Source of the DNA: a virus
Virus record (IMG/VR): IMGVR_UViG_3300045988_175865
Location: 1-32,000 of that record
Length of the DNA stretch: 32,000 nucleotides
Strand: one strand, 5' to 3'
Notes under the pieces: model-generated
Databases searched by the model: none
What the model was told of the DNA's origin: nothing
Seen by the model: the letters and a program-made list of their open reading frames with translations, nothing else
Shown: one piece after another, positions 1-32,000 of the stretch
Position numbering within the stretch: position 1 is the first letter of the stretch
How the letters are laid out: the number at the start of each line of letters is the position of its first letter
Program-made: the position numbers and the translations under genes

Positions 1-3000
1 TTAGCACCTCTCCGTTAACTATTAATAACATAGATCAAGTAGATAATAAACTAGGATTAAAATTAAATACAGAAACTGATTCTACTCCTGATTTTTACAT
101 CGGAAATAATGGACAGTATTCAAATATGTTAAGACAATTTCGAGCTAAATTAATCGAAAGTTCTATATTTAATAGATATTCTGGAGAGTTTATTAATGCT
201 AATGAAAAGAAACAAGAATTTGATATCACTTTTTTAAATGATTCTATTTTAAATTATAAAAAAACATTAGCTTCTAATATTTCAAAATATTTAGGTAATT
301 CTGAATCTATAACATTAAATTTAGAGAATCTTACAGATTTTGATAATAAAGTTTCAGAAATATTAACTAATTTTGAAACTGTGTTTAATTCAGAATTAAT
401 TGATCGTAACAGTGCTTTTAATAACGCATATGACGCATATGTAATTTTAACTCAGTTTGATAAGTTATTGCAGAGTGAGATTCCATTTATTACTATTAAT
501 CCAAAATATACAAAGACGAATTCGTCTTATGTAGATCGTTATATATATAGAGGTCCTAATGTAATACACTATACTGGCTTTAGTACTAATGAAGATACAA
601 ACGCGGAAGACCATGCTAGTGATTTATCAAAAATATTGTTAGACTACTTTCCTGAAGTAAATGCAGTTGGTTTAGAAATAGATAATACTAGTATTACTTT
701 AACAGGATTTAATTCTGTAATGACAAAACTTATTAAGACTATTCAAGAAAATGAAAATTTAATAGAATATCGTTCAGAATTAAACAAAGGAGTTAAAGCA
801 GATATGTCTGTGTTAATAGACGCATATATAAATAATATACTTTCAAACCGAATTATATCTAAAAATTATAGAACATATTTATTAGATAAATTACGAGGTA
901 TTAAGAAATTTATATATTCGCCTCAAATGTCTTCTGAAATAAAAGCTATGTTTACTCAAATGGCTTTTAAAACAGTGCCATCGCAATATACAGCATATGG
1001 CTTTGATCCACAAAAAAAGACAATTGCTAGCAGAGATTTAAAAGAACGACCAGTATCGCAGCAAGCATACGATATTAGAAGTTTAATTCAGGCATCAGGT
1101 TTTTATTGAAGATCTAATCCTGATTTATTTAAAGAAAAATTAAATCAGTACGGAATTACTATAGGTAATGATAGAATTGTTATTGAATCTATTATAGATA
1201 ATATACCTATTACATTTACTATTACTTATGAATTAAATCAAAATGGCAAAATGATATATAGATCGTTTGGAGAAATTAATGATCAATCTTTGAACAATCT
1301 GATATATAACTTTATGTCTTTTATAATTCCAGAAAATATAGCTGAAATTATTCCTCAGGTATATCCTGTTGAAAAATATACAAAAACAGAACTATTTGTT
1401 CCATTATTAGCTACGACGTTATTAGATGGAAACAATAGTGATATTTTAACTAAAGAACACGATCTTGTTAATTTAGTTCCATTTACAGAAGATATATGAA
1501 AAGTAGCTAATGTATTAAGTGTAACAAATGGTTCGGATACTATTAATATTATTAAAAATGCAGAGGGAAATAACTTGCCATTATATCAAATTATTAGTTT
1601 GGTATATAATCATAACGAAATATTTGATAGACTAATTAATCCACCTACAGAAACAATTGAACATCCAAATAATGTAGCTGCACATAATTTAATAGTACAA
1701 AATATTGAAAGCGGTTTTTTATTATCTCCTAGAATTCGATCGGATATAAACATTAATGGAAAAATTAAAAAACCTGCTAATTTAAAAGTTAGTGAAGTTG
1801 CAAGATTATCTATCATGCACGATTTTTATCAAAATCTAGTAGATAATTTAGAGGGATTAATTTATTTACAACCGACTACTTTTTCTGATAAAAATAAACA
1901 TTTTCTAATAACATATAATATAGGTAAAACCATCAATACTTCTCTAGGAGAAGTAAACATTAAAGAAATTTTAAATAACTATTTAAAAGGAGATGGAACT
2001 TTAGATCCTTTATATCATCTTTTAGGAGAAACTAGAAAAAACCAAATAAATGCATTAGTTCAGAATATATTGTTTGACTATAGTCTTGCTTTTGATACAG
2101 AATTTACATCATTAGAACAGATTGATGAATTCATTGCGAAATATAATCACAGTTTAAAAAGTATTCAATCTGCATTTAATGCTAAGGGAGTTGATTTCTT
2201 TTTAGATATACATGCATATAAAACTGCCTTAAGTAAATACCCTCGAACTAACGAAACTATTAAAAACTTTTTTAAAGTCTATAATGATCAAAATAAAACG
2301 TTAGAACGTTTAGATAGAGAAAAAAGAAAATTCCTAAAGGACTTACTTGTAAATAACTTTAATTTAAATATTAATCAGGATAGTTTTATTTCTCAAACAT
2401 TTAATAAACCTGAATTTAAATCATTAGTTAATAAAAGAAATGGAGAAATTACATTAGCTGAAGTAACTGATGAAAAAGGTAAAAGAATTAATCTCAATAA
2501 AATAGTTGATTTTGATGCTTTACTTAATCTAAAATGAAAAGTTAAACTAAATCCCATTTTAGAATCATATTTTATTACTGATACTCTATTATCAAATGAG
2601 TATAATAATATGATGATAGGAGGTGTTTATGCACATCCGAATAAAAACAAAGACGGAAAGTTAGATAGCAAAGAATATTTTGAATTTAGTGAAGCTAATC
2701 GACTAATTGCTCAATATAAACGTATGGTAATATTTGGAGCTACTTATCATCCATTTGCTCAAAATTTAGAAAATGGAGTTGCTTCAAATATTAAAATTGC
2801 TGTAATTAACGATGAAGCGGGAACAGCCTGAAATATGTTAGGAGATGAAAATACTGGATTAGATACTATGGATGGATCTGGTTTATCAAGTCCACTTGAA
2901 TCTAGAGCAGAAAATAATTCACTCTTAGATGCAAGAGTTGGGCGCGATAAAAAAACTATTATGCATGATATCGATTCTCGGTATGGTAGACCAACTTTAT

Positions 3001-5537
3001 TAAAATGGGCTGTTTTTGATATAAGTAATGAAAGAAGACGCATTTCTTATGGTTCAGATATTTCATTAGAAAATATCTTTAAAAAAATGCATAGTATTCC
3101 AATTAACAAATCTATTATTTTAGAAAATTATTATAATATATTTGATCCTATATATTTTAAAGATATTCGAACCAATAAATATTATAAAATAAATTCAATC
3201 AAAACGATTTTAGATCCGAATGGATTAATTGAAGTTGCTAGAGATCTAACTGAAGTTGAATCTAATGGATTAGAAACAAACAATACTATTCAGACAACTC
3301 ATATAATAAATACATTATACGATATTGATCAAGTATTTGGTGGATCTTGAGCAATGAAATTTAATGAAGACATAAATCGTTTAGAATATTCTGAATCTAA
3401 TATTGATATACTTGAAAATATCGTTAACAAAGAGCAATTAAAAGATAAGTTTATTGCTTATTTAGTTAATAAATCTGCAATCAAAGTTGGAGCAGGAAAT
3501 ATAAATGATTCAAGTAAATGAAGTAACTCTGATGCATTTACTACTATTGAAATGTCTACTAAGTTTGGAGGAGTTCAAATGAACGCTGATCACCATTTAG
3601 ACATGTCAGAGGTTACCGAAATGACGCAAATGATTAGTGCTTTAGAGCAAAATGGATTTACACATGAGTTAGTAACTCAGATTTATAAAGAAATTGGTCA
3701 GATTGTTAAAGAATCCATGAATGATTTGTCAGAAACAATTAAAGCTAAAGATAAAGATCAACTGTATACTATATTAGGTAGATCATTAATTAAAGCTTTT
3801 ATGAATGATGACAAAGATACTTTAGGGTTAGCACAATCATTTGTTTATTTAGCTAATGAAAGTTTTAAAAATGCAAATTTAGATTATAAACTACCATTTA
3901 GCGCAGCAACAATTAATGGAGCTTTTATTGCTACTACAACATCTAACTTAGTTAAAAGTGGAATTAGACGTAAATATTCTGGTATAGCATCTGTACTAGT
4001 TCCTTCTCATAATATGATTCAATACTATAATATTGATGGACTTAATTATCAGTATGAAGAATTATATAATTTAGTAAATACAAAAGGTATTGATCATTTA
4101 TACGATGAAAACGGAAATATTATAAAAAGTAAAGTTGAACGTGCTTTAACAGAACCTATTATTGATGGAGAAATAAATCCTTTTATAATTCCAATTGAGC
4201 CAAATGATATTGATTTCGAAGATACAATTGTAATATTTAATGAAGAAGATAATCCTACTGTTATTAAAATTGATTCCTTAGAGAAATACTATTTATATAA
4301 GCACCAAGCAACCTTAGGACAACAATATTATAACTGAACAATTAAACCTAAAAATCTAAAACAGTCAAATACATTTTTTGATGTAGTTGTAGGCTTAGAT
4401 GGATTTGGAAATGAAATAAATAAACGTTTTAGTATATATGACTTAGATGCAGTAAGAGCATCTTATTATTTAAGTTCTCGTAGAAAACAATTAAAGAACT
4501 GGGAGGATTTAACAGAGTATGAAAAAACATTACTATCATCTGCATTAGGTTTACATCCAATCGATAATATACAGTTAAACATAGATAGTCTATTATCTGA
4601 TTTACAACAAAAGATACAATTACAACTAAATAGTTTAGCTGACAATCAATCTATTATTAATAATACTGCTTTTGGTATTACTAATCCAAATGTTAGAGTT
4701 GTTAAAGTATCTAATGTTAATGTTACTCCAACTCAAATTGTAATGGGGAAAAGGCAAGCTCAACAATTTGGATTGCAAAAAGGAGACTCTATTGCTCAGA
4801 TTAGACAAGAAAAAGAAAATTTCTTTTATAATCGAATGCAAAGTAACTATAATATTGGAAATCCAGATAAATTAACATATGATATTATATTATTTGATGG
4901 AACAGGAAAACAATTCTATGTAAAAGTTTTAAGAACAGAAGAAGTTCCAAAAGCATTTACAGGTAGTATTACTCCAAATCCTGATTTTAAAATTATTGAT
5001 AATATTGTATACTATAATGAAAAAGAATTTTCAACAAATGATGAGAAACAATTTTATAAGTATACAGATACAAATGGAAATATTCATGATTTAATTATTA
5101 TAAATTCTATAGATAGATTAGGTGAATTAAGAAAATCAGGATTAATTAATACATATCAATTTAATTATACTAGCGAAAATACTAAAAAATTATTACCTTA
5201 TCAATTTCGTTATAATATAGAAAATAATATTCCTATCACTTTACATACCAGAGATAGTGAAGGAAACTTGCATGAAGCTAAAATCAATCCAACAGCAGAT
5301 ATTAGTTACGTAAGTTTAAACCAAAATGAAATATATAACTTTAATCAAAGAATAAAACAATTAGCGTTTAATCAATATGAAGCATTTGAAAAGTCTTTAC
5401 TTCATGTAGGTACTCGCATACCGTCACAATCAATGCAGTCATTTGCTCCTATGGAGATTGTAATGTTTACAGATAGTGAAGTAAATGATGTTTATGTAGC
5501 TAAAGTAGTTACGTGAATGGAAGGCTCCGATTACGAT
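1..5537 (+). CDS. Giant virion-type protein, exon 1 (5' end outside window). Ends in a beta-prime-like DPBB catalytic domain of a single-chain crAss/YonO/QDE-1-type RNA polymerase.
   Basis: One frame (codon starts divisible by 3) is open from nt 3 to 5537 if the in-frame TGAs at 1107, 1497, 2535, 2829, 3348, 3519, 4335 and 5514 are sense; there is no in-frame TAA/TAG. Seven ORF-track pieces (126, 1251, 1575, 2610, 2835, 3552, 4743) share this frame. RIPSQSMQSFAPMEIV...VVTWMEGSDYD (5415-5537) resembles RNAP beta-prime RAPTLH..QAFEPVLI...NADFDGD. Confidence 0.75.
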
Positions 5538-6465
5538 AAACTTATCATGTCGTATTAAAACTCTTTTAATTGCTGGAAACTCTGACCGCGTTATGGCGAA
5601 GACAATCAGCAGCCAAGCCATATAAAAATGGAAGGTTCAACGACTAATATTAATAACTTAATAATTCGACTTTAATAGTATGAAACAGTTAAAAACACAT
5701 TTAAATAAAATAGGAAGAAATTTAATAATTGCTATGTCTATAGGGGATGGGCATATAGCTAAAAAAGGATATTTAGATATAAATCATTGTGAAGCTCAGA
5801 AAGAGTATTGTTTATGAAAATGGCAACTTTTAAAAGATAATGGAGTTAAAGTTGGCACGTTTAGAGAATGAAAACAAATAAATGGATATTCTAAAGGTAA
5901 AGAAGTAACTAAATATGGATTTCAAACAACAGTACTTGATTTTTGTAAAGTACTTAGACGAGTTGAATATGAGTACGGAAAAACTAAATATAATAAAAAG
6001 TTACTTAAGCGACTTGGAGCTCAAGGGTTAGCAATATGAATAATGGATGATGGAGCATTACTTCGTAGATCTAAAACAAATAAAGATGGAATACGAACAT
6101 ATTCAGGATTTTATATTACAATATCTACGTATTGTCCATTAGAGCAAGCTAATGATATTATAGAATATTTTAATGAAGAATGAGATATTTATCCGACTAA
6201 GGTTTTTGATAAAAGGCAGCAATCCTATATAATTAATTTTTGTGCCAGAGAAGGTAGAAAATTAATAGAAATTATAAAACCTTATATGTGTCCCCACATG
6301 ATGTATAAGGTTCTTCCTGATAAAATAGAATGTGAAAACTACATGAAGTTATTAAAAGAAACAGCTGAAACTGCTGTTGAAGGTACACTAGAAATAGTGG
6401 AAATGGAGAGCGCGAAAGCGAAGATATAGTCTGATCTATATAGAAATATATAGTTAACACAATTG
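5538..6465 (+). mobile_element. Group I self-splicing intron 1 (928 nt) with an internal LAGLIDADG endonuclease ORF
   Basis: P1: exon UACGAU (5532-5537) pairs with intron GUCGUA (5549-5554), with U.G at the splice site. Core elements are AAUCAGCAGCC (about 5605-5615), GGUUCAACGACUA (5634-5646) and AAGAUAUAGUCUGA (6421-6434). A GAAA-capped hairpin CUAUAUA/UAUAUAG follows, and the intron ends AACACAAUUG with a terminal G at 6465. The host reading frame shifts across the insert, and splicing restores it. Confidence 0.85.
5680..6429 (+). CDS. LAGLIDADG homing endonuclease (double-motif), encoded in intron 1
   Basis: ATG at 5680, TAG at 6427. Motifs are LIIAMSIGDGHI and GLAI-W-IMDDGAL. There are four in-frame TGAs (5815, 5869, 6037, 6180), one at the conserved Trp of the second motif. 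The 3' end overlaps the intron P7 core. Confidence 0.88.
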
Positions 6466-7077
6466 ATAGATAAACAATATATCCTTGGCTATTCATTATC
6501 ATCTAATGGTCGTATTCATACTGATGAAAACTCAGCACCTTATTTACGAGCTGATGCATTAAGAAATAGAGTTGTAGATGGTGTATTTAGTATTATTCTT
6601 AATCCTAGAAACCAAATTAACTTAACAATGCCAGTAACTACTGATCGAATGCAAAGTCTTGCTAAAAGATCTAAAATGGGTGAAGCTGCTAAATATATGA
6701 GTCCTTACAATCCAGCAAGTAAGTACTTAATGCAGATTCAAAATATGGTTGGTAAAGCAGTTATTGGTAATGTTGCTACGGCATTAAAAAGTTTCTTTGC
6801 CTTAAGCAACGTATATAATACCAAGTTTAGAGAGATTAATGAAGCAATTCAAACTGGTAATTTTGATATAGCTAGAACGATGTTAAAAAGATATACATTT
6901 ATCCATAATGATAGACTAATAACATTAGCTAATGTTAATATGGAAGTATTTGAGAGTCTACCTGAAAATACTCCTGAAGATATTAGACAAACTCTAGCTC
7001 AAGTAATTAGTTATGAGGATGCCTTAGATGATCAATCTATGGTACTTGGAGAACTTTTAAATAGTGCTACTGATTTT
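6466..7077 (+). CDS. Giant RNAP-like protein, exon 2
   Basis: Starts IDKQY..., completing GSDYD|ID. This is the ORF-track 6463 frame, open to about 7077; beyond that the translation becomes a hydrophobic run (FFIRKLLNNLPILIFIIIFAL*) typical of intron read-through. The 3' boundary is uncertain by a few nt. Confidence 0.65.
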
Positions 7078-8372
7078 TTCATCAGAAAATTATTGAATAA
7101 CTTGCCTATATTAATTTTTATTATTATCTTTGCACTATAGATAAAAATAATTTAAAACAAATTAATATGGCAAAGAAATTAACAAATGAAGAAGTTGAAA
7201 AACTTCATAAAATGTATTTAGAAGGAATGACTTGTGAAGAAATTGGAAAACTTACAGGTCATAAAACAGAAACAGTATCTAAATATCTAAAAGAGAATTA
7301 TGATATAAAGCCTCAAAGAAAAATTGATTTAGTAATTTTATCAAAACTAGCAAAAGAGGGAAAAACAACTAAAGAAATGGCAGAATATTTTAATGTACAT
7401 CCTTCTGCTATATGCTATTGAAAAAAGTATTTTAATGAAGGAGATCTAAAGATTTCGCACCCTTTTTTGCAAGAAGATCATCAATTATCTCATCTACAAG
7501 AACAAATGATTCTTGGCAGTTTATTAGGAGATATGAACATAGGAAAACCTAGAAAACATCATCCTACTTGTAGATTATCCTTAGTACACTCAATTAAACA
7601 AAAAGAATTATTTATGAAGAAAGTAGAAATTCTTGGAGAATTTATGAGTAATTATAGAGAATATAGTTATTTAGATAATAGAACAAATAAAATATATTCT
7701 ACTATAAGAGGAAATAGTAAATCTCATAAAGTATTTAATGATATGTATAATAAACTATATATTAATGATATTAAAACAATTACTAAAGAATATTTAGATA
7801 TGATTAATCATCCAATAGCATTAGCTTACTGATTTATGGATGATGGAACGAATTCTGGACAAATAGCTACAAATTGTTTTTCTTTTGAAGAGGTTAAATT
7901 ACTATCGAATTGACTAGAAAACAAATTTGGTATTATTACAACAATGCACAAAAATTTAAGAAATTATACTTTATATATAGTTGCTAGCTCTAGATTTGAA
8001 TTTGATAATTTAATTTCTCCTTATATTATTCCTTCTATGAAATACAAATTAAAATTTTCTGAAATAGCAGAGTCAGTTAACTCCGTGAAAACGGGAAAGC
8101 CCTTAGAGATTTAAATACTAAACTATTATAGTAATATGATAGTGGCTAAGCTAATCACTTAGATATAGTAATAAGTTTAAATATTGGGTAATCCGTTACT
8201 AAGCTTCCTAATAGGAAGAAAGTTCAACGACTATCGAAATGCAGAAATGACAGAGTAGAGTAGAACTTAAGTAAGTTCGAAGTGCGGAGATCCTGTATAG
8301 GATAAGATATAGTCTGAACTCATAGGAAACTATGAGAGAACTTATGGAAACGATAAGTTCGTAACAAAATTG
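7078..8372 (+). mobile_element. Group I self-splicing intron 2 (about 1.3 kb) with a 5'-located HTH-LAGLIDADG ORF
   Basis: The structured 3' core (8115-8372) contains GGGUAAUCCGUUAC (about 8186-8199), AGUUCAACGACUA (8221-8233) and AAGAUAUAGUCUGAAC (8304-8319), then a GAAA-capped hairpin CUCAUAG/CUAUGAG. The end AACAAAAUUG (G at 8372) is nearly identical to the ends of introns 1 and 3. The 5' splice site is provisional (7074-7078): the U-run 7074-7079 can pair with GAAAAU at 7085-7090. Confidence 0.75.
7167..8114 (+). CDS. Homing endonuclease: two N-terminal HTH modules plus a LAGLIDADG domain, encoded in intron 2
   Basis: ORF-track 7167 and 7467 pieces are in the same frame and are joined by TGA at 7419. 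Further TGAs lie at 7830 (ALAY-W-FMDDGTN) and 7911. TAA at 8112. Motifs are LGSLLGDMNIG and WFMDDG. Confidence 0.85.
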
Positions 8373-10637
8373 AATGCAAAGGAATTAATCCTTAAAAAAA
8401 TTAATGCAGATACAAACTGGGTAGATATTTATACTATTTCTCTTATGTTAGGTGAATCACTAGATGAAATTGGTAATTTAATGATTGATGATGATATAAC
8501 AGAACTAGTAAATGATTTTACTACTAGTATGTTTAGTGATGAACAGAACTATGATAAAGTTCGTTATGTTGCTGATAAAGCATATACCTCTGAAGGAGAG
8601 AAAAAAGAGAAATATCTACAATTGCTGGATAAAGTTATATCTGCGGATGAAGTACGTATCTTAGGAAAGATACTTAAAATTAATCAAGGTCTTCCTACAA
8701 ACACTTCTGATTTATATAGTTATATTAAATCTATTGAAAAATATATAGAAAGTAGGTTTAATAGACAAATACTAGAAAAACAAGAAGAATATTTAAGAAT
8801 TGAAAAGGAGTTAGAAAAAACTTGATTAACTCCTGAAAAGAAGGAAATATTAAAAGAGGAACGAAGATTACAAAAAATATATCCAGAATTAGAAGAAGGG
8901 TCTTCATTATATAATTTCTATAATAAATACAATTTAATATATGAAGATATAAATGGTAATATTAGACATGGAGATTTAGAAGCCAAACTTGGTAAACCTA
9001 AAGAAGCTATAAAGGCTAGACAAGATTACTTTAAGTCTAGAAAAGAAATGGCTAATATCTGGCAATCTTTTGACTTAGTTAGATTTATTACCGATCCAAT
9101 CTACAAACAGGAAAGTATTGAAAAATATGAACAAAATAAGGTTAATTTTAATATTTTGGAAGTAATCAGTGCAGTTCCTCATTTTAGAGAAATGTTTAAT
9201 GTTCTTGCAATTAACAAAAGTGTTCTTAATAGTTTATCATCTAGAAATAGGTTAGAAGATATAATTCTAAACCAACTTAGTAGGAACTTTGCTGGAGTTC
9301 GTATGGATGTAAGCAAACCACTAAATAAACTTGAAATTAGAACTATAAAAGATCAGATAGATAAGTATCTTATTAGATCTTGGATTATTAGTAAAGGAAT
9401 TGAAATAAATGTTCCCGCTAGTCCTAAGAATCCAGCTCCTTATATATTAAGATTGGATAATGAAAATAATATTAACAAGTTTAGAAGTTATGTTGAAAAC
9501 TACGCTATTCCTTTATTAAAGGATAAGTTGAAAAATAATAAGTTTGTTCAGCTATTAACTTTTGGACTAAGACAAGGAGTTCCATTCTATAAGCTACCAC
9601 TTAACATGGTTCAAGTTGATAACACTCAGAAGACTAGGGCTTTATACGAAGAAGCATTATATGCTTTTAATAACCTTAATAAGGTCAAAATAACTGGTAT
9701 AGATATGAACTTAGTGGATATGTTTTATCTATATAACTTAGTTGTTAATCAAGATAAATTTGGTCCTAATTCTATGACTAGGATATTTGAAGACTTAGTA
9801 TCATCTGGTAATGAAGATCTTCTTATATATGATTTTAATAATTGAATTGATAGTCAAAATATTGAAGACTTAGTTAACAGATTTAGAACAGAAGAAAATA
9901 GTATTAGGTTTAATTTAGTAGAATCAACTCCTATTGTAGATGACACAAATTCTGATATTGGATTTAAAGAAACTCCTTTAGAAGAGGATATTGAAGAGGC
10001 TCAATATGAAGAATTAGCAGATAATCCTGTTAAAGAAAATAATGAAGTAGCTGAATATTATCAAACTAACCCTTCAACTAAATCAAAACTTATAACAATA
10101 ATTAAAGAATCTAATTTAAAAGGACTTCACATAGTTACAGATTCTGATTTAGTTAATGAAGATTCTACTACTAGAAATGCTAGGGGATTTGTGAAGAATG
10201 GTGAAATCTATATTAATGTAGATAGAGCCGAAGATGATACAGTAGTCCATGAATTTAGCCATTTATATTTAGCAGATGCTAAAGTAAATAGTCCTAATGA
10301 ATACTATTCAGTACTAAGTAGAGTTAGAAATACAGGTACTTGGAAATATATGAGAGAGATACCTGAATATCAAAATAAAAGAGGATCTGATTTTGATGAA
10401 GAGGTTCTAGCAACTTTAATTGAGCGAGCATATAATGAGGGATTAGGAGGAGCAGATTATGATGTTGCAATAGATGCTCTGAATCTTACATCTCCAGAAT
10501 TTAAATCATTTATAAAATCTGATATTCTACCATCATTAGGAGAGACATTAATAGAGAATTATAAGGTATCTCAAAAGATAGCTACACTTAAAAATAAGCT
10601 CATCAAAGATAATATTATTAAAGAGGATTGTAAATAA
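8373..10637 (+). CDS. Giant RNAP-like protein, exon 3, with a C-terminal zincin-like HExxH module
   Basis: ORF-track pieces 8370, 9048 and 10191 share one frame and are joined by TGAs at 8823 and 9843. HEFSH lies at 10248-10262 in the context GFVKNGEIYINVDRAEDDTVVHEFSHLYL. TAA at 10635-10637. Confidence 0.7.
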
Positions 10638-13600
10638 TGGAATGTACATATGAAACTACAATAAACGGTAAGAAGATAAAGTTCAGCTCCGAAATGGAGC
10701 TGGACAACTTCTTATCAAGTAAATTAGCAGATTATCAAATAAACGAATCAGATTTAACTTTTCAAATTAATCCTATAGATAGTACTATAGAGAAGGTAAA
10801 TGCTATTACAAGTAAAGTTAAAAATGCTTCTATAGAATCTGTAATTATAAATGATGATGGAGATTCAGAAACTATACTTAAGATTCCTGACTCAATAGGT
10901 ACTACTAGATTTATTACATCTAATGGGGATCCTTCTAATATGCAAAAGGAATTAGTTCCTCCTTTTAACTTAAATGATTTCTTAAAAAAAGAAAGAGAAA
11001 GATTAAGTGCAGAAGGAATGACTAAATCTCAAATTGATTCATATTTAGAAAAGTTACAAAAGTCTTGAACTCAGTTAACTGATTATGGTACTGAAATACA
11101 TTCCTTATTTGAAAGTATTATTAATAATACTACATTCAAACCAACTAATTTGAGTGAAGAACAGGTATTACGTTTAACTGAAGAATTTAAATCCTTTATT
11201 GAAGATATTAAATCTAAATATGGTAAAAATGCTAAAATCTTAACAGAAGTTCCTATAATATCAGATAAAATTCATGAAGCATATCAATCAGAAGGAATTA
11301 AAAGTATTAATGGTAGAATTGATATGCTAGTTATTGACCAGAGAGGATTTGCTCATATTTATGATTTTAAAGTTTCTAGAAAAGAAGTAGGAATATGAGA
11401 GGATACTAGAAACATACAAGGATCAACTACATGGCACTCTACTAAAAAACGTTCTGTGGGGTATCAGTTAGGAATATATAAGAATATTCTAGCACAATAT
11501 GGCATTACTGTAGGAGAAACAAACGTTGTTCCTATTAAAATAGATCCAGAATATAATGAAGATGGAACTATTAATAAGCTAAATGATGCTTATATTGATT
11601 TTACTAAAATAAAAGTAAATCCTAATGCTCCATATACAGAAACTATAAATACTATTCTTCCAGTAAAAACATTACTTGATGATATTGATCTTATAAACTC
11701 AATTCAGGAACCAATGACTAAATTTGTTCCTAATTATGCAGTAGAAACTCAGGTACAGAGAAATACAGTTACTGTGGATAAATACATTAATAATCCTAGA
11801 ATTGTACACTATATTGATGACACTGACCCAGAACGAAAGTTTGGAAAATACTGAATTTGGAATAAATATAAGAAGAATCGTAAAGTATATGCTAAAACAG
11901 AGGAGGAACTCAGAGAAAAAGTACAAGAATTAGTAAATGAAGAAAATAAACATATTCACTCTGAAATGTCTACCTTAGCGGATACCATTCAACAAATTAT
12001 TGAAGGATATGAATCCATTGATGACTTAGCTGCTGATAACCCATTTAAGTCTGATTATTGTAAAAAGATATTTAGAAAATATTTAGTAAAAAAGAGTGAA
12101 ACTGACTATGGATGAACTTTTCAAAATAATCCTAAATTTATAGCTGCAGGTATATTTGTATTTACTAAGGATGGTAAAATGGAAATAATATCTGTTACTC
12201 ATAATGATATTCATTCAGTTGTTAATTTAGGTCTTGGCAAATCTATTCAAGGAGCAACTAAAAAGGATAGTGATATTGATAGTCATGTAATAATGCAAGC
12301 ATCTAACGGTAATATTGACCTTGTTAAAGTTATGTGTTTATTAAATAATATGCCTGAGGTACTTAAAGGATACAAAGTTAATAAAATAGAATCACATAAT
12401 ATTTGAATTCAAAAAGGTACTGAGACCTATTTAGAAACTCTTTTAGATAATTTTTCTGAATTATGCAGGATACATGGTATTACCAATAATCTTACATCTC
12501 AAAATTTTGCAACAACATTAGAAGCAGCTGTAAATATAATAAGAGATACTGCTGGTGAAGAATTACTATCTCACATGGGTAATTGAGAATTTAATTTTAG
12601 TCCTAATGATATTGTAAATGGAGTTCCATTCATCTTGCAGAAAATGGAACAACTAAGAAAATTAAAATCTGCAGATGGCCTTCGTACTGCTTTAAGAGAA
12701 GGCAAATGAAATTTTGATGATCCTATTCAGCTAGCATATATGTTATTAGGCAGAGCACTAAATAAACTTAACGGATACTCTATTTATATTGAACAAGATC
12801 CTAAATTGTGAGTAAATTTTTCTAGGGAAGGATGATACACTGGTTCATATGTGAATAGTGCTAGTAACTCTTCTTCTAAAAATATTCAAACATTAAGTAA
12901 AATATTTTCAGTAGCAGAAGCTCATATTAGAAGGAAAGAATTATCATACAAACCTAGGATTAGTAAAGTAGTTAAGGCTTTATATGAATACAATCACAGA
13001 AATAGACTTATTGGAGGTGAGGTTAAGTTTTTTGATAACTTATTTGTTAAGGATACAAACGGTAATATAGATAAATCATTTAGACTAAAAAATCCTTCAG
13101 ATAGTAGTTTGGCTAAGGAAGAATCTGACTTTATTAAGATGTTTCTAGAGATAGTAAATGATTTTAGATTTGATGGTAATCAAAGTAAAATAGCTAAAGC
13201 CATTGAAGACGGTTCTTACTATGAAGTTCCTGTTTCTATGGGAAGTACATCTACTCAAATCCACAATAAAGGATATAAACAAGCCTTTACATCTAAATAT
13301 AATGAAGCTTTAAACTTTCTAAAACTTCTTCCTGAACAAGAGCAACAATTTAGGGAATCAAAAGGAGAGCCAAAGGTATATAATAAATATAGATTAAATG
13401 GACTTAGTAGATCTGATTTAATTGAAAATTATGGGATAGATGGTCTAGAAACTCAACTTGAAGATTTGCTATTAAATGTCATCCATACATACACAATGGA
13501 AGAAGTAATGAATGAATATCTTCCCAGACTTCAAGGTATTAAGATTGCCTTACAATATCAAACTGGGATGTTTGGAGTAGTTACTGATCATGTTTTAGAA

Positions 13601-15037
13601 TATATAGATAAATTTATTGATGCTAACGTTTATAGTAAGCCTATTATGGCTAAAGAATTGCAAGGTGCATATAAGATGTTATCTGTAGTTAAATCAATAA
13701 CAACAGCTACCGCTCTCGGTTTAAATCTTAGATCAGGTATTCGAGAAATGATGCAGGGAATGTGAATACATCTAAGTAGAACTATGGCAGAAGCTTATGG
13801 AAAGGATCAGTTTACTAAAAAAGATGTTGCTAAAGCATGGGCTATTATATTTAAACAAAGTGTTAAAGATATTAATACTTTAACATTAATTGATGCCTTA
13901 AATGTGGATTATGGAATGGCTAACGCCGATCCCCATCAAGTCCAAGAGAGACTAAGTTCATCTAAAGCAGGTATTAAAAATTTAGATTCTGATTCACTAT
14001 ACTTCTTTAATAGAGTACCTGACTCGTATCATAGAATGGGATTATTAATTGCTAAGATGTTGCATGACGGATGTTATGAAGCTCATAGTATTGTCAATGA
14101 CCAACTTATCTATGATTTCAAAAAGGATAAAAGATTTAGTTTATTGTCTGATTCTAAAGCTGATAAGAATTCTATAGAGTATAAAAAGCAACATGCTTTA
14201 TATACTGCTATGAGAGAACAGTTTAATAGAGAAGGATGAAATATCCAAGATGGAGATGATTTACCACGGGCTTATACTATTCAAGAAGGAACTAGTATTA
14301 AATCGTTTGCGGAATTATGCTTTGGGCACTATGATAAAAGTACGCAAATGCTTATGAAACAAATGTTTCTAGGTGCTATGATTCTACAATTCAGAACATT
14401 CCTATCAGCTAAGTTTGAACAGTGGATATTAAAGCCAGATACTTATAATCAAGGTCAATACACTGAAAAATTTGATGAAAATGGAGTAAGATATATTCGT
14501 ATATTTACATTTGATGAAAAAGGAATTCCATCTGTTAGAATCGGTCTTGAAACAGAATTAAAACCTGATGATATTTGGGAACCTTACATTGAATGGCAAG
14601 GCAGATTTATGGAGGGAATTGCATATTCAATAATTAGTTTTGGAAAAACATTATACAAGTTAGATTTTAATGGTTTTAAAGAACTATGAAAAAATCCAAC
14701 TAAAAGAGCTAATTTCTATTTATTCTTACATGATATGATCTGAATGTCTATACTTATGTGAATTGTTAAAGCTCTATTTTTATCTGAAGAAGAAGATCTT
14801 GGACCTGTGGGTCATTTAGTAGGTACTTCATTATATACATCTTTTTCTGACGGGCCAATTACTAATATTATGGCTTCAATGTTTGGAGATTTAAATCCAC
14901 CTATGCATAGCATAGTTGTGAACTTATATAGACAAACTTCTGGAATAATTACAGGAGATGTTAATTTATTTGATGCTAGTGTCAATTCATTTGGAGCATT
15001 AAATAGTTTAAAATATATTGGTGATCAGTTAGAATAA
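10637..15037 (+). CDS. Giant protein 2 (about 1466 aa) with an N-proximal PD-(D/E)xK (RecB/Cas4-like) nuclease domain and hydrophobic C-terminal segments; probably a virion or ejected protein
   Basis: ATG overlaps the upstream TAA (TAATG at 10635-10639). Eight ORF-track pieces (10637 to 14807) share one frame and are joined by about 14 in-frame TGAs, ending at TAA 15035. Nuclease motifs are GTEIH (11087), GRIDML (11312), IYDFKVS (11357) and QLGIY (11465). Confidence 0.7.
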
Positions 15038-15085
15038 AAAAAGAACCCCTTTGTCGTACGCATAGTACAACAAAGGGGTATTTTA
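15038..15085. terminator. Bidirectional rho-independent terminator between the convergent modules
   Basis: CCCCTTTGT (15045-15053) pairs with ACAAAGGGG (15069-15077), and the stem extends by GTAC/GTAC. It is flanked by an A-run (15035-15042, a U-run for the minus transcript) and by TATTTTA downstream on the + strand. Confidence 0.75.
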
Positions 15086-15104
15086 TAAATTTATAGTTAA
15101 TAGA

Positions 15105-15611
15105 TTACTTGGGAATTAACACCATGTTCATTCTTTTACCTTCCAACTTTGGTTTAGATTCAACTTTAGCAATATCTTCAAGATCCGTAGTCAAACGTAA
15201 CAAAAGAGATTCTCCCTGATCTTTAAACATAATTTCTCTACCTTTAAACATTATGTATGCTTTTACTTTAGCTTTTGAATTGATAAATTCTCTAGCATGT
15301 TTTAGTTTAAATTGATAATCATGTTCGTCTGTCTGTGGACCAAATCTTAGTTCTTTAACTATAACTTTCGCTTGACCTGCTTTTAAGACTTTTTCCCGTT
15401 TTTTCTGTTGGTATAGAAATTTCTGATAATCTTGAAAAATACATACTGATACTTGGTTTTTATTGTTATCAATATATACTGATAGTTCAATTAAATCAGT
15501 ATTAGTATCTACAGCCTTCCTTAAAGCATCAGAAAGAGAAATTAACTCCCCGCTATCTTTTATTCTGATAATCTGAGAGTTAATTTCATAATTTATAGAG
15601 TAATTTTTCAT
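15105..15611 (-). CDS. infC: Translation initiation factor IF-3 homologue
   Basis: 168 aa covering both IF-3 domains. VKELRFGPQTDEHDYQFKL, FKGREIMFKDQG and EGKRMNMVLIPK match E. coli IF3 VKEIKFRPGTDEGDYQVKL, FRGREMAHQQIG and EGRQMIMVLAPK. The N-domain (IRIKDSGE...DLIEL...CIFQDYQKFLYQQ) also matches. No TGA; ATG start. Confidence 0.9.
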   Translation of the reverse strand: MKNYSINYEINSQIIRIKDSGELISLSDALRKAVDTNTDLIELSVYIDNNKNQVSVCIFQDYQKFLYQQKKREKVLKAGQAKVIVKELRFGPQTDEHDYQFKLKHAREFINSKAKVKAYIMFKGREIMFKDQGESLLLRLTTDLEDIAKVESKPKLEGKRMNMVLIPK

Positions 15612-15779
15612 TTACTTCTTTACTTTCTTATCATTATTACATACTGTACAAGTACCTACTCCAGTTTTTTCATTTATATTAAAAACTCTTTTAAATTTAC
15701 CGTAAGTAGTATCTTGAAACTTGTGAACAATATTATTTTGTGCACAGCTGTTACAGTATTTTATTTCTGTATTTGCCAT
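15612..15779 (-). CDS. Small CxxC...CxxC zinc-ribbon protein (55 aa) with a basic tail
   Basis: Translation: MANTEIKYCNSCAQNN...GTCTVCNNDKKVKK. It is below the ORF-track length cut-off. Its stop abuts the infC ATG. Confidence 0.5.
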   Translation of the reverse strand: MANTEIKYCNSCAQNNIVHKFQDTTYGKFKRVFNINEKTGVGTCTVCNNDKKVKK

Positions 15780-15800
15780 TTTTATATATTTTAAAATTAA

Positions 15801-16496
15801 TTATTTAAGTATTTTAGAAGCTAAATCTGAAACTTTATTAAATAGATTCTCGATACTTCCATCATTATTAATGATATAATCAAATTTATTATTTTGAAAT
15901 AGTTCTATTACTTCACTTTCACTACGATGAGACCCTGGAATTTGATTTCTGTCTATATAAATAACTATTCCATTATTATTTTTTACTTGTTCATATTCAT
16001 TAATAAATCTTAAATCTGATATAATAATATTATCTTTATCTAATAAAGTTCTTAGTACTCAGAAGTTATTTCCAAAATATTCTCTTATTATTTCAGTTCC
16101 AAATATTTGTAAAAGTTGTCTAATACTAATATAATAGTTTGATATAACATTTAACTTTTTTGATTTTATCATTCTGCTTAGTTGCTTATCTGTGATCATT
16201 AGATTATTATCAGGAAAAGCTGTAATATGGATACTCTGTAGGTTAATATATCAATTCTCCTTGAAATCTCTATCATTAAATTTTTCAACTGGAACATTAA
16301 TTAAAACAGATAAAGCTTCCTTCATTGAAGAGGCGAAACTTGTGATTTCATATTTAGATACAATAAAATCATATACTAGGCAATACAACCAATATTGTCT
16401 CATTCATTTGGGAACTGAAAGACAATATCTTATCATATGGGCAGTTAAATCCTTACCAGAATTTTTAAGCCCAGAAATTGCTATAATAGTCTTCAT
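15801..16496 (-). CDS. Deoxynucleoside monophosphate kinase (T4 gp1-like)
   Basis: MKTIIAISGLKNSGKD (P-loop), RQLLQIFGTEIIREYFGNNF-W-V, ISDLRFINE and INNDGSIENLFNKV parallel T4 gp1 LSGVKRSGKD, RRLMQALGTDLIV, PDTRQDHE and ITNDGSLEELFSKI. The ORF is 232 codons only if two in-frame TGAs are sense. It lies antisense to ORF-track 16192..16668. Confidence 0.85.
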
Positions 16497-16499
16497 TAG

Positions 16500-17714
16500 T
16501 TATTCAAGTGTAAATTTAGCAGTAAAGTTCATATTAGGATATGAATCCTTAAGGGACCCATTATACACTGAATATAACTTTTTTATAATGCTGTCCTTAA
16601 TAAAGTTTCTAGATAGTTCTTTGTCTTTGCTGTTAGTACTATTTAAGTACAATTTGTCTATTATATAGTTAATAAACCCCTCATAAACTTCTTCTTTTTT
16701 TATCTCTAAAATAGATAATATATAGTTAAATGACTTAGAATTATAAATGTTAGATTCTTTAATAATTTTCCAATTGTGTAAGAGATAAATACTAATTATG
16801 CATTGGTACTTTTTTATATTATACGAAGATAGAAGCTTTATACCTAAAGTAATATCATCAAGATTAGTAGATAATATCATTTTACCTAAGCTTACAACAC
16901 TATCTTCTGTTAATTCAAGTTGATTATTAGCAACAATTTCATTTAAATCGGAATCATACATAATATCTGAATATTTTGTTTGTAAATTTTCGATAAATTC
17001 AACTTCTTTAATATTAGATAGTAAAACTACAGAACCATAATATATTTGTTTACAATCGTTTGGTAACACAGATCCATTTATTAACATAGAGGCCCATCCA
17101 TATAGTCCTTCAAGATTTGGATCTTTATATTTGTTAAATACAGAGTTGAAATATGAAGATTTATTAGGGTCTAAAATCTTATCTATAATATAGTCTATAA
17201 AATAATAGCAGTTTTTACTTGAGGAATACAAAATTAAAACGTCCTTAATCTTTTTAGATGATACTAACGATGATACTTCATAGGTCTCAAAAGATATTTT
17301 ATCGCTTATAACAATAGCATCTGCTTTAGATGGGTCTAAGCAACGTTTAATATTAGTTAAACTATTAAGGTTACGTCGTGGATATTCACTGGTAGGATCA
17401 AAATATATCTTTTTTAAGTTAAGTTGACTACTAATTCTATGCTTAGAATTAATTTTATTATTAATACAAGTACTATCTCCAAGATATATACCTTTTGCAG
17501 TCACAGGTGTAGTAACTATTTTACCATTCTTATAGTATAGATAAGAAGAACTATAAAAATCAGCATTATACCAAATATAACTGTGTTCAGTGTCTCCAAA
17601 GTCGTTTAATCATACCAGATCTGTTAAACTAGCATCCTCAACATTAGTATCAAATCTTGTTTTTTGGTTATATATAATATATTTTATATTATTTTTATTA
17701 ATATGTAATAACAT
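16500..17714 (-). CDS. Hypothetical protein (404 aa)
   Basis: ORF-track 16500..17504 extends upstream in frame through one TGA to the ATG at 17714. It is tightly packed between its neighbours. Confidence 0.6.
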
Positions 17715-17715
17715 T

Positions 17716-18798
17716 TTAAATAAGTTTTGCAGCTAATTTTGGGTTAAGTAATAGTTTATTACATTTACCAGGATAGTGTTTGTTTAGTGTTCTTACTAGG
17801 CTAAAGAGTAGATCTTCAGTTAACAATAACTTATCATTATCAACTATCCTAAGAATACGATCTATAATTAGGTCCATTTTACACCCAGGTTTACTAAGAT
17901 ATAATAAGCTATAATTTATAAATCTAGTGGTAATTACAGAAGCTATATCGGCACGATACTTACCTTTATCATATAATTGATTCTCAAGTATCCTTTTAAT
18001 ATCGTTCCAATCCGTATTAACTAGTTCTTCTGGGGAAGGAAGTTTATCTAATTTATTAGCTATGAATGTAGTAAATAATCCCCCAACAATATCATCACTA
18101 TCAAGAAAACATCCAGAAGCTATTTGCAGAATAAAGGATAAATTCTCAGGTTTAGACCAATCATCAATACTAGAAATAGTATTAATAAACATAGTATAAT
18201 TGCGAGCATTAATTTTAGACTGCCTAGATTTTGAACGGTCCATTAATTCATCACTATAAAGAAGCATAAAGTTAATCGCCTGATTATTATACCCTTTTTC
18301 CTCGGCATATTTAGCCCAATCATATTTATCAAACTTAATATTAAAGTTTAACATACGGGTTTTTATAGCCTCATCAATTTCTGTTACATTAAAATCTCCC
18401 CCTTCAGGATTAGCTGTTAAAATAACAGTACTATTAGGAGGTAATTTCCAAGAGAAATATTCTTGTCTTGATATAAGCTCCATAATAGCAGCCAATACAA
18501 TTGGAGAGCTACGATTCACATCGTCAAGATTCAAAATTGTAGGTTTACTTAGATCAATACTTTTTATCCATTCTGGAATTGCATAGCTCATTCTAGTTTC
18601 CTCAGATATTTCCCAACCTGCTTTACTATAACTTTCTATAAGTTCTGCAGTTATCCATCTACATTCATCATTTTTACATACATAGTGCTCTTTAATTGGC
18701 CACCCGCAAATTTCTCCTGGGTCTGAAATTTGACTAAGGTTTTTCTTGATGTAATTAGCACCAATTTCACTAGCTATTTGTTCGATTAAACTCGTTTT
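17716..18798 (-). CDS. MoxR/AAA_5-type AAA+ ATPase, exon 2
   Basis: Begins KTSLIEQIA (the second half of Walker A). Walker B-like ILNLDDVNR, sensor-1-like VILTANP, and DEAIKTRM. No TGA; all eight Trp codons are TGG. Confidence 0.8.
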   Translation of the reverse strand, partial: KTSLIEQIASEIGANYIKKNLSQISDPGEICGWPIKEHYVCKNDECRWITAELIESYSKAGWEISEETRMSYAIPEWIKSIDLSKPTILNLDDVNRSSPIVLAAIMELISRQEYFSWKLPPNSTVILTANPEGGDFNVTEIDEAIKTRMLNFNIKFDKYDWAKYAEEKGYNNQAINFMLLYSDELMDRSKSRQSKINARNYTMFINTISSIDDWSKPENLSFILQIASGCFLDSDDIVGGLFTTFIANKLDKLPSPEELVNTDWNDIKRILENQLYDKGKYRADIASVITTRFINYSLLYLSKPGCKMDLIIDRILRIVDNDKLLLTEDLLFSLVRTLNKHYPGKCNKLLLNPKLAAKLI

Positions 18799-20215
18799 CA
18801 ATTTTGTTATCTCTAGAGCTTTTTATCTCTAGATTCTATATCTTCATATTCGATATAGTTCAGCATATCTTTTCACCTCTAAAAATAGTAAGGTGGAGCA
18901 CACTCGTGGGAAAATTATATTCTGTACAACAGGTTCATTTCCTATGCGTTGCACTGTAGCAAATCATTTAAATCTGCTATTAGCTCAGGATTAGCATCTC
19001 AGCCTTCCCTGAATTTGCGCTCTAATAATTTTAAAGATTTCTCTTTAAAACGGCAATCTTTGATTTTATTAAATATTTGATATTTTCTATCTAAATAAAT
19101 TGTTGATTTATAATATAGGTGATATAAGTAGGCAGTTGCCTTTATTCCCGAAAAACTAAATGCAAAAGTAAAATCGCTATGATTATTAGAAAACAAATGT
19201 CTAGGCTCTAAGTAGCTTACCATTTTACTTAAAAATTCTTTTGCACCTAAACAGCTTATTTCTGGTTTATCATATAATCCTAATGACCCATCACCATCAA
19301 AATATCCTCTAATAAAATGTCTTATTAAATCTTTAGACTTAAAGATATTTTCATTAGGAAATTTTAAAGTCAGTGACTTTTTAGGAGTACATCCGTAAGA
19401 ATTTAATGTTTCTCATAAGTGTTTATTTGTTAGAGCAAATCTACATCTAAAATATTGCTTATTGTTACATATAATAGATGATATTTTTACTCTATTACCT
19501 GTTACTTGAAAAAACTTCTGTAATTTATATAAATGTTCCACATCAGATCCTTTTAAAGAAACTTCAAAATTATAATGAGGTTTTCCATTTTTAGGAATTG
19601 AAGCAATATATCCATCAGCAAAAATAAAACCCAATCAATAAGCTTTTTCTTCGGTATCTATAATATCAAAAATGTGTTCATTAAATTTTAGCATATTTTG
19701 AGTATTAATAACTGGTATTCCAAGTTTCTTTAATCTAATAGAAAAATTGCTTCGACTAAATTTATATTTATTACTTATTTGTGTTAGGCTATAACCATTA
19801 CTATACATCTGCACTGCCTCTTCAAAGTAAGTATCTAAATTACTCTTTCGTATATTAATGTTATTATTATGAAGAATAGTGGAAATAGTATTTCTGGATA
19901 CATTATATAGTTTAGCTATATCACTACAAGTTTTACCCAAATTATATAGTTTACAAATATTAATTTTTTCAGATAATATTAATTTACTACACTCTCTACA
20001 AAGAGAATTTCTATTAGCTACACGACTAACTGTAGTAGGATGTACTTTACAAATTTTACTTATATCTTTAATCTTATAACCTTGATTATATAAATCAATA
20101 ATCTTATTTTCTAAATCATTACTAATTTTTTGCATAATATTTAAATTTTAAATAAATTAAATCTATGCAAAAGTAATAATATAAAACAATTTAATCAAAT
20201 ATTTTATAATAAATT
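18799..20215 (-). mobile_element. Group I self-splicing intron 3 (about 1.4 kb) with an HTH-LAGLIDADG ORF, splitting the ATPase Walker A motif
   Basis: On the minus strand: AAUCCUGAGC (18983-18992), CAACGCAUAG (18942-18951), AAGAUAUAGAAUC (18832-18844), hairpin UCUAGAG/CUCUAGA (18812-18833), and the end AACAAAAUUG with terminal G at 18799. Exon 1 ends ...PGIG (GGU). Exact splice sites are good to a few nt; the P1 pairing is weak. Confidence 0.75.
18942..20135 (-). CDS. Homing endonuclease: three N-terminal HTH repeats plus a double LAGLIDADG domain, encoded in intron 3
   Basis: ORF-track pieces 19635..20135, 19413..19634 and 18999..19223 are in one frame and are joined by TGAs at 19635, 19413 and 18999. 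Motifs are AY-W-LGFIFADGYI and FIRGYFDGDGSL. TAG at 18942. Confidence 0.85.
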
Positions 20216-20338
20216 ACCTATACCAGGAAGTGAAGTAAGTTGAACACTTATTGGAAATTCTCCTCTTTCTTGGAGAGATCTATTATTGTTTATAATATAT
20301 TTTAAAATAGGTTTTATTTCTCCTAATGTTAGTTCCAT
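20216..20338 (-). CDS. MoxR/AAA_5-type AAA+ ATPase, exon 1 (41 codons)
   Basis: MELTLGEIKPILKYIINNNRSLQERGEFPISVQLTSLPGIG. Joined to KTSLIEQIA it gives the Walker A sequence PGIGKT. Confidence 0.75.
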
Positions 20339-20343
20339 ATTTA

Positions 20344-21495
20344 TTACGGTATTAATACAGTTATTCCTGGAAACTTCTGAGATTTATTCCCATCAGATGT
20401 AATAATCCAGATTAAGTTTTTACAAGTTGAAAATGTAAATTTAGATAAGTAACCATCAGTAAATATCACACAAGAACTAAATTCTTTGTGTTCTTTATAG
20501 AAGTCTAGAGCTGGGCAAACATCAGTACCTCCACGACCAATAAATTCAAATTTACTTTTTTTATCATATTTACATATCTTAGTGATATTAGTATCACACT
20601 CTATAATTGTTATATCTACACCTGTTTTATATATATGATTAACTTCAGATATAAAATTAGAAAAGTCATTCATATTTATAGAACCTGAAGTATCAATAAC
20701 AACACATATGTTTGGTTTTCTTTTTAAACGAGTTCCTCTAGCATCAGGTAATCTTTTTGAAGGTCTCATCCTAGTTAATTGTAGATCACTACTAATAGAA
20801 TCTCCAACTACTCGTCTAAAATAGTTTCTCCAGTTAAAAACTGGAGGATTATTTCTTATTTTTTCAAGTATTTCTTTTAATTCTCCAGGTATGTGGCCTA
20901 CTTGTTTATTAACAAGAGCTTCTGTTTCTTTTAACTTAGACTTTACTTGATTTTCATATAATTTACGTTCGGCTTCCGATATATCTTTAGGCCACATATC
21001 ATGATTATCTATACTTTTAAAGTCGGCTAATCCTTCAGTACCAGGGATACATTTTTCAGGGTGTTCTTTAACAAACTTTTGTATTTCATTATAATAATAC
21101 CACGCCCCTCTATTGGGCTCTAGGTTCTTTCCAATTAACTTAGAAAGATTCTGTAAAGTAACACACCCATCAGGCAATCCTGTAACTATTTGGTTCACAA
21201 CTACATCTGTTGCTATATTCATATTATCATGATTATCTGCTTTGAAATCATCAGTAAGATGAAATAAACATATGTGTACTAACTCATGGGTGAGCACAGC
21301 AATACATTCAGTATCAGTAAGGTTATTCCAAAATGTTTCATTTACATATAATGTAAAATTGATACCATTAGGACCTACAGCAGCTGTTTTTACAGGATGA
21401 TTATCACTAACAATCTCCTTGCGTAGATTTAGCAAGAAAAGTCCATAAAAAGGTTGCTGAATAAGAAGCTCTTTACATGCTTTAATTAATTGCAT
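20344..21495 (-). CDS. vWA-domain protein with an N-terminal putative metallopeptidase domain (DUF2201-like); partner of the AAA+ ATPase
   Basis: HExxH in LTHELVHICLFH. MIDAS DxSxS in VVIDTSGSINMND. It lies immediately upstream of the ATPase on the same strand. No TGA. Confidence 0.75.
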   Translation of the reverse strand: MQLIKACKELLIQQPFYGLFLLNLRKEIVSDNHPVKTAAVGPNGINFTLYVNETFWNNLTDTECIAVLTHELVHICLFHLTDDFKADNHDNMNIATDVVVNQIVTGLPDGCVTLQNLSKLIGKNLEPNRGAWYYYNEIQKFVKEHPEKCIPGTEGLADFKSIDNHDMWPKDISEAERKLYENQVKSKLKETEALVNKQVGHIPGELKEILEKIRNNPPVFNWRNYFRRVVGDSISSDLQLTRMRPSKRLPDARGTRLKRKPNICVVIDTSGSINMNDFSNFISEVNHIYKTGVDITIIECDTNITKICKYDKKSKFEFIGRGGTDVCPALDFYKEHKEFSSCVIFTDGYLSKFTFSTCKNLIWIITSDGNKSQKFPGITVLIP

Positions 21496-21667
21496 ATTCT
21501 ATTTCATCTTTATTAAGCCAACGTTTAAATGTTAATCTAACAACGCCTTTTATAGGTGCATCTAACATTTTATAGTCAGCATTACATTCATAAAAAATCC
21601 TAGGATTGTTGGTATCATAAGTCCAACAAATCCCAGGATATTCGTTAGTTAAACAATATTTTCTCAT
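21482..21667 (-). CDS. Hypothetical small protein
   Basis: ORF-track ORF. It overlaps both neighbours in operon style (TAATG at 21665-21669). Confidence 0.45.
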   Translation of the reverse strand: MRKYCLTNEYPGICWTYDTNNPRIFYECNADYKMLDAPIKGVVRLTFKRWLNKDEIEYAIN

Positions 21668-22251
21668 TAGTGTTGTTTACAATATATTACGCCTTGATAA
21701 CGGCTATTAAAGCAAAGATTACATTTTCTGCAATCTCCTTTACATCTTACAGCATTATTTGGTAAATTATTAAATTGAAACTTATCTACACAGAAAAACC
21801 AACGGTGTGCTTTAATATTTGGAGAAGAAGAATTTACTATAAAGTGAACTCCGCTAAAATTTAAGTCCTCTCTACAGGTATAACAATATGTTTTAATTCC
21901 AAAAACTTTATATAACCATCGTCCAATATTAGATCACCTGTCAACAGACTGTTGATCTGGAAAATCACCCGCTTCATTAAGTCTAACGTATTTAATCTTA
22001 ACAGGAGCATTTAATATATAATACATTAGCATGTCCTTAAGATCTTTATCATCCCACAAATACATGTATGACTCAATCAATGTGTTTTTGTGCAAGTATG
22101 CTTTATATATACGTTCACATTTTTTAGCATAACATACTTTACTACATCTACAGAAGCCTAATCTTTCCGAAGGACAATGTACTGCAGATGTAATATTTAC
22201 TATGAGTGTTTCTTTTGGTAATTTGGCATTCCCATATGAAAATACTTGCAT
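21667..22251 (-). CDS. Cys-rich protein, possibly GP88-family-like
   Basis: ORF-track 21934..22251 continues through one TGA to TAA at 21667 (194 aa). The N-terminal pattern SYGNAKLP...CPSERLGFCRCSKVCYAKK recalls the xSLPAxxTCP...C..CYA signature; the assignment is from memory only. Confidence 0.45.
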
Positions 22252-22279
22252 ATTACCTAAGCCTCATCGCTCTTGAAAT

Positions 22280-22735
22280 TTAATAATATTCGTATTCATC
22301 ATAGTTTTCATTATAATAGTCTTCATCTCCAGTATCATCTCCTATAGGATTATTAAACCCATATTTAACGGAAGTTGCTTTGAAAAGAGGTAATCCATAG
22401 TAGGCATAATTATCATTAGACCAATTTTCCAAACCTTCTTCAAGGATCCAGTTCCACATCTGCACCACCTCAAACATTAGACTCGAAGAAATGCCTCTTT
22501 TATCTAAGGCTTTCTCAAAACCAAAAGCAACATCTTCTTTAAGCTGCTTCAGTACATTCTCTCTGGTAAAAGGAATAGTCTTTTTATCCCATTCTTCCTT
22601 AGTTACGTTATCTTGAAGAGTTAGACCACAAAAAGGAAACATTTCAAAGGGAATGAATTCTGCAAGTCTATATAAATCTCTTCTATCTATCGTAGGACTT
22701 TTATATGCTACTTTAATCTGTTCAAGTGTTTTCAT
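22280..22735 (-). CDS. Hypothetical protein with an acidic, Tyr-rich C-terminal tail
   Basis: 151-aa ORF that ends GDDTGDEDYYNENYDEYEYY. Confidence 0.55.
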   Translation of the reverse strand: MKTLEQIKVAYKSPTIDRRDLYRLAEFIPFEMFPFCGLTLQDNVTKEEWDKKTIPFTRENVLKQLKEDVAFGFEKALDKRGISSSLMFEVVQMWNWILEEGLENWSNDNYAYYGLPLFKATSVKYGFNNPIGDDTGDEDYYNENYDEYEYY

Positions 22736-22804
22736 CTTCTATATGTTATATTTTAGCTGTCATCTTTAGATAATTTGATGTTAGTACTTGATAATATATC
22801 TTCT

Positions 22805-23044
22805 TTATCTTTTGTTAAGTTTAAATTTACCACAACGTAAAGAACCACTAAGCCCTAAATCTAAACTACCATAAACATAAGATTTATAGAAACTTCCATA
22901 TGGGTTAGCCTCAAGACTCCAATCCTCTAAAGCTCCAATCTGATACATAATACTATCTATATTATCAATAGGAATCATCGGTAAATCTAATTCTCTATTA
23001 CTAGAATTGAGAAATTCTTCTATTAGTTGTTTAATCGTTTCCAT
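22805..23044 (-). CDS. Hypothetical small protein
   Basis: ORF-track ORF that overlaps the thyX stop by 14 nt. Confidence 0.45.
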   Translation of the reverse strand: METIKQLIEEFLNSSNRELDLPMIPIDNIDSIMYQIGALEDWSLEANPYGSFYKSYVYGSLDLGLSGSLRCGKFKLNKR

Positions 23045-23945
23045 CTAATAAGTTTCTTTTAATAAACTCTTCTTTTAAAGGAATAGCTAGTTCCTGAGCC
23101 TGAGGATGAGCTGCTTTATCAGTTCTAAGTTTAAAGAATCCTCTCCACTGTTCAATAGTACCAGTCATAATTAATTCTGTTTTTGTGCACAATGGAAGAA
23201 TTTCTCTAGCCTCTTGAGCTTTACAACCTCTGTTAATAAGAGCTTTATAATTCACTTCAGCTGATTCACACTGAGATAAGAAAATGTCAACAGAGTCTCC
23301 TTCAAAATGTTTTAGTATGGTATTGGGAATATTATTTTTATCTGCAGCATCTACCCAATCGTTATCCCAATATTGATATCTAGCCTCCTTTAAATCAGTC
23401 CAATAAGGAATAATAAACGTAAGTTCGTTATTAAATTTATCGGAATTGTAATTGCAATATCTTGTTGATTGTTCCGCAAATGATAACACGCGATGGCGAC
23501 AAAACTCACGACTTATAGAAATTGGAAGAATAAACTTTACTGTAATTCGTTTTTCATGATATTCAGTAGGTTCACAGAGATGTTTTAAATCGTCAAGCCA
23601 GCCATTTTCATATAAAACTCTGTAATTAGTTGTGATATGATAATTACCATAAGAATCTGTATTAATAACTGAGTAAGAATTAGAAAGGTATTGTTTAATT
23701 ACCCAATTATCACCTATTATATTGGAAGCATGATCCTTATGAATATAAAGATATACAGTGCCATGTTCAAGCATTGCGGTATGCTGTCTATCCTTAATCA
23801 TATTAACAAACTTCTCTGCAGAATCTTCTGTAATACGATCCTCTGACTTATAACATGTTCTTCCTGCTCTTTCAATTTGTTTATATATTCCTTGAATACC
23901 TGGCTCTTGTTCTAAAATTTCAAAACTACTTTTAATAAGTTTCAT
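23031..23945 (-). CDS. thyX: FAD-dependent thymidylate synthase ThyX
   Basis: ThyX signature RHRVLSFAEQSTRY (RHRxxSxxxxSxR), plus the N-terminal AGRTCYKS and HTAMLEHG blocks. 304 aa, no TGA. Confidence 0.9.
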   Translation of the reverse strand: MKLIKSSFEILEQEPGIQGIYKQIERAGRTCYKSEDRITEDSAEKFVNMIKDRQHTAMLEHGTVYLYIHKDHASNIIGDNWVIKQYLSNSYSVINTDSYGNYHITTNYRVLYENGWLDDLKHLCEPTEYHEKRITVKFILPISISREFCRHRVLSFAEQSTRYCNYNSDKFNNELTFIIPYWTDLKEARYQYWDNDWVDAADKNNIPNTILKHFEGDSVDIFLSQCESAEVNYKALINRGCKAQEAREILPLCTKTELIMTGTIEQWRGFFKLRTDKAAHPQAQELAIPLKEEFIKRNLLDGND

Positions 23946-23953
23946 ATAATTAT

Positions 23954-24250
23954 TTATTCTTTTTGTTTATAAGTTATAGTTGGAATTGCAATAAATTCTG
24001 AAACAAAACAGGGTTTATCAATATCTTTCCAACTATTCTCCTCACTATATAATTTAGAAGGCCCAGTTATACCAATATATCCGTTCTCACACTCATATAC
24101 ATCTGTTGAGATTTCATACCATCTATGTTCATCTATATACAGATTACTAGCAACCTTTTTAATTCTATTATTGATAAATTCTTCAGCACTATATAATGAA
24201 TATAGAGGATAATTATCCCTTATTAAGTTTACTGCTTCATTAACTTTCAT
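23954..24250 (-). CDS. Hypothetical protein, tandem paralogue A
   Basis: 98 aa. Shares MKV.E...I, Y.CE.G...ITG and E(F/Y)I.IPT..Y..K with the adjacent ORF. Confidence 0.55.
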   Translation of the reverse strand: MKVNEAVNLIRDNYPLYSLYSAEEFINNRIKKVASNLYIDEHRWYEISTDVYECENGYIGITGPSKLYSEENSWKDIDKPCFVSEFIAIPTITYKQKE

Positions 24251-24549
24251 TATCGACGATATTTTGGAGCATACATTACAGTAGGAATTTCAATATATTC
24301 TTCTGCAAATGCTGCTATATTAAATTCCTCATAATCTTTCTTTTTTATATTATTCTTAAGACCTGTAATTGCAACAAACCCGTCTTCACATTGATAAATA
24401 TTTGTTACTATATTAAAATATTTATGCTTTGTAATATTATAGTTCTCAACTACAATATCATCCTTATATAAACCTACAGCTCTAGTTGCTTCAATTAAGG
24501 AATAATAATCAGTATTACTAATTATGGATATAACTTCTTTTACTTTCAT
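24250..24549 (-). CDS. Hypothetical protein, tandem paralogue B
   Basis: 99 aa. Collinear similarity to 23954..24250, with a TAATG junction between them. Confidence 0.55.
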   Translation of the reverse strand: MKVKEVISIISNTDYYSLIEATRAVGLYKDDIVVENYNITKHKYFNIVTNIYQCEDGFVAITGLKNNIKKKDYEEFNIAAFAEEYIEIPTVMYAPKYRR

Positions 24550-24560
24550 TTTATTATATA

Positions 24561-24746
24561 TTATATTTTAATAATTTTATCACAACTTTTCAAGTGAACT
24601 TTTCCACTAAGATCATATTTTAATTTGATTCTTTCTGCAGTAAATCCTATAACTTCTGCTTTTACAAACCAAGATGAAGTTCGTGATCGCTCAATACAAA
24701 TAACTTGATCTCCAATTGCTAATATGTTACCTAACCAATCTTTCAT
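24561..24746 (-). CDS. Hypothetical small protein
   Basis: 61-aa ORF joined to the upstream ORF by a TAATG junction. Confidence 0.45.
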   Translation of the reverse strand: MKDWLGNILAIGDQVICIERSRTSSWFVKAEVIGFTAERIKLKYDLSGKVHLKSCDKIIKI

Positions 24747-25204
24747 TATGTATTCATTTTATAAAACATTTGTATCTTTTCTTTCAAATCATATAGTATT
24801 GCTTTTTCCTGAACAGTATTTACAAATAGTTCGTACATATTATACTTTTCATCATTATATATTAACAACATATCATTAATACTTACATCAATATAATTAC
24901 CTCCTATATAATATCGTAATTTAAAATTAATATATGAATTATTACATTCATACTTAATATCTGTATAACATTCTGAAGCAATATTTAATAAATTATTAAT
25001 AAAGTTCTTTGTATAAGATACAACCATTCTATTTGTAATTGGAATCCTACTCTTTGTTCGGTCTTCAATATTTCTAATAACATCATTTACAACACTATCC
25101 CTTGCTATTATTGTAGCTTGATCTGATTCAATTTTACAAGTTCGAGATTGAAGATTAGAAACAAACAGTTGAATTTCTTTTAAAGTTAAATTTTCATCAT
25201 TCAT
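24746..25204 (-). CDS. Hypothetical protein
   Basis: 152-aa ORF joined to the DNA polymerase stop by a TAATG junction. Confidence 0.5.
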   Translation of the reverse strand: MNDENLTLKEIQLFVSNLQSRTCKIESDQATIIARDSVVNDVIRNIEDRTKSRIPITNRMVVSYTKNFINNLLNIASECYTDIKYECNNSYINFKLRYYIGGNYIDVSINDMLLIYNDEKYNMYELFVNTVQEKAILYDLKEKIQMFYKMNT

Positions 25205-26129
25205 TAAAATAATTTTAATTGTTTATGCTTAAACATACATACGATTTTTTGTGCTGCAGCTATATAAAAAGAATAATTAATATTAGATGGTAATTCATCA
25301 GATTTATTAATAGTATTCAAAATTGTTACGCCAGAGTCAGTTAATAGTTTAATATAGTTATATCGTCTACCATTAGAATCTATTTTACATTTATATAGCC
25401 ATGGACCATCAGTAGATATATAATATCGGTTAATACGTTGAATTAACTGACCATCATATTCTACAGAATAATCTTTACTAACTTTTTGATAAGTTATAAA
25501 CTTATTAATATCCTTACAAGCATAAATAGTATCTGCAACAGGAATTCCATCTGCTAAACATTTATTAATAGCTTCGGGAATAATAACTGCATCCATACCT
25601 TTGCCAAGTTTTACCTTGTCGATAAACATACCTTTTGTCTTTAAAAGACTTGGATCTTTTGTTTCAGAATAACCTTCCTTAATTGCAAGATAGTCATTAA
25701 TAGCAAACTGATACATTGCTTCAAATCTATCCTCTTCAAGAGTAAGTTTAGTTAAGATTTCCCAATTCTTGCAAATTTCTTGTACATTGGTATATTTGTT
25801 TCGTTTTAATAGTACAAATAATCCATCAGTATTAGCTTGAATTATTCTACAACCTGCTTGAACTAATTTCTCCGCTAACATTAATAACATCAATTGTCCA
25901 TTAATTCTAATTTGCATAACAGCATATGGAGAATAACAAAAATTATGTTCATTTTGTAGATTACCAGACAAACCGTTTAAAGCAAGTTTTAGAGTTTCAT
26001 TCTTAACTTTATTTCCATTATGTTTAGCTTCTAATCGTTCATCTCGAATTTGAGAGTAAACTTCAAGGAATTCTTTACCAAGATGTTTTGGATAAAATCC
26101 ATATTGTATAATAATGCTAGGATATAGTG
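25204..26129 (-). CDS. Family B DNA polymerase, exon 2 (palm/thumb)
   Basis: Starts (S)LYPSIIIQYGFYP. It contains the motif B-like KLALNGLSGNL and the motif C-like IQANTDGLFV. TAA at 25204. Confidence 0.85.
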
Positions 26130-26514
26130 CATATCCATTTTAATTTTCGACTATATCTTAATTTTTATATCTAATTTGTTCTGAATTTAATTCAATGTAG
26201 TGTCATTTAAAGCCTTTATATGAAGCTTTTGTACCTTGACAACAACAATAAATGGATATAACCAAATTAAATTTATAAAAATTCGCGGCGTTTCGAATAA
26301 AACCTTATAAAGTTTTATCCTACTCTCTTTCGAGATAGTCTGTGAACCTTGATCCTATAAGGATCCTTGGCTGCGGATTATAATACTTATTAAGTTTTTA
26401 CTTTCTCATAAGCGTTATCTTATGTGCTACACTATGTATTACTACTAGCTGCAGTATTAATAAGTTAAATTAAGTTCCCGCAATTAACCGCGTTTTACTT
26501 GCGCCACTATATTA
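26130..26514 (-). mobile_element. ORF-less group I self-splicing intron 4 (385 nt) in DNA polymerase motif A
   Basis: On the minus strand: P1 is exon UUGCGU with intron GCGCAA (U.G at the splice site). P10 is intron AUAGUG with 3' exon CACUAU. Core elements are AAUCCGCAGCC (26369-26379), GGUUCACAGACUA (about 26335-26349) and AAGAUAUAGUCG (about 26148-26160), with terminal G at 26130. Removal gives exactly 650 codons. Confidence 0.9.
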
Positions 26515-27538
26515 ACGCAACATCTATATCAATAAGCATTTCATCTTTTGTAGGTATAATTTCCTCAGGTTTATTAACACTATGAATACCTCCAACTCCA
26601 ACAGTATATTCTAATTCATCAAATATAAAATGTTTCTCATATCCTTTACGTCCAGGAGAAACTGTTTGCTTTTTCATATCAGCTAATACACTTTTAAGTA
26701 TAGGTGATTCAAACTCAATAAAAGGTAAAATAACCTCATTTAATGGAATTAAATCGCAAGGTGACCTCAAATCTTTAATTTGATTTCAGGTTTGTCCTGT
26801 TTTTTCAAGATACTTTTGAGTAATAATTTTCATTCCAATATTAACTCCATCTTTATTAAGTACCTTTACTCCATACTCATCTTCAATAGCTATACGTAAA
26901 TCAATATCCTTTTTACATCTATTTAATAATTCCTCAGTAGAATCAACATCATTAATATTATATTCTATCATTTTAGGAATTTCAGATACAGGAAGATAAT
27001 CTTGGAAATCGCCTTCATATTCTTGAACATTTCGAAACTGCATAGTTACTTGCATCTCCTTTAACCCTACTCTCAACTTTTGAGAATAAAGCATAGTTAA
27101 CAAGTCTAATGTTTCAAAATAAATTTTATATTTCCACTTTGTTCAAGAACTAAAATTAGTATCAGTAGATTGAATTATTAAATTACTAAGTTTAAATAAA
27201 GATGCGCATATCTCTGAATACGACATCTTTAACATTACTTTATGAAAATCAATAATATAATTAATAATAGGATTATCATAATGAATATTATTGTATCCAC
27301 AAAATATTTTATCTGTTTTAAACTGTAAGTTTGTAGTATAGTTTCTTTCTCAAATACCAATTTGAGATTGATTTCTAACAGTTCAAAATAAATCTACTAA
27401 CTCTTGTAAATTATTCTTACGTTCAGATATTTCAAAAAATAAGCGTTCTCCTGTTTCTGTATTTTTTACAACACAGTGAAACACATTAGGAAATATTTCA
27501 ATATCATAAACGTATACAGTTTTATTTCTAATTAACAT
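26515..27538 (-). CDS. Family B DNA polymerase, exon 1 (3'-5' exonuclease domain and start of palm)
   Basis: ATG at 27538. Exo I is YVYDIEIF and Exo II-like is GYNNIHYDNPII. At least four in-frame TGAs. It ends ...IDIDVA + t, and splicing restores DIDVASLYPS. Confidence 0.85.
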
Positions 27539-27801
27539 TATACCTCATCATATGTAATTCTAAATATTTCAGGTTTGCAAGGATAAAATTCATTCCTAAC
27601 TCCTCTGATAATATAATCTCCAACTGAAGCTTTCATTATACCTTCAAGAGTTGGAATTCCAAGCGAATAATCATTTTCTTCTTGTGTATTGTTATAACGC
27701 AAAAGTTGATTTCCGACAAACTCTTCAACTTCTTCAACATTATTTCCAATATACTGAATAGCCTCTATTTCTACAGGTTTTTTTCTATATTTCTTTATCA
27801 T
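27538..27801 (-). CDS. Hypothetical small protein
   Basis: 87-aa ORF (KKPVEIEAIQY...GDYII...FYPCKPEIF) joined to the polymerase by a TAATG junction. Confidence 0.55.
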   Translation of the reverse strand: MIKKYRKKPVEIEAIQYIGNNVEEVEEFVGNQLLRYNNTQEENDYSLGIPTLEGIMKASVGDYIIRGVRNEFYPCKPEIFRITYDEV

Positions 27802-27991
27802 TTATAACGGTATATATTTTATTAAAATCATCTTCATTAATCCAAAATCTGTATCCGTTCCAGTTGCAATAAAAACCATTTACTCTTTTATTCTCAGTAT
27901 GCTGAACTTGCATTTTTAATATTTGATGATTATAATCAAATTTTGTCATTGGCTGAACTTCAACTTCGAGGTTTTTAACTTTTGCTTTCAT
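27785..27991 (-). CDS. Hypothetical small protein
   Basis: 68-aa ORF that overlaps the downstream ORF by 17 nt. Confidence 0.45.
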   Translation of the reverse strand: MKAKVKNLEVEVQPMTKFDYNHQILKMQVQHTENKRVNGFYCNWNGYRFWINEDDFNKIYTVINDKEI

Positions 27992-28100
27992 TAAAACAAA
28001 CTGCTAATCATCACACTTAAATATAACAAGTTATCTTGTAAAGCTATATTATTAAGCTCACATAGATTGTTATATATCTTTATATAAAGTTTACAAATAT

Positions 28101-28265
28101 TTAACATTTTCCTATTAATTTTAACCAATCTTCCTCTACAAAGTAAGACATTCAACCATATTGATCTAATCAACTCTCTTCATTAATAAGACAGGCATGT
28201 TCATTAAAGTCAGGATGTTCCATTAACTCCTGAGTATACGGTCATTCTACAATTACATATTTCAC
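28101..28265 (-). CDS. Candidate small protein visible only when TGA is read as Trp
   Basis: (V)KYVIVE-W-PYTQELMEHPDFNEHACLINEES-W-LDQYG-W-MSYFVEEDWLKLIGKC, with TAA at 28101. GTG start at 28265, or an internal ATG. It contains three in-frame TGAs. Confidence 0.35.
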
Positions 28266-28266
28266 A

Positions 28267-28713
28267 TTATAGCTCATCTAATTCTGTTTGTAACATTTCA
28301 GGATAATATTTCCGATAAAACATTCGAATTGTATCTTCTCCTACCTGTAAATCCCTATTTTTATCCCTTTTAATAGCTTCATAGTATGGGATAACTATTT
28401 CCTTATATTGAATATTTGCATTGAATTTAGACGCTATTTCTTCCCATTTAGCCTTAGTTTTAGGATTAAGATTAGTGGCATCAATAACTACATTATATCC
28501 ATTAGTTAAAGCCTCTTCAATCATTAGTTTTTCATAGATACTAATTAACTTTTCTCTAGAAGGTACCCAATAATCTCCACACATTAATCTAATATCATCC
28601 CGATTTATTCTAATCCAAGTACTCTTATCTTTCACAAATTCTTTTGCAAAATAGGTTTTACCAGATGCTGGAGGTCCAACAAGTACTAATAATATCTTAT
28701 TCTCGTCTTTCAT
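28267..28713 (-). CDS. P-loop kinase resembling the T4 polynucleotide kinase N-terminal domain (AAA_33-like)
   Basis: Walker A LVGPPASGKT, INRDDIR, and VVIDATNLNPKTKAKW. 148 aa. Confidence 0.7.
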   Translation of the reverse strand: MKDENKILLVLVGPPASGKTYFAKEFVKDKSTWIRINRDDIRLMCGDYWVPSREKLISIYEKLMIEEALTNGYNVVIDATNLNPKTKAKWEEIASKFNANIQYKEIVIPYYEAIKRDKNRDLQVGEDTIRMFYRKYYPEMLQTELDEL

Positions 28714-29206
28714 TACACTCTTTCCACATTTTGTATATAGGCTCAGAAATCGTTATAAAATCTTTAAGAGGATTAACAATTTTTCCTTTGAAAACGTCAA
28801 TTCTATTTACTTTAGATTCTTTGATAATCTGAATTCCCCATAAACATTCTCTGGTAATATCCATATCTATATTAGGTAAATCCTTATTTATACCTTGTAA
28901 ATAAGTTACCCTGGCAATAATATATCTTCTAAGTTTAATAATATCAGGTTTTTCATAAATATTTACATATTCTTTAATCTTACCTGATTTAGAAAGAATA
29001 GAACATACATACGGTAACAAACTACCAGATTTCATTCTTAAAAATCAATCATCTAAGCTAAAGAATGTAACATTATCATTTTTAGAAGTTATATTATCTC
29101 CAACAACAATATATTCATAACCTTCTTCATAAAAAGAACAAGGAATCTTATATATAAATTTGATATCCTTGTTCTCTTTTAGTTGCCTTATTTCTTCTTT
29201 AGTCAT
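28697..29206 (-). CDS. Hypothetical protein
   Basis: ORF-track 28697..29035 extends through one TGA to the ATG at 29206 (170 codons). Confidence 0.5.
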
Positions 29207-29553
29207 TATACTAATGCATCAAATTCTCCAGGAACTGCTAAAATATCTTCAATATTCTTTTTAACATAATCCTCAACCTTTATAGTTACTAAACCTACAA
29301 CTTTTAATTTAATTTCATCTGGGATGAGGTAGGTAAAAATAATAGTATTACGGTTATCTATTCTTTTATATAGTGATAAATAAACATTTGGTATATATTC
29401 TTTATTTTCATCTAACATAAGAGAAAATTCTATAGAGTAAACTTTATTTTTTCTTAGAATTATACTCATATCTCTATATCTAATATAACCTTCTTCAACA
29501 GTTCAGGTGTTTAAAATAGTAAGTATTTGTTCGTTTGTTAACATATTATTCAT
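29206..29553 (-). CDS. Hypothetical protein
   Basis: ORF-track 29206..29469 extends through one TGA to the ATG at 29553 (116 codons). Confidence 0.45.
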
Positions 29554-29653
29554 ATATCTATAGTACTTTATTAAGTTCTTCGGCTCCATATTAAGAATAC
29601 TACTAACTTAAGTTTATAAGCTTCAATTTTACCAGGATCCATTAACATCTTTA

Positions 29654-30562
29654 CTAGTACTTGATTTCATTTGATACTACATCTTTTGGTACACATTTTT
29701 TACAATAAGGGCTAATCCAGCCTCTAGTTATATATTTAGCTTTGGCCCCACAACATATACATGTTCTTTCTGAAAGTTCTTCGTACGTATTAATGATAGG
29801 ATATTCACAACCATTTGGAGAACCATTAGAATACCAAGCAAGCATCCCAAACTTCTCCTTAATCTGCATAATCCTATACTTATATAGGTAATTATGCTTT
29901 TTGAGAACTTTCTTCAGATCCTTACACATCTGTATACCAAAAGCTTTCCTTCACCCAGTAGGCATATCATCTAGTTCTGTAGATGTAGGGATAAAACAGA
30001 TTCTGTTTATAATATTATCCCAAATAAAAATAATAGAATTGTACACTTTCTTATAGAACTTATCTACGCAAATTTTGAGTGTTTTAAAAGCAAATCCATA
30101 ATTATACTTTGTTATCTTATTTTTATGAACATGATATATAATATATGGATAATTAGTAAATATATTAGTAGAAGTAGTTATACCAGTAATAGTAAAGCCC
30201 TTTCCAACATGTTTCTGAAGATTAAATTCAAGCGGCGAATCAATGTATGTACTTTCAAATTTTAATATACCAGAAGGGGTTAAGTTAACATTGAAATTAT
30301 ATTTACCAACATCTCTAATGATAGAATTAAATTCAGTGCATTCTTTAGGGTCTTTATAAAATTTATATGATAAATTAATTTCAGTATAAGCTTTTTTGTA
30401 ATATTTATTACTTAATTTCACAAGCCAATTAGGACTTACTTGATGTTTGTCTGTAAATCTATTTCTAGGGTATAAAAAAGGAAATCTAATACACAAGTAG
30501 ACACACTTAGGAATTCTAAGTATCCTATTTATTTTATATTTTAATCTATGAAGGTATTTCAT
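29654..30562 (-). CDS. Hypothetical protein with a C-terminal IKEKFG motif and zinc ribbon
   Basis: ORF-track 29951..30562 and 29654..29929 are in one frame and are joined by TGA at 29951. C-terminal features are QIKEKFGMLAWY and CICCG...CKKC. TAG stop. Confidence 0.55.
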
Positions 30563-30908
30563 CTACACATTTTTTAAAATCTAAAAACATCTTATTCTCC
30601 GAATGATTTTCAAGTAATTCATCTAATGATGATGCTACATCTGAAACTAATTCAGAATTAGGGTCAGAAAGGTAATCATATAGCTCATTAAATGTAGAGA
30701 ACTTGTTTTTATCTGAACCTATAGCATACAACCATATTAACTCAGAGTTGTATTCTCCAAAGTATAGTTCCAATAAAATACATACAGTACCACAAGCTAG
30801 TTGTTTTATTTCTATTAAATCTTTAGAGCACTTAGAATCTACAAACCGTGTTTTTTGAATGCATACTATTATAGCTAACAAATCTTCTCTGTTTAATTTA
30901 TGTTTCAT
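30546..30908 (-). CDS. Hypothetical protein
   Basis: 120-aa ORF that overlaps the downstream gene by 17 nt. Confidence 0.5.
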   Translation of the reverse strand: MKHKLNREDLLAIIVCIQKTRFVDSKCSKDLIEIKQLACGTVCILLELYFGEYNSELIWLYAIGSDKNKFSTFNELYDYLSDPNSELVSDVASSLDELLENHSENKMFLDFKKCVDEIPS

Positions 30909-31049
30909 TATATATCAATTTTATATTTTAAAGTCTTCATAATAAGTAGTTAGGAATAGGCTTATCTGCGGCAGTATAATTAAAATATTTAATTATTACT
31001 AGCTTTATATCTGATTTCGTCCTTGCAGTATCTCTTAAATAAATTAGTA

Positions 31050-32000
31050 TTAAGTATTATCATCCTTTTGATATATAATTAAATCACTTGTAGTACGACT
31101 ACAGGCTACATATTGTAACTGCCGAAGTTCTTCTTTATTTGTACATCTCCAGATATTCTCCATATCTATCATTACAATAGAATATTGAGATGACTGTGAT
31201 TTATGAGTTGATATACAATATCCATAATCTAGTGATTTACGTTTAATTATCCTATTATCGTATCTTATATCAAAAGTAGTTAAAAATGATTCTGATAAAT
31301 CATAATATTTACGCCATAAAGCATTAACTCTTTTTTTATATACATTATTCTTATCAGCATTAACCGTAGATAACCTAAGTCATTCTAACCTATAAGCTAG
31401 ATTATTAATATTTTTTTCTGAATTATCTTTAGATAATACTATTACTTTAAAAGTAGAATCATCTGATTTTAACCCTAATTCCCAAGCATTTAATTCTAAA
31501 TACTTAGTTTTATTTACTGATGTTATAATATAATCACGAGAATTTTCTATTTTTAATCCTAAATAGTTAGTTGTGTCATAACCTGTTAGAACTTCTCCAA
31601 CAACAAATTCTTCTTTATATCCTAAATATTCTCTAATTAATTTATTTAATGCTTTAATTCTATTATTAGTATAAGAAACTAATTTTATTAAATTAGAATC
31701 ACTAAAATCTTTAGATATTTTAAATAAATAACTATACTTTTTAAGCATTTGTACAATATTGTTACATACTGTAATATTAGAATAATCATCAGAAATGCTT
31801 TTAAATTTATATAATGGCTTTTCTCTTAAATAATTTAATACTTTAGATAAACAACTTTCTTTTTGTCTATATATCTTATTTAGATAAATTGTTCTATTAC
31901 TAAATGCTTTAGAAGGTTTATTTTCTTTTACAGAATAAAGCTGTTTAGGATCTCCTACAAATACTATCTTTGATGACTTATATTCTTTTAATAGTAAATC
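31050..32000 (-). CDS. SF1B RecD/Dda-like DNA helicase (C-terminal part; N-terminus outside window)
   Basis: Open to the window edge. IVFVGDPKQL (motif III) lies near 31940. One TGA at 31380. ISTHKSQSSQYSIVMID (motif V) and LQYVACSRTTSDLII (motif VI). TAA at 31050. Confidence 0.8.

Follow-up and report, generated by a model that had tools for sequence, protein, structure and literature searches.

Reading of TGA as tryptophan in a common human-gut phage and an intron-split candidate suppressor tRNA in its relatives

Introduction

The recoding of TGA to tryptophan is already known for large gut phages of the kind analysed here and is not new (PMC7886860, PMC12386605, bioRxiv 10.1101/2021.08.26.457843). 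The closest described system is the Zeta group of crAss-like phages (Yutin et al. 2021, PMC7886860; proposed 'Echekviridae', PMC12386605), for which recoding, a split RNA polymerase gene and the swapping of PolA and PolB have been published (PMC7886860). Since recoding is published for this group, the recoding itself is known. The Zeta-group papers (PMC7886860, PMC12386605) place it 'mostly in late genes' and describe suppressors as either detected or 'not detectable'. In published surveys, a TGA suppressor tRNA was detected in about a third of the TGA-recoded phage genomes, and the rest were left undecided between the host, undetectably divergent tRNAs and other causes (bioRxiv 10.1101/2021.08.26.457843).

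Here we describe a 32,000-nucleotide stretch (the window; positions 1 to 32,000 of IMG/VR record IMGVR_UViG_3300045988_175865) together with its relatives.

Results

Source of the window and relationship to the Zeta group

The window derives from a very common human-gut phage of ~166 kb with a G+C content of 27-28%. An identical ThyX protein, whose gene served to trace the source contigs, occurs in 715 collection blocks; the contigs that encode it measure 164-170 kb and stem from ENA gut metagenomes and IMG/VR. Hundreds of independent assemblies contain the same DNA, and the public annotation of the source contigs already translates through TGA. The window is best explained as the junction between a late 'transcription' block on the + strand and a replication block on the - strand.

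By its traits, the phage fits the Zeta group; the assignment is based on genome size, gut origin, the split DxDxD motif of the RNA polymerase gene and PolA/PolB swapping. The 164-170 kb contigs fall within the 145-192 kb of these human-gut phages, and the DxDxD motif of the giant RNA polymerase gene is disrupted by intron 1 (DYD|ID). The window encodes PolB, and contig 175444, whose flanks are 95-97% identical to the window, carries PolA and a GIY-YIG ORF in its place, an exchange between near-identical strains as in the Zeta group. Also shared are the reading of TGA as Trp, the density of introns and homing endonucleases and a tRNA block at the start of the early block. However, none of the 43 genomes in Table 1 of PMC12386605 matches the window phage in size, G+C and coding; ctvXz2, the nearest in size and G+C, is marked there as not recoded. 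A further difference is the intron-split suppressor candidate carried by the relatives of the window phage.

The clues to the host disagree. The nearest cellular homologues of the phage IF3 are found in Alistipes and Tidjanibacter MAGs (56-57% identity), pointing to the Rikenellaceae, whereas the backbone of the phage tRNA points to Acholeplasmatales-like bacteria. Bacteria of the Rikenellaceae type and of the Acholeplasmatales/Izemoplasmatales type use the standard genetic code.

TGA as a tryptophan codon

Reading frames and codon alignments together show that TGA is a sense codon for Trp in the window phage and that only TAA and TAG terminate its genes. Once gene starts and exon ends had been fixed, 48 in-frame TGA codons and 64 TGG codons were counted in the window, in agreement with a preliminary description that had reported more than 40 in-frame TGAs on both strands and the use of TGG beside them. 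Its statement that genes end only in TAA or TAG extends to all 26 complete gene ends (21 TAA, five TAG and no TGA). When only TAA and TAG are taken as stops, the fragments called under table 11 join at 3..5537, 8373..10637 and 10637..15037, restoring long single-frame genes. The frame at 3..5537, cut by the window start, runs for 1,845 codons and that at 10637..15037 for 1,466 codons without TAA or TAG. As TAA and TAG make up 6.4% of the triplet positions, such open runs would arise by chance with P ~1e-53 and ~1e-42, respectively. Re-calling with TAG or TAA as a sense codon gave no gain in the length of the top ORFs of the window. The fragments of each + strand giant gene share one frame, as had been described, with the correction that the first of these genes consists of three exons separated by two intron/endonuclease inserts.

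Codon-level alignments placed TGG, another TGA or Phe opposite the TGAs, and no protein ends. TGA and TGG exchange at 28 homologous sites, with 14 window TGAs replaced by TGG and 14 window TGGs replaced by TGA in the relatives. The replacement spectrum is equal for TGA and TGG sites, with Phe foremost; two sites have GGA opposite TGA, and one, where conservation is poor, has AGT. Three of the four PolB TGAs lie opposite TGG-Trp in the standard-code crAssphage cr114_1. The TGAs earlier located in LAGLIDADG motifs are found at 6037-6039 (GLAI-W-IMDDG), 7830-7832 (ALAY-W-FMDDG) and 19635-19637 (TCA, - strand; KAY-W-LGFIFADG), and TGA 7830, entered as X, was aligned by phmmer with the W of LAYWFMDDG in I-SceI.

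Giant genes and introns of the late block

The first exon of the RNA-polymerase-like gene (3..5537, + strand), its 5' end cut by the window, contains eight TGAs (1107, 1497, 2535, 2829, 3348, 3519, 4335 and 5514) and two TGGs; its translation runs as far as GSDYD, halfway into the DxDxD motif. DYDID is contiguous in other strains; the intron-less alleles of L007, L009 and L011 read QTWLQGSDYDIDKSY across the junction and have TGG opposite TGA 5514. The group-I-like intron 1 (5538..6465, + strand), which lies within the DxDxD motif, is missing in these three strains and found in L014. A T ends the 5' exon and a G ends the intron, with AAGATATAGTC near the 3' end; a search of intron 1 against Rfam gave no match. 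HE1, the LAGLIDADG endonuclease ORF of this intron (5680-6429, + strand; four TGA, one TGG), matches Pfam LAGLIDADG_2 with an E of 9e-19. Exon 2 (6466..7074, + strand; IDKQYILGY...LNSATD) has no Trp codon. The group-I-like intron 2 (7075..8372, + strand), with T|...G| boundaries and the AAGATATAGTC motif, contains HE2, an HTH-LAGLIDADG endonuclease ORF (7167-8114, + strand; three TGA, no TGG; LAGLIDADG_2, E 4e-34), and is missing in L014, where the frame is continuous. Exon 3 (8373..10637, + strand; two TGA, four TGG) ends in TAA. The spliced product has 2,802 amino acids with no internal TAA or TAG, and solved structures gave no sequence match to it.

The second giant gene (10637..15037, + strand; 1,466 amino acids, 14 TGA, six TGG) has an N-terminal PD-(D/E)XK-type nuclease region (phrog_298 exonuclease, E 6e-8). 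Opposite its 14 TGAs, a relative of 53% identity has six TGG, three TGA, three Phe and two other codons, and TGA/TGG swaps occur among strains as well (codon alignment, seven relatives).

Genes of the replication block

A phage homologue of translation initiation factor IF3 (15105..15611, - strand; 168 amino acids; Pfam IF3_C 1e-32, IF3_N 3e-9) has no Trp codon; it may be regarded as context for a translation theme, and no role in recoding is implied. The dNMP kinase gene (15801..16496, - strand; three TGA, one TGG; Pfam DNMK 2e-16) has a TGA at 16061 opposite TGG in L014. Among the genes that contain TGG and no TGA are those for a MoxR-like AAA ATPase (17716..18801, - strand; eight TGG; phrog_1297, 1e-24), a DUF2201 metallopeptidase/VWA-like protein (20344..21495, - strand; five TGG; Pfam) and the thymidylate synthase ThyX (23031..23945, - strand; six TGG; Pfam Thy1). 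HE3, an HTH-LAGLIDADG endonuclease located between two genes (18942..20135, - strand), has three TGAs, that of its KAY-W-LGFIFADG motif (19635-19637) included, and no TGG.

The family B DNA polymerase (PolB; 25204..27538, - strand) is encoded by two exons, 26516-27538 (four TGA, one TGG) and 25204-26130 (no TGA, two TGG), which correspond to positions 50-357 and 359-654 of the phrog_1252 profile and are colinear with the uninterrupted, TGA-free PolB of cr114_1 (61-65% identity). Motif A is interrupted (DIDVA|ALYPS) by an ORF-less group-I-like intron of ~385 nt at about 26131-26515 (- strand), its boundaries accurate to a few bases, which holds AATTGCGGGAA, AATCCGCAGCC, GTTCACAGACTA and AAGATATAGTC. 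Further replication-block genes (28697..32000, - strand), among them one for a PIF1/UvrD-like helicase that is truncated where the window ends, have one TGA each (29047, 29505, 29953 and 31382).

Classification of the introns

The introns are best described as group-I-like, a class suggested by boundary rules, presence/absence polymorphism, endonuclease ORFs and putative core motifs. Fixed insertion sites with intron-less relatives were found for introns 1 and 2 of the RNA polymerase gene, for PolB (versus cr114_1) and for the tRNA gene described below. A U before the 5' splice site and a final G were found for introns 1 and 2 and the tRNA intron; the PolB intron departs from this rule at the boundaries implied by the protein alignment. 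What we take to be core motifs, as judged against the consensus, are AAGATATAGTC, the P/Q/R-like strings of the PolB intron and AGAGACTAAATG...GATATAGTCC in the tRNA intron. The Rfam group I model (RF00028) matched neither the window (E cut-off of 0.1) nor the tRNA introns (E cut-offs of 1-10); a different intron, from a related strain, matches it with 69.5 bits. Some tRNA intron alleles contain a homing endonuclease ORF, PD-(D/E)XK-like by eye.

Uneven use of TGA among the genes

The preliminary description had TGA as a sense codon across the window. The recoding stands, but it is not uniform, as the ATPase, DUF2201, ThyX and other genes are devoid of TGA. Genes differ in how often they use TGA (permutation p about 1e-5), and so do the strands, with 31 TGA and 12 TGG on the + strand versus 17 and 51 on the - strand (Fisher p 1.5e-6); the + strand giant genes form the late block and the - strand the replication block. 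The counts show three patterns. TGA predominates over TGG in the giant genes of the late block and in each of the three homing-endonuclease ORFs, TGA and TGG are mixed in much of the replication block, and one set of genes has no TGA and keeps TGG even in lineages diverged by ~50%. All eight Trp sites of the ATPase are TGG in all 13 relatives, the ~53%-identity lineage included, and none of the 26 Trp codons of five such genes together is TGA (P about 4e-7).

In a related contig, TGA accounts for 21% of the Trp codons upstream of the tRNA gene, 45% in the part of the early block downstream of it and 63% among the late-block genes. TGA-bearing genes are found upstream of the tRNA gene as well, which blurs any timing deduced from gene order. 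The late enrichment and the avoidance of TGA in a set of genes are traits of phage-driven recoding; many replication genes nonetheless carry TGA.

A split tRNA-Trp(UCA) gene in the relatives

No tRNA gene was found within the 32,000-nt window. The UCA-anticodon tRNA named as a check in the preliminary description is present in close relatives: a tRNA-Trp-like gene lies in their early block, at a distance of about 56 kb. The contigs from which it was read share 85-100% identity with the species group of the window. The gene is split between U34 and C35 by a group-I-like intron of 341-707 nt. Standard (bacterial-mode) tRNA scans miss it, whereas intron-aware ARAGORN found it in every strain and in lineages diverged by ~50%. 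The spliced tRNA folds as a cloverleaf and passes the ARAGORN default thresholds. The ligated exon junction was predicted as GCGGUCUU-CAAAACCGU. Among 44 IMG/VR contigs with the 5' exon, eight carry intron-less long-arm alleles with exactly this junction, and a ninth carries an ordinary 73-nt tRNA(UCA); the intron-less allele of L065 scores 60.4 bits against Rfam tRNA.

All seven acceptor pairs are kept in 17 of 17 distinct sequences, with five compensatory pairs spanning the intron. Of the 27 cloverleaf pairs, 14 have double-sided changes, and pairing amounts to 95.9%; neither pattern was equalled in any of 500 shuffles. The exons are identical or covarying across the ~50% diverged lineages, while the introns and their endonuclease ORFs turn over. 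Judged from these patterns, purifying selection on the split tRNA is clear. The UCA anticodon is present in 42 of 42 homologous genes, on 42 viral contigs that range from about 30 to 180 kb and mostly exceed 100 kb. G73 is invariant and the acceptor stem has 7 bp. A 26-nt probe of the D-arm and anticodon arm equals at least 120 bacterial tRNA-Trp(CCA) genes with position 34 (C34U) as the sole difference; the matches belong to Acholeplasmatales, Izemoplasmatales, Anaeroplasmataceae and some CPR bacteria, and among the at least 120 matches listed the anticodon is CCA, never UCA. Both halves match annotated phage tRNA-Trp genes. ARAGORN labels the split tRNA 'SeC', a label that follows from the anticodon alone. 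The split tRNA is likely a UGA-decoding Trp suppressor. Full-text literature searches turned up no earlier description of phage suppressor tRNAs interrupted by an intron.

Within the 26-nt variable region of the mature tRNA lies a second hairpin. Its loop, CUCCAAA, is invariant and resembles a Trp anticodon loop; in some alleles it is closed by a C-A mismatch. We know of no precedent for such a variable region in tRNA-Trp, and it might change the identity of the tRNA.

Discussion

A probable phage-made code switch

As a whole, the observations are best explained by a cell with the standard code in which the phage switches TGA to Trp by means of the split tRNA(UCA), a reading that we hold to be probable. 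TGA would be a stop in the cell at infection, and the phage itself would switch the code. The agent would be the early-block phage tRNA with a tRNA-Trp body, G73 and UCA, which is seen in the relatives and presumed for the exact strain. Its intron would excise itself as a group I intron, the Trp-tRNA synthetase would load Trp onto the spliced tRNA, and the charged tRNA would compete with release factor 2 at UGA. Under such competition, TGA-bearing genes would be fully translated only after the tRNA accumulates. A more specific proposal, that the switch depends on a suppressor of a type for which we found no description, split at 34/35 by a mobile, self-splicing, endonuclease-bearing intron and equipped with the extra CUCCAAA hairpin, seems to us evenly balanced. 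The hairpin is possibly an identity mimic for the Trp-tRNA synthetase.

Other readings of the TGA codons

In an alternative that we regard as unlikely, the host, for example a Mollicutes-like gut bacterium, uses a code-4-type code that the phage mirrors without a switch. The very low G+C (27-28%), the presence of TGA in early, replication and late genes alike and the 26-nt identity, except at position 34, with tRNA-Trp of Acholeplasmatales, Izemoplasmatales, Anaeroplasmataceae and CPR bacteria are consistent with such a host, and suppressor-less, opal-recoded Zeta phages have been predicted for Erysipelotrichaceae (PMC12386605). However, avoidance of TGA in specific genes despite A+T pressure is unexpected under a code-4 host, and the TGG-only genes kept in distant relatives, as in the ATPase, argue for a switch made by the phage. 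The phage moreover has its own tRNA(UCA), whereas the bacterial matches listed are all CCA, and its IF3 has its nearest cellular relatives in the Rikenellaceae. Acholeplasma-type lineages also use the standard code, which counts against this alternative.

It is distinctly unlikely that a near-cognate host tRNA-Trp(CCA) reads TGA once the phage has disabled release factor 2 or outcompeted it, the split tRNA being a relic or serving another use. A detectable suppressor occurs in only about 35% of the TGA-recoded phage genomes (bioRxiv 10.1101/2021.08.26.457843), UGA decoding by tRNA-Trp(CCA) variants is documented (PMC13092985), the second hairpin of the phage tRNA has a CCA loop, and the phages have other translation items (IF3, and tmRNA in some strains). 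A relic is nevertheless hard to reconcile with purifying selection that keeps the exons while the introns turn over and with a UCA that is invariant in all 42 genes. Neither a release-factor gene nor a candidate inhibitor of release factor 2 was recognised in the ~95 kb examined; the structural block (~70 kb) lies outside this portion and could hold another suppressor, a TrpRS or a release-factor gene.

A very improbable alternative is that TGA encodes Gly (code 25), selenocysteine, or Ser through the long variable arm. A long variable region is a feature recognised by seryl-tRNA synthetase, and that of the phage tRNA is class-II-like; the GGA and AGT codons opposite TGA and the purely anticodon-based 'SeC' label would also fit. 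Against these stand the 28 TGA/TGG swap sites with Phe as the main other partner, the Trp opposite TGA in cr114_1 PolB and I-SceI, and the G73, tRNA-Trp body and 7-bp acceptor stem of the tRNA (8 bp in bacterial tRNA-Sec); a SECIS element at each of 48 sites in one window is impossible. That the TGAs are genuine stops, and the giant genes successions of small genes, pseudogenes or misassemblies, has a negligible probability and is refuted by frame statistics and alignments: table-11 calling does yield plausible-looking ORFs of 80-390 amino acids, but these fragments share one frame over 1,466-1,845 codons without TAA or TAG (P below 1e-40), protein conservation runs across the TGAs, and the sequence is repeated in hundreds of independent assemblies.

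Implications

Under table 11, the window and the common phage it comes from are mis-annotated. The mechanism of the proposed phage-made switch could matter more than the established recoding itself. As bacterial-mode scans are blind to an intron-split tRNA, such a gene would, if the proposal is true, explain part of the 'recoded but suppressor-less' phage genomes, and the intron-split tRNA-Trp(UCA) gives at least one widespread lineage a concrete explanation that can be tested. Intron-aware re-scanning of recoded phages is therefore suggested. Through its need for splicing, the tRNA could subject the code switch to a further level of control. The Trp-anticodon-like hairpin is an unexplained tRNA feature that could interest work on synthetase recognition and the engineering of UGA-suppressor tRNAs and synthetases.

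Comparison with known systems

The stop-codon switch at the lytic stage (Borges et al., bioRxiv 10.1101/2021.08.26.457843; Ivanova et al. 2014) resembles the present case in the late-gene enrichment of the recoded codon, its enrichment in an intron endonuclease ORF within an early gene, the genes that stay compatible with the standard code and a phage suppressor tRNA as the presumed agent. However, the window phage also has TGAs in replication genes (PolB, dNMP kinase and primase), no TrpRS/RF1 'code-change operon' was seen in the ~95 kb examined, and the tRNA of the relatives must be spliced.

In code 4 of Mycoplasmatales/Entomoplasmatales and many mitochondria, UGA is likewise read as Trp by a tRNA-Trp(UCA), and only UAA and UAG are stops. 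The change in those organisms is genome-wide and permanent, with RF2 lost, whereas the window phage avoids TGA in specific genes, uses TGG in the majority (64 versus 48) and has a viral tRNA.

Group I introns reside in the anticodon loops of the bacterial tRNAs cyanobacterial tRNA-Leu(UAA) and tRNA-fMet, the latter with the endonuclease I-Ssp6803I. The phage tRNA intron is similar in its anticodon-loop site beside position 34, the U before the 5' splice site, the terminal G and the homing endonuclease ORF of some alleles. It differs in that its host gene would be a phage opal suppressor and in giving no match to the Rfam group I model.

The UGA-reading tRNA-Trp(CCA) of Blastocrithidia and of bacteria (PMC13092985) is, like the candidate suppressor with its second CUCCAAA hairpin, a Trp tRNA adapted to UGA. 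In these published cases, pairing is lost at the uppermost position (27-43) of the true anticodon stem, whereas in the phage tRNA the true anticodon arm has UCA and five pairs, and the hairpin with the CCA loop is located in the variable region.

TGA is a sense codon in the window

The window has a G+C content of 27-28%, and its coding strand flips near position 15,050, with the plus strand coding on the left and the minus strand on the right. Gene calling with translation table 11 yielded only ORFs of 80-390 aa. Taking TAA and TAG as the sole stops gave largest frames of 1,852, 1,468 and 775 codons; reading TAG or TAA as a sense codon did not lengthen the largest frames. TAA and TAG together occupy 6.4% of the triplet positions in the window, and runs free of both codons extend over 1,845 (P ~1e-53) and 1,466 codons (P ~1e-42). 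After the starts and exon ends were fixed, 48 TGA and 64 TGG codons were counted in frame. Among the 26 complete gene ends there are 21 TAA and five TAG codons, and no TGA. The recoding of TGA in the window is thus confirmed, and the three TGAs quoted in the preliminary description are placed correctly in both coordinate and motif (6037 in AI-W-IMDDG, 7830 in AY-W-FMDDG and 19635 in AY-W-LGFIFADG).

TGA is read as tryptophan

Every window gene was aligned at the codon level with relatives from public collections, comprising strains 85-100% identical and one lineage at ~53% protein identity. The alignment showed 14 sites at which a window TGA lies opposite TGG in a relative, and 14 other sites at which a window TGG lies opposite TGA. 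In the 53% lineage, the codons opposite window TGAs are TGA (14), TGG (8), Phe codons (3) and a few others. The replacement spectrum of the window TGGs is the same as that of the window TGAs.

Two further comparisons are independent of any recoded genome. The split family B DNA polymerase (PolB) of the window is colinear with the uninterrupted PolB of crAssphage cr114_1 at 61-65% identity; the latter gene contains no TGA and 11 TGG codons, and three of the four in-frame TGAs of the window PolB lie opposite its TGG-encoded tryptophans. When HE2, the LAGLIDADG endonuclease encoded in the second intron of the RNA polymerase gene, was translated with X at TGAs and aligned to yeast I-SceI, X fell opposite the W of LAYWFMDDG. 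Readings of TGA as Gly, Sec, Ser or a true stop are unsupported by the codon alignments, the cr114_1 PolB or I-SceI. The earlier proposal that TGA encodes tryptophan was correct in observation and interpretation alike.

Gene content and interrupted genes

Searches against Pfam and PHROGs identified three LAGLIDADG endonucleases, a dNMP kinase, ThyX, a PIF1/UvrD-type helicase, a family B polymerase broken into two pieces and, N-terminally in a 1,466-aa protein, a PD-(D/E)XK region. On the minus strand they also identified an IF3 homologue of 168 aa with both domains and no Trp codons (15105-15611), a MoxR-like AAA ATPase (17716-18801) and a DUF2201 metallopeptidase/VWA protein (20344-21495). 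In sister lineages, on contigs of 165-175 kb, the IF3 homologue shows 67-77% identity.

The first giant gene of the plus strand is a single RNA polymerase gene, whose three exons total 2,802 codons. Its exon 1 ends in ...GSDYD and its exon 2 starts with IDKQY, and three related stretches (L007, L009 and L011) carry an uninterrupted ...GSDYDIDKSY.... Thus, intron 1 (5538-6465), which encodes the endonuclease HE1, is housed in the DxDxD motif. Intron 2 (7075-8372), with HE2, is missing from the related stretch L014. Motif A of PolB is split by a 385-nt insert without an ORF (26131-26515, minus strand). All three inserts carry AAGATATAGTC near the 3' end. The PolB insert also contains strings presumably similar to elements P, Q and R of the group I core, and the Rfam group I model matched none of the three window inserts. 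Protein alignment places the exon ends of the PolB insert at GCG and GCA; at these boundaries the U before the 5' splice site and the G at the intron end are absent, and the two could not be reconciled. The RNA polymerase core matched no sequence in the PDB.

Exon 1 of the RNA polymerase (3-5537, plus strand) has ~40% protein identity to the same exon in every fetched relative, even in contigs whose DNA, from position 5385 on, is 93-97% identical. This divergence looks like either replacement of the allele or hypervariability of a module in the putative virion polymerase. In other strains (L007, ~7109-7353), the polymerase gene has a shorter ORF-less insert, placed a few codons before the window intron 2 site, after ...LGEL as compared with ...LNSATD in the window, indicating that adjacent yet distinct insertion sites are in use. 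Just past the equivalent of the right end of the window, the ribonucleotide reductase gene of another relative (L016, 6291-10609) has two inserts, whose ORFs by eye encode one LAGLIDADG-like and one HNH-like endonuclease. A group I intron recognised by Rfam is present at 4539-4758 of L024.

A split tRNA(UCA) gene in related phages

Neither a tRNA nor an RNA family was detected in the window by default ARAGORN and Rfam scans. Ordinary tRNA scans of ~60 kb upstream, in the replication/early block of related contigs, found a block of tRNAs for Leu (two), Met (two), Gln, Thr, Ser, Phe and Cys, with His, Asn and Lys in some strains; none has a UCA or CCA anticodon. This failure agrees with the published rarity of detected suppressors, which were seen in only ~35% of TGA-recoded phage genomes (bioRxiv 10.1101/2021.08.26.457843), with several opal-recoded Zeta genomes listed without one (PMC12386605). 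A tmRNA gene (Rfam, 72.9 bits) occurs at 8417-8840 of L042 (the related contig IMGVR_UViG_3300045988_175444, below contig 175444) and at 8377-8780 of L046; its tag is unusually long, with 27 residues (AKNTVRKMANKVMPLATPMRAQVAFAA), and other strains are without the gene at the same place.

A split tRNA with a UCA anticodon was predicted solely by intron-aware ARAGORN at 90% thresholds, which detected it in all strains and also in three lineages ~50% diverged. Doubtful calls made at the same setting, such as tRNA-Stop(tta) with introns of >1,100 nt, were not relied on. The gene is located in the early block, within an 800-nt gap that holds no ORF, at a position equivalent to ~56 kb from the window. 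The preliminary description had suggested a scan for a UCA tRNA; such a gene is present in relatives, split by an intron, and the window itself holds none.

The exons, of 33 nt (5') and 60 nt (3'), join at a predicted ligated junction of GCGGUCUU and CAAAACCGU. Joined, they fold into D and T arms, an acceptor stem of 7 bp without mismatch and the anticodon arm GCGGU-CUUCAAA-ACCGU, and the product passes default ARAGORN with a cloverleaf fold. A 20-nt stretch of the 5' exon, used as a probe, matched 44 IMG/VR contigs, among them one unrelated tRNA-Lys and one 5' exon truncated at the end of the stored stretch. Eight of the 44 carry intron-less long-arm alleles with the junction exactly as predicted (CTT followed by CAAAACCGT), an ordinary tRNA(UCA) of 73 nt is found in one, and the remaining contigs have an intron of 341-707 nt at the same site. 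Seven of seven acceptor pairs are kept in 17 distinct spliced sequences, 11 of which have acceptor strands separated by the intron, and compensatory changes occur at five of the seven. The T arm and the extra hairpin covary as well. None of 500 shuffles reached the observed values, and slid controls collapsed. The intron-less allele L065 scores 60.4 bits on the Rfam tRNA model, which takes the UCA arm for the anticodon arm.

A 26-nt probe of the D and anticodon arms, with N at position 34, matched at least 120 bacterial genomes; all 120 bacterial matches listed have C34 and an ARAGORN call of tRNA-Trp(CCA). Both halves of the split tRNA matched annotated phage tRNA-Trp genes, and the discriminator base is an invariant G. 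E. coli genomes gave no match to the split tRNA, and JGI metagenomes no intron-less allele of the window-type tRNA. Two other assemblies were considered. A contiguous tRNA-Trp(CCA) made from the 3' part alone has three acceptor-stem mismatches and scores 20.3 bits on the Rfam tRNA model, below threshold; it was rejected on these grounds and because perfect pairing, with covariation, is instead seen with the distant 5' exon. An intron between positions 26 and 27, which would restore an ordinary tRNA-Trp(CCA), conflicts with the intron-less alleles, which keep both hairpins. The split tRNA(UCA) would be spliced, charged with tryptophan and active as a suppressor.

The second hairpin and the intron of the tRNA

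The variable region of the split tRNA (L033, 7218-7920) is a hairpin (columns 48-66 of the split-tRNA alignment A1), with a length of 26 nt in the window-type allele and ~24-27 nt across alleles. Its stem covaries at five pairs. The 7-nt loop, CUCCAAA, is invariant and less variable than the T loop, and is the anticodon loop of tRNA-Trp. The loop-closing pair is a C-A mismatch in the window-type alleles and U-A, G-C, C-G or U-G in others. The molecule resembles a tRNA-Trp that has two anticodon arms: the first is mutated to UCA and bears the intron, and the second apparently keeps CCA. The second hairpin may be a duplication relic, a mimic recognised by Trp-tRNA synthetase, or something else, in no order of preference.

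The intron, located between positions 34 and 35, starts after U34 and ends in G. The endonuclease ORF at this site varies by strain (L033, L029, L040 and L027), being either HNH or, by eye, PD-(D/E)XK-like; the latter is intact in L040 and disrupted by a nonsense mutation or deletion in L033 and L031. Both ORF types carry in-frame TGAs, so their production would depend on the tRNA that they interrupt. The 3' hairpin of the intron, with a GAAA loop, covaries. ORF-less introns contain AGAGACTAAATG...CTGATATAGTCC, which presumably resembles elements R and S of the group I core; the Rfam group I model did not match the tRNA introns. The intron is accordingly termed group-I-like, and is predicted to be self-splicing.

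Uneven use of TGA among genes

The TGA share is heterogeneous across the window genes (permutation p ~1e-5) and differs between the plus and minus strands (Fisher p 1.5e-6). TGA predominates in RNA polymerase exon 1 (8 TGA, 2 TGG), the 1,466-aa gene (14 and 6) and the pooled endonuclease ORFs (10 and 1). Only TGG is used in the genes for the ATPase (8), DUF2201 protein (5), ThyX (6), orf151 (4) and AAA_33 kinase (3). All eight ATPase sites stay TGG in 13 of 13 relatives, including the 53% lineage. The 13 Trp codons of the ATPase and DUF2201 pair are all TGG, and the rare non-TGG codons in relatives are never TGA; all three Trp codons of HE3, the intergenic endonuclease ORF between these two genes (18942-20135), are TGA. 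TGG-only genes despite an A+T-rich genome point to selection against TGA in certain genes, a pattern expected for genes read while TGA still terminates.

A host in which TGA is natively a sense codon would not give rise to this pattern. The host clues disagree and are indirect. Among cellular proteins, those nearest to the IF3 homologue come from Alistipes and Tidjanibacter MAGs (56-57% identity), whereas the tRNA backbone, among the matches listed, fits the tRNA-Trp of Acholeplasmatales, Izemoplasmatales, Anaeroplasmataceae and some CPR bacteria. These groups are not known to depart from the standard code, except for Gracilibacteria among the CPR matches.

A code switch that sets in once the tRNA is made would fit the TGA gradient along contig 175444, where TGA makes up 21% of Trp codons upstream of the tRNA gene (15 TGA, 57 TGG), 45% in the early block downstream of it (65 and 80) and 63% in the late block (33 and 19). 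TGA-bearing genes are present upstream of the tRNA gene too, and timing by gene order is not clean. Coding density compared over the 44 tRNA loci was uninformative because these loci sit in the TGA-poor early region.

Comparison with Zeta-group crAss-like phages

In the assembly collection, 715 blocks contain the exact ThyX protein, on contigs 164-170 kb long. Where they overlap the window, six of the ThyX-bearing contigs share at least 99.66% identity with it, and the stored gene calls on such contigs already read through TGA. Comparison of the window with contig 175444 showed a swap of the polymerase module (~22300-27700 of the window, 58384-60884 of the contig) between flanks of 95-97% identity: the intron-split PolB of the window is replaced by PolA followed by a GIY-YIG ORF. 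The DNA identity of ThyX and its neighbours falls to 77-80% between the two.

Published traits of Zeta-group crAss-like phages include their genome size, a DxDxD polymerase broken by an intron, intron density, polymerase swapping and TGA-to-Trp recoding (PMC7886860, PMC12386605). The traits of the window and its relatives match these and suggest membership of the group. For crAss-like phages that recode TAG to Gln, metaproteomes have been searched for peptides across recoded sites (PMC9523058). No description of an intron-split tRNA-Trp(UCA) was found in the searchable literature. Recoding is a known property of the Zeta-like phage group, with which annotation pipelines already cope; the candidate intron-split tRNA-Trp(UCA), which lies outside the window and was read in relatives, would be the addition to it.

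What the first reader, a model, noticed from the sequence alone, without database searches (positions are those of the whole stretch)
5409..6480. RNAP catalytic DxDxD motif exists only after splicing: the intron sits inside the metal-binding loop
Exon 1 ends ...RIPSQSMQSFAPMEIVMFTDSEVNDVYVAKVVTWMEGSDYD and exon 2 begins IDKQY. The joined sequence GSDYDID matches the NADFDGD/DYDGD metal-chelating loop of double-psi beta-barrel RNA polymerases. The upstream RxPxx...FxP strand matches beta-prime RAPTLH..QAFEP. The giant gene is therefore a single-chain RNAP of the kind packaged in crAss-like virions. Its catalytic triad is split between two exons 928 nt apart, so polymerase activity depends on RNA splicing.
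Basis: partly seen in the sequence, partly recalled or inferred. Interest (0 to 1): 0.8.

Follow-up and report, generated by a model that had tools for sequence, protein, structure and literature searches.

The report
Intron splits crAss-like polymerase active site
A mobile self-splicing (group I) intron sits inside the three-aspartate catalytic motif of the giant RNA polymerase gene of a crAss-like gut phage, which gives an ordinary explanation for a gene disruption that the literature had left unexplained.

Summary
Read with TGA as Trp, exon 1 ends ...EGSDYD at 5537 and exon 2 starts IDKQY at 6466. The 928 nt between them are a group I intron carrying a LAGLIDADG homing endonuclease gene (5680-6429).

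Evidence for the intron: a U.G wobble at the 5' splice site in a P1 helix whose guide sequence co-varies with the exon codons; a terminal G; two collinear Rfam RF00028 hits; 15 of 52 core pairs with compensatory changes; uninterrupted relatives that read GSDYD[I/V]DK.

The gene is the crAss-like virion RNA polymerase. A family profile matches phi14:2 gp66 across its 1361-DFDID-1365 catalytic region (hhalign probability 96.6%). Structure prediction, Pfam and comparison with E. coli beta-prime gave nothing.

The same 15 nt are interrupted at three different positions, by ribozymes with two kinds of core, in many relatives. One of these, cr116_1, uses the standard code and belongs to another family. 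A second endonuclease-bearing group I intron (7075-8372) lies in the same gene, and an ORF-less one lies in the DNA polymerase gene.

Splicing itself is inferred, not shown. This is a new member of a known kind. It resolves the "frameshift in DxDxD, unknown expression mechanism" remark made for Zeta crAss-like phages.

The parts
3..5537 (+). Exon 1 of the giant RNA polymerase gene (its 5' end lies upstream of the window). 1845 codons, 8 in-frame TGA=Trp. Ends RIPSQSMQSF...EGSDYD.
5529..5537 (+). Codons GAT TAC GAT: the first two aspartates (D-Y-D) of the catalytic DxDxD motif. T5537 is the last exon base.
5538..6465 (+). Group I intron 1 (928 nt), ending in the terminal G6465.
5532..5554 (+). 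P1 helix: exon UACGAU (5532-5537) pairs with the internal guide GUCGUA (5549-5554), with the U5537.G5549 wobble at the splice site. The loop 5538-5548 can pair with the start of exon 2 (P10).
5556..5558 (+). TAA that ends the exon-1 reading frame six codons into the intron.
5561..5646 (+). 5' half of the ribozyme core: P3 5' strand 5561-5566, P4 5571-5576/5606-5611, P5 5581-5602, P6 5612-5636, J6/7 and the P7 5' strand GACUA 5642-5646.
   Evidence: Rfam RF00028 33.3 bits at 5568-5648; covariation
5680..6429 (+). Intron ORF: LAGLIDADG homing endonuclease, 249 aa, 4 in-frame TGA=Trp. It lies between the P7 5' strand and the P3 3' strand (position of P7.1/P7.2), and its 3' end overlaps the core.
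   Evidence: PHROG 11023 E=7e-17; Pfam PF03161 on the homologous ORFs
6386..6465 (+). 3' half of the core: hairpin 6386-6399, P3 3' strand GGAGAG 6405-6410, P8 6411-6420, J8/7 AAGAUA 6421-6426, P7 3' strand UAGUC 6427-6431, P9 6436-6453 (GAAA loop), terminal G 6465.
   Evidence: Rfam RF00028 26.4 bits at 6420-6451
6466..7074 (+). Exon 2: begins ATA GAT AAA (I-D-K, the third aspartate) and ends ...LLNSATD.
7075..8372 (+). Group I intron 2 (1298 nt). P1 is exon ACUGAU 7069-7074 paired with guide GUCAGU 8072-8077. The core lies at 8049-8336 and the terminal G is 8372.
   Evidence: RF00028 47.9 bits, E=2.4e-11; L002 is uninterrupted at SAATD|NAKEL
7167..8114 (+). Intron 2 ORF: helix-turn-helix plus LAGLIDADG endonuclease, 315 aa, 3 in-frame TGA, lying in the P1 loop.
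   Evidence: (PHROG 11023 E=9e-12)
8373..10637 (+). Exon 3, the C-terminal part of the polymerase gene (NAKELILKK... to the stop codon).

Best explanation
[quoted passage not shown] The phage is probably of the Zeta group.

Its catalytic Asp-x-Asp-x-Asp loop is encoded across a mobile group I intron of phage (IA-like) architecture. In the pre-mRNA the intron guide GUCGUA pairs with the exon end UACGAU, which places the U5537.G5549 wobble at the cleavage site. A free guanosine bound at P7 attacks after U5537. The terminal G6465 then takes its place and the exons are ligated. This creates GAT|ATA and the protein sequence EGSDYD-IDKQY, the same motif as the catalytic DFDID of phi14:2 gp66. A second group I intron, 1.3 kb long, must also be removed.

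Without splicing, translation stops six codons into the intron. The product then lacks the third aspartate and the C-terminal third of the enzyme, including the bridge-helix region.

The intron's LAGLIDADG endonuclease presumably cuts intron-less alleles at these same highly conserved 15-20 bp in co-infecting relatives. Repair then copies the intron and nearby exon sequence into the cut allele (homing).

Shown here: the intron's anatomy, covariation, exact boundaries, intron-plus and intron-minus alleles, and homology to gp66. Inferred: actual splicing, endonuclease activity and target, and virion packaging.
For: Intron
- U before and G at the end of the insert.
- RF00028 matches both halves in the right order: 33.3 bits (E=1.5e-6) and 26.4 bits (E=1.8e-4).
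- RNAalifold on five ORF-deleted homologous introns recovers P1, P3, P4, P5, P6, P8 and P9.
- With P7 added, 96.1% of cells are paired and 15 of 52 pairs show compensatory changes. None of 500 shuffles reaches this, and slid controls give 28-46% paired.
- A guide sequence with the G.U wobble and 6-11 contiguous pairs is present at 12 of 13 splice sites examined. It changes together with the exon codons: UACGAU/GUCGUA, UUCGAU/GUCGAA, UUGGAU/GUUCAA.

Boundaries
- The L008 match ends at 5537. L002 and L008 are near-identical alleles with and without the intron, and their differences cluster within about 30 nt of the site.

Polymerase
- hhalign of the family profile against gp66 gives probability 96.6%, E=5e-10, over gp66 residues 1314-1554.
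- blastp of the spliced protein against gp66 gives E=7e-7 over the motif. The spliced cr116_1 protein against gp66 gives E=1e-28 across the junction.
- Each Asp of the gp66 DFDID motif is essential, and crAss-like polymerases have I or V at position 4 (bioRxiv 10.1101/2020.03.07.982082).

Endonuclease.
Against: - There are no RNA data, so splicing is inferred.
- Each Rfam half-hit is below the family's gathering score of 50, and the whole-window gathering scan found nothing.
- Introns of the window's type end in A/TTG in frame with exon 2 (TTG 6463-6465 in the window; ATG in L002, L080, L088 and cr116_1). A separately initiated second polypeptide therefore cannot be excluded on sequence alone.
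- The double-psi barrel fold was not recovered. AlphaFold models had low confidence at the motif, and Foldseek against the PDB found nothing.
- PDB sequence searches, PHROGs and Pfam gave no hit for the giant protein.
Confidence: 0.88

Rival explanations
1. Gene in pieces without splicing. The endonuclease insertion has split the polymerase gene. Exon 1 (with a KLIMSY tail) and exons 2-3 (initiated at TTG 6463) are translated separately and assemble non-covalently, as in the T-even-type phage genes split by free-standing endonucleases or the split beta/beta-prime genes of jumbo phages.
For: - An in-frame TTG or ATG forms the last three bases of every intron of the window's type examined.
- In the GenBank record of cr116_1 the pieces are annotated as separate CDSs.
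- Yutin et al. 2021 note that protein boundaries vary in Zeta transcription blocks.
Against: - The insert keeps a complete ribozyme core under selection for base pairing.
- The guide sequence tracks synonymous and codon changes in the exon.
- The second intron type, at the neighbouring position, ends in ACG and offers no start codon.
- A break with extra residues inside a three-aspartate metal-binding loop, in which each Asp is essential, is unlikely to be tolerated.
- No promoter-like or terminator-like signal sets exon 2 apart.
Confidence: 0.05
2. Decaying or non-functional locus. The intron no longer splices and the polymerase gene is a pseudogene or an assembly chimera.
For: - The locus is a mosaic. 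Its left side matches the L002 lineage and its right side matches the L081 lineage.
- The window comes from an uncultured source.
Against: - 2802 codons are open across three exons with family-wide conservation.
- The same architecture recurs in at least 6 independent viral contigs (L002-L007).
- The protein cluster of the exon 1 product has 1630 member sequences.
- The catalytic core bases of the ribozyme are at consensus.
Confidence: 0.04
3. A non-canonical expression mechanism (translational bypassing, programmed frameshifting or another unknown process) bridges the gap. This was left open for Zeta-group polymerase genes in the literature.
For: Yutin et al. 2021 and the 2023 Crassvirales review describe frameshifts inside DxDxD and invoke unknown mechanisms.
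Against: A 928 nt gap that holds a full group I ribozyme and an endonuclease gene needs no new mechanism. TGA recoding plus two canonical introns restore one continuous reading frame.
Confidence: 0.02

Closest known systems
PhiPA3 gp210 intron: group I intron with an HNH endonuclease in the virion RNA polymerase beta-subunit gene of a Pseudomonas jumbo phage (Birkholz et al., Science 2024, PMC11620839)
   Same: A homing-endonuclease-bearing group I intron inserted in a phage virion RNA polymerase gene, immediately next to conserved catalytic-site aspartates. The endonuclease targets the intron-less allele of a related phage.
   Different: - Different polymerase lineage: a multisubunit beta subunit there, a single-chain gp66-type enzyme here.
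- Different motif: here the universal beta-prime-type DxDxD metal loop itself is split.
- Different endonuclease family: HNH there, LAGLIDADG here.
- Interference competition is demonstrated there and only conjectured here.
Classical phage group I introns: T4 td, nrdB and nrdD; SPO1/SP82 DNA polymerase; Twort; Bastillevirinae (own knowledge; PMC2988022 and PMC11878797 were listed but not read)
   Same: Ribozyme architecture resembling phage IA-type introns, with the ORF in a peripheral loop and partly overlapping the core. An early in-frame stop. Insertion in the most conserved codons of an essential gene. Co-conversion of flanking exon sequence. The core words AATTGCTGG...CAGCAGCCAAGC...GAAGGTTCAACGACTAA occur in at least 118 viral contigs.
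   Different: The host gene and site differ. The intron ORFs use a recoded genetic code (TGA=Trp). The same 15 nt target is used at three positions by two kinds of ribozyme core.
phi14:2 gp66, the crAss-like virion RNA polymerase (Drobysheva et al.; PDB code 6VR4 recalled from memory, not checked here)
   Same: RIPxQ...GSD[FY]DIDK catalytic region and downstream elements up to the bridge helix (hhalign probability 96.6%). A giant single polypeptide within a block of giant genes.
   Different: gp66 is uninterrupted and uses the standard code. Outside roughly 240 residues no similarity is detectable. The window protein is longer (more than 2800 aa, against 2180).
Zeta-group crAss-like RNAPB' genes described as disrupted within DxDxD (Yutin et al. 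2021, PMC7886860; review PMC10136315)
   Same: The same phenomenon: large genomes, TGA recoding, many introns, and a DxDxD motif interrupted.
   Different: Those papers describe stop codons and frameshifts and suggest unknown expression mechanisms. Here the interruption is resolved into canonical group I introns with defined splice sites.

Membership tests
Group I intron (Rfam RF00028) | The 5' exon ends in U, which forms a U.G wobble with the internal guide sequence in P1. | tested here: met
   U5537.G5549 within UACGAU/GUCGUA. The UG pair is invariant in 5 of 5 homologues, and two P1 pairs show compensatory changes.
Group I intron (Rfam RF00028) | The intron ends in G (terminal or omega G), and exon ligation restores the reading frame. 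| tested here: met
   G6465. The join gives GSDYD|IDK, identical in pattern to uninterrupted relatives.
Group I intron (Rfam RF00028) | Conserved core helices P3-P9, including the P7 guanosine-binding helix and the J8/7 and J6/7 consensus. | tested here: met
   52 pairs, 96.1% paired, 15 pairs with compensatory changes, none of 500 shuffles as high. GUUCAACGACUA and AAGAUAUAGUC are at consensus.
Group I intron (Rfam RF00028) | Covariance-model score at or above the family's gathering threshold (50 bits). | tested here: inconclusive
   The model is split by the 750 nt ORF into hits of 33.3 and 26.4 bits. Nothing was found at the gathering setting. The neighbouring-site ORF-less intron in L085 scores 52.4 bits, and intron 2 scores 47.9 bits.
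Group I intron (Rfam RF00028) | Guanosine-dependent self-splicing. | not testable with these tools
   Needs an in vitro transcript plus GTP, or RNA-seq.
crAss-like virion RNA polymerase (gp66 family, two-barrel RNAP) | A DxDxD catalytic motif with I or V at position 4, preceded by RIPxQ. | tested here: met
   DYDID after splicing. R, I, P, Q, G, S, D, D and D are invariant in the family alignment. gp66 has 1361-DFDID-1365.
crAss-like virion RNA polymerase (gp66 family, two-barrel RNAP) | Detectable homology to gp66 over the catalytic barrel and bridge-helix region. | tested here: met
   hhalign probability 96.6%, E=5e-10, 221 columns, gp66 1314-1554. blastp E=7e-7.
crAss-like virion RNA polymerase (gp66 family, two-barrel RNAP) | Two double-psi beta-barrel domains in one chain. 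| tested here: inconclusive
   AlphaFold2 models of the homologue P0003 had pLDDT below 50 (first model) or around 50, with short stretches below 50 (second model), at the motif. Foldseek against the PDB found no hit with E<=0.001. BFVD returned only uncharacterised relatives, some labelled crAss-like.
crAss-like virion RNA polymerase (gp66 family, two-barrel RNAP) | Packaged in the virion and transcribes early genes. | not testable with these tools
   Needs virion proteomics or biochemistry.
Cellular RNAP beta-prime (Pfam RNA_pol_Rpb1_2) | Sequence or profile similarity to the NADFDGD barrel. | tested here: not met
   Pfam gave no RNAP family even at E<=10. hhalign against E. coli RpoC 331-830 gave probability 0.3%.
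LAGLIDADG homing endonuclease | Two LAGLIDADG motifs and a family profile match. | tested here: met
   IAMSIGDGHI and LAIWIMDDGAL. PHROG 11023 E=7e-17. PF03161 on the orthologous ORFs.
Intein | An in-frame insertion translated together with the host protein. | tested here: not met
   A TAA stop lies six codons into the insert. The ORF and exon 2 are in a different frame from exon 1.

The most novel reading that the evidence does not exclude
The 15 nt that encode DxDxD are a contested homing hotspot across Crassvirales. At least three insertion points are in use (after D1, after Y/F, after D2), occupied by two kinds of group I core, in lineages that use different genetic codes. The introns may do more than parasitise the gene. 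Their endonucleases could act as interference weapons that cut the catalytic site of the polymerase gene of co-infecting intron-less crAss-like phages, as in PhiPA3 against PhiKZ. The shared intron sequence could serve as a portable crossover point that swaps C-terminal polymerase modules between divergent phages; the window itself is such a recombinant.
Probability: 0.35. Interest if true: 0.65.

Novelty: new member of a known kind. Interest (0 to 1): 0.45.

Why it matters
Two papers on crAss-like phages state that Zeta-group polymerase genes are broken by "frameshifts" inside the DxDxD motif and suggest unknown expression mechanisms. This locus shows that TGA recoding plus canonical group I splicing is enough, which allows correct annotation of the hallmark polymerase gene in a very abundant group of gut phages. 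Their relatives are all labelled "hypothetical" or "uncharacterized" in public records.

The locus also gives precise, testable splice junctions. It documents an unusually dense intron hotspot in a catalytic loop. And it points to endonuclease-mediated competition and modular recombination among gut crAss-like phages.

Tried and rejected
- Rfam at the gathering threshold on the whole window and on 8 loci found nothing. An E-value scan of 5300-8500 also found nothing. The hits appeared only when short stretches were searched.
- For the giant protein, a PDB sequence search with the single protein and with a family profile, PHROGs and Pfam all gave no hit.
Foldseek against the PDB gave no significant match.
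- hhalign against E. coli beta-prime gave no match.
- No tRNA, and therefore no suppressor tRNA, is present in the window.
- There is no close relative among deposited phage genomes.
- My first guess for the 3' end of intron 2 (8347, giving ...ATD-L-NDKF) was wrong. Comparison with uninterrupted L002 and P0003 moved it to 8372 (ATD|NAKEL).
- My first guess for P1 of intron 2 (the local hairpin CUGAU/AUCAG, without a wobble pair) was replaced by the guide at 8072-8077.
- My first guess for P3 of intron 1 (UUAAU/AUUAA) was replaced by CUCUUU/GGAGAG, which shows covariation.
- An intein was considered and rejected because of the stop codon and the frame change.
Full report
OBSERVATION

The window has 27.8% G+C. 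It makes sense only when TGA is read as Trp. With table 4 the + strand fragments merge into ORFs of 1852, 775 and 1468 codons. The 10 in-frame TGA codons of the gene mostly align with W, F or Y in homologues.

In that reading, exon 1 ends ...RIPSQSMQSFAPMEIVMFTDSEVNDVYVAKVVTWMEGSDYD at T5537. The frame continues KLIMSY and stops at TAA 5556-5558. A new frame starts at 6466 with IDKQYILGYS. The 928 nt in between (5538-6465) hold a 249-codon ORF (5680-6429) with the two motifs IAMSIGDGHI and LAIWIMDDGAL. This ORF matches the LAGLIDADG homing-endonuclease family PHROG 11023 (E=7e-17).

IS THE JOIN REAL?

A search with the spliced protein returned 48 protein clusters.
- Thirty carry an uninterrupted G[SA]DxDxD at this place, typically EGSDYDIDKLYI.
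- Seventeen are ORFs that end inside the motif (GS|, GSD|, GSDY|, GSDYD|).
- In an alignment of 12 members, R615, I616, P617, Q619, G651, S652, D653, D655 and D657 are invariant.

Among 69 related viral contigs with the anchor motif, 59 are uninterrupted and 10 are interrupted.

The decisive comparison is at the DNA level. L008 is 98.5% identical to window 3001-5537, the match stops exactly at 5537, and L008 reads GATTATGAT|GTAGATAAA (D-Y-D-V-D-K) without an insert. L002 carries the same intron as the window, and L002 and L008 are 98-99% identical in both exons. They are therefore intron-plus and intron-minus alleles. Their differences cluster within about 30 nt of the insertion site, which is the signature of co-conversion during homing.

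WHAT THE INSERT IS

It has the full anatomy of a group I intron.
- The exon end UACGAU (5532-5537) pairs with GUCGUA (5549-5554), and the obligatory U.G wobble falls at the splice site. The intron ends in G6465.
- Rfam RF00028 matches both halves in the correct order when the stretch 5515-6490 is searched: 5568-5648 (33.3 bits, E=1.5e-6, model positions 57-150, P4-P6 to the P7 5' strand) and 6420-6451 (26.4 bits, E=1.8e-4, model positions 220-251, J8/7, P7 3' strand and P9). The endonuclease ORF fills the gap. Each piece is below the gathering score of 50, and whole-window scans missed them.
- I aligned ORF-deleted versions of the five homologous introns that sit at this same site: the window, L002, cr116_1, L080 and L081. 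RNAalifold recovered P1, P3 (CUCUUU 5561-5566 with GGAGAG 6405-6410), P4, P5, P6, P8 and P9.
- With P7 (GACUA 5642-5646 with UAGUC 6427-6431) added as a pseudoknot, 96.1% of cells are paired and 15 of 52 pairs carry compensatory changes. None of 500 shuffles reaches either value, and slid controls give 28-46% paired.
- The ORF lies between the P7 5' strand and the P3 3' strand. From my own knowledge this is where IA-type phage introns carry P7.1/P7.2. The 3' end of the ORF overlaps the core.
- The guide sequence changes together with the exon codons: UACGAU/GUCGUA (window), UUCGAU/GUCGAA (cr116_1), UUGGAU/GUUCAA (L081), ACUACGAU/GUUGUAGU (L083). That is hard to explain unless P1 forms.
- No + strand terminator-like site and no excess of promoter-like sites sets exon 2 apart.

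WHAT THE GENE IS

No library names this protein: PDB sequences, PHROGs and Pfam all gave nothing. The link is to phi14:2 gp66, annotated as the catalytic RNA polymerase subunit.
- gp66 reads ...GYRIPNQGQSS...GSDFDIDKMYVM with 1361-DFDID-1365.
- blastp of the spliced window protein against gp66 aligns 1797-1852 with 1314-1370 (38.6% identity, E=7e-7).
- hhalign of the family profile against gp66 701-1700 gives probability 96.6%, E=5e-10, over 221 columns. These correspond to gp66 1314-1554, which runs from the catalytic barrel to the bridge helix at 1529-1559 (domain limits from bioRxiv 10.1101/2020.03.07.982082).
- That paper shows that each Asp of DFDID is essential, and that crAss-like polymerases have I or V at the fourth position, as the window does (DYDID).

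The fold itself could not be confirmed. Two AlphaFold2 models of the 45%-identical uninterrupted homologue P0003 were of low confidence at the motif, and Foldseek against the PDB found nothing. BFVD returned only uncharacterised proteins, some from organisms labelled "CrAss-like virus sp." or "gcode 4".

Context fits a large crAss-like genome:
- related contigs reach 160-190 kb;
- a further 1468-codon ORF follows the gene;
- a replication block lies on the other strand, with DNA polymerase, ThyX, an ATPase and a Dda-like helicase.

A HOTSPOT, NOT A SINGLE EVENT

The same 15 nt are interrupted in other lineages at three different phosphodiester bonds.
1. After D2 (GSDYD|IDK), by the window's intron type. 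This is seen in the window, L002-L007, L080, L081/L082 and L083. It is also seen in cr116_1, a standard-code member of Steigviridae, the family that contains phi14:2. Its pieces are annotated as three hypothetical proteins, and its spliced product matches gp66 at E=1e-28 across the junction.
2. After Y or F (GSDY|DIDK), by a different ribozyme type with a longer P1 (AGUGACUAU/GUAGUCACU). This is seen in L084, L085, L086 and L055-L058. The ORF-less copy in L085 scores 52.4 bits on RF00028, above the gathering score.
3. After D1 (GSD|YDIDK), in L088, with a core like the window's.

The window locus is itself a recombinant. Its exon 1 and 5' intron core are 99.6-100% identical to the L002 lineage. 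Its intron 3' end is 100% identical to the L081 lineage. Its exon 2 is 75% identical to L081 and cannot be aligned with L002. The crossover therefore lies inside the endonuclease ORF.

THE REST OF THE GENE

A second group I intron occupies 7075-8372.
- Uninterrupted L002 and P0003 read ...SAATD|NAKEL, which fixes the exon ends at T7074 and A8373. The intron ends in G8372.
- P1 joins ACUGAU (7069-7074) to GUCAGU (8072-8077) across a loop of about 1 kb. That loop holds an HTH-LAGLIDADG ORF (7167-8114).
- The core scores 47.9 bits on RF00028 (E=2.4e-11).
- ORF-less copies exist in L006 and L008.

With both introns removed, the window encodes 2802 uninterrupted codons.

MECHANISM AND RIVALS

The best explanation (confidence 0.88) is ordinary guanosine-initiated self-splicing that recreates the metal-binding loop, plus homing driven by the intron endonuclease.

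The main rival is a gene in pieces, translated as two polypeptides. It has one point in its favour: introns of the window's type end in an in-frame ATG or TTG. Against it stand the selection for ribozyme pairing, the guide sequence that tracks the exon, the neighbouring intron type that ends in ACG, and the implausibility of a broken three-aspartate loop.

A pseudogene, an assembly artefact or an unknown recoding mechanism is unnecessary, given the open frames and the recurrence in independent contigs.

COMPARISON WITH WHAT IS KNOWN, AND NOVELTY

Endonuclease-bearing group I introns in the most conserved codons of essential phage genes are classical. One in a virion polymerase gene next to conserved aspartates has been studied in PhiPA3 (PMC11620839).

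Yutin et al. 2021 (PMC7886860) noted that Zeta-group RNAPB' ORFs are disrupted by stop codons and frameshifts within DxDxD. Their transcription-block figure legend lists LAGLIDADG as an intron-encoded endonuclease. They nevertheless suggested additional unknown expression mechanisms, and the 2023 review repeats this (PMC10136315). I found no paper that resolves the DxDxD interruption into defined group I introns.

The finding is therefore a new member of a known kind. Its specific value is as the explanation of a published puzzle and as a three-position, two-ribozyme hotspot. Interest: 0.45.

Noticed in passing
window 7075-8372 (ORF 7167-8114): A second group I intron in the same polymerase gene, with an HTH-LAGLIDADG endonuclease ORF inside a P1 loop of about 1 kb. 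The junction ...LLNSATD|NAKELILKK matches uninterrupted relatives. RF00028 scores 47.9 bits. ORF-less copies exist in L006 and L008.
   Followed up: yes
window 26135-26523, minus strand: The DNA polymerase gene is split into 27559..26507 and 26139..25204 (PHROG 1252 positions 50-357 and 359-654). The gap of about 370 nt matches RF00028 (37.8 bits, E=3.6e-8) and holds GTTCACAGACTA and AAGATATAGTC. It is a third group I intron, without an ORF.
   Followed up: partly
window 5680-6429 and 7167-8114: Both intron endonuclease ORFs contain in-frame TGA codons (4 and 3). They therefore depend on the phage's TGA=Trp recoding. The homologous ORF in standard-code cr116_1 is annotated as an intact standard-code CDS.
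   Followed up: partly
window 4538-6765 compared with L002, L081 and L008: The locus is a mosaic. Exon 1 and the 5' intron core are 99.6-100% identical to L002. The intron 3' end is 100% identical to L081. Exon 2 is 75% identical to L081 and cannot be aligned with L002. The crossover lies inside the intron ORF, so the intron may serve as a recombination junction between divergent polymerase halves.
   Followed up: partly
window 18942-20147, minus strand: Another endonuclease ORF with HTH domains (PHROG 4645, E=2e-53), lying between an ATPase gene and a gene hitting PHROG 1314. I did not determine whether it is free-standing or intron-borne.
   Followed up: no
L001 (cr116_1, MT774389) 8010-8882: A reference Crassvirales genome deposited in GenBank carries an unannotated group I intron at the same DxDxD position. 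Its polymerase gene is annotated as three separate hypothetical proteins.
   Followed up: yes
window 10634-15037: The 1468-codon ORF after the polymerase gene overlaps its stop codon and has 14 in-frame TGA codons. Its only hit is a PD-(D/E)XK-like exonuclease family at residues 113-319 (PHROG 298, E=6e-8). It is probably another protein of the transcription block.
   Followed up: no
whole window: No tRNA gene, and therefore no suppressor tRNA-Trp(UCA), lies within these 32 kb although TGA is recoded. No close relative exists among 50,697 deposited phage genomes, yet the cluster of the exon 1 product has 1630 member sequences.
   Followed up: no

What the first reader, a model, noticed from the sequence alone, without database searches (positions are those of the whole stretch)
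5538..6465. Intron 1: textbook P1, and the endonuclease ORF ends inside the ribozyme core
Exon UACGAU (5532-5537) pairs with intron GUCGUA (5549-5554), giving a U.G wobble at the cleavage site. The intron ends in G at 6465. The LAGLIDADG ORF (5680-6429) reads ...AKAKI* across AAGAUAUAG, which is also the conserved AGAUAUAGUC element found in all four introns here. About 10-30 nt are therefore under dual protein and RNA-structure constraint. The endonuclease itself needs four TGA=Trp readings, so the mobile element is adapted to the recoded translation system.
Basis: partly seen in the sequence, partly recalled or inferred. Interest (0 to 1): 0.65.

Follow-up and report, generated by a model that had tools for sequence, protein, structure and literature searches.

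The report
Group I intron splitting crAss-phage RNA polymerase
This is a real but ordinary self-splicing group I intron carrying a homing-endonuclease gene; it sits in the middle of the catalytic Asp motif of the giant RNA polymerase gene of a crAss-like gut phage that reads TGA as tryptophan.

Summary
Bases 5538-6465 are a 928-nt subgroup-IA2-type group I intron. P1 (UACGAU/GUCGUA, U5537·G5549), the terminal G6465, and helices P3 to P9 are all present. In 20 related introns 96% of cells pair, against 29-41% in slid controls. Splicing gives ...GSDYD|IDK..., which restores the DFDxD catalytic motif of the crAss-like virion RNA polymerase; a profile of the spliced region hits PDB 6VR4 at E 6e-26. 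At least 26 related IMG/VR contigs carry the uninterrupted junction. ORF 5680-6429 is a LAGLIDADG_2 endonuclease with four in-frame TGA codons, three of them aligned to TGG-Trp in homologues. That stretch is constrained as RNA rather than as protein, because a relative reads the same bases in another frame. Only three, not four, copies of AGAUAUAGUC are present. Rfam detects the intron only as two sub-threshold fragments, because the ORF splits it. Group I introns with LAGLIDADG genes in recoded crAss-like phages were described by Yutin et al. 2021, so this is a new member of a known kind. Side findings: related introns occupy three staggered sites in the same motif, and this copy is a recombinant of two intron variants.

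The parts
3..5537 (+). Exon 1 of the giant virion RNA polymerase gene (runs off the window's left end). It ends ...WMEGSDYD and contains 8 in-frame TGA codons.
   Evidence: Table-4 translation. A profile of the spliced junction region hits PDB 6VR4, the phi14:2 gp66 RNA polymerase, at E 6.3e-26.
5532..5537 (+). P1 5' strand (UACGAU). The 5' splice site follows U5537.
   Evidence: Covariation with the guide sequence across homologues.
5538..6465 (+). Intron 1: a 928-nt group I intron of subgroup-IA2 type.
5549..5554 (+). Internal guide sequence, the P1 3' strand (GUCGUA). G5549 pairs with U5537.
5561..5566 (+). P3 5' strand (CUCUUU). No P2 lies between P1 and P3; the joiner is only UUAAAA.
   Evidence: RNAalifold and pair counts: 5 of 6 pairs show compensatory changes.
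5571..5611 (+). P4 (5571-5576 with 5606-5611), enclosing P5 (5581-5583 with 5600-5602) and P5a (5587-5589 with 5596-5598). Carries the P and Q elements.
5612..5636 (+). P6 (5612-5614 with 5634-5636) and P6a (5618-5621 with 5628-5631).
   Evidence: P6a covaries, e.g. CCA/UGG here against CCG/CGG in L008.
5636..5646 (+). R element UUCAACGACUA. The P7 5' strand GACUA is 5642-5646. G5642 pairs with C6431, the presumed guanosine-binding pair.
   Evidence: The guanosine-binding assignment is by analogy with Tetrahymena G264-C311, from my own knowledge.
5648..5663 (+). Tentative P7.1 hairpin (AUUAA UAAC UUAAU). A possible 6-bp helix, 5666-5671 with 6376-6381, would close the ORF loop.
   Evidence: MFE fold of the ORF-deleted intron. 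L024 changes G·U to G-C in the closing helix, but L009 does not support it. Tentative.
5680..6429 (+). LAGLIDADG homing endonuclease ORF: 249 aa, TGA=Trp at codons 46, 64, 120 and 168, stop TAG at 6427-6429. It lies between P7/P7.1 and the GUA-P7.2 element.
   Evidence: Pfam LAGLIDADG_2, 8.7e-19, 68.5 bits against a cutoff of 25. PHROG 11023. I-SceI at E 0.002. TGA/TGG alignment.
6383..6404 (+). GUA linker (6383-6385), P7.2 hairpin CACUA-GAAA-UAGUG (6386-6399), and most of the conserved joiner GAAAUG. All of it lies inside the ORF.
   Evidence: The stem covaries in relatives: CACAA/UUGUG, GAGCAG/CUGCUC, GUGAGA/UCUCAC, GAGCC/GGCUC.
6405..6410 (+). P3 3' strand (GGAGAG), inside the ORF (codons ...M E S).
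   Evidence: Pair types at the outermost pair: UA 11, CG 6, GC 2, AU 1.
6411..6420 (+). P8, CGC-GAAA-GCG, inside the ORF.
   Evidence: All 4 aligned pairs covary across the family.
6421..6431 (+). J8/7 (AAGAUA, 6421-6426) and the P7 3' strand (UAGUC, 6427-6431); together the S element. The ORF's stop codon UAG forms the first three bases of P7'.
6436..6453 (+). P9 hairpin CUAUAUA-GAAA-UAUAUAG.
   Evidence: (6 of 7 pairs covary).
6465..6465 (+). Terminal guanosine (omega-G). The 3' splice site follows it.
   Evidence: Relatives all end ...AUG| or ...UUG|.
6466..7050 (+). Exon 2 of the RNA polymerase gene, beginning IDKQYILGY. Its 3' end, before intron 2, was not mapped precisely.

Best explanation
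Bases 5538-6465 are a mobile group I intron of subgroup-IA2 type. It interrupts the giant virion RNA polymerase gene of a crAss-like phage exactly inside the catalytic DFDxD motif (DYD|ID).

Proposed mechanism. In the pre-mRNA the guide sequence GUCGUA pairs with the last six exon bases, with U5537·G5549 at the splice site. The core folds as P3, P4-P6, P7, P8 and P9, with a GUA-P7.2 element between P7 and P3'. A free guanosine bound at the G5642-C6431 pair of P7 attacks the 5' splice site. The terminal G6465 then takes its place and the exons are joined as GAU|AUA, restoring ...GSDYDIDK.... The intron also carries a LAGLIDADG endonuclease gene, translated with four UGA=Trp readings. The endonuclease presumably cuts intron-less polymerase alleles at this highly conserved sequence, so that repair copies the intron in (homing). 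The last 47 nt or more of the ORF are ribozyme sequence (GUA linker, P7.2, P3', P8, J8/7, first three bases of P7'). A ribosome finishing the ORF would therefore unfold the core, so translation and splicing must be separated in time or on different molecules.

Shown here: the structure and its covariation, the exon junction, the protein family and the codon usage. Inferred: catalysis, homing, and the conflict between translation and splicing.
For: P1, the U·G pair and omega-G are read directly from the sequence. The guide sequence covaries with the exon codon in homologues.

Core structure: RNAalifold on 20 ORF-deleted family members independently recovers P3, P4, P5, P6, P8 and P9. With P7 added, 96.1% of cells pair against 29-41% when partners are slid. 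There are 141 compensatory cells against 14-31 in the slid controls, and 0 of 500 shuffles reach the observed values.

Rfam Intron_gpI: two local hits on the window intron, at E 1.5e-6 and 1.7e-4. ORF-less relatives with the same P/Q/R/S core score 72-103 bits, above the gathering score of 50.

Junction: the spliced protein aligns without a gap to intron-less homologues. At least 26 related IMG/VR contigs carry a contiguous GAYTAYGAT|ATHGAYAAR. Matches in intron-containing contigs break exactly at residue 66|67 of the query.

Host gene: the profile hits 6VR4 gp66 at E 6.3e-26 and aligns GSDFDIDK. The DFDxD motif is the catalytic site according to bioRxiv 10.1101/2020.03.07.982082.

Endonuclease: Pfam LAGLIDADG_2 at 8.7e-19. 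TGA codons 46, 120 and 168 align with TGG-Trp in homologues.

Overlap: the coordinates of P7.2, P3', P8 and P7' fall inside the ORF. L009 reads GGAAAUGGAGA in a different frame, yet the RNA helices are kept.
Against: No hit reaches the Rfam gathering score on the window intron itself. Whole-window scans return nothing. The ORF-less intron at the same site in L077 also fails the gathering score.

P4, outer P6 and P7 are invariant in my alignment because the search pattern required them, so they carry no covariation evidence. P10 is weak here: about 2 bp plus a wobble, read by eye. P7.1 is only tentative. There is no RNA evidence of splicing and no biochemical evidence of endonuclease activity. 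No suppressor tRNA lies in this window.
Confidence: 0.93

Rival explanations
1. It is a true group I intron but does not splice on its own. It needs its LAGLIDADG protein acting as a maturase, or a host or phage factor, to fold.
For: The intron is very AT-rich. P3 has two G·U pairs, P8 has only 3 bp and P10 is weak. Yutin et al. label the LAGLIDADG ORFs in the crAss transcription block 'endonuclease maturase'. The Rfam scores of the fragments are modest.
Against: Known phage IA2 introns self-splice, for example Pf-WMP3 (PMC3428280). All core helices and the GNRA loops on P7.2, P8 and P9 are intact. ORF-less members of the family exist and must splice without an intron-encoded protein.
Confidence: 0.12
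2. It is a decayed intron or a disrupted gene. The polymerase gene would be a pseudogene, or expressed by some unknown mechanism other than RNA splicing, as Yutin et al. suspected for DxDxD disruptions in Zeta-group phages.
For: Yutin et al. 2021 reported polymerase ORFs broken inside the DxDxD motif and proposed 'additional, yet unknown expression mechanisms'. There is no gathering-score Rfam hit.
Against: Every helix is intact and covaries. Splice sites chosen by the U·G and omega-G rules restore the motif in frame in 13 homologous introns. The endonuclease ORF is intact. The gene is essential and its product is packaged in the virion.
Confidence: 0.03
3. There is no intron: a split polymerase gene with a free-standing endonuclease gene between two separately translated halves, or alternatively an intein.
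For: GenBank annotators of cr116_1 and cr131_1 called the pieces separate CDSs.
Against: The break falls between the second Asp and the following Ile of the DYDID triad, so neither half would have a complete active site. Exon 2 has no start codon near its beginning. The exon-1 frame hits a stop 18 nt into the insert, and the endonuclease ORF is in a different frame, which excludes an intein. The flanks of the ORF form a covarying ribozyme.
Confidence: 0.02

Closest known systems
Group I introns with LAGLIDADG ORFs in recoded crAss-like phages (Yutin et al. 2021, PMC7886860)
   Same: Same phage assemblage and same kind of element. That paper's Fig. 3 legend marks LAGLIDADG intron ORFs in the transcription gene block. 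It also notes intron ORFs with TGA codons that must be suppressed, and polymerase ORFs broken within the DxDxD motif.
   Different: That work found introns through protein domains and did not model the ribozymes or map splice sites. It left the DxDxD breaks unexplained. Here the break is resolved to the nucleotide as a canonical intron.
Phage subgroup IA2 group I introns (e.g. the Pf-WMP3 DNA polymerase intron with I-PfoP3I, PMC3428280; T4 td and Twort introns, from my own knowledge)
   Same: P1 with U·G, omega-G, P/Q/R/S elements, P7.1/P7.2-type insertion linked by G-U-A, no P2 (as in Pf-WMP3), an ORF that contributes bases to core helices, and insertion in a conserved catalytic region of an essential gene. 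The 5' core is 85-87% identical over 54 nt to the DNA polymerase intron regions of Pectobacterium phages CB7 and phiTE.
   Different: The endonuclease is LAGLIDADG rather than HNH or GIY-YIG. The host gene is the crAss-type two-barrel virion RNA polymerase. The ORF lies between P7.1 and P7.2 and needs UGA=Trp. P7.1 is only tentative here.
I-SceI-type monomeric LAGLIDADG homing endonucleases (Pfam PF03161)
   Same: The Pfam hit covers residues 21-194. Two LAGLIDADG-like motifs are present (IAMSIGDGHI and LAIWIMDDGAL). There is weak direct similarity to I-SceI at E 0.002, including the KPYxxPxMxYK segment.
   Different: Very divergent from I-SceI. It carries a roughly 55-residue C-terminal tail beyond the domain, of which the last 15 or more residues are simply translated ribozyme. 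Activity and target are untested.
Intron ORFs that extend into ribozyme core sequences (review PMC3984707, Fig. 2b)
   Same: The ORF's 3' end overlaps core helices. The review states that expression of such ORFs is tightly controlled so as not to interfere with folding and splicing.
   Different: Nothing unusual in kind. The extent here (P7.2 through P7') and the frame shift between relatives are simply documented.

Membership tests
Group I intron (Rfam RF00028) | P1 helix formed by the exon end and an internal guide sequence, with U·G at the 5' splice site | tested here: met
   UACGAU/GUCGUA with U5537·G5549. Compensatory changes in L008, L009, L001, L038 and L077.
Group I intron (Rfam RF00028) | The intron ends in G (omega-G), and exon ligation restores the host reading frame | tested here: met
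   G6465. The junction GSDYD|IDK is in frame. It is contiguous in intron-less alleles.
Group I intron (Rfam RF00028) | Conserved core P3-P4-P5-P6-P7-P8-P9 with P/Q/R/S elements and the P3/P7 pseudoknot | tested here: met
   96.1% of cells paired, 21 pairs with compensatory change, 0 of 500 shuffles. P4 and P7 are invariant by construction of the search pattern.
Group I intron (Rfam RF00028) | Covariance-model score at or above the curated gathering score (50 bits) | tested here: inconclusive
   The window intron gives two fragments of 33.3 and 26.4 bits, split by the roughly 770 nt between R and S that hold the ORF. The whole-window scans give none. ORF-less relatives with the same core score 72-103 bits. 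L077, at the same site, scores below the gathering score. An ORF-deleted construct could not be submitted to the tool.
Group I intron (Rfam RF00028) | Guanosine-dependent self-splicing | not testable with these tools
   Needs an in vitro splicing assay or RNA-seq.
Subgroup IA2 | P7.1 and P7.2 between P7 and P3', linked by G-U-A (criterion as stated in PMC3428280) | tested here: inconclusive
   GUA (6383-6385) followed by P7.2 (6386-6399) lies between P7 and P3', and P7.2 covaries. P7.1 (5648-6563 is not meant; the hairpin is 5648-5663) is only an MFE prediction. ORF-less relatives L015 and L034 show both hairpins.
LAGLIDADG homing endonuclease (Pfam PF03161 LAGLIDADG_2) | Profile match above the curated cutoff, and two LAGLIDADG motifs with acidic residues | tested here: met
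   68.5 bits against a cutoff of 25. Motifs IAMSIGDGHI and LAIWIMDDGAL.
LAGLIDADG homing endonuclease (Pfam PF03161 LAGLIDADG_2) | Site-specific cleavage of the intron-less allele | not testable with these tools
   Candidate target: GGNTCNGAYTAYGAT|ATHGAYAAR, as found in L048-L070.
crAss-like virion RNA polymerase (phi14:2 gp66 type), as the host gene | Homology to gp66 across the DPBB region carrying the DFDxD catalytic motif | tested here: met
   Profile A4 against PDB 6VR4, E 6.3e-26, aligning TGSDFDIDK. The single sequence alone gave no hit.

The most novel reading that the evidence does not exclude
One family of IA2 introns, with endonucleases 70-93% identical to each other, has colonised three staggered positions (GSD|FDID, GSDF|DID, GSDxD|ID; 0, -3 and -6 nt) inside the codons of the DFDxD catalytic motif of crAss-like virion RNA polymerases. 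In each case the guide sequence is re-tuned to the new exon end. This would be a natural case of a group I intron 'sliding' within the footprint of a single homing endonuclease. It would also account, without any new expression mechanism, for DxDxD-motif disruptions of the kind Yutin et al. 2021 left unexplained. In addition, the invariant ribozyme core appears to act as a patch of homology at which otherwise about 40-70% identical polymerase alleles recombine: the window's intron is 100% L031-type up to about 5650 and 100% L008-type after it.
Probability: 0.4. Interest if true: 0.55.

Novelty: new member of a known kind. Interest (0 to 1): 0.35.

Why it matters
For annotation, it shows that the break in the middle of the catalytic DFDxD motif of this phage's virion RNA polymerase is an ordinary, precisely definable group I intron. 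Splice coordinates can therefore be written down and the full polymerase reconstructed. Yutin et al. 2021 had suggested that such breaks might need unknown expression mechanisms. At least for this lineage and about 15 related contigs, none is needed.

For intron biology, it gives a clean example of an endonuclease ORF whose last 15 or more codons are translated ribozyme. The RNA is conserved while the peptide is not. The element sits in a genome that reads UGA as Trp.

None of this is new in kind.

Tried and rejected
1. Whole-window Rfam scans, at the gathering score and at E<=10, found no group I hit. This is explained by the speed filters and by the ORF splitting the model. Searching 5520-6480 alone gave the two fragments.

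2. My first hand-drawn structure was rejected by covariation. It had P2 = UUAAAA/UUUUAA, P3 = UUAAU/AUUAA directly after P7, and the ORF in the P8 loop. The real P3' is GGAGAG at 6405-6410, P8 is a small local hairpin, and there is no P2.

3. Single-sequence searches with the junction protein against PDB and PHROGs found nothing. A profile of 8 homologues found 6VR4.

4. tblastn against GenBank phages found only four distant homologues.

5. A degenerate DNA pattern for the exact intron-less junction EGSDYDIDKQYI found nothing in IMG/VR. The protein-based locus search then found at least 26 intron-less alleles.

6. The last Rfam search, on the ORF-less intron at the same site in L077, was below the gathering score.

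7. A fourth group I core was looked for with R, S, P and Q patterns and by Rfam on 18700-20450. None was found.

8. The intein and split-gene readings were rejected on frame, stop codons and the split catalytic triad.

9. I considered that TGA recoding had caused the ORF to run on into the core through loss of an ancestral TGA stop. I dropped this idea. The tail here contains no TGA, and TAG-recoded relatives also read through to just past P7'.

Full report
CONTEXT. The window has 25-33% G+C. A block of plus-strand genes runs to about 15,034 and minus-strand genes follow. Long reading frames appear only if TGA is read as a sense codon: exon 1 of the first gene has 8 in-frame TGA and 2 TGG. No tRNA gene lies in the window. 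DNA and protein similarity point to crAss-like phages (Crassvirales): cr116_1, cr131_1, cr114_1 and unverified human-faecal phage scaffolds. Related IMG/VR contigs are 86-174 kb long. That size range overlaps the intron-rich 'Zeta' group of 145-192 kb described by Yutin et al. 2021 (PMC7886860). Assigning the window to that group is my inference, not a test.

OBSERVATION.
- UACGAU (5532-5537) pairs with GUCGUA (5549-5554), with U5537·G5549 at the splice site.
- Base 6465 is G.
- ORF 5680-6429 encodes 249 aa ending AKAKI, with its TAG stop at 6427-6429 inside AAGAUAUAGUC.
- TGA codons lie at 5815, 5869, 6037 and 6181.
- AGATATAGTC occurs exactly three times in the window, not four: at 6422, 8305 and 26149 (minus strand). 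The chance expectation is 0.17.
- Each of the three copies lies in a region with an Intron_gpI match.

IS IT A GROUP I INTRON? Whole-window Rfam scans were empty. When 5520-6480 was searched alone, RF00028 matched two stretches:
- 5568-5648: model positions 57-150, covering P4 to P6 and the R element; 33.3 bits, E 1.5e-6.
- 6420-6451: model positions 220-251, covering the S element and P9; 26.4 bits, E 1.7e-4.
The model is split by the roughly 770 nt between R and S that hold the ORF.

A pattern built from the P, Q and R elements found 37 IMG/VR loci with the same core. Seven of them lack an ORF. The six of those submitted to Rfam score 72-103 bits for RF00028, above the gathering score of 50.

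I aligned 20 distinct family members with the ORF removed (A3). RNAalifold on its own recovered P3, P4, P5, P6/P6a, P8 and P9. With P7 added as a pseudoknot, the pair counts are as follows:
- 96.1% of cells pair, against 29-41% when the 3' partners are slid by 1-3 columns.
- 141 cells carry a change on both sides, against 14-31 in the slid controls.
- No shuffle out of 500 reaches the observed pairing, compensatory-cell count or covariation score.
P4, outer P6 and P7 never vary because the search pattern fixed them. The evidence therefore rests on P3, P5, P6a, P8 and P9.

In window coordinates the helices are:
- P3: 5561-5566 with 6405-6410
- P4: 5571-5576 with 5606-5611
- P5: 5581-5583 with 5600-5602
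- P6: 5612-5614 with 5634-5636
- P6a: 5618-5621 with 5628-5631
- P7: 5642-5646 with 6427-6431
- P8: 6411-6413 with 6418-6420, closed by a GAAA loop
- P9: 6436-6442 with 6447-6453
An MFE fold of the ORF-deleted intron reproduces P1, P4 to P6, P7, P7.2, P8 and P9. There is no P2.

A GUA triplet (6383-6385) followed by a covarying hairpin (6386-6399) and the conserved joiner GAAAUG lies between P7 and P3'. PMC3428280 gives 'P7.1 and P7.2 linked by G-U-A' as the mark of subgroup IA2, and describes a phage IA2 intron that likewise lacks P2. P7.1 here (5648-5663) is only a prediction.

SPLICE SITES AND HOST GENE. Joining 5537 to 6466 is in frame and gives ...VTWMEGSDYD|IDKQYILGY.... Intron-less homologues are contiguous across this point:
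- MT835492: GADYDIDKAYVMG.
- cr114_1 and MT835560: GSDFDIDKLYV.
- At least 26 closer IMG/VR relatives (65-83% aa identity over 190 residues): GAYTAYGAT|ATHGAYAAR.
In the same search, intron-containing contigs match only residues 1-66 or 67-190 of the query, which is exactly the predicted break.

Only a 1-nt shift of both boundaries would give the same mRNA. The U·G and omega-G rules select 5538-6465.

A profile of the spliced region from 8 phages hits PDB 6VR4, the virion RNA polymerase gp66 of the crAss-like phage phi14:2, at E 6.3e-26. It aligns our motif with TGSDFDIDK of gp66. The DFDxD motif is the catalytic site of that enzyme (bioRxiv 10.1101/2020.03.07.982082). The intron therefore sits between the second Asp and the Ile of the catalytic triad. 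This is the usual homing-endonuclease strategy of targeting codons that cannot drift (PMC3984707).

P1 COVARIATION. The guide sequence follows the variable middle codon of the motif:
- Window and L024: UAC (Tyr), UACGAU/GUCGUA.
- L077: UAU, UAUGAU/GUCAUA.
- L008: UUG (Leu), ACUUGGAU/GUUCAAGU.
- L001 and L038: UUC (Phe), UUUCGAU/GUCGAAA and ACUUCGAU/GUUGAAGU.
- L009: ACUACGAU/GUUGUAGU.
'Textbook P1' is justified. P10 is weak in the window: about 2 bp plus a wobble, read by eye from the sequences.

THE ENDONUCLEASE AND THE CODE. The ORF matches Pfam LAGLIDADG_2 (8.7e-19; residues 21-194), PHROG 11023, and weakly I-SceI. The related endonucleases fall into two clades that are about 39% identical to each other. 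In clade B, several host phages use TAG as a sense codon or the standard code. Trp codons at the positions of the window's TGA codons 46, 120 and 168 are TGG in clade B. Codon 120 is the W of the second LAGLIDADG-like motif, AIWxMDDG. Clade-A ORFs carry 4-5 TGA and 0-1 TGG. Several clade-B ORFs carry in-frame TAG instead.

OVERLAP OF ORF AND RIBOZYME. The ORF lies between P7/P7.1 and the GUA-P7.2 element. Its last codons are GGU ACA CUA GAA AUA GUG GAA AUG GAG AGC GCG AAA GCG AAG AUA UAG. These encode, in order, the GUA linker, P7.2, the GAAAUG joiner, P3', P8, J8/7 and the first three bases of P7'. The overlap is 47 nt (6383-6429), or 54 nt if the tentative closing helix at 6376-6381 is real.

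The constraint on this stretch is on the RNA. L009 has a 2-nt shorter P7.2 loop, so the conserved GGAAAUGGAGA is read as G-N-G-E there and as E-M-E here. P8 is CGC/GCG here, CACAC/GUGUG in L009 and UCUUAAU/AUUAAGA in L024, and the peptide tails differ in sequence and length. Across the family the stop codon lies anywhere from before P7.2 to just after P7'. The Pfam domain ends at residue 194. 'Dual constraint' is therefore better described as a dispensable protein tail printed over an essential RNA. ORFs that run into core sequence, and the resulting need to keep translation from disturbing folding, are a known situation (PMC3984707).

SIDE FINDINGS.
(1) The intron is a recombinant. The window is 100% identical to L031 up to about 5650 and 100% identical to L008 from about 5650 onward. 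The other parent is only 36-88% identical on its wrong side of the crossover. All three sequences are identical between 5632 and 5688, around the R element, and the crossover lies in that interval. Both parental types share the same P3 sequence, so the chimera keeps all its pairings.
(2) Related introns sit at three staggered sites in the same motif:
- after GSDxD: window, L008, L009, L024, L001, L038, L077;
- after GSDF: L019, L040, L032 (and L014 by its P1 helix, its 3' end not being held);
- after GSD: L002, L027, L036, L075.
Each has its own matching P1, and each restores D[FYL]D[IV]D on splicing. Clade-B endonucleases that are 70-93% identical occupy all three sites.
[quoted passage not shown] For this lineage an ordinary intron suffices.

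VERDICT. This is a genuine, intact group I intron of IA2 type with a LAGLIDADG homing endonuclease. It is a new member of a known kind. Splicing and homing are inferred, not shown.

Noticed in passing
window 5632-5688 (crossover interval); compared with L031 and L008: Intron 1 is a chimera. It is 100% identical to the L031/L024-type phage up to about 5650 and 100% identical to the L008-type from about 5650 onward. The exons on the 'wrong' side are only 36-78% identical. The crossover lies in the invariant R/P7 region, which suggests that the ribozyme core serves as a patch of homology for recombination between divergent polymerase alleles.
   Followed up: partly
L002, L027, L036, L075 (after GSD); L019, L040, L032 (after GSDF); window, L008, L009, L024, L001, L038, L077 (after GSDxD): Related IA2 introns occupy three staggered insertion sites, 3 nt apart, inside the DFDxD-coding sequence. 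Each has a matching guide sequence. Endonucleases 70-93% identical to each other are found at all three sites.
   Followed up: partly
window ~7060-8340 (+); ORF 7101-8111; core 8118-8336: A second group I intron lies in the same polymerase gene: Intron_gpI 36.8 bits, E 4e-8, R element at 8223, S element at 8305. Here the ORF lies upstream of the core and encodes HTH domains plus LAGLIDADG_2 (7e-35). The 5' splice site was not mapped.
   Followed up: partly
window 26135-26523 (-): An ORF-less group I intron (Intron_gpI 37.8 bits, E 5.7e-8) lies between two minus-strand ORFs, 26510-27559 and 25207-26139. These look like halves of one gene, possibly the DNA polymerase, but Pfam gave no hit for either.
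   Followed up: partly
window 18945-20147 (-): An ORF with several HTH domains and a LAGLIDADG_3 match lies between unrelated genes. Rfam found no group I core around it.
   Followed up: partly
L009 (IMGVR_UViG_3300029723_000002), end of the endonuclease ORF, compared with window 6386-6429: A 2-nt difference in the P7.2 loop puts the conserved GGAAAUGGAGA in a different reading frame in L009 (…GGNGEHT*) than in the window (…VEMESAKAKI*). The RNA helices are kept while the peptide is not.
   Followed up: yes
L046 326-3098; also L023 and L015: Very high intron density in some related contigs: four Intron_gpI hits of 79-93 bits within 2.8 kb of L046, and two each in L023 and L015.
   Followed up: no
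L077 2192-2500: An ORF-less intron of about 309 nt sits at exactly the same DxD|ID site in a related polymerase gene, with P1 UAUGAU/GUCAUA and a long AT-rich insertion in P5. It does not reach the Rfam gathering score.
   Followed up: partly
window, whole: In-frame TGA codons occur in genes on both strands, for example 6 in 26510-27559(-) and 14 in 10634-15034(+). No tRNA gene, and so no suppressor tRNA, lies in these 32 kb. GC skew changes sign at about 15,000, where gene orientation flips.
   Followed up: no
L001 (cr116_1, NC_055882) 6001-6880 and L002 (cr131_1, NC_055902) 3250-4050: In these RefSeq crAss genomes the same kind of intron is annotated as three separate CDSs: a polymerase piece, a 'hypothetical protein' similar to a PVP-SE1 gene product, and another polymerase piece. 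No intron feature is annotated.
   Followed up: partly

Follow-up and report, generated by a model that had tools for sequence, protein, structure and literature searches.

The window, meaning the whole 32,000-nt stretch of viral DNA analyzed here, appears to come from a crAss-like gut phage and to carry four self-splicing group I introns (I1 to I4) in its RNA polymerase (RNAP), ATPase, and DNA polymerase (PolB) genes, three of the four with a predicted homing endonuclease gene (HEG1 to HEG3). By position, the features are:

3..5537, + strand: exon 1 of the RNAP-like giant gene, running off the window start and ending ...WMEGSDYD (intron-less homologues: ...GSDxD|IDKQY); code-4 ORF with 8 in-frame TGA codons
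5538..6465, + strand: I1, 928 nt, phase 0, inside the catalytic DYD|ID; partial RF00028 matches (33.3 and 26.4 bits)
5549..5554, + strand: I1 internal guide GUCGUA, pairing with exon UACGAU
5630..5687, + strand: 58 nt of I1 over which lineage A (L041-like) switches to lineage B (L137/L013-like)
5680..6429, + strand: HEG1, 249 aa, LAGLIDADG_2 (PF03161, 68.5 bits), no HTH; phrog_11023; 4 in-frame TGA codons
6466..7074, + strand: RNAP exon 2, 203 aa
7075..8372, + strand: I2, 1298 nt, phase 0, at the invariant ...LLNSATD|NAKELILKKINAD; RF00028, 41.7 bits
7167..8114, + strand: HEG2, 315 aa, two HTH (HTH_38, HTH_23) and LAGLIDADG_2 (PF03161, 120.9 bits); 3 in-frame TGA codons
8072..8077, + strand: I2 internal guide GUCAGU, about 1 kb 3' of the 5' splice site, pairing with exon ACUGAU
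8373..10637, + strand: RNAP exon 3, 754 aa and stop codon
17716..18798, - strand: AAA+ ATPase exon 2, starting KTSLIEQ; 0 TGA and 8 TGG codons
18799..20215, - strand: I3, 1417 nt, phase 0, in Walker A GIG|KT; RF00028, 39.5 bits, full model
18942..20135, - strand: HEG3, 397 aa, three HTH and LAGLIDADG_1/3 (PF14528, 29.6 bits); phrog_4645
19050..19054, - strand: I3 internal guide GCCGU, immediately 5' of P2 (19049-19030), pairing with exon AU(A)GGU; same position in four phages, phiCD211 having one compensatory pair
20216..20336, - strand: AAA+ ATPase exon 1, 41 aa, ending ...SLPGIG
25204..26129, - strand: PolB exon 2; phrog_1252 match spans the junction
26130..26514, - strand: I4, 385 nt, no ORF, phase 1, in PolB motif A; RF00028, 37.8 bits, full model
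26499..26512, - strand: I4 guide region, read from the sequence with P1 as in the Rfam alignment; GCGCAA (26504-26499) pairs with exon 1 UUGCGU
26515..27538, - strand: PolB exon 1, ending ...MLIDIDVA and then base 1 of a Ser codon

The intron boundaries were read from the sequence. In all four introns the preceding exonic base is U and the last intron base is G, exactly where the reading frame resumes, and each junction was confirmed by intron-less homologues that read straight through it. PHROG and Pfam models extend across the spliced junctions as well. An initial annotation of this DNA had proposed group I introns at the RNAP DxDxD loop, a second RNAP site, the ATPase Walker A motif, and PolB motif A; all four are indeed there, at DYD|ID, ATD|NAK, GIG|KT, and DIDVA-S-LYPS, and I1 (+) begins at its position 5538 and I4 (-) at its position 26514. 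These sites all appear to be codon stretches that cannot vary.

The spliced PolB is a family B DNA polymerase containing motif A (DVASLYPS) and motif C (ANTDG), with motif A as a whole, DIDVASLYPS, identical to that of the intron-less cr125_1, a Suoliviridae phage whose polymerase is 67% identical to it. It matched phrog_1252 with 491.8 bits over residues 4-644, a Pfam search with it returned no match, and 80 intron-less PolB loci were found. The spliced ATPase protein matched AAA_5 in Pfam (25.5 bits) and phrog_1297, and the intron-less homologue in L054 reads DAGIGKSS. The identity of the RNAP is suggested by its motif (DYDID, invariant in homologues), its gene size, and the literature; the AlphaFold (AF2) model of the protein, with a pLDDT of 55, was too poor for use. 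By spacing only, the second RNAP site would lie near the bridge helix or trigger loop. A giant single-chain virion RNAP with a catalytic D-x-D-[I/V]-D motif is known from the crAss-like phage phi14:2 (gp66), and the crAss motif is DFDID (Drobysheva et al., bioRxiv 10.1101/2020.03.07.982082). The window protein is likewise giant and carries this motif as DYDID; unlike it, gp66 has no introns. In a PDB profile search the window RNAP gave no match to solved structures.

Relatives of the source phage have genomes of 164-171 kb, and the source phage itself is put at about 165-170 kb; no TerL, MCP, or portal gene, the phylogenetic markers for assignment to the Zeta group, lies within the window. TGA is read as Trp, occurring at conserved Trp positions and within LAGLIDADG motifs (e.g., AIWIMDDG and AYWFMDDG), and only under that code are the three endonuclease ORFs intact. 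The initial annotation made no mention of TGA recoding. In 2021, Zeta-group crAss-like phages were described as having high intron density, TGA recoding, and a disrupted DxDxD motif (Yutin et al., Nat Commun, PMC7886860), traits which the window appears to match. Zeta- and Delta-group genomes span 145-192 kb, recode TGA or TAG, and hold as many as 14 group I introns and 3 inteins each, with PolB split by introns bearing TGA-containing ORFs, LAGLIDADG genes in the transcription block, and, in the Delta group, introns in PolB and ATP_43b (PMC7886860). The intron load seen here is a clear example of one already reported for this phage group and involves no new kind of element. The introns of that study were found via endonuclease protein domains, without RNA structures or exact junctions, and the DxDxD disruption was partly put to unknown mechanisms; the present analysis adds defined junctions, folds, guide sequences, and ORF-less forms.

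Local searches matched each intron to RF00028 with E values of 1e-6 to 1e-9, and the ORF-less 309-nt intron at DxDxD in L021 also matches the full model. None of the four reached the RF00028 gathering score of 50 bits, and whole-window Rfam scans found no intron; the low scores are probably due to the large ORFs and peripheral insertions and to the G+C content of 27%. Model alignments recover a conserved P3-P9 core in the introns, including the P3/P7 pseudoknot and J4/5, J6/7, and J8/7; elements P, Q, R, and S of the core are common to all four, and a loose J6/7-P7 pattern has exactly four matches in the window, one per intron and on the right strand. The cores do not fall into unrelated subgroups: all four have the additional helices, between P7 and P3', of the IA type, less certainly in I1 (P7.1, then the ORF). 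I2 has a P7.2 with 4 compensatory pairs, I3 has P7.1 and P7.1a, and I4 has two hairpins that are different but both kept in L150. The peripheral helices vary, P2 being present solely in I3 and a P5abc-like arm solely in I2 and I4, and the P9 hairpin is missing from I4.

Support for these folds comes from covariation. In I2 with seven relatives, pairing holds in 96% of cells and compensatory change is seen at 38 of 82 pairs, a value reached by none of 500 shuffles, with slid controls at 32-41%; the corresponding figures for I3 with cr6_1, phiCD211, and PJN02 are 97% of cells and 31 of 65 pairs. By direct reading, pairing in P1, P3, P5, P6, P8, and P9 of I1 is kept by compensatory changes among three relatives, as is that in P1, P3, and P6 of I4 compared with L150. 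P1 pairs with a U.G at the 5' splice site in every intron, and guide and exon covary at both RNAP sites: at site 1 the pairs are GUUCAAG/CUUGGAU in L137 and GUUGUAG/CUACGAU in L037, and at site 2 the exon Thr codon varies at its third position (U, A, C, G) and the guide changes with it (A, U, G, C), all four bases being used among the relatives. In I1 a P10 could join 5542-5548 to the beginning of exon 2, and in I4 AUAUAGUG (26512-26505) is perfectly complementary to the opening 8 nt of exon 2; the P10 of I2 and that of I3 are weak.

HEG1 to HEG3 are predicted to be single-chain LAGLIDADG homing endonucleases, with Pfam matches above cut-off and two LAGLIDADG motifs each (SIGDG and IMDDG in HEG1, LLGD and FMDDG in HEG2, and IFADG and YFDGDG in HEG3). 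As the initial annotation had it, HEG1 lacks HTH repeats and occupies a different intron loop: it sits between P7.1 and P3', with its UAG stop in J8/7-P7', whereas HEG2 and HEG3 fill the P1 loops of I2 and I3, which puts the guide about 1 kb from the 5' splice site. The last ~15 codons of HEG2 overlap the guide, P3, P4, and P5, and HEG3 reads through P2-P6 to a stop in the 5' strand of P7. Since every one of these ORFs terminates within a core helix, a given RNA molecule should not be translated and folded at the same time. The proposal that HEG2 and HEG3 share an unusual architecture stands as far as the two or three N-terminal HTH are concerned, but their nuclease domains come from different Pfam families, the likeness is confined to the HTH part (26% over 83 aa), and HTH with LAGLIDADG_2 is not unusual in the group: there are 363 homologues and, among the matches listed, nearly all of the best (50-60% identity) have HTH. 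HEG3 is 42% identical to the cr6_1 intron endonuclease, 36% to that of PJN02, and 26% to that of phi116.

Taken together, the window very probably holds four genuine IA introns in invariant codon stretches, belonging to separate lineages that are orthologous to same-site introns elsewhere. We infer splicing, endonuclease activity, and homing as follows. The pre-mRNA would fold, the internal guide would pair with the last 5-7 exon bases to form P1 with its U.G at the cut, and guanosine-initiated transesterification would remove the intron and restore the motif, while the endonucleases of three introns would cut intron-less alleles in co-infection so that repair copies the intron in. Empty sites, a survey of which had been suggested, do exist: across 46 related contigs both RNAP sites are polymorphic, being empty, filled by an ORF-less intron, or filled by an endonuclease-bearing intron, with DxDxD empty in 26 of 46 and ATD|NAK empty in 20 of 43. 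This occupancy, along with a 61-nt deletion in the relatives' copy of HEG3, points to mobility. That the gaps are not spliced at all, the genes being broken or expressed otherwise (as separate polypeptides, by frameshifting, or by the "unknown expression mechanisms" proposed for the Zeta-group RNAP), would agree with the frameshifts and stops reported inside DxDxD (Yutin et al. 2021, PMC7886860), with Rfam scores under the gathering score, and with a case for splicing built here from sequence evidence. We regard it as highly improbable, as removing the inserts at these boundaries regenerates the invariant motifs with single-nucleotide precision, covariation backs both the group I fold and P1, the same sites are empty in close relatives, and an ORF-less DxDxD insert matches the full RF00028 model. 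A further doubt concerns the I1 junction alone and is compatible with four genuine introns. The window is a mosaic with its crossover inside I1, and could be an assembly chimera: up to 5629, 216 of 217 informative sites are A-type (the last 210 in an unbroken run), and from 5688, 305 of 306 are B-type. It is possible, though less likely than not, that two co-occurring phage lineages were joined artificially via the 58-nt identical stretch, making the hybrid I1 unnatural; the change is clean between 5629 and 5688, the A/B combination occurs in none of 46 IMG/VR relatives and none of 10 independent ENA/Logan assemblies, and searches of IMG/VR and of JGI contigs did not recover the exact junction. 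Against this, co-infecting phages are expected to recombine within an intron core that they share, and the hybrid retains all long-range pairings, P3 and P7 being the same in the two parents.

The initial annotation had instead read the four introns as a single family duplicated to four sites within the genome. The common IA type and P, Q, R, and S elements would fit this, as would HEG1 and HEG2 both belonging to PF03161 and short patches common between families (I4 and the site-2 intron of L002, 93% over 46 nt; the site-1 intron of L021 and site-2 introns, 85-91% over 33-35 nt). Three introns, I1 to I3, do end in a near-identical decamer within a common tail, UAACAMAAUUG: AACAMAATTG has 3 matches compared with 0.32 expected, none of 100 shuffles reaches 3, and all end exactly at a 3' splice site. 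Of the other shared elements, AGATATAGW is present in all four, but its 6 matches against 2.6 expected are not significant alone, and in I3 the copy at 18843-18835 forms the 3' strand of P9 while the J8/7-P7 homologue is AAGAUAUGCUG (18871-18861); AATCMNNAGC is found in I1, I3, and I4, while I2 has AAUCCGUUAC instead. Spread within the genome nevertheless seems improbable to us. No pair of window introns gave a BLASTN match at E<=1e-3, yet each aligns over its full length, at 66-98% identity, with same-site introns of other phages; the peripheral helices differ; HEG1 and HEG2 are just 23% identical, and the HEG3 nuclease is of another family; and 102 Staphylococcus phage records contain brief, nearly identical matches to the core as well. 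The tail AACAAAAUUG is also present in Clostridioides, Bacillus, and Mammaliicoccus phage introns, and foreign introns inside the group have already been partly seen for I3. Foreign introns also have GAUAACAAA(A)UUG; the shared tail is a lineage-wide constraint, neither a mark of recent duplication nor chance. The four thus appear to be separate lineages rather than within-genome copies, although all IA introns may have a distant common ancestry.

The I3 lineage is widespread and occupies the G|K junction of Walker A in four P-loop genes unrelated to one another. Its core is 68-76% identical over about 240 nt to introns of a Delta-group crAss phage, C. difficile phages, a Bacillus phage, and Lak phages, and the cr6_1 ATPase intron, from the phages of PMC7886860, is its direct relative. 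Introns of C. difficile phiCD211, Bacillus PJN02, Mammaliicoccus phi116, and Lak phages share with I3 its core, its arrangement of P2 and P9.1, and its 3' tail, and those of PJN02 and phi116 share the Walker-A junction and endonucleases homologous to HEG3; in contrast to I3, their host genes are a tail gene, a RecD-like helicase, and a terminase. The cr6_1, PJN02, and phi116 endonucleases appear to be without the three N-terminal HTH of HEG3 (for PJN02 and phi116, BLASTP alignments start after them), and their annotated intron ORFs read through in the standard code.

The T4 td, nrdB, and sunY introns are group IA2 with P7.1/P7.2, lie in conserved parts of nucleotide-metabolism genes, and carry I-TevI, I-TevII, and I-TevIII, which are GIY-YIG or HNH enzymes encoded by free-standing ORFs looped out of the ribozyme and which home in co-infection. 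The window introns are similarly phage IA-type introns, three of them with looped-out endonuclease ORFs. They differ in having LAGLIDADG enzymes with HTH modules, two of them in the P1 loop and overlapping the core where T4 uses other loops, and in being hosted by RNAP, AAA+ ATPase, and PolB genes.

This phage probably belongs to the Zeta group of crAss-like phages (PMC7886860), which it fits by size, recoding and intron load; the window carries no phylogenetic marker gene. Its DNA has a G+C content of 25-33%, among GenBank phages it matches only crAss-like ones at the nucleotide level, with approximately 75% identity over the DNA polymerase, and its near-identical relatives, 164-171 kb in length, come from many human-gut assemblies. 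When read in the standard code, the long genes fall into many in-frame pieces, which are joined by treating TGA as a sense codon, yielding plus-strand ORFs of 1,852, then 229, 775 and 1,468 codons. TGA sits at the tryptophan of textbook motifs, namely AIWIMDDG and AYWFMDDG in the endonucleases and VVTWMEGSD in the RNA polymerase (RNAP). The phage reads TGA as tryptophan, and the initial annotation's interpretation needs correction in its genetic code. No tRNA genes were found in the window.

With TGA read as tryptophan and the four introns removed, about a dozen apparent fragments become three intact genes, whose products are an RNAP of >2,800 aa, an ATPase of 401 aa and a family B DNA polymerase (PolB) of 649 aa. 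The features are as follows, with a slash marking the splice site.

Intron boundaries, exon motifs, predicted ligated junctions and example in-frame TGA codons
5538-6465, plus strand: intron 1 (I1), RNAP site 1; exon 1 ends GAU UAC GAU and exon 2 starts AUA GAU AAA, giving D-Y-D/I-D; predicted ligated junction GAUUACGAU/AUAGAUAAA
7075-8372, plus strand: intron 2 (I2), RNAP site 2; ...LLNSATD/NAKELILKK; predicted ligated junction ACUGAU/AAUGCA
20215-18799, minus strand: intron 3 (I3), ATPase Walker A; ...SLPGIG/KTSLIEQ; predicted ligated junction AUAGGU/AAAACG
26514-26130, minus strand: intron 4 (I4), PolB motif A; GUU GCG U/CA CUA UAU CCU, giving DIDVA-S-LYPS; predicted ligated junction GUUGCGU/CACUAUAU
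5514-5516, 6037-6039 and 7830-7832: example in-frame TGA codons

In all four cases an exonic U precedes the intron and the last intron base is G. Intron-less homologues are continuous across every junction. The four introns and their coordinates in the initial annotation were sound and exact. Seven RNAP homologues align without gaps over both RNAP sites, with G-S-D-x-D-I-D-K invariant at the first and A-T-D, K, I and K in the second motif. The PolB of cr125_1, 67% identical, has EMLIDIDVASLYPS at the I4 junction, an ATPase that is 54% identical (locus L054) has DAGIGKSS at the I3 junction, and PHROG and Pfam models span the spliced PolB and ATPase junctions.

The restored DYDID matches the crAss RNAP signature D-x-D-[I/V]-D; the corresponding motif of phi14:2 gp66 is DFDID, and activity requires all three aspartates (bioRxiv 10.1101/2020.03.07.982082). 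RNAP site 2 lies 201 residues past the last aspartate of DYDID, within the span of 164-271 residues past the motif that the bridge helix and trigger loop occupy in gp66, making it plausible, by spacing only, that site 2 is a second catalytic site. A PDB profile search with the RNAP segment gave no match, and tblastn of that segment against GenBank phages gave one weak match only. The predicted structure of an RNAP homologue (P0002) has a pLDDT of 55, falling below 50 in the DxDxD region. Searches for exact matches to P0003, P0004 and the exon-1 fragment had no result. Directly after the RNAP gene block, the phage encodes a translation initiation factor, IF3, with IF3_N and IF3_C domains (15105-15611, minus strand).

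Use of TGA is uneven among the genes. The ATPase gene, the DUF2201/VWA gene that adjoins it and ThyX have no TGA versus five to eight TGG, the two RNAP genes have 8 and 14 TGA, and the three endonuclease genes all use it (4, 3 and 3 TGA versus 1, 0 and 0 TGG). As the endonuclease gene of I3 (HEG3) uses TGA and its ATPase host gene has none, HEG3 needs suppression and its host gene does not. PolB exon 1 (26515-27538, minus strand) has six TGA and one TGG, and exon 2 (25204-26129, minus strand) has no TGA and two TGG; the parts of the gene on either side of the intron may differ in their history.

Rfam scans of the whole window detected no intron, either at the gathering score or at E<=10, while searches of shorter stretches with the group I model RF00028 matched all four: I4 at 37.8 bits and I3 at 39.5 bits over the full model, the I2 core at 41.7 bits, and I1 in two pieces of 33.3 and 26.4 bits flanking its ORF. 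Since all of these scores fall below the gathering score of 50 bits, we sought independent support in homologous introns, which were taken from 46 related loci found by an IMG/VR search with exon 2 as the query. For the site-2 family, pairs were counted in seven sequences over P1, P3, P4, P5, P5a-c, P6, P7, P7.2, P8, P9 and P9.1; pairing holds in 96% of cells, and both partners have changed in 38 of the 82 pairs, a level of pairing that none of 500 shuffles reached and that compares with 32-41% in slid controls. An alignment of I3 with the introns of the crAss phage cr6_1, phiCD211 (C. difficile) and PJN02 (Bacillus) shows pairing in 97% of cells and compensatory change in 31 of 65 pairs. Compensatory changes also preserve P1, P3, P5, P6, P8 and P9 among I1 relatives, and P1, P3, P6 and P7.1/7.2 between I4 and its relative in MT839577.1. 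A loose J6/7-P7 pattern has exactly four matches in the window, one per intron, and no remaining gap in its gene map is long enough for a fifth.

The guide sequences account for the positions of the endonuclease genes. In site-2 introns the guide is a hexamer, GUC-N-GU, just 5' of P3, whose N tracks the third base of the exonic threonine codon (ACU-A, ACA-U, ACC-G, ACG-C). In I2 it lies at 8072-8077, approximately 1 kb 3' of the 5' splice site and within the endonuclease gene (HEG2), and HEG2 therefore fills the P1 loop; its last codons overlap the guide, P3, P4 and P5, and ORF-less 337-nt relatives have a 35-nt hairpin in its place. A hairpin at the I2 5' end (CUGAU-UUUUUC-AUCAG) was considered as P1 and rejected, as it gives a U-A at the splice site and covariation favours the distal guide. 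Two site-2 introns (L002 and L011) have C rather than U before the 5' splice site, in an Asp codon GAC, so that C-G takes the place of the usual U.G in the pairing with the guide. I3 has the same layout, with a conserved GCCGU guide immediately 5' of P2 (19054-19050, minus strand), and HEG3 runs through P2-P6. This guide was preferred to GCCUAC at intron position 1083 and to a candidate within the first 40 nt of the intron. In I1, where the guide is at 5549-5554, the endonuclease gene (HEG1) is instead placed between P7.1 and P3', which agrees with the initial annotation's claim that it occupies a different loop. The I4 guide lies at 26504-26499 (minus strand); the eight bases on its 5' side are perfectly complementary to the exon 2 start, forming a clean P10.

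All three endonuclease ORFs stop within conserved ribozyme elements: HEG1 at 6427-6429 in J8/7-P7', HEG2 at 8112-8114 in P5a and HEG3 at 18942-18944 (minus strand) in the P7 5' strand. Ribosomes translating them would unfold the intron core. The possibility of the endonuclease genes having their own promoters was dropped, as the Bacteroidetes -7 box TAnnTTTG is not enriched in the window (50 observed versus 54 expected) and the full TTTG-N20-TAnnTTTG has a single match, about the chance expectation. That match, TTTG-N20-TACTTTTG at 20168-20199 (minus strand), lies 32 nt before the HEG3 start codon; a second promoter-like sequence, CTTG-N20-TATCTTTG at 7101-7132 (plus strand), precedes the HEG2 start by 34 nt. 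The resemblance of the two to the Bacteroidetes promoter consensus may be due to chance. Site-2 introns and I3 have 5' leaders that match at 74% over 92 nt.

The initial annotation had read the four introns as one family that spread within the genome, a reading against which the comparisons argue. The introns do have a common IA-type layout, with helices between P7 and P3'. However, BLASTN among the four gave no match at E<=1e-3, and each aligns end to end with same-site introns elsewhere; as judged from sequence, they are not copies of each other. The periphery varies, P2 being found in I3 only, a P5abc-like arm in I2 and I4, and the P9 hairpin being absent from I4. The I3 core matches introns of a Delta-group crAss phage (76%), C. 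difficile phages (approximately 71%), a Bacillus phage, Lak phages and Mammaliicoccus phages, and the 3' ends of all these relatives read GAUAACAAA(A)UUG or a close variant. The shared 3' decamer on which the single-family reading drew is real and beyond chance, but represents a 3' element conserved in a broad lineage of introns, foreign ones included. The AGAUAUAGA element assigned to I3 needs correction.

Among the endonucleases, HEG1 shares 23% identity with HEG2 over 211 aa, HEG2 resembles HEG3 in the HTH region only, and HEG3 is 42% identical to the endonuclease of the cr6_1 intron. The HTH-plus-LAGLIDADG architecture, initially described as unusual, is common in these phages (HTH with LAGLIDADG_2, 363 homologues). 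Short blocks are shared across families, including 46 nt at 93% between I4 and the L002 site-2 intron, which suggests occasional module exchange.

Some relatives of I3 interrupt other genes at the same Walker-A position. In the window, I3 splits an AAA_5 ATPase at GIG/KT; its relatives split an ATPase at GTG/KT in cr6_1, a RecD-like helicase at GMG/KS in PJN02 and a terminase at GLG/KS in the Mammaliicoccus phage phi116. The endonucleases of these four introns are homologous, and the window and cr6_1 ATPases have no detectable similarity (E=0.96). At the Walker-A G/K, the lineage is seen in four P-loop genes that are not orthologous, and its phage carriers infect Bacteroidota and Bacillota. 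Other members interrupt a tail gene in phiCD211 and, in cr131_1, the terminase gene close to its 3' end. In the phiCD211 tail gene region (2001-2548), a further group I intron, annotated and of a different type, follows the I3-type intron within about 20 nt. A non-exhaustive literature search found no description of the Walker-A pattern.

Our joint reading, offered tentatively and with slightly less than even confidence, is that an intron-plus-LAGLIDADG lineage specialised for the Walker-A Gly/Lys site (GGU/AAR) moved between non-orthologous P-loop NTPase genes, and that ORF-less introns with TGA recoding may explain the breaks in Zeta RNAP genes. The near-universal GGU/AAR sequence would let the lineage move among such genes. 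The endonucleases of the window, whose predicted targets are stretches of DNA that code for universal catalytic motifs, may have value as reagents.

Occupancy of the RNAP sites varies among relatives. Site 1, scored in 46 contigs, is empty in 26, L004 and L047 among them, holds a 309-nt ORF-less intron in eight and an endonuclease-bearing intron of 926-942 nt in nine; in the other three, a 935-nt intron is shifted 6 nt upstream (D/YDID). The 309-nt form matches RF00028 over the full model and is akin to the shifted intron (88% over 147 nt), not to I1. At site 2, 20 of 43 contigs are empty, L010 and L012 among them, 14 carry an ORF-less intron of 337 or 357 nt, seven an endonuclease-bearing intron of 1296-1310 nt, and two are ambiguous. 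A search of related genomes for empty sites, which had been proposed initially, is therefore answered at both. For PolB, the best-matching 80 of 317 relatives are all intron-less, and the I4 relative in MT839577.1, 952 nt long with a GIY-YIG gene in P8 where I4 itself is ORF-less, sits 5 nt upstream of the I4 site with its guide re-targeted. The guides of the shifted site-1 introns (L019, L020 and L026) likewise match their new positions. Copies of I3 in L049 and L052 are 1356 nt long versus 1417 in the window. The L049 copy, in a relative that is 94% identical, is shorter because its endonuclease gene has lost 61 nt from the HTH region; this deletion would shift the frame, so the endonuclease is decaying there. 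Polymorphic states and a decaying endonuclease are the pattern expected of a cycle of homing, endonuclease decay and intron loss. Two loci (L008 and L009) have an insert of approximately 310 nt with a site-2-like core, about 15-18 nt upstream of site 2, for which no boundaries were found that preserve both the frame and the invariant residues.

The phenomenon is already published for this phage group, and knowledge of group I intron function is unchanged by these findings. For Zeta crAss-like RNAP genes with a disrupted DxDxD, 'unknown expression mechanisms' have been proposed (PMC7886860). Endonuclease-domain searches miss ORF-less introns, and the 309-nt and 337-357-nt forms at the RNAP sites could explain these disruptions in a simple and testable way; together with TGA recoding they may account for them in full. 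Both these ORF-less introns and the Walker-A-targeting lineage are leads worth following. The relatives form a natural series of empty, invaded and endonuclease-less sites, with introns shifted 5-6 nt and guides re-targeted, useful for the study of the homing cycle in the most abundant gut phages.

The window itself is mosaic at I1. Compared with two reference lineages, A (L041-L047) and the abundant B (L013 and L137-L146), the window is A-type at all but one of the 217 informative sites through position 5629, including the final 210 without a break, and B-type at 305 of the 306 from 5688 onward. The switch falls within a 58-nt identical stretch (5630-5687) inside I1; upstream the window is approximately 97% identical to L041-like sequences, and downstream approximately 99% to L137/L013-like ones. 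The hybrid is either a recombinant formed via the shared intron core or an assembly chimera. None of 46 IMG/VR loci and ten independent assemblies has the A/B combination, and the exact junction is absent from IMG/VR and JGI contigs. Whichever the origin of the junction, the introns themselves are present in many independent assemblies.

Follow-up and report, generated by a model that had tools for sequence, protein, structure and literature searches.

Phage-borne genes for translation initiation factor IF-3 are already known, both from the PHROGs collection and from huge phages, where Al-Shayeb et al. (2020; PMC7162821) see in the factor a means of intercepting host translation or keeping it going. 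In recoded phages, the main survey preprint gives suppressor tRNAs, release factors and TrpRS as the genes connected with the code change and leaves IF-3 unmentioned; our literature search likewise found no mention of IF-3 in crAss-like or recoded phages. In E. coli, IF-3 contacts the elbow of the initiator tRNA through R25, Q33 and R66, the last being termed "well conserved", not invariant. Exchange of this residue (R66A) raises initiation at AUA 1.5- to 2-fold, and when the contacts between N-domain and tRNA are lost, IF-3 is evicted more slowly from the 30S subunit while growth suffers (PMC9723500). Bacteroidales hosts initiate translation with no Shine-Dalgarno pairing, and what IF-3 does in them is not yet settled (PMC7797042). 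Core translation-factor genes of phages can reveal at which points host protein synthesis limits infection or is contested in it. Here we describe an IF-3 gene from a stretch of 32,000 nucleotides (the window) whose source is an uncultivated gut phage of ~166 kb and low GC content (28%), a viral call that rests on gene context and on the collections holding it. The case extends phage IF-3 from the huge phages to an abundant ~166-kb gut lineage that reassigns UGA and has a probable Bacteroidales host.

The first-pass annotation had described the 168-aa ORF as a full-length IF-3 and proposed HMM searches with IF3_N and IF3_C, both of which exceeded their curated cut-offs. Pfam IF3_C (PF00707) scored 112.2 bits (cut-off 34.8, E 1.1e-32), residues 85-168 covering positions 3-86 of the 86-position profile, while IF3_N (PF05198) scored 37.3 bits (cut-off 26.9, E 3e-9) over residues 6-74, a margin over threshold far smaller than that of IF3_C. 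The NCBIfam equivalog for infC (TIGR00168) gave 131.4 bits (cut-off 60) with 165 of 170 profile positions spanned, PHROG 9787 ("translation initiation factor") matched with E 2.2e-31, and sequence matches in the PDB were the IF-3 proteins of Geobacillus, E. coli and Thermus (E 1e-27 to 2e-28). All motifs quoted in the annotation were found, the signature blocks being QQKKREKVLKAGQAK (residues 68-82), RFGPQTDEHDYQFKL, FKGRE and EGKRMNMVLIPK. An AlphaFold2 model (pLDDT 90.6) predicted the topology beta-alpha-beta-beta / linker helix / beta-alpha-beta-alpha-beta-beta, with a helix of residues 62-79 joining the two domains. The top Foldseek matches of the model were IF-3 chains (9a5a_B, 5lmn_X, 9ss1_F3); the C-domain superposed on 1tig with a target-normalised TM of 0.93 and an rmsd of 1.1 A, and the N-domain matched the N-domain of H. 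pylori IF-3 (6o6d) with a target-normalised TM of 0.77. Profiles, sequence matches and predicted fold thus agree in indicating a full-length two-domain IF-3. Features of the locus are collected in Table 1.

Table 1. Features of the IF-3 locus and of recoded genes in the window
Feature	Position	Strand	Details
IF-3 CDS	15105..15611	(-)	168 aa; start ATG, stop TAA
IF-3 N-domain	15411-15611	(-)	residues 1-67
IF-3 Lys-rich linker helix	15360-15410	(-)	residues 68-84
IF-3 C-domain	15108-15359	(-)	residues 85-168
Replaced N-domain loop	15444..15479	(-)	codons 45-56 (VYIDNNKNQVSV), then Cys57, Ile58; from alignments
55-aa CxxC...CxxC zinc-ribbon-like ORF	15612..15779	(-)	TAA stop abuts IF-3 ATG, zero spacer
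Intrinsic-terminator-like hairpin and T run	15035..15079	(-)	15-bp stem, 7 G-C pairs, 5-nt loop
dNMP kinase	15801..16496	(-)	PHROG 139, E 1.3e-42; Pfam DNMK in precomputed gene calls; 3 in-frame TGA
Convergent 1466-aa gene	10637..15037	(+)	14 in-frame TGA; same product called on independent contigs
DNA polymerase, N-terminal part, crAss cr114_1 type	26507..27538	(-)	64% aa identity over 341 residues; 4 in-frame TGA

The gene forms the 3' end of a compact replication and nucleotide-metabolism block on the minus strand, to which the dNMP kinase gene further upstream also belongs; neighbours in the genome include dNMP kinase, ThyX, DNA polymerase, primase, helicase, RNR, dUTPase and LAGLIDADG endonucleases. 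Its initial description as the last gene of a minus-strand module was borne out by the terminator-like hairpin and T run, which lies 25 nt past the IF-3 stop between the convergent modules, the hairpin itself at 15079-15045 falling just short of the end of the convergent gene at 15037. This hairpin is the sole terminator-like site in 14600-18000, where shuffles expect 0.6. Directly upstream lies the 55-aa zinc-ribbon-like ORF, whose stop adjoins the IF-3 start, making translational coupling of the two likely. Homologues of this ORF are restricted to the phage lineage (16 clusters, 71-96% identity), and it stands beside IF-3 also in relatives whose IF-3 is 67-76% identical; searches of Pfam, NCBIfam and PHROG gave no match for it. 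On the plus strand, the 1466-aa protein has a weak exonuclease-like N-terminus by PHROG, and the giant proteins yielded no other PHROG match and no PDB sequence match. A DUF2201/VWA protein gave only matches of at most 27% identity, in diverse phages. An Rfam scan of the window with gathering and E-value thresholds returned nothing, and no group I intron was called for the split genes. Of the called genes, 19 of 22 start with ATG, and their leaders are AT-rich and devoid of Shine-Dalgarno motifs, the pattern expected for a host of the Bacteroidota type. The Bacteroidetes-type promoter TTTG-N17-21-TAnnTTTG occurred twice against 1.55 expected, which is not significant.

Comparison with Bacteroidales IF-3 indicated a host-like C-domain and a remodelled N-domain, identities being 64-71% in the former versus 35-41% in the latter. 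The C-domain residues Y107, K110 and R133 of E. coli IF-3, with their neighbours, have a role in 30S binding. Equivalents of Y107 (phage Y99) and K110 (phage K102) are invariant in all 101 full-length clade members, as is that of Y75; R133 (phage R125) is retained in 99 of the 101, as a matter of conservation, and at the C-domain arginine positions of the E. coli factor the clade has the residue types of Bacteroidales IF-3. Of the residues that touch the tRNA elbow, R25 (phage R16) is retained in 98/101 members, and Q33 falls in a segment that has no aligned counterpart in the phage protein. The near-universal N-domain loop SPNAxPPVC(R/K) is replaced by a lineage-specific segment, VYIDNNKNQVSV, in which 1-5 residues are inserted and the basic residue matching R66 is gone: this position is occupied by Ile in 96, Val in 4 and Thr in 1 of the members and is thus non-basic throughout (101/101). 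The equivalents of P58, A60, P62, P63, G28 and G121 are likewise replaced or deleted in the clade, G121 by Lys. At the replaced loop, the AlphaFold2 model predicts a longer beta-hairpin (strands 39-47 and 53-60). The clade offers natural, selection-tested N-domain variants at positions that tune initiation fidelity in E. coli.

A near-cognate AUU or AUA start codon of infC serves autoregulation and is typical of many bacteria, albeit not universal. The infC start is AUU in E. coli and AUA (ATA) in F. johnsoniae (PMC7797042). Such a start is absent from the phage gene, which begins with ATG, as do most of its relatives, TTG being found in one of these (L107). The ATG had initially been contrasted with bacterial infC; the start codon itself stands, but the contrast discriminates only in part, since infC of the Prevotellaceae among the closest cellular homologues (MKNDK...) also starts with ATG. 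In other homologues from Bacteroidales an ATG is missing, and ATA codons are the candidate starts. A near-cognate start is therefore not decisive for membership in the IF-3 family.

From sequence and model together, we consider it likely that the ORF encodes a functional IF-3 of a ~166-kb, TGA-recoded gut phage with a probable host among the Bacteroidales. The host-like C-domain would dock on the platform of the host 30S subunit and could supply the core IF-3 activities, namely anti-association, help in ribosome recycling and support of the 30S initiation complex. Given the ATG start (TTG in one relative), synthesis of the factor may be free of AUU/AUA-based autoregulation, and by this escape the phage could keep IF-3 activity up, or increase it, in the course of infection. 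Where the host infC has a near-cognate start, the phage IF-3 could even repress synthesis of the host IF-3 and replace it. As some hosts (Prevotellaceae) have an ATG-started infC, however, neither escape from nor imposition of autoregulation may fit the real host. The N-domain, which keeps R25, lacks R66 and has a rebuilt hairpin, suggests an altered coupling to the initiator-tRNA elbow, possibly with start sites proofread at a different stringency or with different kinetics. The lack of R66 and the new loop could also mean that the canonical activity of IF-3 has in part been weakened and not tuned. Because almost all phage genes start with ATG, there is no apparent need for relaxed start selection.

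The genome had been described from the outset as stop-codon-recoded, and both the merging of ORFs and in-frame TGA codons in conserved genes corroborate this. Only with TGA as sense do the plus-strand ORFs fuse into frames of 1851, 774 and 1467 codons; the total length of ORFs of at least 100 codons increases from 8101 to 12370 codons, and the longest from 392 to 1851. Reading TAG as sense brought no comparable gain in the window. TGA is thus read as sense in this genome, the 1466-aa gene with its 14 in-frame TGA codons providing direct evidence. In the polymerase, the TGA positions align with W, W, K and F of crAss-like phage cr114_1, a small sample of four positions in one gene, Trp being rare in that reference (11 of 665 residues); an alignment of the RNR left its TGA position uncovered. 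TGA probably codes for Trp, judging from the polymerase. TGA recoding extends to each of the five relatives with this IF-3 that were sampled. The TGA load is heaviest in large genes of the structural side, yet extends to replication genes. A suggestion that the window polymerase is an interrupted form of the family-A polymerase of a relative (L104) proved wrong, the two polymerases being unrelated.

According to the first-pass annotation, the IF-3 gene contains no TGA and would therefore be translatable by an unrecoded host. TGA is indeed absent, but the inference does not hold: TGG is absent too, and since the protein has no Trp codon of either kind, the lack of TGA is uninformative. Thirteen bacterial IF-3 homologues are likewise devoid of Trp. 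Moreover, the minus-strand module cannot be counted as standard-code, as the dNMP kinase and DNA polymerase genes both contain in-frame TGA (Table 1). We thus discarded the notion that the absence of TGA marks early expression of IF-3 under the standard code.

The recoding raises the question of whether the phage IF-3 might be a specialised reprogramming factor and part of the TGA-recoding strategy, either by sustaining recycling and the 30S pool under TGA suppression and read-through of host messages, or through an altered N-domain that biases initiation to phage mRNAs. This connection would be in line with the recoding of all sampled IF-3-bearing members of the lineage, with their other investment in translation (9 tRNA genes in close relatives, 18 in a 76%-identity sub-clade, and a YqeY-like protein) and with fixed N-domain changes at near-universal positions including the elbow contact R66 (PMC9723500). 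We nevertheless regard it as unlikely. Co-occurrence in one clade amounts to a single evolutionary event, not a correlation, and with every sampled member recoded the lineage offers no contrast for an association between IF-3 and recoding. IF-3 is also found in phages for which no recoding is described, among them the cultured jumbo phages Atu_ph07 (Agrobacterium), Phosso (Sinorhizobium) and fHe-Yen9-04 (Yersinia), and in huge-phage loci whose longest ORFs are barely altered by any reassignment. We know of no role for IF-3 in stop-codon recognition, and, as stated above, the factor is missing from the code-change genes listed in the survey preprint. A suppressor tRNA (anticodon TCA) was detected neither in the window nor in the ~95 kb scanned from close relatives; such tRNAs occur in only 35% of TGA-recoded genomes (Borges preprint). 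The scanned part of the IMG/VR relatives yielded no phage initiator tRNA, and the two tRNA-Met(cat) genes of close relatives have an anticodon stem without the three G-C pairs. We are similarly doubtful of the more far-reaching proposal that the IF-3 of this lineage is functionally distinct, a host-compatible 30S-binding C-domain being combined with a rebuilt N-domain (no R66, new hairpin, G121K) that would shift initiator-tRNA coupling, reprogram start-site selection or recycling toward phage messages and be integral to the takeover of UGA-reassigned translation. If true, the clade would represent a viral initiation factor of altered specificity and not a spare copy of a host gene.

The same domain asymmetry could be taken to mean that the protein acts as a competitor in host shut-off, with the C-domain filling the IF-3 site of the 30S subunit and the altered N-domain inhibiting or re-routing host translation. 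A host-like C-domain joined to a strongly diverged N-domain without R66 would suit such a role, as would the canonical start codon and the resulting lack of autoregulation; in E. coli, loss of the contact between N-domain and tRNA slows 30S eviction and harms growth (PMC9723500). Purifying selection on the two domains is comparable, though, with a dN/dS of 0.18 for the N-domain; equivalents of the invariant residues R25, Y70 and Y75 are kept, as expected of a working two-domain factor; and phage mRNAs depend on the same ribosomes. A dedicated shut-off protein therefore seems quite improbable, and a functional IF-3 remains our preferred reading.

To place the gene among its homologues, a neighbour-joining (NJ) tree with 500 bootstraps was calculated. 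The phage IF-3 proteins formed a monophyletic clade in 500/500 replicates, whose long branch arises among Bacteroidales IF-3s, away from the IF-3s of huge phages, Atu_ph07 and Phosso. No individual Bacteroidales group reached 40% bootstrap support as its sister. A grouping of core Prevotella with the phage clade received 0.8% support despite a common MKN start and an identical C-domain block. A phylogeny against infC had been proposed as a check for recent capture; with a nearest cellular relative of just 57-58% identity, the capture is old. The relationships indicate that the phage took up its IF-3 from within the Bacteroidales IF-3 radiation, in an event separate from those that brought IF-3 to other large phages. 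The Bacteroidales affinity also serves as a host-range clue for this uncultivated group of phages. Host-derived auxiliary genes are common in large phages, and a recently captured host gene without a role in the phage would fit that pattern. Such a neutral passenger is, however, very hard to reconcile with the selection analysis, by which it was effectively refuted: dN/dS is 0.09-0.18 where estimable, in both domains; synonymous sites are saturated or reach a dS of 1.76 against the 76%-identity sub-clade; and the clade spans 67-100% identity with synteny kept, its 101 full-length members showing no truncation pattern. These data indicate that IF-3 is a conserved, syntenic core gene of the lineage under purifying selection.

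The attribution of the gene to a phage was examined separately, near-identity to a bacterial infC with bacterial flanking genes having been named as an outcome that would speak against it. An identical IF-3 protein is present on 251 contigs, the longest of 193 kb; the same gene order recurs in different samples, on contigs of 165.8-168.1 kb, and related copies lie on IMG/VR viral contigs of ~164-171 kb. The closest cellular IF-3s are those of Bacteroidales (53-58% identical), located in thrS-infC-rpmI-rplT, and GTDB genomes contained nothing more than 57% identical. The best match in the phage collection, MT837394.1 (52%), was set aside as a 200-aa infC of bacterial type that ends in a C-terminal tail, has a GC content of 45% and lies outside the phage clade. 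Although low GC and TGA-as-Trp would also suit Mollicutes-like bacteria, and although some "phage" IF-3s in databases are truly bacterial, as the Bacteroidales-type MT837394.1 illustrates, an infC gene brought in by contamination, chimeric assembly or a code-4 bacterium is scarcely credible, considering that the same junctions are found on many independent ~166-kb contigs, also in IMG/VR, that the flanks consist of phage replication genes and homing endonucleases and not of thrS, rpmI and rplT, that cellular identity peaks at 57-58%, and that no rRNA or ribosomal-protein genes occurred in the ~120 kb inspected.

Among known systems, the infC products of Bacteroidales (Xylanibacter/Prevotella, Alistipes, Tidjanibacter) share the two-domain layout and the Lys-rich linker with the phage IF-3. 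The block DEHDYQFKLKHAREF of Xylanibacter ruminicola IF-3 is identical in the phage protein, and Prevotellaceae IF-3 begins with MKNDK, the phage IF-3 with MKN. The phage protein lacks, however, the C-terminal tail of ~60 residues that X. ruminicola IF-3 carries as a Prevotellaceae feature, as well as the N-terminal extension of ~35-45 residues found in Alistipes and Tidjanibacter. Whereas Bacteroidales IF-3 has the SPNAxPPVC(R/K) loop, a basic R66 and G121, the loop is replaced in the phage, with Ile at R66 and Lys at G121; nor does the phage gene lie in a thrS-infC-rpmI-rplT operon, and it starts with ATG where several Bacteroidales infC genes apparently start with ATA.

With the recoded gut phages (crAss-like, Lak, the Jade, Sapphire and Agate phages of Borges et al., and the zeta crAss-like Lera; PMC12386605) the phage shares the use of TGA as sense. 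Like them it is a large, AT-rich gut phage with tRNA arrays, Agate phages being of similar size (154 +/- 27 kb compared with ~166 kb); its DNA polymerase and the one encoded by the Suoliviridae crAss-like phage cr114_1 have 64% identity. Descriptions of recoded phages give suppressor tRNAs, RF1/RF2 and TrpRS as translation cargo, not IF-3, and in the present genome TGA is not confined to late genes but occurs in the polymerase (4) and the dNMP kinase (3).

The IF-3s of huge and jumbo phages (LR756500-511, Atu_ph07, Phosso, fHe-Yen9-04, PHROG 9787) are also phage-borne and full-length, in genomes of 350-735 kb versus ~166 kb here. They are 29-44% identical to the present IF-3 and fall outside its clade in the tree, and are thus separate acquisitions. 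An unusually rebuilt N-terminal domain sets this copy apart from the other phage IF-3s: in the alignment, the PP motif, G121 and the basic R66 equivalent are kept in 6-7 of 7 other phage IF-3s, whereas all three are lost in this clade.

The 168-residue ORF (listed first in the table) exceeded the Pfam cut-offs for IF3_N (37.3 bits, cut-off 26.9) and IF3_C (112.2 bits, cut-off 34.8) and covered 165 of 170 profile positions of the NCBIfam infC equivalog TIGR00168 (131.4 bits, cut-off 60). It further matched PHROG 9787, 'translation initiation factor' (E 2.2e-31), and, in the PDB, the IF-3 chains of Geobacillus, E. coli and Thermus (E ~1e-27 to 2e-28). An AlphaFold2 model computed from an alignment of 38 sequences (mean pLDDT 90.6) displayed the expected topology of N-domain, long linker helix (62–79) and β-α-β-α-β-β C-domain. 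Foldseek returned IF-3 chains as the top PDB matches of this model, and its C-domain superposed on 1tig with a target-normalised TM of 0.93. The first-pass annotation, which had recognised IF-3 by motifs that were all found again and had placed the gene correctly, is thus upheld by profiles, including the IF3_N and IF3_C searches it had proposed, and by the model.

At the residue level, the C-domain is host-like. Its identity to Bacteroidales IF-3 is 64–71%, the block DEHDYQFKLKHAREF is identical in Xylanibacter, and the positions of the E. coli C-domain arginines carry the same residue types in Bacteroidales IF-3 and in the phage clade, i.e., phages whose IF-3 is 67–100% identical to that of the window. 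The equivalents of Y107 and K110 (E. coli numbering here and below) are invariant in 101/101 aligned clade members. The N-domain shares only 35–41% identity with Bacteroidales IF-3 and is no closer to it than to E. coli. Fixed differences were scored at positions where at least 85% of 22 cellular sequences agree and where seven other phage IF-3s mostly have the same residue. In the SPNAxPPVC loop, the clade has replaced P58, A60, P62 and P63 and gained an insertion of 1–5 residues; G28 is deleted, and G121 is changed to Lys in 101/101 members. The R66 position, a basic residue after the conserved Cys, is occupied by Ile (96 members), Val (4) or Thr (1), and the R25 equivalent is kept in 98/101. 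E. coli IF-3 touches the initiator-tRNA elbow through R25, Q33 and R66; with R66A, AUA initiation goes up 1.5- to 2-fold, and in the R25/Q33/R66 triple mutant AUU initiation goes up ~5-fold and IF-3 dynamics are slower (PMC9723500). Judged by sequence, the phage protein is a minimal IF-3, without the long acidic/basic tail that Prevotellaceae IF-3 carries at its C-terminus (~60 aa in X. ruminicola) or the N-terminal extension of the Alistipes and Tidjanibacter proteins.

The IF-3 ATG is directly abutted by the TAA of a 55-aa ORF, and in relatives the upstream small ORF and IF-3 are 1 nt apart or overlap. Downstream of the IF-3 stop codon, after 25 nt, comes a hairpin (15-bp stem) with a T run behind it. 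The 55-aa ORF (CxxC...CxxC, Lys-rich C-terminus) matched no family and has homologues only within the lineage (71–96% identity). One of these, P0134, appears in NCBI as a hypothetical protein from a Clostridium sp. MAG; the 91-kb contig encoding it probably belongs to a phage and ended up in the bacterial bin. Genes in the region have AT-rich leaders lacking a Shine-Dalgarno motif, and ATG is the start codon of 19 of the 22 genes called, a combination that fits a putative host of Bacteroidota type. In E. coli and F. johnsoniae, infC is autoregulated via its start codon, AUU in the former and AUA in the latter (PMC7797042). The ATA start of F. johnsoniae was mapped experimentally, and several Bacteroidales infC frames (loci L070, L057, L064 and L076) resemble it in extending upstream without an ATG while containing ATA candidates. 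The phage gene starts with ATG (TTG in the relative L107), and the earlier statement that this sets it apart from bacterial infC holds against the AUU of E. coli but fails for Prevotellaceae, whose infC also begins with ATG.

Upon the observed homology, selection and context, we infer the following functional steps from sequence. The C-domain is expected to dock on host 30S subunits and to supply the core IF-3 activities. Since a canonical start codon would free synthesis from IF-3 feedback, the phage could sustain or raise IF-3 activity from replication-module transcripts. If the fidelity function is retained, translation of host infC might also be depressed in hosts using AUA or AUU. The changes in the N-domain suggest a modified coupling to initiator tRNA, in either direction. 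The probable explanation, in our view, is a functional phage IF-3 acting alongside the host factor or in its place.

A specialised role tied to recoding was also considered, the first-pass annotation having suggested that the phage reprograms initiation as well as termination. Recoding itself, as first proposed, was confirmed: under the standard code, the plus strand of the window (GC 27.8%) holds short broken ORFs, which merge into frames of 1851, 774 and 1467 codons when TGA is read as sense; TAG as sense brought no comparable gain. All five sampled relatives are TGA-recoded. The window polymerase and its counterpart in the Suoliviridae crAss-like phage cr114_1 share 64% identity, and two of the four in-frame TGAs in the window gene align with Trp in this reference, which has only 11 Trp among 665 residues; TGA is therefore likely to encode Trp, small as a sample of four codons is. 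That IF-3 contains no TGA had been taken to make it translatable by an unrecoded host, but this absence is uninformative because the gene has no Trp codon at all, as in 13 bacterial homologues, and other genes of its minus-strand block, the polymerase among them, do contain TGA. Beyond the late genes, in-frame TGAs occur in the polymerase (4), the dNMP kinase (3) and the primase of a relative (6); the far-upstream early region adjoining the tRNA genes (relatives L153, L165) has almost none. The replication module is at odds with a strict model in which early genes use the standard code and late genes the recoded one. Close relatives (IF-3 94% identical) carry nine tRNA genes (Leu ×2, Met(cat) ×2, Gln, Thr, His, Asn, Ser), and the 76%-identity sub-clade carries 18, Trp(cca) among them. 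The three G-C pairs typical of initiators were absent from the Met(cat) tRNAs of relatives, and no anticodon-TCA tRNA was seen in the ~95 kb of relatives covered. Adjoining the tRNA genes of L153 is another translation-related gene, encoding a YqeY-like protein (PF09424, E 1.4e-10); YqeY is related to the tRNA-binding tail of GatB. Cultured jumbo phages, none described as recoded, have IF-3 as well, and at huge-phage IF-3 loci the longest ORFs barely change under any reassignment. We consider a recoding-tied role unlikely. A role as competitor or in shut-off we consider somewhat less likely still.

An artefact has almost no credibility. The exact protein occurs on 251 contigs (longest 193 kb). 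Contigs from different samples (165.8, 166.5 and 168.1 kb) share one gene order around it, as do viral contigs in IMG/VR. Its neighbours are of phage type: dNMP kinase, ThyX, DNA polymerase, a DUF2201/VWA metallopeptidase-like protein, an AAA ATPase and LAGLIDADG homing endonucleases; a helicase, dUTPase, class II ribonucleotide reductase and primase lie farther away. Among prokaryotic genomes of 185,579 species, one per species, no IF-3 exceeded 57% identity, and the closest cellular genomes carry infC as thrS-infC-rpmI-rplT. Contamination, chimeric assembly or a code-4 bacterium is therefore excluded for practical purposes, and the phage origin given in the first-pass annotation stands. A GenBank 'Bacteriophage sp.' virome fragment (MT837394.1, GC 45%) carries a 200-aa infC of bacterial type (MKNDSLKGQ..., C-terminal tail) and is probably bacterial DNA within a virome data set rather than a source of phage IF-3.

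Nor does a neutral passenger deserve more credence. About 100 clusters (90% identity), 67–100% identical to the window IF-3, form a tight group of 165–168-aa proteins, monophyletic in 500/500 bootstraps of an NJ tree. Its long branch falls among Bacteroidales IF-3s (Prevotellaceae, Alistipes, Tidjanibacter, unnamed Bacteroidales), with no sister group supported above 40%. The IF-3s of huge phages (LR7565xx), Atu_ph07 and Phosso (29–44% identical) branch separately, and phage IF-3 was therefore acquired several times. Pairwise dN/dS was 0.09–0.18 wherever estimable. Against the 76%-identity sub-clade, the N-domain gave 0.18; C-domain dN was low (0.09), with synonymous sites too saturated for a ratio. 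The lineage order is dNMP kinase, 55-aa zinc-ribbon ORF, 50–58-aa membrane ORF (lost in the window's type), IF-3 and a convergent gene (~1460 aa where complete). IF-3 is an old, selected core gene of the lineage and no passenger. In the relative L088, the N-domain matches the window's at every residue (dS 0.05) and C-domain dS is 0.70, a mosaic that points to recombination within the gene between sub-lineages.

Two unrelated DNA polymerases occupy one position in phages whose IF-3 protein is identical: a cr114_1-type enzyme (PHROG 1252, no Pfam hit) in the window, L001 and L103, and a family-A polymerase of 650 aa (Pfam DNA_pol_A) in L002 and L104. BLASTP found no similarity between the two, and this looks like an in-situ swap between near-identical phages. 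The window polymerase is split, with ~60 residues of its homologue unaccounted for and no group I intron found by Rfam in the gap. The AAA ATPase, split in the window, is a single 401-aa ORF in L002. The class II (B12-dependent) ribonucleotide reductase of L103 breaks into two ORFs right after its NPCG motif, suggesting another intron or intein insertion. Immediately upstream of the first giant gene in the window, L108 has a 2682-aa ORF with 21 in-frame TGAs; a run of giant proteins is therefore encoded on the structural side, and these had no PHROG or PDB sequence matches.

Coordinates of features in the window and at compared loci
Locus	Feature	Position	Strand	Remark
Window	IF-3 ORF	15105-15611	-	ATG start, TAA stop, 168 aa
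Window	55-aa ORF	15612-15779	-	
Window	Minus-strand genes surveyed for TGA	15801-32000	-	early region: L153, L165
Window	cr114_1-type polymerase (25204-27538), two ORFs	26507-27538, 25204-25917	-	gap ~590 nt (25918-26506)
Window	Giant gene in pieces	3-5558, 6628-7140, 8445-10637	+	
Window	LAGLIDADG genes interrupting large genes	5680-6429, 7167-8114		within 3-10637 (+)
Window	LAGLIDADG gene interrupting large gene	18942-20135		within 17716-20343 (-)
L104	Family-A polymerase	13370-15322		
L002	Family-A polymerase	1-1500		
L103	Ribonucleotide reductase	5033-7573		
L088	Mosaic IF-3	10001-10507		
L108	2682-aa ORF	1690-9738		left of window
L153	YqeY-like gene	949-1353		
L175	tRNA genes	1311-19118		IMG/VR relative
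L165	tRNA genes			IMG/VR relative
L169	tRNA genes	1915-15435		IMG/VR relative
L007 (MT837394.1)	Bacterial-type infC	6340-6942		

No mention of IF-3 was found in the literature on crAss-like or recoded phages: the papers on zeta and epsilon crAss-like phages do not mention it, and the Borges preprint on recoded phages names only suppressor tRNAs, release factors and TrpRS as code-change genes. 'Initiation factors IF1 and IF3' are among the genes of huge phages (PMC7162821), a PHROG family exists, and jumbo-phage genomes annotate the gene, so that IF-3 by itself will not surprise a specialist. The phage IF-3 is of a kind already described; what is distinctive here is the N-domain, and the loss of a contact linked to fidelity, fixed in an abundant clade of gut phages, offers a clean, testable lead.

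Follow-up and report, generated by a model that had tools for sequence, protein, structure and literature searches.

Several phage genes are known to be interrupted by group I introns that carry endonucleases. They include td, nrdB and nrdD of T4 and, in Bacillus phages and cyanophages such as Pf-WMP3, DNA polymerase genes with introns of subgroup IA2 (PMC3984707, PMC3428280). In the IA2 introns, P7.1 and P7.2 are linked by G-U-A (PMC3428280). A related case concerns gut phages that read TGA as tryptophan. The accessible part of the report by Borges et al. (10.1101/2021.08.26.457843) describes an Agate phage intron whose endonuclease, lying within a standard-code early gene, favours TGA over TGG for tryptophan. 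Translation of this endonuclease was proposed to wait for the code switch. That part of the report names no host gene and no RNA structure.

The locus considered here lies in a window of 32,000 nt, positions 1 to 32,000 of IMG/VR record IMGVR_UViG_3300045988_175865. The phage has a genome of about 166 kb, comes from gut metagenomes and is recoded so that TGA specifies tryptophan. Positions 20215-18799 (minus strand) are very probably a mobile group I intron in the gene for an AAA_5 (MoxR/midasin-like) ATPase. The insert is a real but ordinary mobile element of a known kind. Like the phage introns above, it has a core of the self-splicing type, U-1:G, a terminal G, an extra hairpin after P7 that recalls subgroup IA, an insertion point within functionally critical motif codons of a conserved phage protein-coding gene, a homing endonuclease ORF partly overlapping core helices, and a sporadic distribution among close relatives. 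In contrast to them, its host gene encodes an AAA_5/MoxR-like ATPase rather than a polymerase, ribonucleotide reductase, thymidylate synthase or terminase, the ORF lies by our reading in loop L1 rather than in P6 or P9, and this ORF needs TGA to be decoded as tryptophan. The Agate intron likewise has its endonuclease in an early gene that follows the standard code, in a gut phage with recoded TGA, although the accessible part of that report gives its lineage a genome of about 127 kb (clade mean 154 +/- 27 kb).

An ATPase gene interrupted at its Walker A motif

The gene, its insert and its neighbour are arranged as follows.

20344-21495, minus strand: upstream partner gene (context), a DUF2201 metallopeptidase-like and VWA-like protein
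20216-20338, minus strand: ATPase exon 1, 41 codons, ending ...LTSLPGIG; the last base is the U of GGU
18799-20215, minus strand: group I intron, 1,417 nt, defined by presence/absence against genome L001 and by a covarying fold
18942-20135, minus strand: putative homing endonuclease ORF, 397 codons and a UAG stop, with three HTH repeats and two LAGLIDADG motifs
17716-18798, minus strand: ATPase exon 2, 360 codons and TAA, starting KTSLIEQIA

The boundaries are fixed by an empty site. A near-isogenic genome, L001, is without exactly these 1,417 nt, and its flanks are 99.2-99.8% identical to those of the window. Its uninterrupted 1,206-nt gene matches the joined exons at 1204 of 1206 nt, and the first 123 nt of that gene are identical to exon 1. 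The empty site reads CTTCCTGGTATAGGT/AAAACGAGTTTAATCG; the predicted junction of the ligated exons is CCUGGUAUAGGU-AAAACGAGU, also given as CCTGGTATAGGT-AAAACGAGTTTA. An AA repeat lets the boundaries slide by up to 2 nt, and only the coordinates listed are compatible with both a U at -1 and a terminal G. The final intron base is G (...AACAAAAUUG/AAAACG) and is invariant in six distinct copies. Identical junctions recur in contigs of different samples and assemblers, at least 24 in all.

The preliminary description, made from the sequence of the window, had placed the split between the G and K of the Walker A motif, with exon 1 ending in LPGIG, KTSLIEQIA following and a group I intron between them. 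The match to L001 bears out the split; the clean presence or absence of 1,417 nt and the covarying RNA fold do the same for the intron. Exon 1 translates as MELTLGEIKPILKYIINNNRSLQERGEFPISVQLTSLPGIG and runs into a stop right after (GGT/AAT TTA TTA TAA). With 20215-18799 excised, its 41 codons and the downstream ORF encode an AAA_5-type ATPase of 401 aa whose Walker A, LPGIGKTS, is unbroken. This joined product matches the Pfam profiles AAA_5 (25.5 bits, cut-off 22) and AAA (24.1, cut-off 21.2), and both alignments span the junction at residues 41/42. A match to phrog_1297 (3e-29) crosses it too, as does an alignment to the midasin AAA domain, whose matched segment is GSPGVGKTSLI. With a contiguous GxxGxGK[ST] and a profile score above cut-off, the product belongs to the AAA+ ATPases (Pfam AAA_5, MoxR/midasin-like). 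A Walker B-like ILNLDD can also be read in the sequence.

A search for uninterrupted homologues, as had been proposed, found 325 homologues of the spliced product. Those of full length (399-415 aa) align with the whole query, and GxxG[IL]GK[ST] is contiguous in all uninterrupted ones that were read. At 89% identity or more, the ATPases fall into 17 uninterrupted protein clusters and three truncated calls. The DUF2201-VWA partner gene is syntenic in all related loci. In INPHARED, a protein search with the ATPase gave only matches of at most 30% identity.

It had also been predicted that standard annotation would yield a truncated ATPase starting at TTG, and such a protein exists. Its 361-aa sequence (P0018) turns up in 51 index blocks of public assemblies, and all six of its loci that were fetched contain the intron. 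Six truncated calls were traced to a position directly downstream of a copy of this intron (P0018, P0020, P0099, P0102, P0105 and P0120), and a seventh (P0107) lies downstream of another intron at a different site. Homologues that naturally start at KTS would have spoken against the split; the traced truncated calls all sit downstream of introns. The ATPase is routinely mis-annotated as truncated because the intron splits the P-loop codons. Judged from sequence, the 361-aa protein of the gene callers is an artefact, and the real product is predicted to be the 401-aa ATPase with its P-loop intact.

Copies at the same site form a natural series, from a full endonuclease ORF through an ORF remnant and an ORF-less intron to the empty site. 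Full ORFs are found in the window, L002-L007 and L011, a remnant in L140 (350 nt), and ORF-less introns in L008 (291 nt) and L141 (275 nt). The ORF-less copies reside in ATPase genes whose products are at most 59% identical to that of the window. An IMG/VR scan with the 16-mer ACAGTGCAACGCATAG returned five true copies and five chance matches in unrelated high-GC phages. The 15-mer AAAGATATGCTGAAC gave more than 119 matches, taken to be mostly chance. Our own covariance model (R1) detected no paralogue elsewhere in the window (next best 20.6 and 19.8 bits), and the INPHARED phage collection holds no close relative. Its sole DNA match comes from an unannotated faecal phage and is confined to part of the endonuclease ORF, at 76% identity.

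The fold of the intron RNA

The insert contains a full group I core, P1 to P9.1 with a P3/P7 pseudoknot.

20211-20218, minus strand: P1 5' strand, GGU/AAUUU, with the 5' splice site after U 20216
19052-19061, minus strand: internal guide sequence, the P1 3' strand AAAGAUUGCC, adjoining P2
19028-19051, minus strand: P2, 10 bp with a GAAA loop; two compensatory pairs; stem also in the Rfam alignment
19016-19022, minus strand: P3 5' strand GAGCGCA, pairing with 18896-18902; same in Rfam
18985-19012, minus strand: P4-P5 (UCAGGG..CCUGA; classical P and Q elements), invariant in all copies
18953-18984, minus strand: P6/P6a hairpin; A-U to U-A exchange in three of six copies; recovered by RNAalifold
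18943-18947, minus strand: P7 5' strand GCAUA, pairing with UAUGC at 18863-18867
18909-18942, minus strand: extended hairpin between P7 and P3' (P7.1/P7.1a position); compensatory changes in four of nine pairs
18896-18902, minus strand: P3 3' strand UGUGCUC; covariation, Rfam and RNAalifold
18874-18895, minus strand: P8 hairpin; two compensatory pairs
18863-18873, minus strand: J8/7 (AAAAGA) and P7 3' strand (UAUGC); P7 covaries
18837-18857, minus strand: P9 hairpin; two compensatory pairs; 3' strand GAUAUA inside AAGAUAUAGAAUC
18812-18833, minus strand: P9.1 hairpin; compensatory changes in five of seven pairs
18799-18811, minus strand: 3' tail GAUAACAAAAUUG with terminal G at 18799; invariant in all copies; boundary fixed by L001

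Over six distinct copies the pairing holds in 99% of cells, and 18 of the 68 pairs are changed on both sides, P3 and P7 included; the six copies represent four lineages, and the counts of compensatory change are not independent events. None of 500 shuffles reaches the observed value, and slid controls are 35-48% paired with 0-3 pairs changed on both sides. The conserved, covarying P3-P9 core comprises the P4-P6 and P3-P8 domains and the P3/P7 pseudoknot. In P3 a C-G pair is exchanged for G-C in three of six copies, and in P7 an A-U pair for G-C in L141. RNAalifold independently finds the same helices except the pseudoknotted P7. A first hand-drawn core (P3 GCAAAU/AUUUGC, P7 AGAUU/AAUCU) had been rejected since its P7 is broken in L008 and L011; the model that replaced it covaries and agrees with the Rfam alignment.

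The 5' splice site is where the preliminary description needs most correction. Its guide, GUUUUAUA pairing with UAUAGGU, has no counterpart in L008. The real guide is AAAGAUUGCC (AUUGCC), which pairs with GGU/AAUUU. P1 has eight contiguous pairs with AAGAUUGCC, including a U-1:G wobble with G19055 at the splice site, and forms in the same register in L008, L140 and L141 (9, 7 and 6 bp). Every copy keeps AUUGCC directly 5' of P2. The exon contributes no more than three bases (GGU) to P1, and P10 is a weak helix of 2 bp by our reading.

At the 3' end, the motifs AAUCCUGAGC, CAACGCAUAG and AAGAUAUAGAAUC, a hairpin and AACAAAAUUG do lie where they had been placed, but the roles of some had been misread. 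AAGAUAUAGAAUC, taken for J8/7, spans the P9 3' strand and a GAA linker and extends two bases into P9.1. J8/7-P7' is in fact AAAAGA-UAUGC, which Rfam aligns to the consensus AAGAUAUAGUC. CAACGCAUAG contains the P7 5' strand and the stop codon of the ORF, UAG at 18944-18942, which the P7 strand overlaps. As bare 10-13-mers these motifs are not above chance in the AT-rich window, where, at the mismatch levels used for the search, 0.65-5.4 matches are expected from shuffles. What makes the intron reading significant is the comparative evidence (the L001 allele, presence/absence and covariation).

The Infernal scan suggested earlier did match the Rfam model Intron_gpI (RF00028) in a 281-nt stretch holding the core, but below the curated threshold. 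Scanned alone, this stretch scores 31.0 bits (E 2.2e-6); the ORF-less L008 copy scores 32.4 bits (E 9.5e-7) over the full model length. Neither reaches the gathering score of 50, and the standard Rfam pipeline would not annotate the intron. Sub-threshold matches came from narrow sub-windows only, and whole-window scans at gathering and E-value thresholds did not find it. Likewise, a DNA-polymerase intron of canonical appearance elsewhere in the window reaches only 37.8 bits and was missed by an Rfam scan of 21400-32000. Nevertheless, the full-length alignment assigns P2-P6, P8, P9 and J8/7 as in the covarying model, with P4/P5 placed at high posterior probability. The group I assignment rests on covariation, not on the Rfam score. 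One extended covarying hairpin lies between P7 and P3' (18942-18909), where introns of subgroup IA would have the extra helices P7.1/P7.2. A P7.1 and P7.2 pair linked by G-U-A, as described for IA2, was not seen in the intron, which has a single P7.1/P7.1a hairpin instead.

The endonuclease ORF and the question of mobility

The ORF starts from an ATG of its own, 80 nt after exon 1. The guide adjoins P2, which places the ORF within loop L1, and its last 38 or so codons are the P1'-P7 sequence of the ribozyme. The 397-aa protein with three HTH repeats and LAGLIDADG motifs reported earlier holds up: Pfam finds the HTH repeats (HTH_7, 5e-15) and LAGLIDADG_3 at 29.6 bits (cut-off 22.5), with LAGLIDADG_1 below cut-off, and phrog_4645, annotated 'endonuclease', matches at 1.9e-53. 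Both motifs, LGFIFADGY and IRGYFDGDGS, keep their acidic residues. A protein with two such motifs and a profile match qualifies as a LAGLIDADG homing endonuclease, and it presumably cuts DNA.

Might the intron still splice and yet have lost its mobility? The endonuclease would then be inactive, and presence or absence would reflect vertical inheritance with precise loss. Endonuclease genes at this site do decay, as the remnant and ORF-less copies attest, LAGLIDADG enzymes do not usually have such an HTH-rich N-terminus, and a sequence search with the endonuclease brought up no solved structure that matches its LAGLIDADG part. However, all 397 codons of the ORF are present in the window, five independent contigs likewise carry it at full length, and the acidic residues are retained. 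Intron-plus and intron-minus alleles coexist in both the ~100% and the ~90% identity lineages, and the near-identity of plus and minus flanks argues for recent gain or loss. Loss of mobility is thus unlikely, if worth keeping in mind.

Far less probable is a dead insertion, that is, a decayed, non-splicing insert that has inactivated the ATPase and left a fragment of 361 aa lacking its P-loop, or a pseudogene. The sub-threshold Rfam score and the shortened ORF call in L004 (332 aa) would fit. Yet neither exon is damaged, their identity to the uninterrupted allele is 99.8%, compensatory changes maintain the core even in the ORF-less copies of distant ATPases, and the downstream gene is open in every one of the dozens of independent contigs that carry the intron.

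P-loops are common intein sites and LAGLIDADG domains occur in inteins too, but an intein, a translational bypass or an assembly chimera has next to no chance of being correct: the insert is out of frame with a stop four codons past exon 1 and a separately started ORF, so that the reading frame already refutes an intein translated with its host protein, the covarying helices lie largely outside the endonuclease domain, and junctions shared by so many contigs speak against a chimera. The mobile group I intron does resemble P-loop inteins of helicases and ATPases in bringing a LAGLIDADG-type homing enzyme to the most conserved NTPase codons. It differs in being out of frame, in its ribozyme fold and in its probable removal at the RNA level.

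Tryptophan codons and the possible timing of homing

For the mobile intron, the following course of events can be proposed. In the pre-mRNA, AAAGAUUGCC would pair with GGU/AAUUU to form P1, with U:G at the splice site. The P3-P9 core would fold and an external guanosine would attack after U20216. The terminal G18799 would then dock and the exons would be ligated, restoring GGU-AAA-ACG and with it an intact P-loop (...PGIGKTS...) in the 401-aa ATPase. During co-infection, the presumed target of the endonuclease is the conserved P-loop codons of alleles without the intron, and repair of the cut would copy the intron in.

When would the endonuclease be made? Its ORF is open only if three in-frame TGA codons are read as tryptophan. 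All of its tryptophan codons are TGA (three TGA, no TGG) whereas those of the ATPase are all TGG (none and eight; Fisher p = 0.006). In L011 the counts of TGA and TGG are 5 and 0 for the endonuclease and 1 and 7 for the ATPase. No tRNA, and hence no TGA suppressor, was found in the window. The codon bias matches what the accessible part of Borges et al. describes for the Agate phage. With tryptophan codons divided in this way, the endonuclease would be translatable only once TGA-to-Trp recoding is active, that is, late.

What if the genetic code itself gates homing? In this tentative scenario, which is somewhat less likely to be right than wrong, the all-TGA endonuclease could not be translated as long as the early ATPase mRNA is being produced and spliced, and would appear only after the switch to TGA=Trp. 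Because its frame crosses P1'-P7, late translation and splicing would be mutually exclusive.

The finding leaves knowledge of how group I introns work unchanged. The intron is invisible to standard gene calling (code 11, no introns) and to Rfam at default thresholds. With it, the phage genes that group I introns have invaded come to include one for an AAA_5/MoxR-like ATPase. The locus is also an independent, well-resolved case of a TGA-only endonuclease in a TGG-only early gene, which makes the timing idea of Borges et al. testable on a defined construct. If code-gated homing were true, recoding and the overlap of ORF and core would together act as a timing switch for a selfish element.

The divided ATPase gene and its uninterrupted allele

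The ATPase gene is interrupted within its Walker A motif, as the preliminary description had proposed. The parts are as follows:

20338-20216, minus strand: exon 1, encoding MELTLGEIKPILKYIINNNRSLQERGEFPISVQLTSLPGIG; the reading stops directly afterwards (GGT/AAT TTA TTA TAA)
20215-18799, minus strand: insert of 1,417 nt between the two exons
20135-18942, minus strand: 397-codon ORF in the insert, open only with three in-frame TGA read as Trp
18798 to the TAA at 17716, minus strand: exon 2, reading KTSLIEQIA...

Once joined, the exons encode 401 aa, and the junction at residue 41/42 is spanned by Pfam AAA_5 (25.5 bits, cut-off 22), Pfam AAA (24.1 bits, cut-off 21.2) and phrog_1297 'ATPase' (3e-29). 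The closest solved structure is a midasin AAA domain (...GSPGVGKTSLI...). A collection of 5.8 billion proteins contains 325 homologues. Full-length ones have 399-415 aa and align over the whole query, and GxxG[IL]GK[ST] is uninterrupted in all ten that were read, which is the contiguous P-loop that had been predicted.

The top match, P0001, comes from contig L001 (166 kb), which has flanks 99.2-99.8% identical to the window and lacks exactly the 1,417 nt. Its 1,206-nt ATPase gene equals exon 1 plus exon 2 at 1204 positions. The boundary may slide by up to 2 nt because intron and exon 2 both start with AA. Only the splice coordinates first proposed put U at position -1 and end the intron in G, and they are retained here.

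A TTG at 18801, three bases 5' of exon 2, yields a 361-aa protein in a mechanical ORF list, the truncated product anticipated under standard annotation. The same protein, P0018, occurs in 51 assembly index blocks, and all six loci fetched for it contain the intron. Therefore, the truncated ATPase is an annotation artefact, and a widespread one. At 89% identity or more, the ATPases form 17 uninterrupted and three truncated clusters, so the insert is polymorphic.

An RNA fold common to same-site copies

Relatives of the window are viral genomes of 142-176 kb in IMG/VR and metagenome contigs of ~166 kb. Four loci with less similar ATPases also carry intron copies, each inserted between the G and K codons that are split in the window.

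Same-site intron copies, with ATPase identity to that of the window
L008: ORF-less, 291 nt (P0099, 59%)
L141: ORF-less, 275 nt (P0102, 59%)
L140: 350 nt, ORF remnant only (P0105, 59%)
L011: full ORF, the contig beginning within it (P0120, 58%)

The last ~260 nt are common to the window and all these copies (mean column identity ~91%). Another relative, L142, has an intact Walker A motif (GSAGLGKSAIVEQIA), and its ATPase gene is interrupted at 1387-2500 by another group I intron, which contains a GIY-YIG ORF. This intron follows ...AQITEPGD, equivalent to the window position after SDPGE, and marks a second point of insertion within this gene family.

Helices of the ATPase intron placed on six distinct core sequences
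P2: 10 bp, GAAA loop
P3: GAGC-CA with UG-GCUC
P4: UCAGGG with UCCUGA
P5 and P6/P6a: placed on the six cores
P7: GCAUA with UAUGC
Extended hairpin: between P7 and P3'
P8, P9 and P9.1: placed on the six cores

In this fold 99.0% of cells across the six cores hold standard pairs, compared with 35-48% when it is slid by 1-3 columns. Both-side changes are found in 18 of 68 pairs, in all helices but P4-P5 and P6 (0-3 in slid controls), and none of 500 shuffles attains the observed pairing values. RNAalifold, without the proposed structure as input, returns the same helices minus the pseudoknotted P7. The Rfam Intron_gpI model scores 31.0 bits (E 2.2e-6) on the window core and 32.4 bits (E 9.5e-7) over its full length (1-253) on the ORF-less L008 copy, and its assignments of P2-P6, P8, P9 and J8/7 are those of the proposed fold. 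Both scores lie below the curated 50 bits and whole-window Rfam scans give no intron match; therefore, a routine pipeline would miss this intron. It is a group I intron by structural definition, not by Rfam score threshold. The extra hairpin after P7 is an IA-like trait, which makes IA a candidate subgroup.

P1 is an 8-bp pairing of GGU/AAUUU with AAAGAUUGCC (19061-19052) that includes U-1:G; in this register L008 forms 9 bp, L140 7 and L141 6. This places the ORF inside loop L1 and makes its last ~38 codons (NKIKDCRFKEKSLKLLERKFREGWDANPELIADLNDLLQCNA) P1'-P2-P3-P4-P5-P6-P7 read in frame. The UAG stop overlaps P7. Two earlier assignments have to be revised: GUUUUAUA is not the conserved guide sequence, the P1 partner being the one just named, and AAGAUAUAGAAUC, taken for J8/7-P7', is instead the P9 3' strand, a linker and the first two P9.1 bases.

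The 32 kb window contains no fewer than four group I introns; besides the ATPase intron they include:

26137-26506, minus strand: DNA-polymerase intron with classical P/Q/R/S elements UAAUUGCGGGAAC, UAAUCCGCAGCC, GGUUCACAGACUAUC, UUAAGAUAUAGUCGAAA; Intron_gpI 37.8 bits, E 3e-8, only if the stretch is searched alone
~5559-6453, plus strand: group I intron in a giant plus-strand gene; LAGLIDADG ORF 5665-6429 (4 TGA, 1 TGG); motifs UUAAUUGCUGGAAAC, ACAAUCAGCAGCC, GGUUCAACGACUAAU, GAAGAUAUAGUCUGA; 3' end ...ACACAAUUG
~7141-8375, plus strand: further intron in that gene; HTH plus LAGLIDADG ORF ~7164-8114 (3 TGA, 0 TGG); 3' core with GGGUAAUCCGUUAC, AAAGUUCAACGACUAUCG, AAGAUAUAGUCUGAAC; end GUAACAAAAUUG, as in the ATPase intron

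The HTH part of the last ORF shows weak similarity (2e-5) to the endonuclease of the ATPase intron.

The intron ORF and its TGA codons

The 1.4 kb insert had been credited with a triple-HTH plus LAGLIDADG ORF, and domain matches bear this out: three HTH repeats (HTH_7, 5e-15; HTH_23; HTH_38) and two LAGLIDADG motifs, LGFIFADGY and IRGYFDGDGS (LAGLIDADG_3 29.6 bits, cut-off 22.5). The ORF matches phrog_4645 'endonuclease' (1.9e-53); a search of solved structures gave no match to the nuclease part. Both its endonuclease activity and its specificity are predictions. The sole INPHARED DNA match, 76% identical to part of the ORF, is MT835492.1 23256-23684, from a 122-kb human faecal phage that carries no annotation, which suggests that the endonuclease family extends beyond the window's clade.

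Reading TGA as Trp is justified because it opens window ORFs of 1,852, 1,468 and 775 codons, found only under code 4 and fragmented under the standard code. The G+C content of the window is 23-33%.

TGA/TGG counts in intron ORFs and ATPase exons
Window: LAGLIDADG ORF 3 / 0; exons 0 / 8 (Fisher p = 0.006)
L011, same intron: endonuclease ORF 5 / 0; exons 1 / 7
L142, different intron, same gene: GIY-YIG ORF 2 / 0; exons 0 / 8

In the adjoining DUF2201-VWA gene the counts are 0 TGA and 5 TGG, and in the giant plus-strand ORFs most Trp codons are TGA. Across the window TGA is concentrated in giant plus-strand genes and endonuclease ORFs, and is absent from several minus-strand genes (ATPase, VWA, ThyX-like and IF3). 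No suppressor tRNA was found in the window. An IF3-type ORF (15105-15611, minus strand), matching a 168-aa gene in syntenic loci with both IF3 domains (PF05198, PF00707), adjoins a dNMP kinase gene; this arrangement could be relevant to translational take-over by a recoded phage.

For TGA-recoded Agate phages, Borges et al. (bioRxiv 10.1101/2021.08.26.457843) describe a TGA-preferring 'group I intron endonuclease ... inserted in an early gene' and propose that in-frame stops delay the endonuclease until late infection. The TGA/TGG pattern is that of the window intron, a likeness in codon usage, and a similarly late timing may apply here. The idea of a code-gated endonuclease is already published.

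A probable mobile intron in a P-loop

We read the insert as a self-splicing group I intron that would also be capable of homing. The full 397 codons are kept in five independent contigs, and one further contig has a shorter call. That the intron splices and is no longer mobile, a sub-case of the same reading, is unlikely. A dead insertion, set beside the paired changes in the fold, is very improbable. Against an intein, a bypass or an assembly chimera stand the reading frame and the presence of identical junctions in 24 or more contigs that differ in sample and assembler; these alternatives are excluded to near certainty.

As a homing group I intron, the element would work like classical phage introns with homing endonuclease genes, which, according to a review (PMC3984707) and the Pf-WMP3 IA2 intron study (PMC3428280), target codons for functionally critical residues in conserved genes. 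Full-text literature searches found no description of a phage MoxR-like ATPase whose Walker A motif is split by an intron. What is new is the host gene and site, not the kind of element. The finding is chiefly of use for getting the annotation right and as a clean model in which to study when recoded phages make such endonucleases.

Follow-up and report, generated by a model that had tools for sequence, protein, structure and literature searches.

A group I intron in motif A of a crAss-like phage DNA polymerase gene, derived by deletion from a mobile GIY-YIG intron

Introduction

Phage introns that hold no open reading frame, or only a truncated endonuclease gene, are classical objects, with T4 nrdB and Twort as examples. 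In regard to T4, Eddy and Gold are said to have described the nrdB intron in 1991 as "a deletion mutant of a version found in the wild". The intron presented here resembles it in being a phage intron of the IA type in which the endonuclease ORF is truncated by an internal deletion, with the full-length version present in a related phage, and splicing, retained in nrdB, is predicted at our locus. Unlike in T4, the host gene is polB and not a ribonucleotide reductase gene, and the endonuclease family and the phage group are also different. In our intron, about 88% of the ORF is missing, start codon included.

Group I introns were reportedly also found within DNA polymerase genes, in the Bacillus phages SPO1, SP82 and phi-e and in the T7-like PhiI, in work attributed to Goodrich-Blair in 1990 and to Bonocora and Shub in 2004. 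Our intron shares with these its position in a conserved catalytic region of the polymerase, the association with homing endonucleases and the patchy distribution among close relatives. However, those polymerases belong to family A and the endonucleases are of the HNH type, whereas the gene studied here carries family B motifs and the ancestral endonuclease is of the GIY-YIG type.

ORF-less group I introns of the Staphylococcus phage Twort were reportedly described by Landthaler and Shub in 1999, and Goddard and Burt are said to have proposed in the same year the homing cycle model of invasion, degeneration and loss. Like those of Twort, our intron is a small ORF-less phage intron of the IA type, and the coexistence of empty sites with endonuclease-positive and endonuclease-negative introns fits the homing cycle. 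In comparison with both, degeneration is caught here with the parent and the derivative still 99.7-100% identical in natural populations.

For crAss-like phages, group I introns in PolB of the Delta and Zeta groups, detected through their endonuclease domains, were reported together with the recoding of TGA or TAG (Yutin et al. 2021, PMC7886860), and the PolB introns of Zeta phages were mentioned again in a 2025 paper. As far as the available text of the former goes, our locus agrees with it in the phage group, the PolB gene, the combination of introns with TGA recoding and the high intron density, but detection by endonuclease domains, as set out there, would not find ORF-less copies such as ours. 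To this text the present analysis adds the exact site, the RNA structure, the deletion origin and the population states.

Results

Location of the intron and the joined reading frame

The window, which is the whole 32-kb stretch of DNA analysed, carries polB on its minus strand, from an ATG at 27538 to 26515 and, after an insert of 385 nt, from 26129 to a stop codon at 25204 (Table 1). Exon 1 ends in ...GAU GUU GCG U, preceded by the codons GAT ATA GAT, exon 2 starts with CA CUA UAU CCU AGC, and the insertion point lies inside the Ser codon of polymerase motif A (DIDVA/SLYPS). The insert reads ...GGAUAUG at its 3' end. Ligation of the exons, giving ...GATGTTGCGT joined to CACTATATCC..., produces 650 codons including the stop and thus a polymerase of 649 amino acids. 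The sequence-only reading of this DNA had arrived at the same number of codons, which holds if four in-frame TGA are read as Trp. Over residues 1-341, exon 1 aligns collinearly with homologues that lack an interruption, and the register of motif A agrees with the homologue cr114_1, which runs gaplessly through the junction as ...EMLIDIDVASLYPS.... Because this uninterrupted protein aligns straight across the junction, the predicted splicing restores the homologous register exactly. The same reading had proposed a 385-nt group I intron with both its splice sites in motif A, and this stands on the full-length match to the Rfam group I model described below, the exact junction and the collinear homologues. 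The two pairings it had suggested at the exon edges, P1 between GCGCAA and UUGCGU with a U·G pair and P10 between AUAGUG and CACUAU, are likewise present in their expected places.

Table 1. Predicted features of polB and its intron in the window (intron nucleotides counted from the 5' splice site)
Feature	Position	Strand	Remarks
polB exon 1	26515..27538	minus	1024 nt; ExoI-III-like motifs, motif A aspartate (DIDVA), four in-frame TGA (Trp); phrog_1252 match
P1, 5'-exon strand UUGCGU	26515..26520	minus	final U in the U·G wobble pair of the 5' splice site
Group I intron	26130..26514	minus	385 nt, IA-like; RF00028 match, folding z-score, covariation
P10, intron strand AUAGUG (nt 5-10)	26505..26510	minus	pairs with exon 2 CACUAU at 26129..26124, 6 bp
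Internal guide sequence GCGCAA (nt 11-16)	26499..26504	minus	3' strand of P1
Core, P3 5' strand (nt 23-27) to P3 3' strand (nt 227-231)	26284..26492	minus	alignment and pair counts
P4 (nt 33-38/138-143), extended P5 (nt 41-137), P6/P6a (nt 144-169)	within 26284..26492	minus	
J6/7 and P7 5' strand (nt 169-179), P7.1 (nt 180-191), P7.2 (nt 195-220)	within 26284..26492	minus	P7.1 with GAAA loop
P8 (nt 232-241 with nt 346-355) and loop L8	26160..26283	minus	L8 is the site of the endonuclease ORF in the full-length intron
Deletion junction (between nt 268 and nt 269)	26246..26247	minus	659 nt (full-length nt 269-927) absent
GIY-YIG ORF remnant (...CCQGTKASYKGFKWHYIELNSEQIRYKN, then stop)	26158..26246	minus	last 28 codons and stop; stop TAA straddles the P8 end and J8/7
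J8/7 and P7 3' strand, AAGAUAUAGUCG	26148..26159	minus	P7 forms a pseudoknot with P3
Terminal G (omega-G)	26130..26130	minus	3' splice site
polB exon 2	25204..26129	minus	926 nt including stop; SLYPS part of motif A, motif B KLALNGLSGNL, motif C NTDG

The host polymerase and the source of the window

The spliced 649-aa protein matched phrog_1252, annotated as "DNA polymerase", with E=7e-147, and resembled E. coli Pol II weakly in the region of motifs B-C (E=0.03); a Pfam search of the same protein returned no match. It contains, in order, motif A (DxxSLYPS), motif B (KxxxNxxxG) and a DTD-like motif C (NTDG), along with 3'-5' exonuclease motifs. We describe the polymerase as family-B-like, on the basis of these motifs, the PHROG match, the weak PDB match and the literature. 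At the amino acid level, it is 63-68% identical to PolB of crAss-like phages of the Suoliviridae (63% in the case of cr114_1) and 78-80% identical to the intron-less PolBs of its closest relatives, found on IMG/VR contigs of 134-179 kb.

All four in-frame TGA codons are located in exon 1 and none in exon 2. They occupy sites at which at least one homologue has Trp, one of them aligning with a W of cr114_1, and the intron-encoded endonuclease ORFs of the relatives likewise require TGA to be read as Trp. No tRNA genes, and hence no suppressor tRNA, were found in the 32-kb window. Among the relatives, OLVX01000015 is listed as zeta_12 with the code TGA/W (Yutin et al. 2021, PMC7886860). The source of the window is a Zeta-group crAss-like phage of the human gut that reads TGA as Trp.

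Ribozyme fold and comparative support

A scan with the Rfam group I models, which the sequence-only reading had recommended, was performed on 851 nt (25900-26750) and gave a match to the full RF00028 model (1-253) at 26523..26135 of the minus strand, with E=6e-8 and a score of 37.8 bits, below the curated gathering cut-off of 50 bits. The low score results from the long P5, the P7.1/P7.2 and L8 insertions and the missing P2. Neither the gathering scan nor the E-value scan of the whole window returned RF00028; these scans were blind to the intron because of their speed filters and not because it is absent, as the narrow scan found it. The intron folds with a minimum free energy of -82 kcal/mol, for which z is -3.9 when compared with dinucleotide-shuffled sequences.

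Related introns were collected from IMG/VR, GenBank and metagenome contigs, their P8 loops were trimmed by hand, and 10 distinct sequences were aligned. From this alignment, RNAalifold recovered P3, P4, the extended P5, P6/P6a, P7.1, P7.2 and P8, with 70 pairs, of which 26 were compensatory and none broken. After the P7 pseudoknot was added, all 76 core pairs were standard in each of the 10 sequences and 27 pairs were changed on both sides, whereas in slid controls, with the partners offset by 1-3 columns, pairing fell to 32-42% and at most 4 pairs were changed on both sides. The covariation comes mostly from two clades, the intron types A and B described below, and the independent events are therefore fewer than the cell counts; despite changes that mostly separate these two clades, the register of the predicted pairing is unambiguous. 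By element, three compensatory pairs were counted in P3, 14 in P5 and its extensions, one or two each in P6a, P7.1 and P7.2, and four in P8.

The core strings quoted in the sequence-only reading could all be located and assigned to elements, AAUCCGCAGCC to P4'/P6, GGAUCC/GGAUC to P6a, GGUUCACAGACUA to J6/7-P7 and AAGAUAUAGUCG to J8/7-P7'. The last two align with the RF00028 consensus in J6/7, in P7 with its guanosine-binding G-C pair and bulged A, and in J8/7. P7.1 has the form UCUC-GAAA-GAGA, and both P7.1 and P7.2 show compensatory changes in the sister intron. Judged by this predicted structure, the intron belongs to subgroup IA of the phage type, because P7.1 and P7.2 are present between P7 and P3'. 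There is no P2 and P9 is minimal, so that the activity of the predicted ribozyme could require a protein or high Mg2+ in vitro.

This evidence also bears on explanations that dispense with a group I intron. A polB naturally split into two polypeptides, expressed without RNA splicing, would be in accordance with the GenBank annotation of cr53_1 and cr118_1, where two polymerase CDSs surround an insertion, but it is very unlikely here. The break interrupts a motif A codon, exon 2 offers no start codon before a TTG at 25971, 158 nt past its beginning, which would cost the protein SLYPS, and a complete covarying group I core is found together with P1 and P10 that fit both exon edges. The chance that the insert is a group II intron, an intein or a site of translational bypass is close to nil: inteins do occur in crAss-like phages as well, but stops in all three frames of the insert exclude one, the group I model was the sole Rfam match with E<0.5 in the 851-nt search, and the structure is that of group I. 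All four candidates were rejected, on the frame stops, the Rfam match, the covarying core and the mid-codon split.

Origin by deletion of the endonuclease

Five loci (L102, L103, L105, L108 and L110) carry at the identical site an intron of 1,044 nt, in which GATGTTGCGT is followed by the intron start TAATATAG and the intron end ...GGATATG by CACTATATCC. In L086 the same 5' junction and intron start are present, and the fetched stretch ends within the intron. Compared with the 1,044-nt intron of L108 (OGYB01000012.1), nt 1-268 of the window intron show one mismatch, and nt 269-385 are 100% identical to nt 928-1044. The lone mismatch, C to U at nt 204, lies in P7.2, where G·U takes the place of G-C.

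The full-length intron encodes a protein of 239 aa (nt 297-1016) with in-frame TGA, which matches GIY-YIG in Pfam (E=1e-10) and "homing endonuclease" in PHROG. This ORF sits in the loop of P8, and its final codons form the 3' strand of P8. The 659 nt missing from the window intron contain the leader and then, from the start codon on, 210 codons of the ORF. An intact homing endonuclease ORF, the feature of a mobile intron, is thus absent in the window and present in its full-length relatives. No microhomology or repeats were found at the deletion breakpoints. The comparison shows the window intron to be a derivative of the 1,044-nt mobile intron by a 659-nt internal deletion, its GIY-YIG endonuclease having been lost and not primitively absent, and the loss is recent and came about by a single clean deletion. 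The sequence-only reading had left both alternatives standing: that the intron has lost its endonuclease is borne out by its composition of nt 1-268 and 928-1044 of a GIY-YIG intron from the same site, and that it never had one is ruled out by the 28-codon remnant and by the parent intron in relatives.

The deletion allele in other assemblies

The neighbouring gene (24746-25204) encodes a protein whose exact sequence is widespread, being present in 865 index blocks. Of seven loci retrieved through this protein, six hold the identical deletion junction in a polB 99.96-100% identical to that of the window; in five the gene is complete and its 385-nt intron is identical, whereas L116, the remaining one, begins inside the intron. 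The contigs of these six assemblies are 70-168 kb long and come from different projects (ENA and Logan).

Could the 385-nt form be a collapsed or chimeric assembly of the 1,044-nt intron? The deletion junction gave no match in IMG/VR and GTDB genomes, and a 38-mer scan of JGI/ENA metagenome contigs returned solely full-length or 85%-identical variant forms. However, the identical junction and 385-nt sequence recur in six assemblies that differ in project and assembler, and the breakpoints lack any repeat that would cause a collapse, which leaves this explanation with practically no weight.

The 385-nt allele is therefore real and stably inherited in a common lineage, and the intron presumably splices. 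The argument for splicing is an indirect one, since polB is presumably essential and the allele is maintained unchanged in at least six independent gut-metagenome assemblies. A ribozyme killed by the deletion or by the missing P2 and P9, which would make the insert a non-splicing scar and polB a pseudogene or dependent on a helper, is improbable. It would be compatible with an Rfam score under the cut-off and with a genome riddled with mobile elements, and splicing is predicted from sequence. Against it, the deletion lies wholly within loop L8, the helices are intact and the single substitution keeps its pairing, the exons contain no frameshift and no stop other than TGA, and the occurrence of the identical allele in at least six independent samples with near-identical polB would be unlikely for a dead essential gene.

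The seventh locus (L114) belongs to the same lineage, its exon 1 being 99.9% identical over 988 nt. Its sequence then changes, about 36 nt short of the insertion point, to that of a motif A allele free of the intron (GTA GCT TCT), and the locus holds instead a different intron at 2491-3297, with a 201-aa ORF, at PolB residue 415/416.

Population states and sister introns

Comparison of homologues for the presence or absence of the intron, as had been suggested from the sequence, revealed empty sites in the closest relatives and in L114, next to the five loci with the 1,044-nt form. The best 80 relatives in IMG/VR were all uninterrupted over residues 1-649; 77 of them had a contiguous motif A by pattern, and GCG-TCA codons were found in none. 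The sequence of the intron-less site is GATGTAGCTTCTCTATATCC. Intron-bearing alleles all read GTT GCG T/CA, and intron-less alleles have GCA or GCT. The exon flanks of intron-bearing alleles match the guide sequence through co-conversion or selection, as the GCG-TCA codons occur next to the intron and in none of the intron-less relatives.

Between polB alleles that diverge by 12-25% in their exons, the 1,044-nt introns are 99.8-100% identical, and such near-identity within diverged exons indicates recent lateral spread of the intron, as judged from these identities. Towards L102, L103, L105 and L110, no clear gradient of co-conversion was observed in the exon flanks, identity being flat at about 75-88%. 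Exon 2 of L108 is 98-100% identical to the window in 50-nt windows for about 400 nt past the intron and then drops abruptly to 80-88%, a pattern that reads as the boundary of a recombination or co-conversion tract adjoining the intron.

Related introns occur at or near the same position. An 85% variant, type A', was found at the same site in OLVX01000015 and L109. The sister intron of type B, present in MT839577 and at 13 IMG/VR loci, has a core 78% identical to that of type A and its own GIY-YIG endonuclease, 39% identical to that of type A. Its guide CGGCAUCG points to a site 5 nt upstream, or 3 nt on an alternative reading, and the protein is compatible with both. A relative of type C (L090 and L096) is located exactly at the site of the window intron, in PolBs merely 27-32% identical.

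Other intron sites exist in these genes. In relatives, a second insertion separates VGVGG from IHS, about 70 nt upstream of the insertion point in motif A; this position corresponds to about 26587 in the window, where the gene is uninterrupted. It is 334 nt long and ORF-less in L105 (6276-6610), about 1,100 nt long in L107 (3771-4872) and also present in L109; some polB alleles of the clade therefore carry at least two introns. PolB residue 415/416, just after motif B, is another intron site, used in L001 (cr53_1), L004, L005 (cr118_1) and L114, with an annotated HNH endonuclease in cr53_1 and other ORFs elsewhere. The same P4-P6-P7 core was also seen in two IMG/VR loci outside PolB homologues, at about 4300-4760 in L091, where the copy is apparently ORF-less with a normal P9, and at about 1200-2250 in L098, with an ORF of about 800 nt; tblastn of the window polymerase against these two gave no match.

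Other group I introns of the window

The window holds at least three further group I introns. On the minus strand, 18836-19072 contains a group I core matching the full RF00028 model (39.5 bits, E=1e-8). Upstream of it, and running into it, is a LAGLIDADG-like ORF (20135..18942, 397 aa in code 4, with YWLGFIFADGYI and FIRGYFDGDGSLG), and an exon ORF follows downstream (18822..17716). On the plus strand, an intron at 8017-8336 scored 52.7 bits (E=3.5e-12), above the RF00028 cut-off of 50; the default gathering scan of the whole window did not recover it despite this score. It is placed between the large plus-strand ORFs 6454-7140 and 8313-10637, with a LAGLIDADG-like ORF upstream (7164-8114, LGSLLGDMNIG and YWFMDDGT). 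Two partial RF00028 matches on the plus strand, at 5568-5648 (33.3 bits) and 6420-6451 (26.4 bits), bracket another LAGLIDADG-like ORF (5665-6429, IIAMSIGDGHI and IWIMDDGA). The implied intron of about 900 nt splits a giant plus-strand frame (3-5558 and 6454-7140), probably a large crAss-type polymerase or virion gene block. Introns of this region went undetected when Rfam was run on 5000-9000 as a whole and came up when shorter stretches were scanned. At 7125-7169 of the plus strand, just upstream of the ORF at 7164, the S15-Flavobacteria ribosomal leader of Rfam gave a weak match below the cut-off (29.1 bits, E=0.2-0.6), which probably reflects chance AT-rich similarity.

Discussion

We conclude, with a probability of roughly 90%, that the minus strand from 26514 to 26130 represents an IA-type group I intron in polB of a Zeta-group crAss-like phage, derived by deletion from a 1,044-nt mobile intron with a GIY-YIG endonuclease, and that its splicing would restore a 649-aa polymerase. 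According to this model, the transcript would fold into the P3-P8 core, and the guide GCGCAA would pair with the exon sequence UUGCGU, forming P1. An external guanosine would then attack behind the wobble U, AUAGUG would position exon 2 through P10, and ligation of the exons after the terminal G would yield the polymerase, for which the reading of TGA as Trp is also needed. By the deletion, the ORF has lost its ribosome-binding region and start codon along with 210 codons, every ribozyme helix being left intact, and the intron would therefore still be able to splice but unable to home by itself. In its 385-nt form, it would now be passed vertically in an abundant phage lineage, while occupying, and thereby disrupting, the target site of the endonuclease.

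A more speculative extension, to which we give clearly less credence than to its opposite, is that motif A of PolB in Zeta and Delta crAss-like phages might be a contested site of at least three related lineages of introns with GIY-YIG endonucleases, types A and C lying at GCGU/CA and type B, with a re-targeted guide, 3-5 nt upstream. Being occupied, the site would be protected from being cut and taken over by endonucleases that co-infecting relatives encode, and the endonuclease-less type A might then be kept as a cheap, immunising "vaccine" intron and not as a decaying parasite.

The intron proposed from the sequence is correct and well supported, yet it represents an ordinary and well-documented stage in the life cycle of selfish elements. 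What the present analysis adds is the exact structure, the proof of the deletion origin, and the coexisting population states. There are also practical consequences. Default pipelines fragment this essential polymerase, for which the intron and the reading of TGA as Trp are both to blame. ORF-less introns escape detection based on endonucleases, and the default Rfam scan missed both the polB intron and the above-threshold one at 8017-8336.

To our knowledge, no intron of a crAss-like phage has been experimentally tested so far. With L8 trimmed to leave about 280 nt, the intron is a compact candidate ribozyme for splicing assays in this phage group. For the biology of these gut phages, four states coexist at near-identical sequence, namely the 1,044-nt endonuclease-positive parent, the 385-nt endonuclease-negative derivative, the empty sites and the shifted sister intron, and together they represent a clean natural snapshot of the homing cycle.
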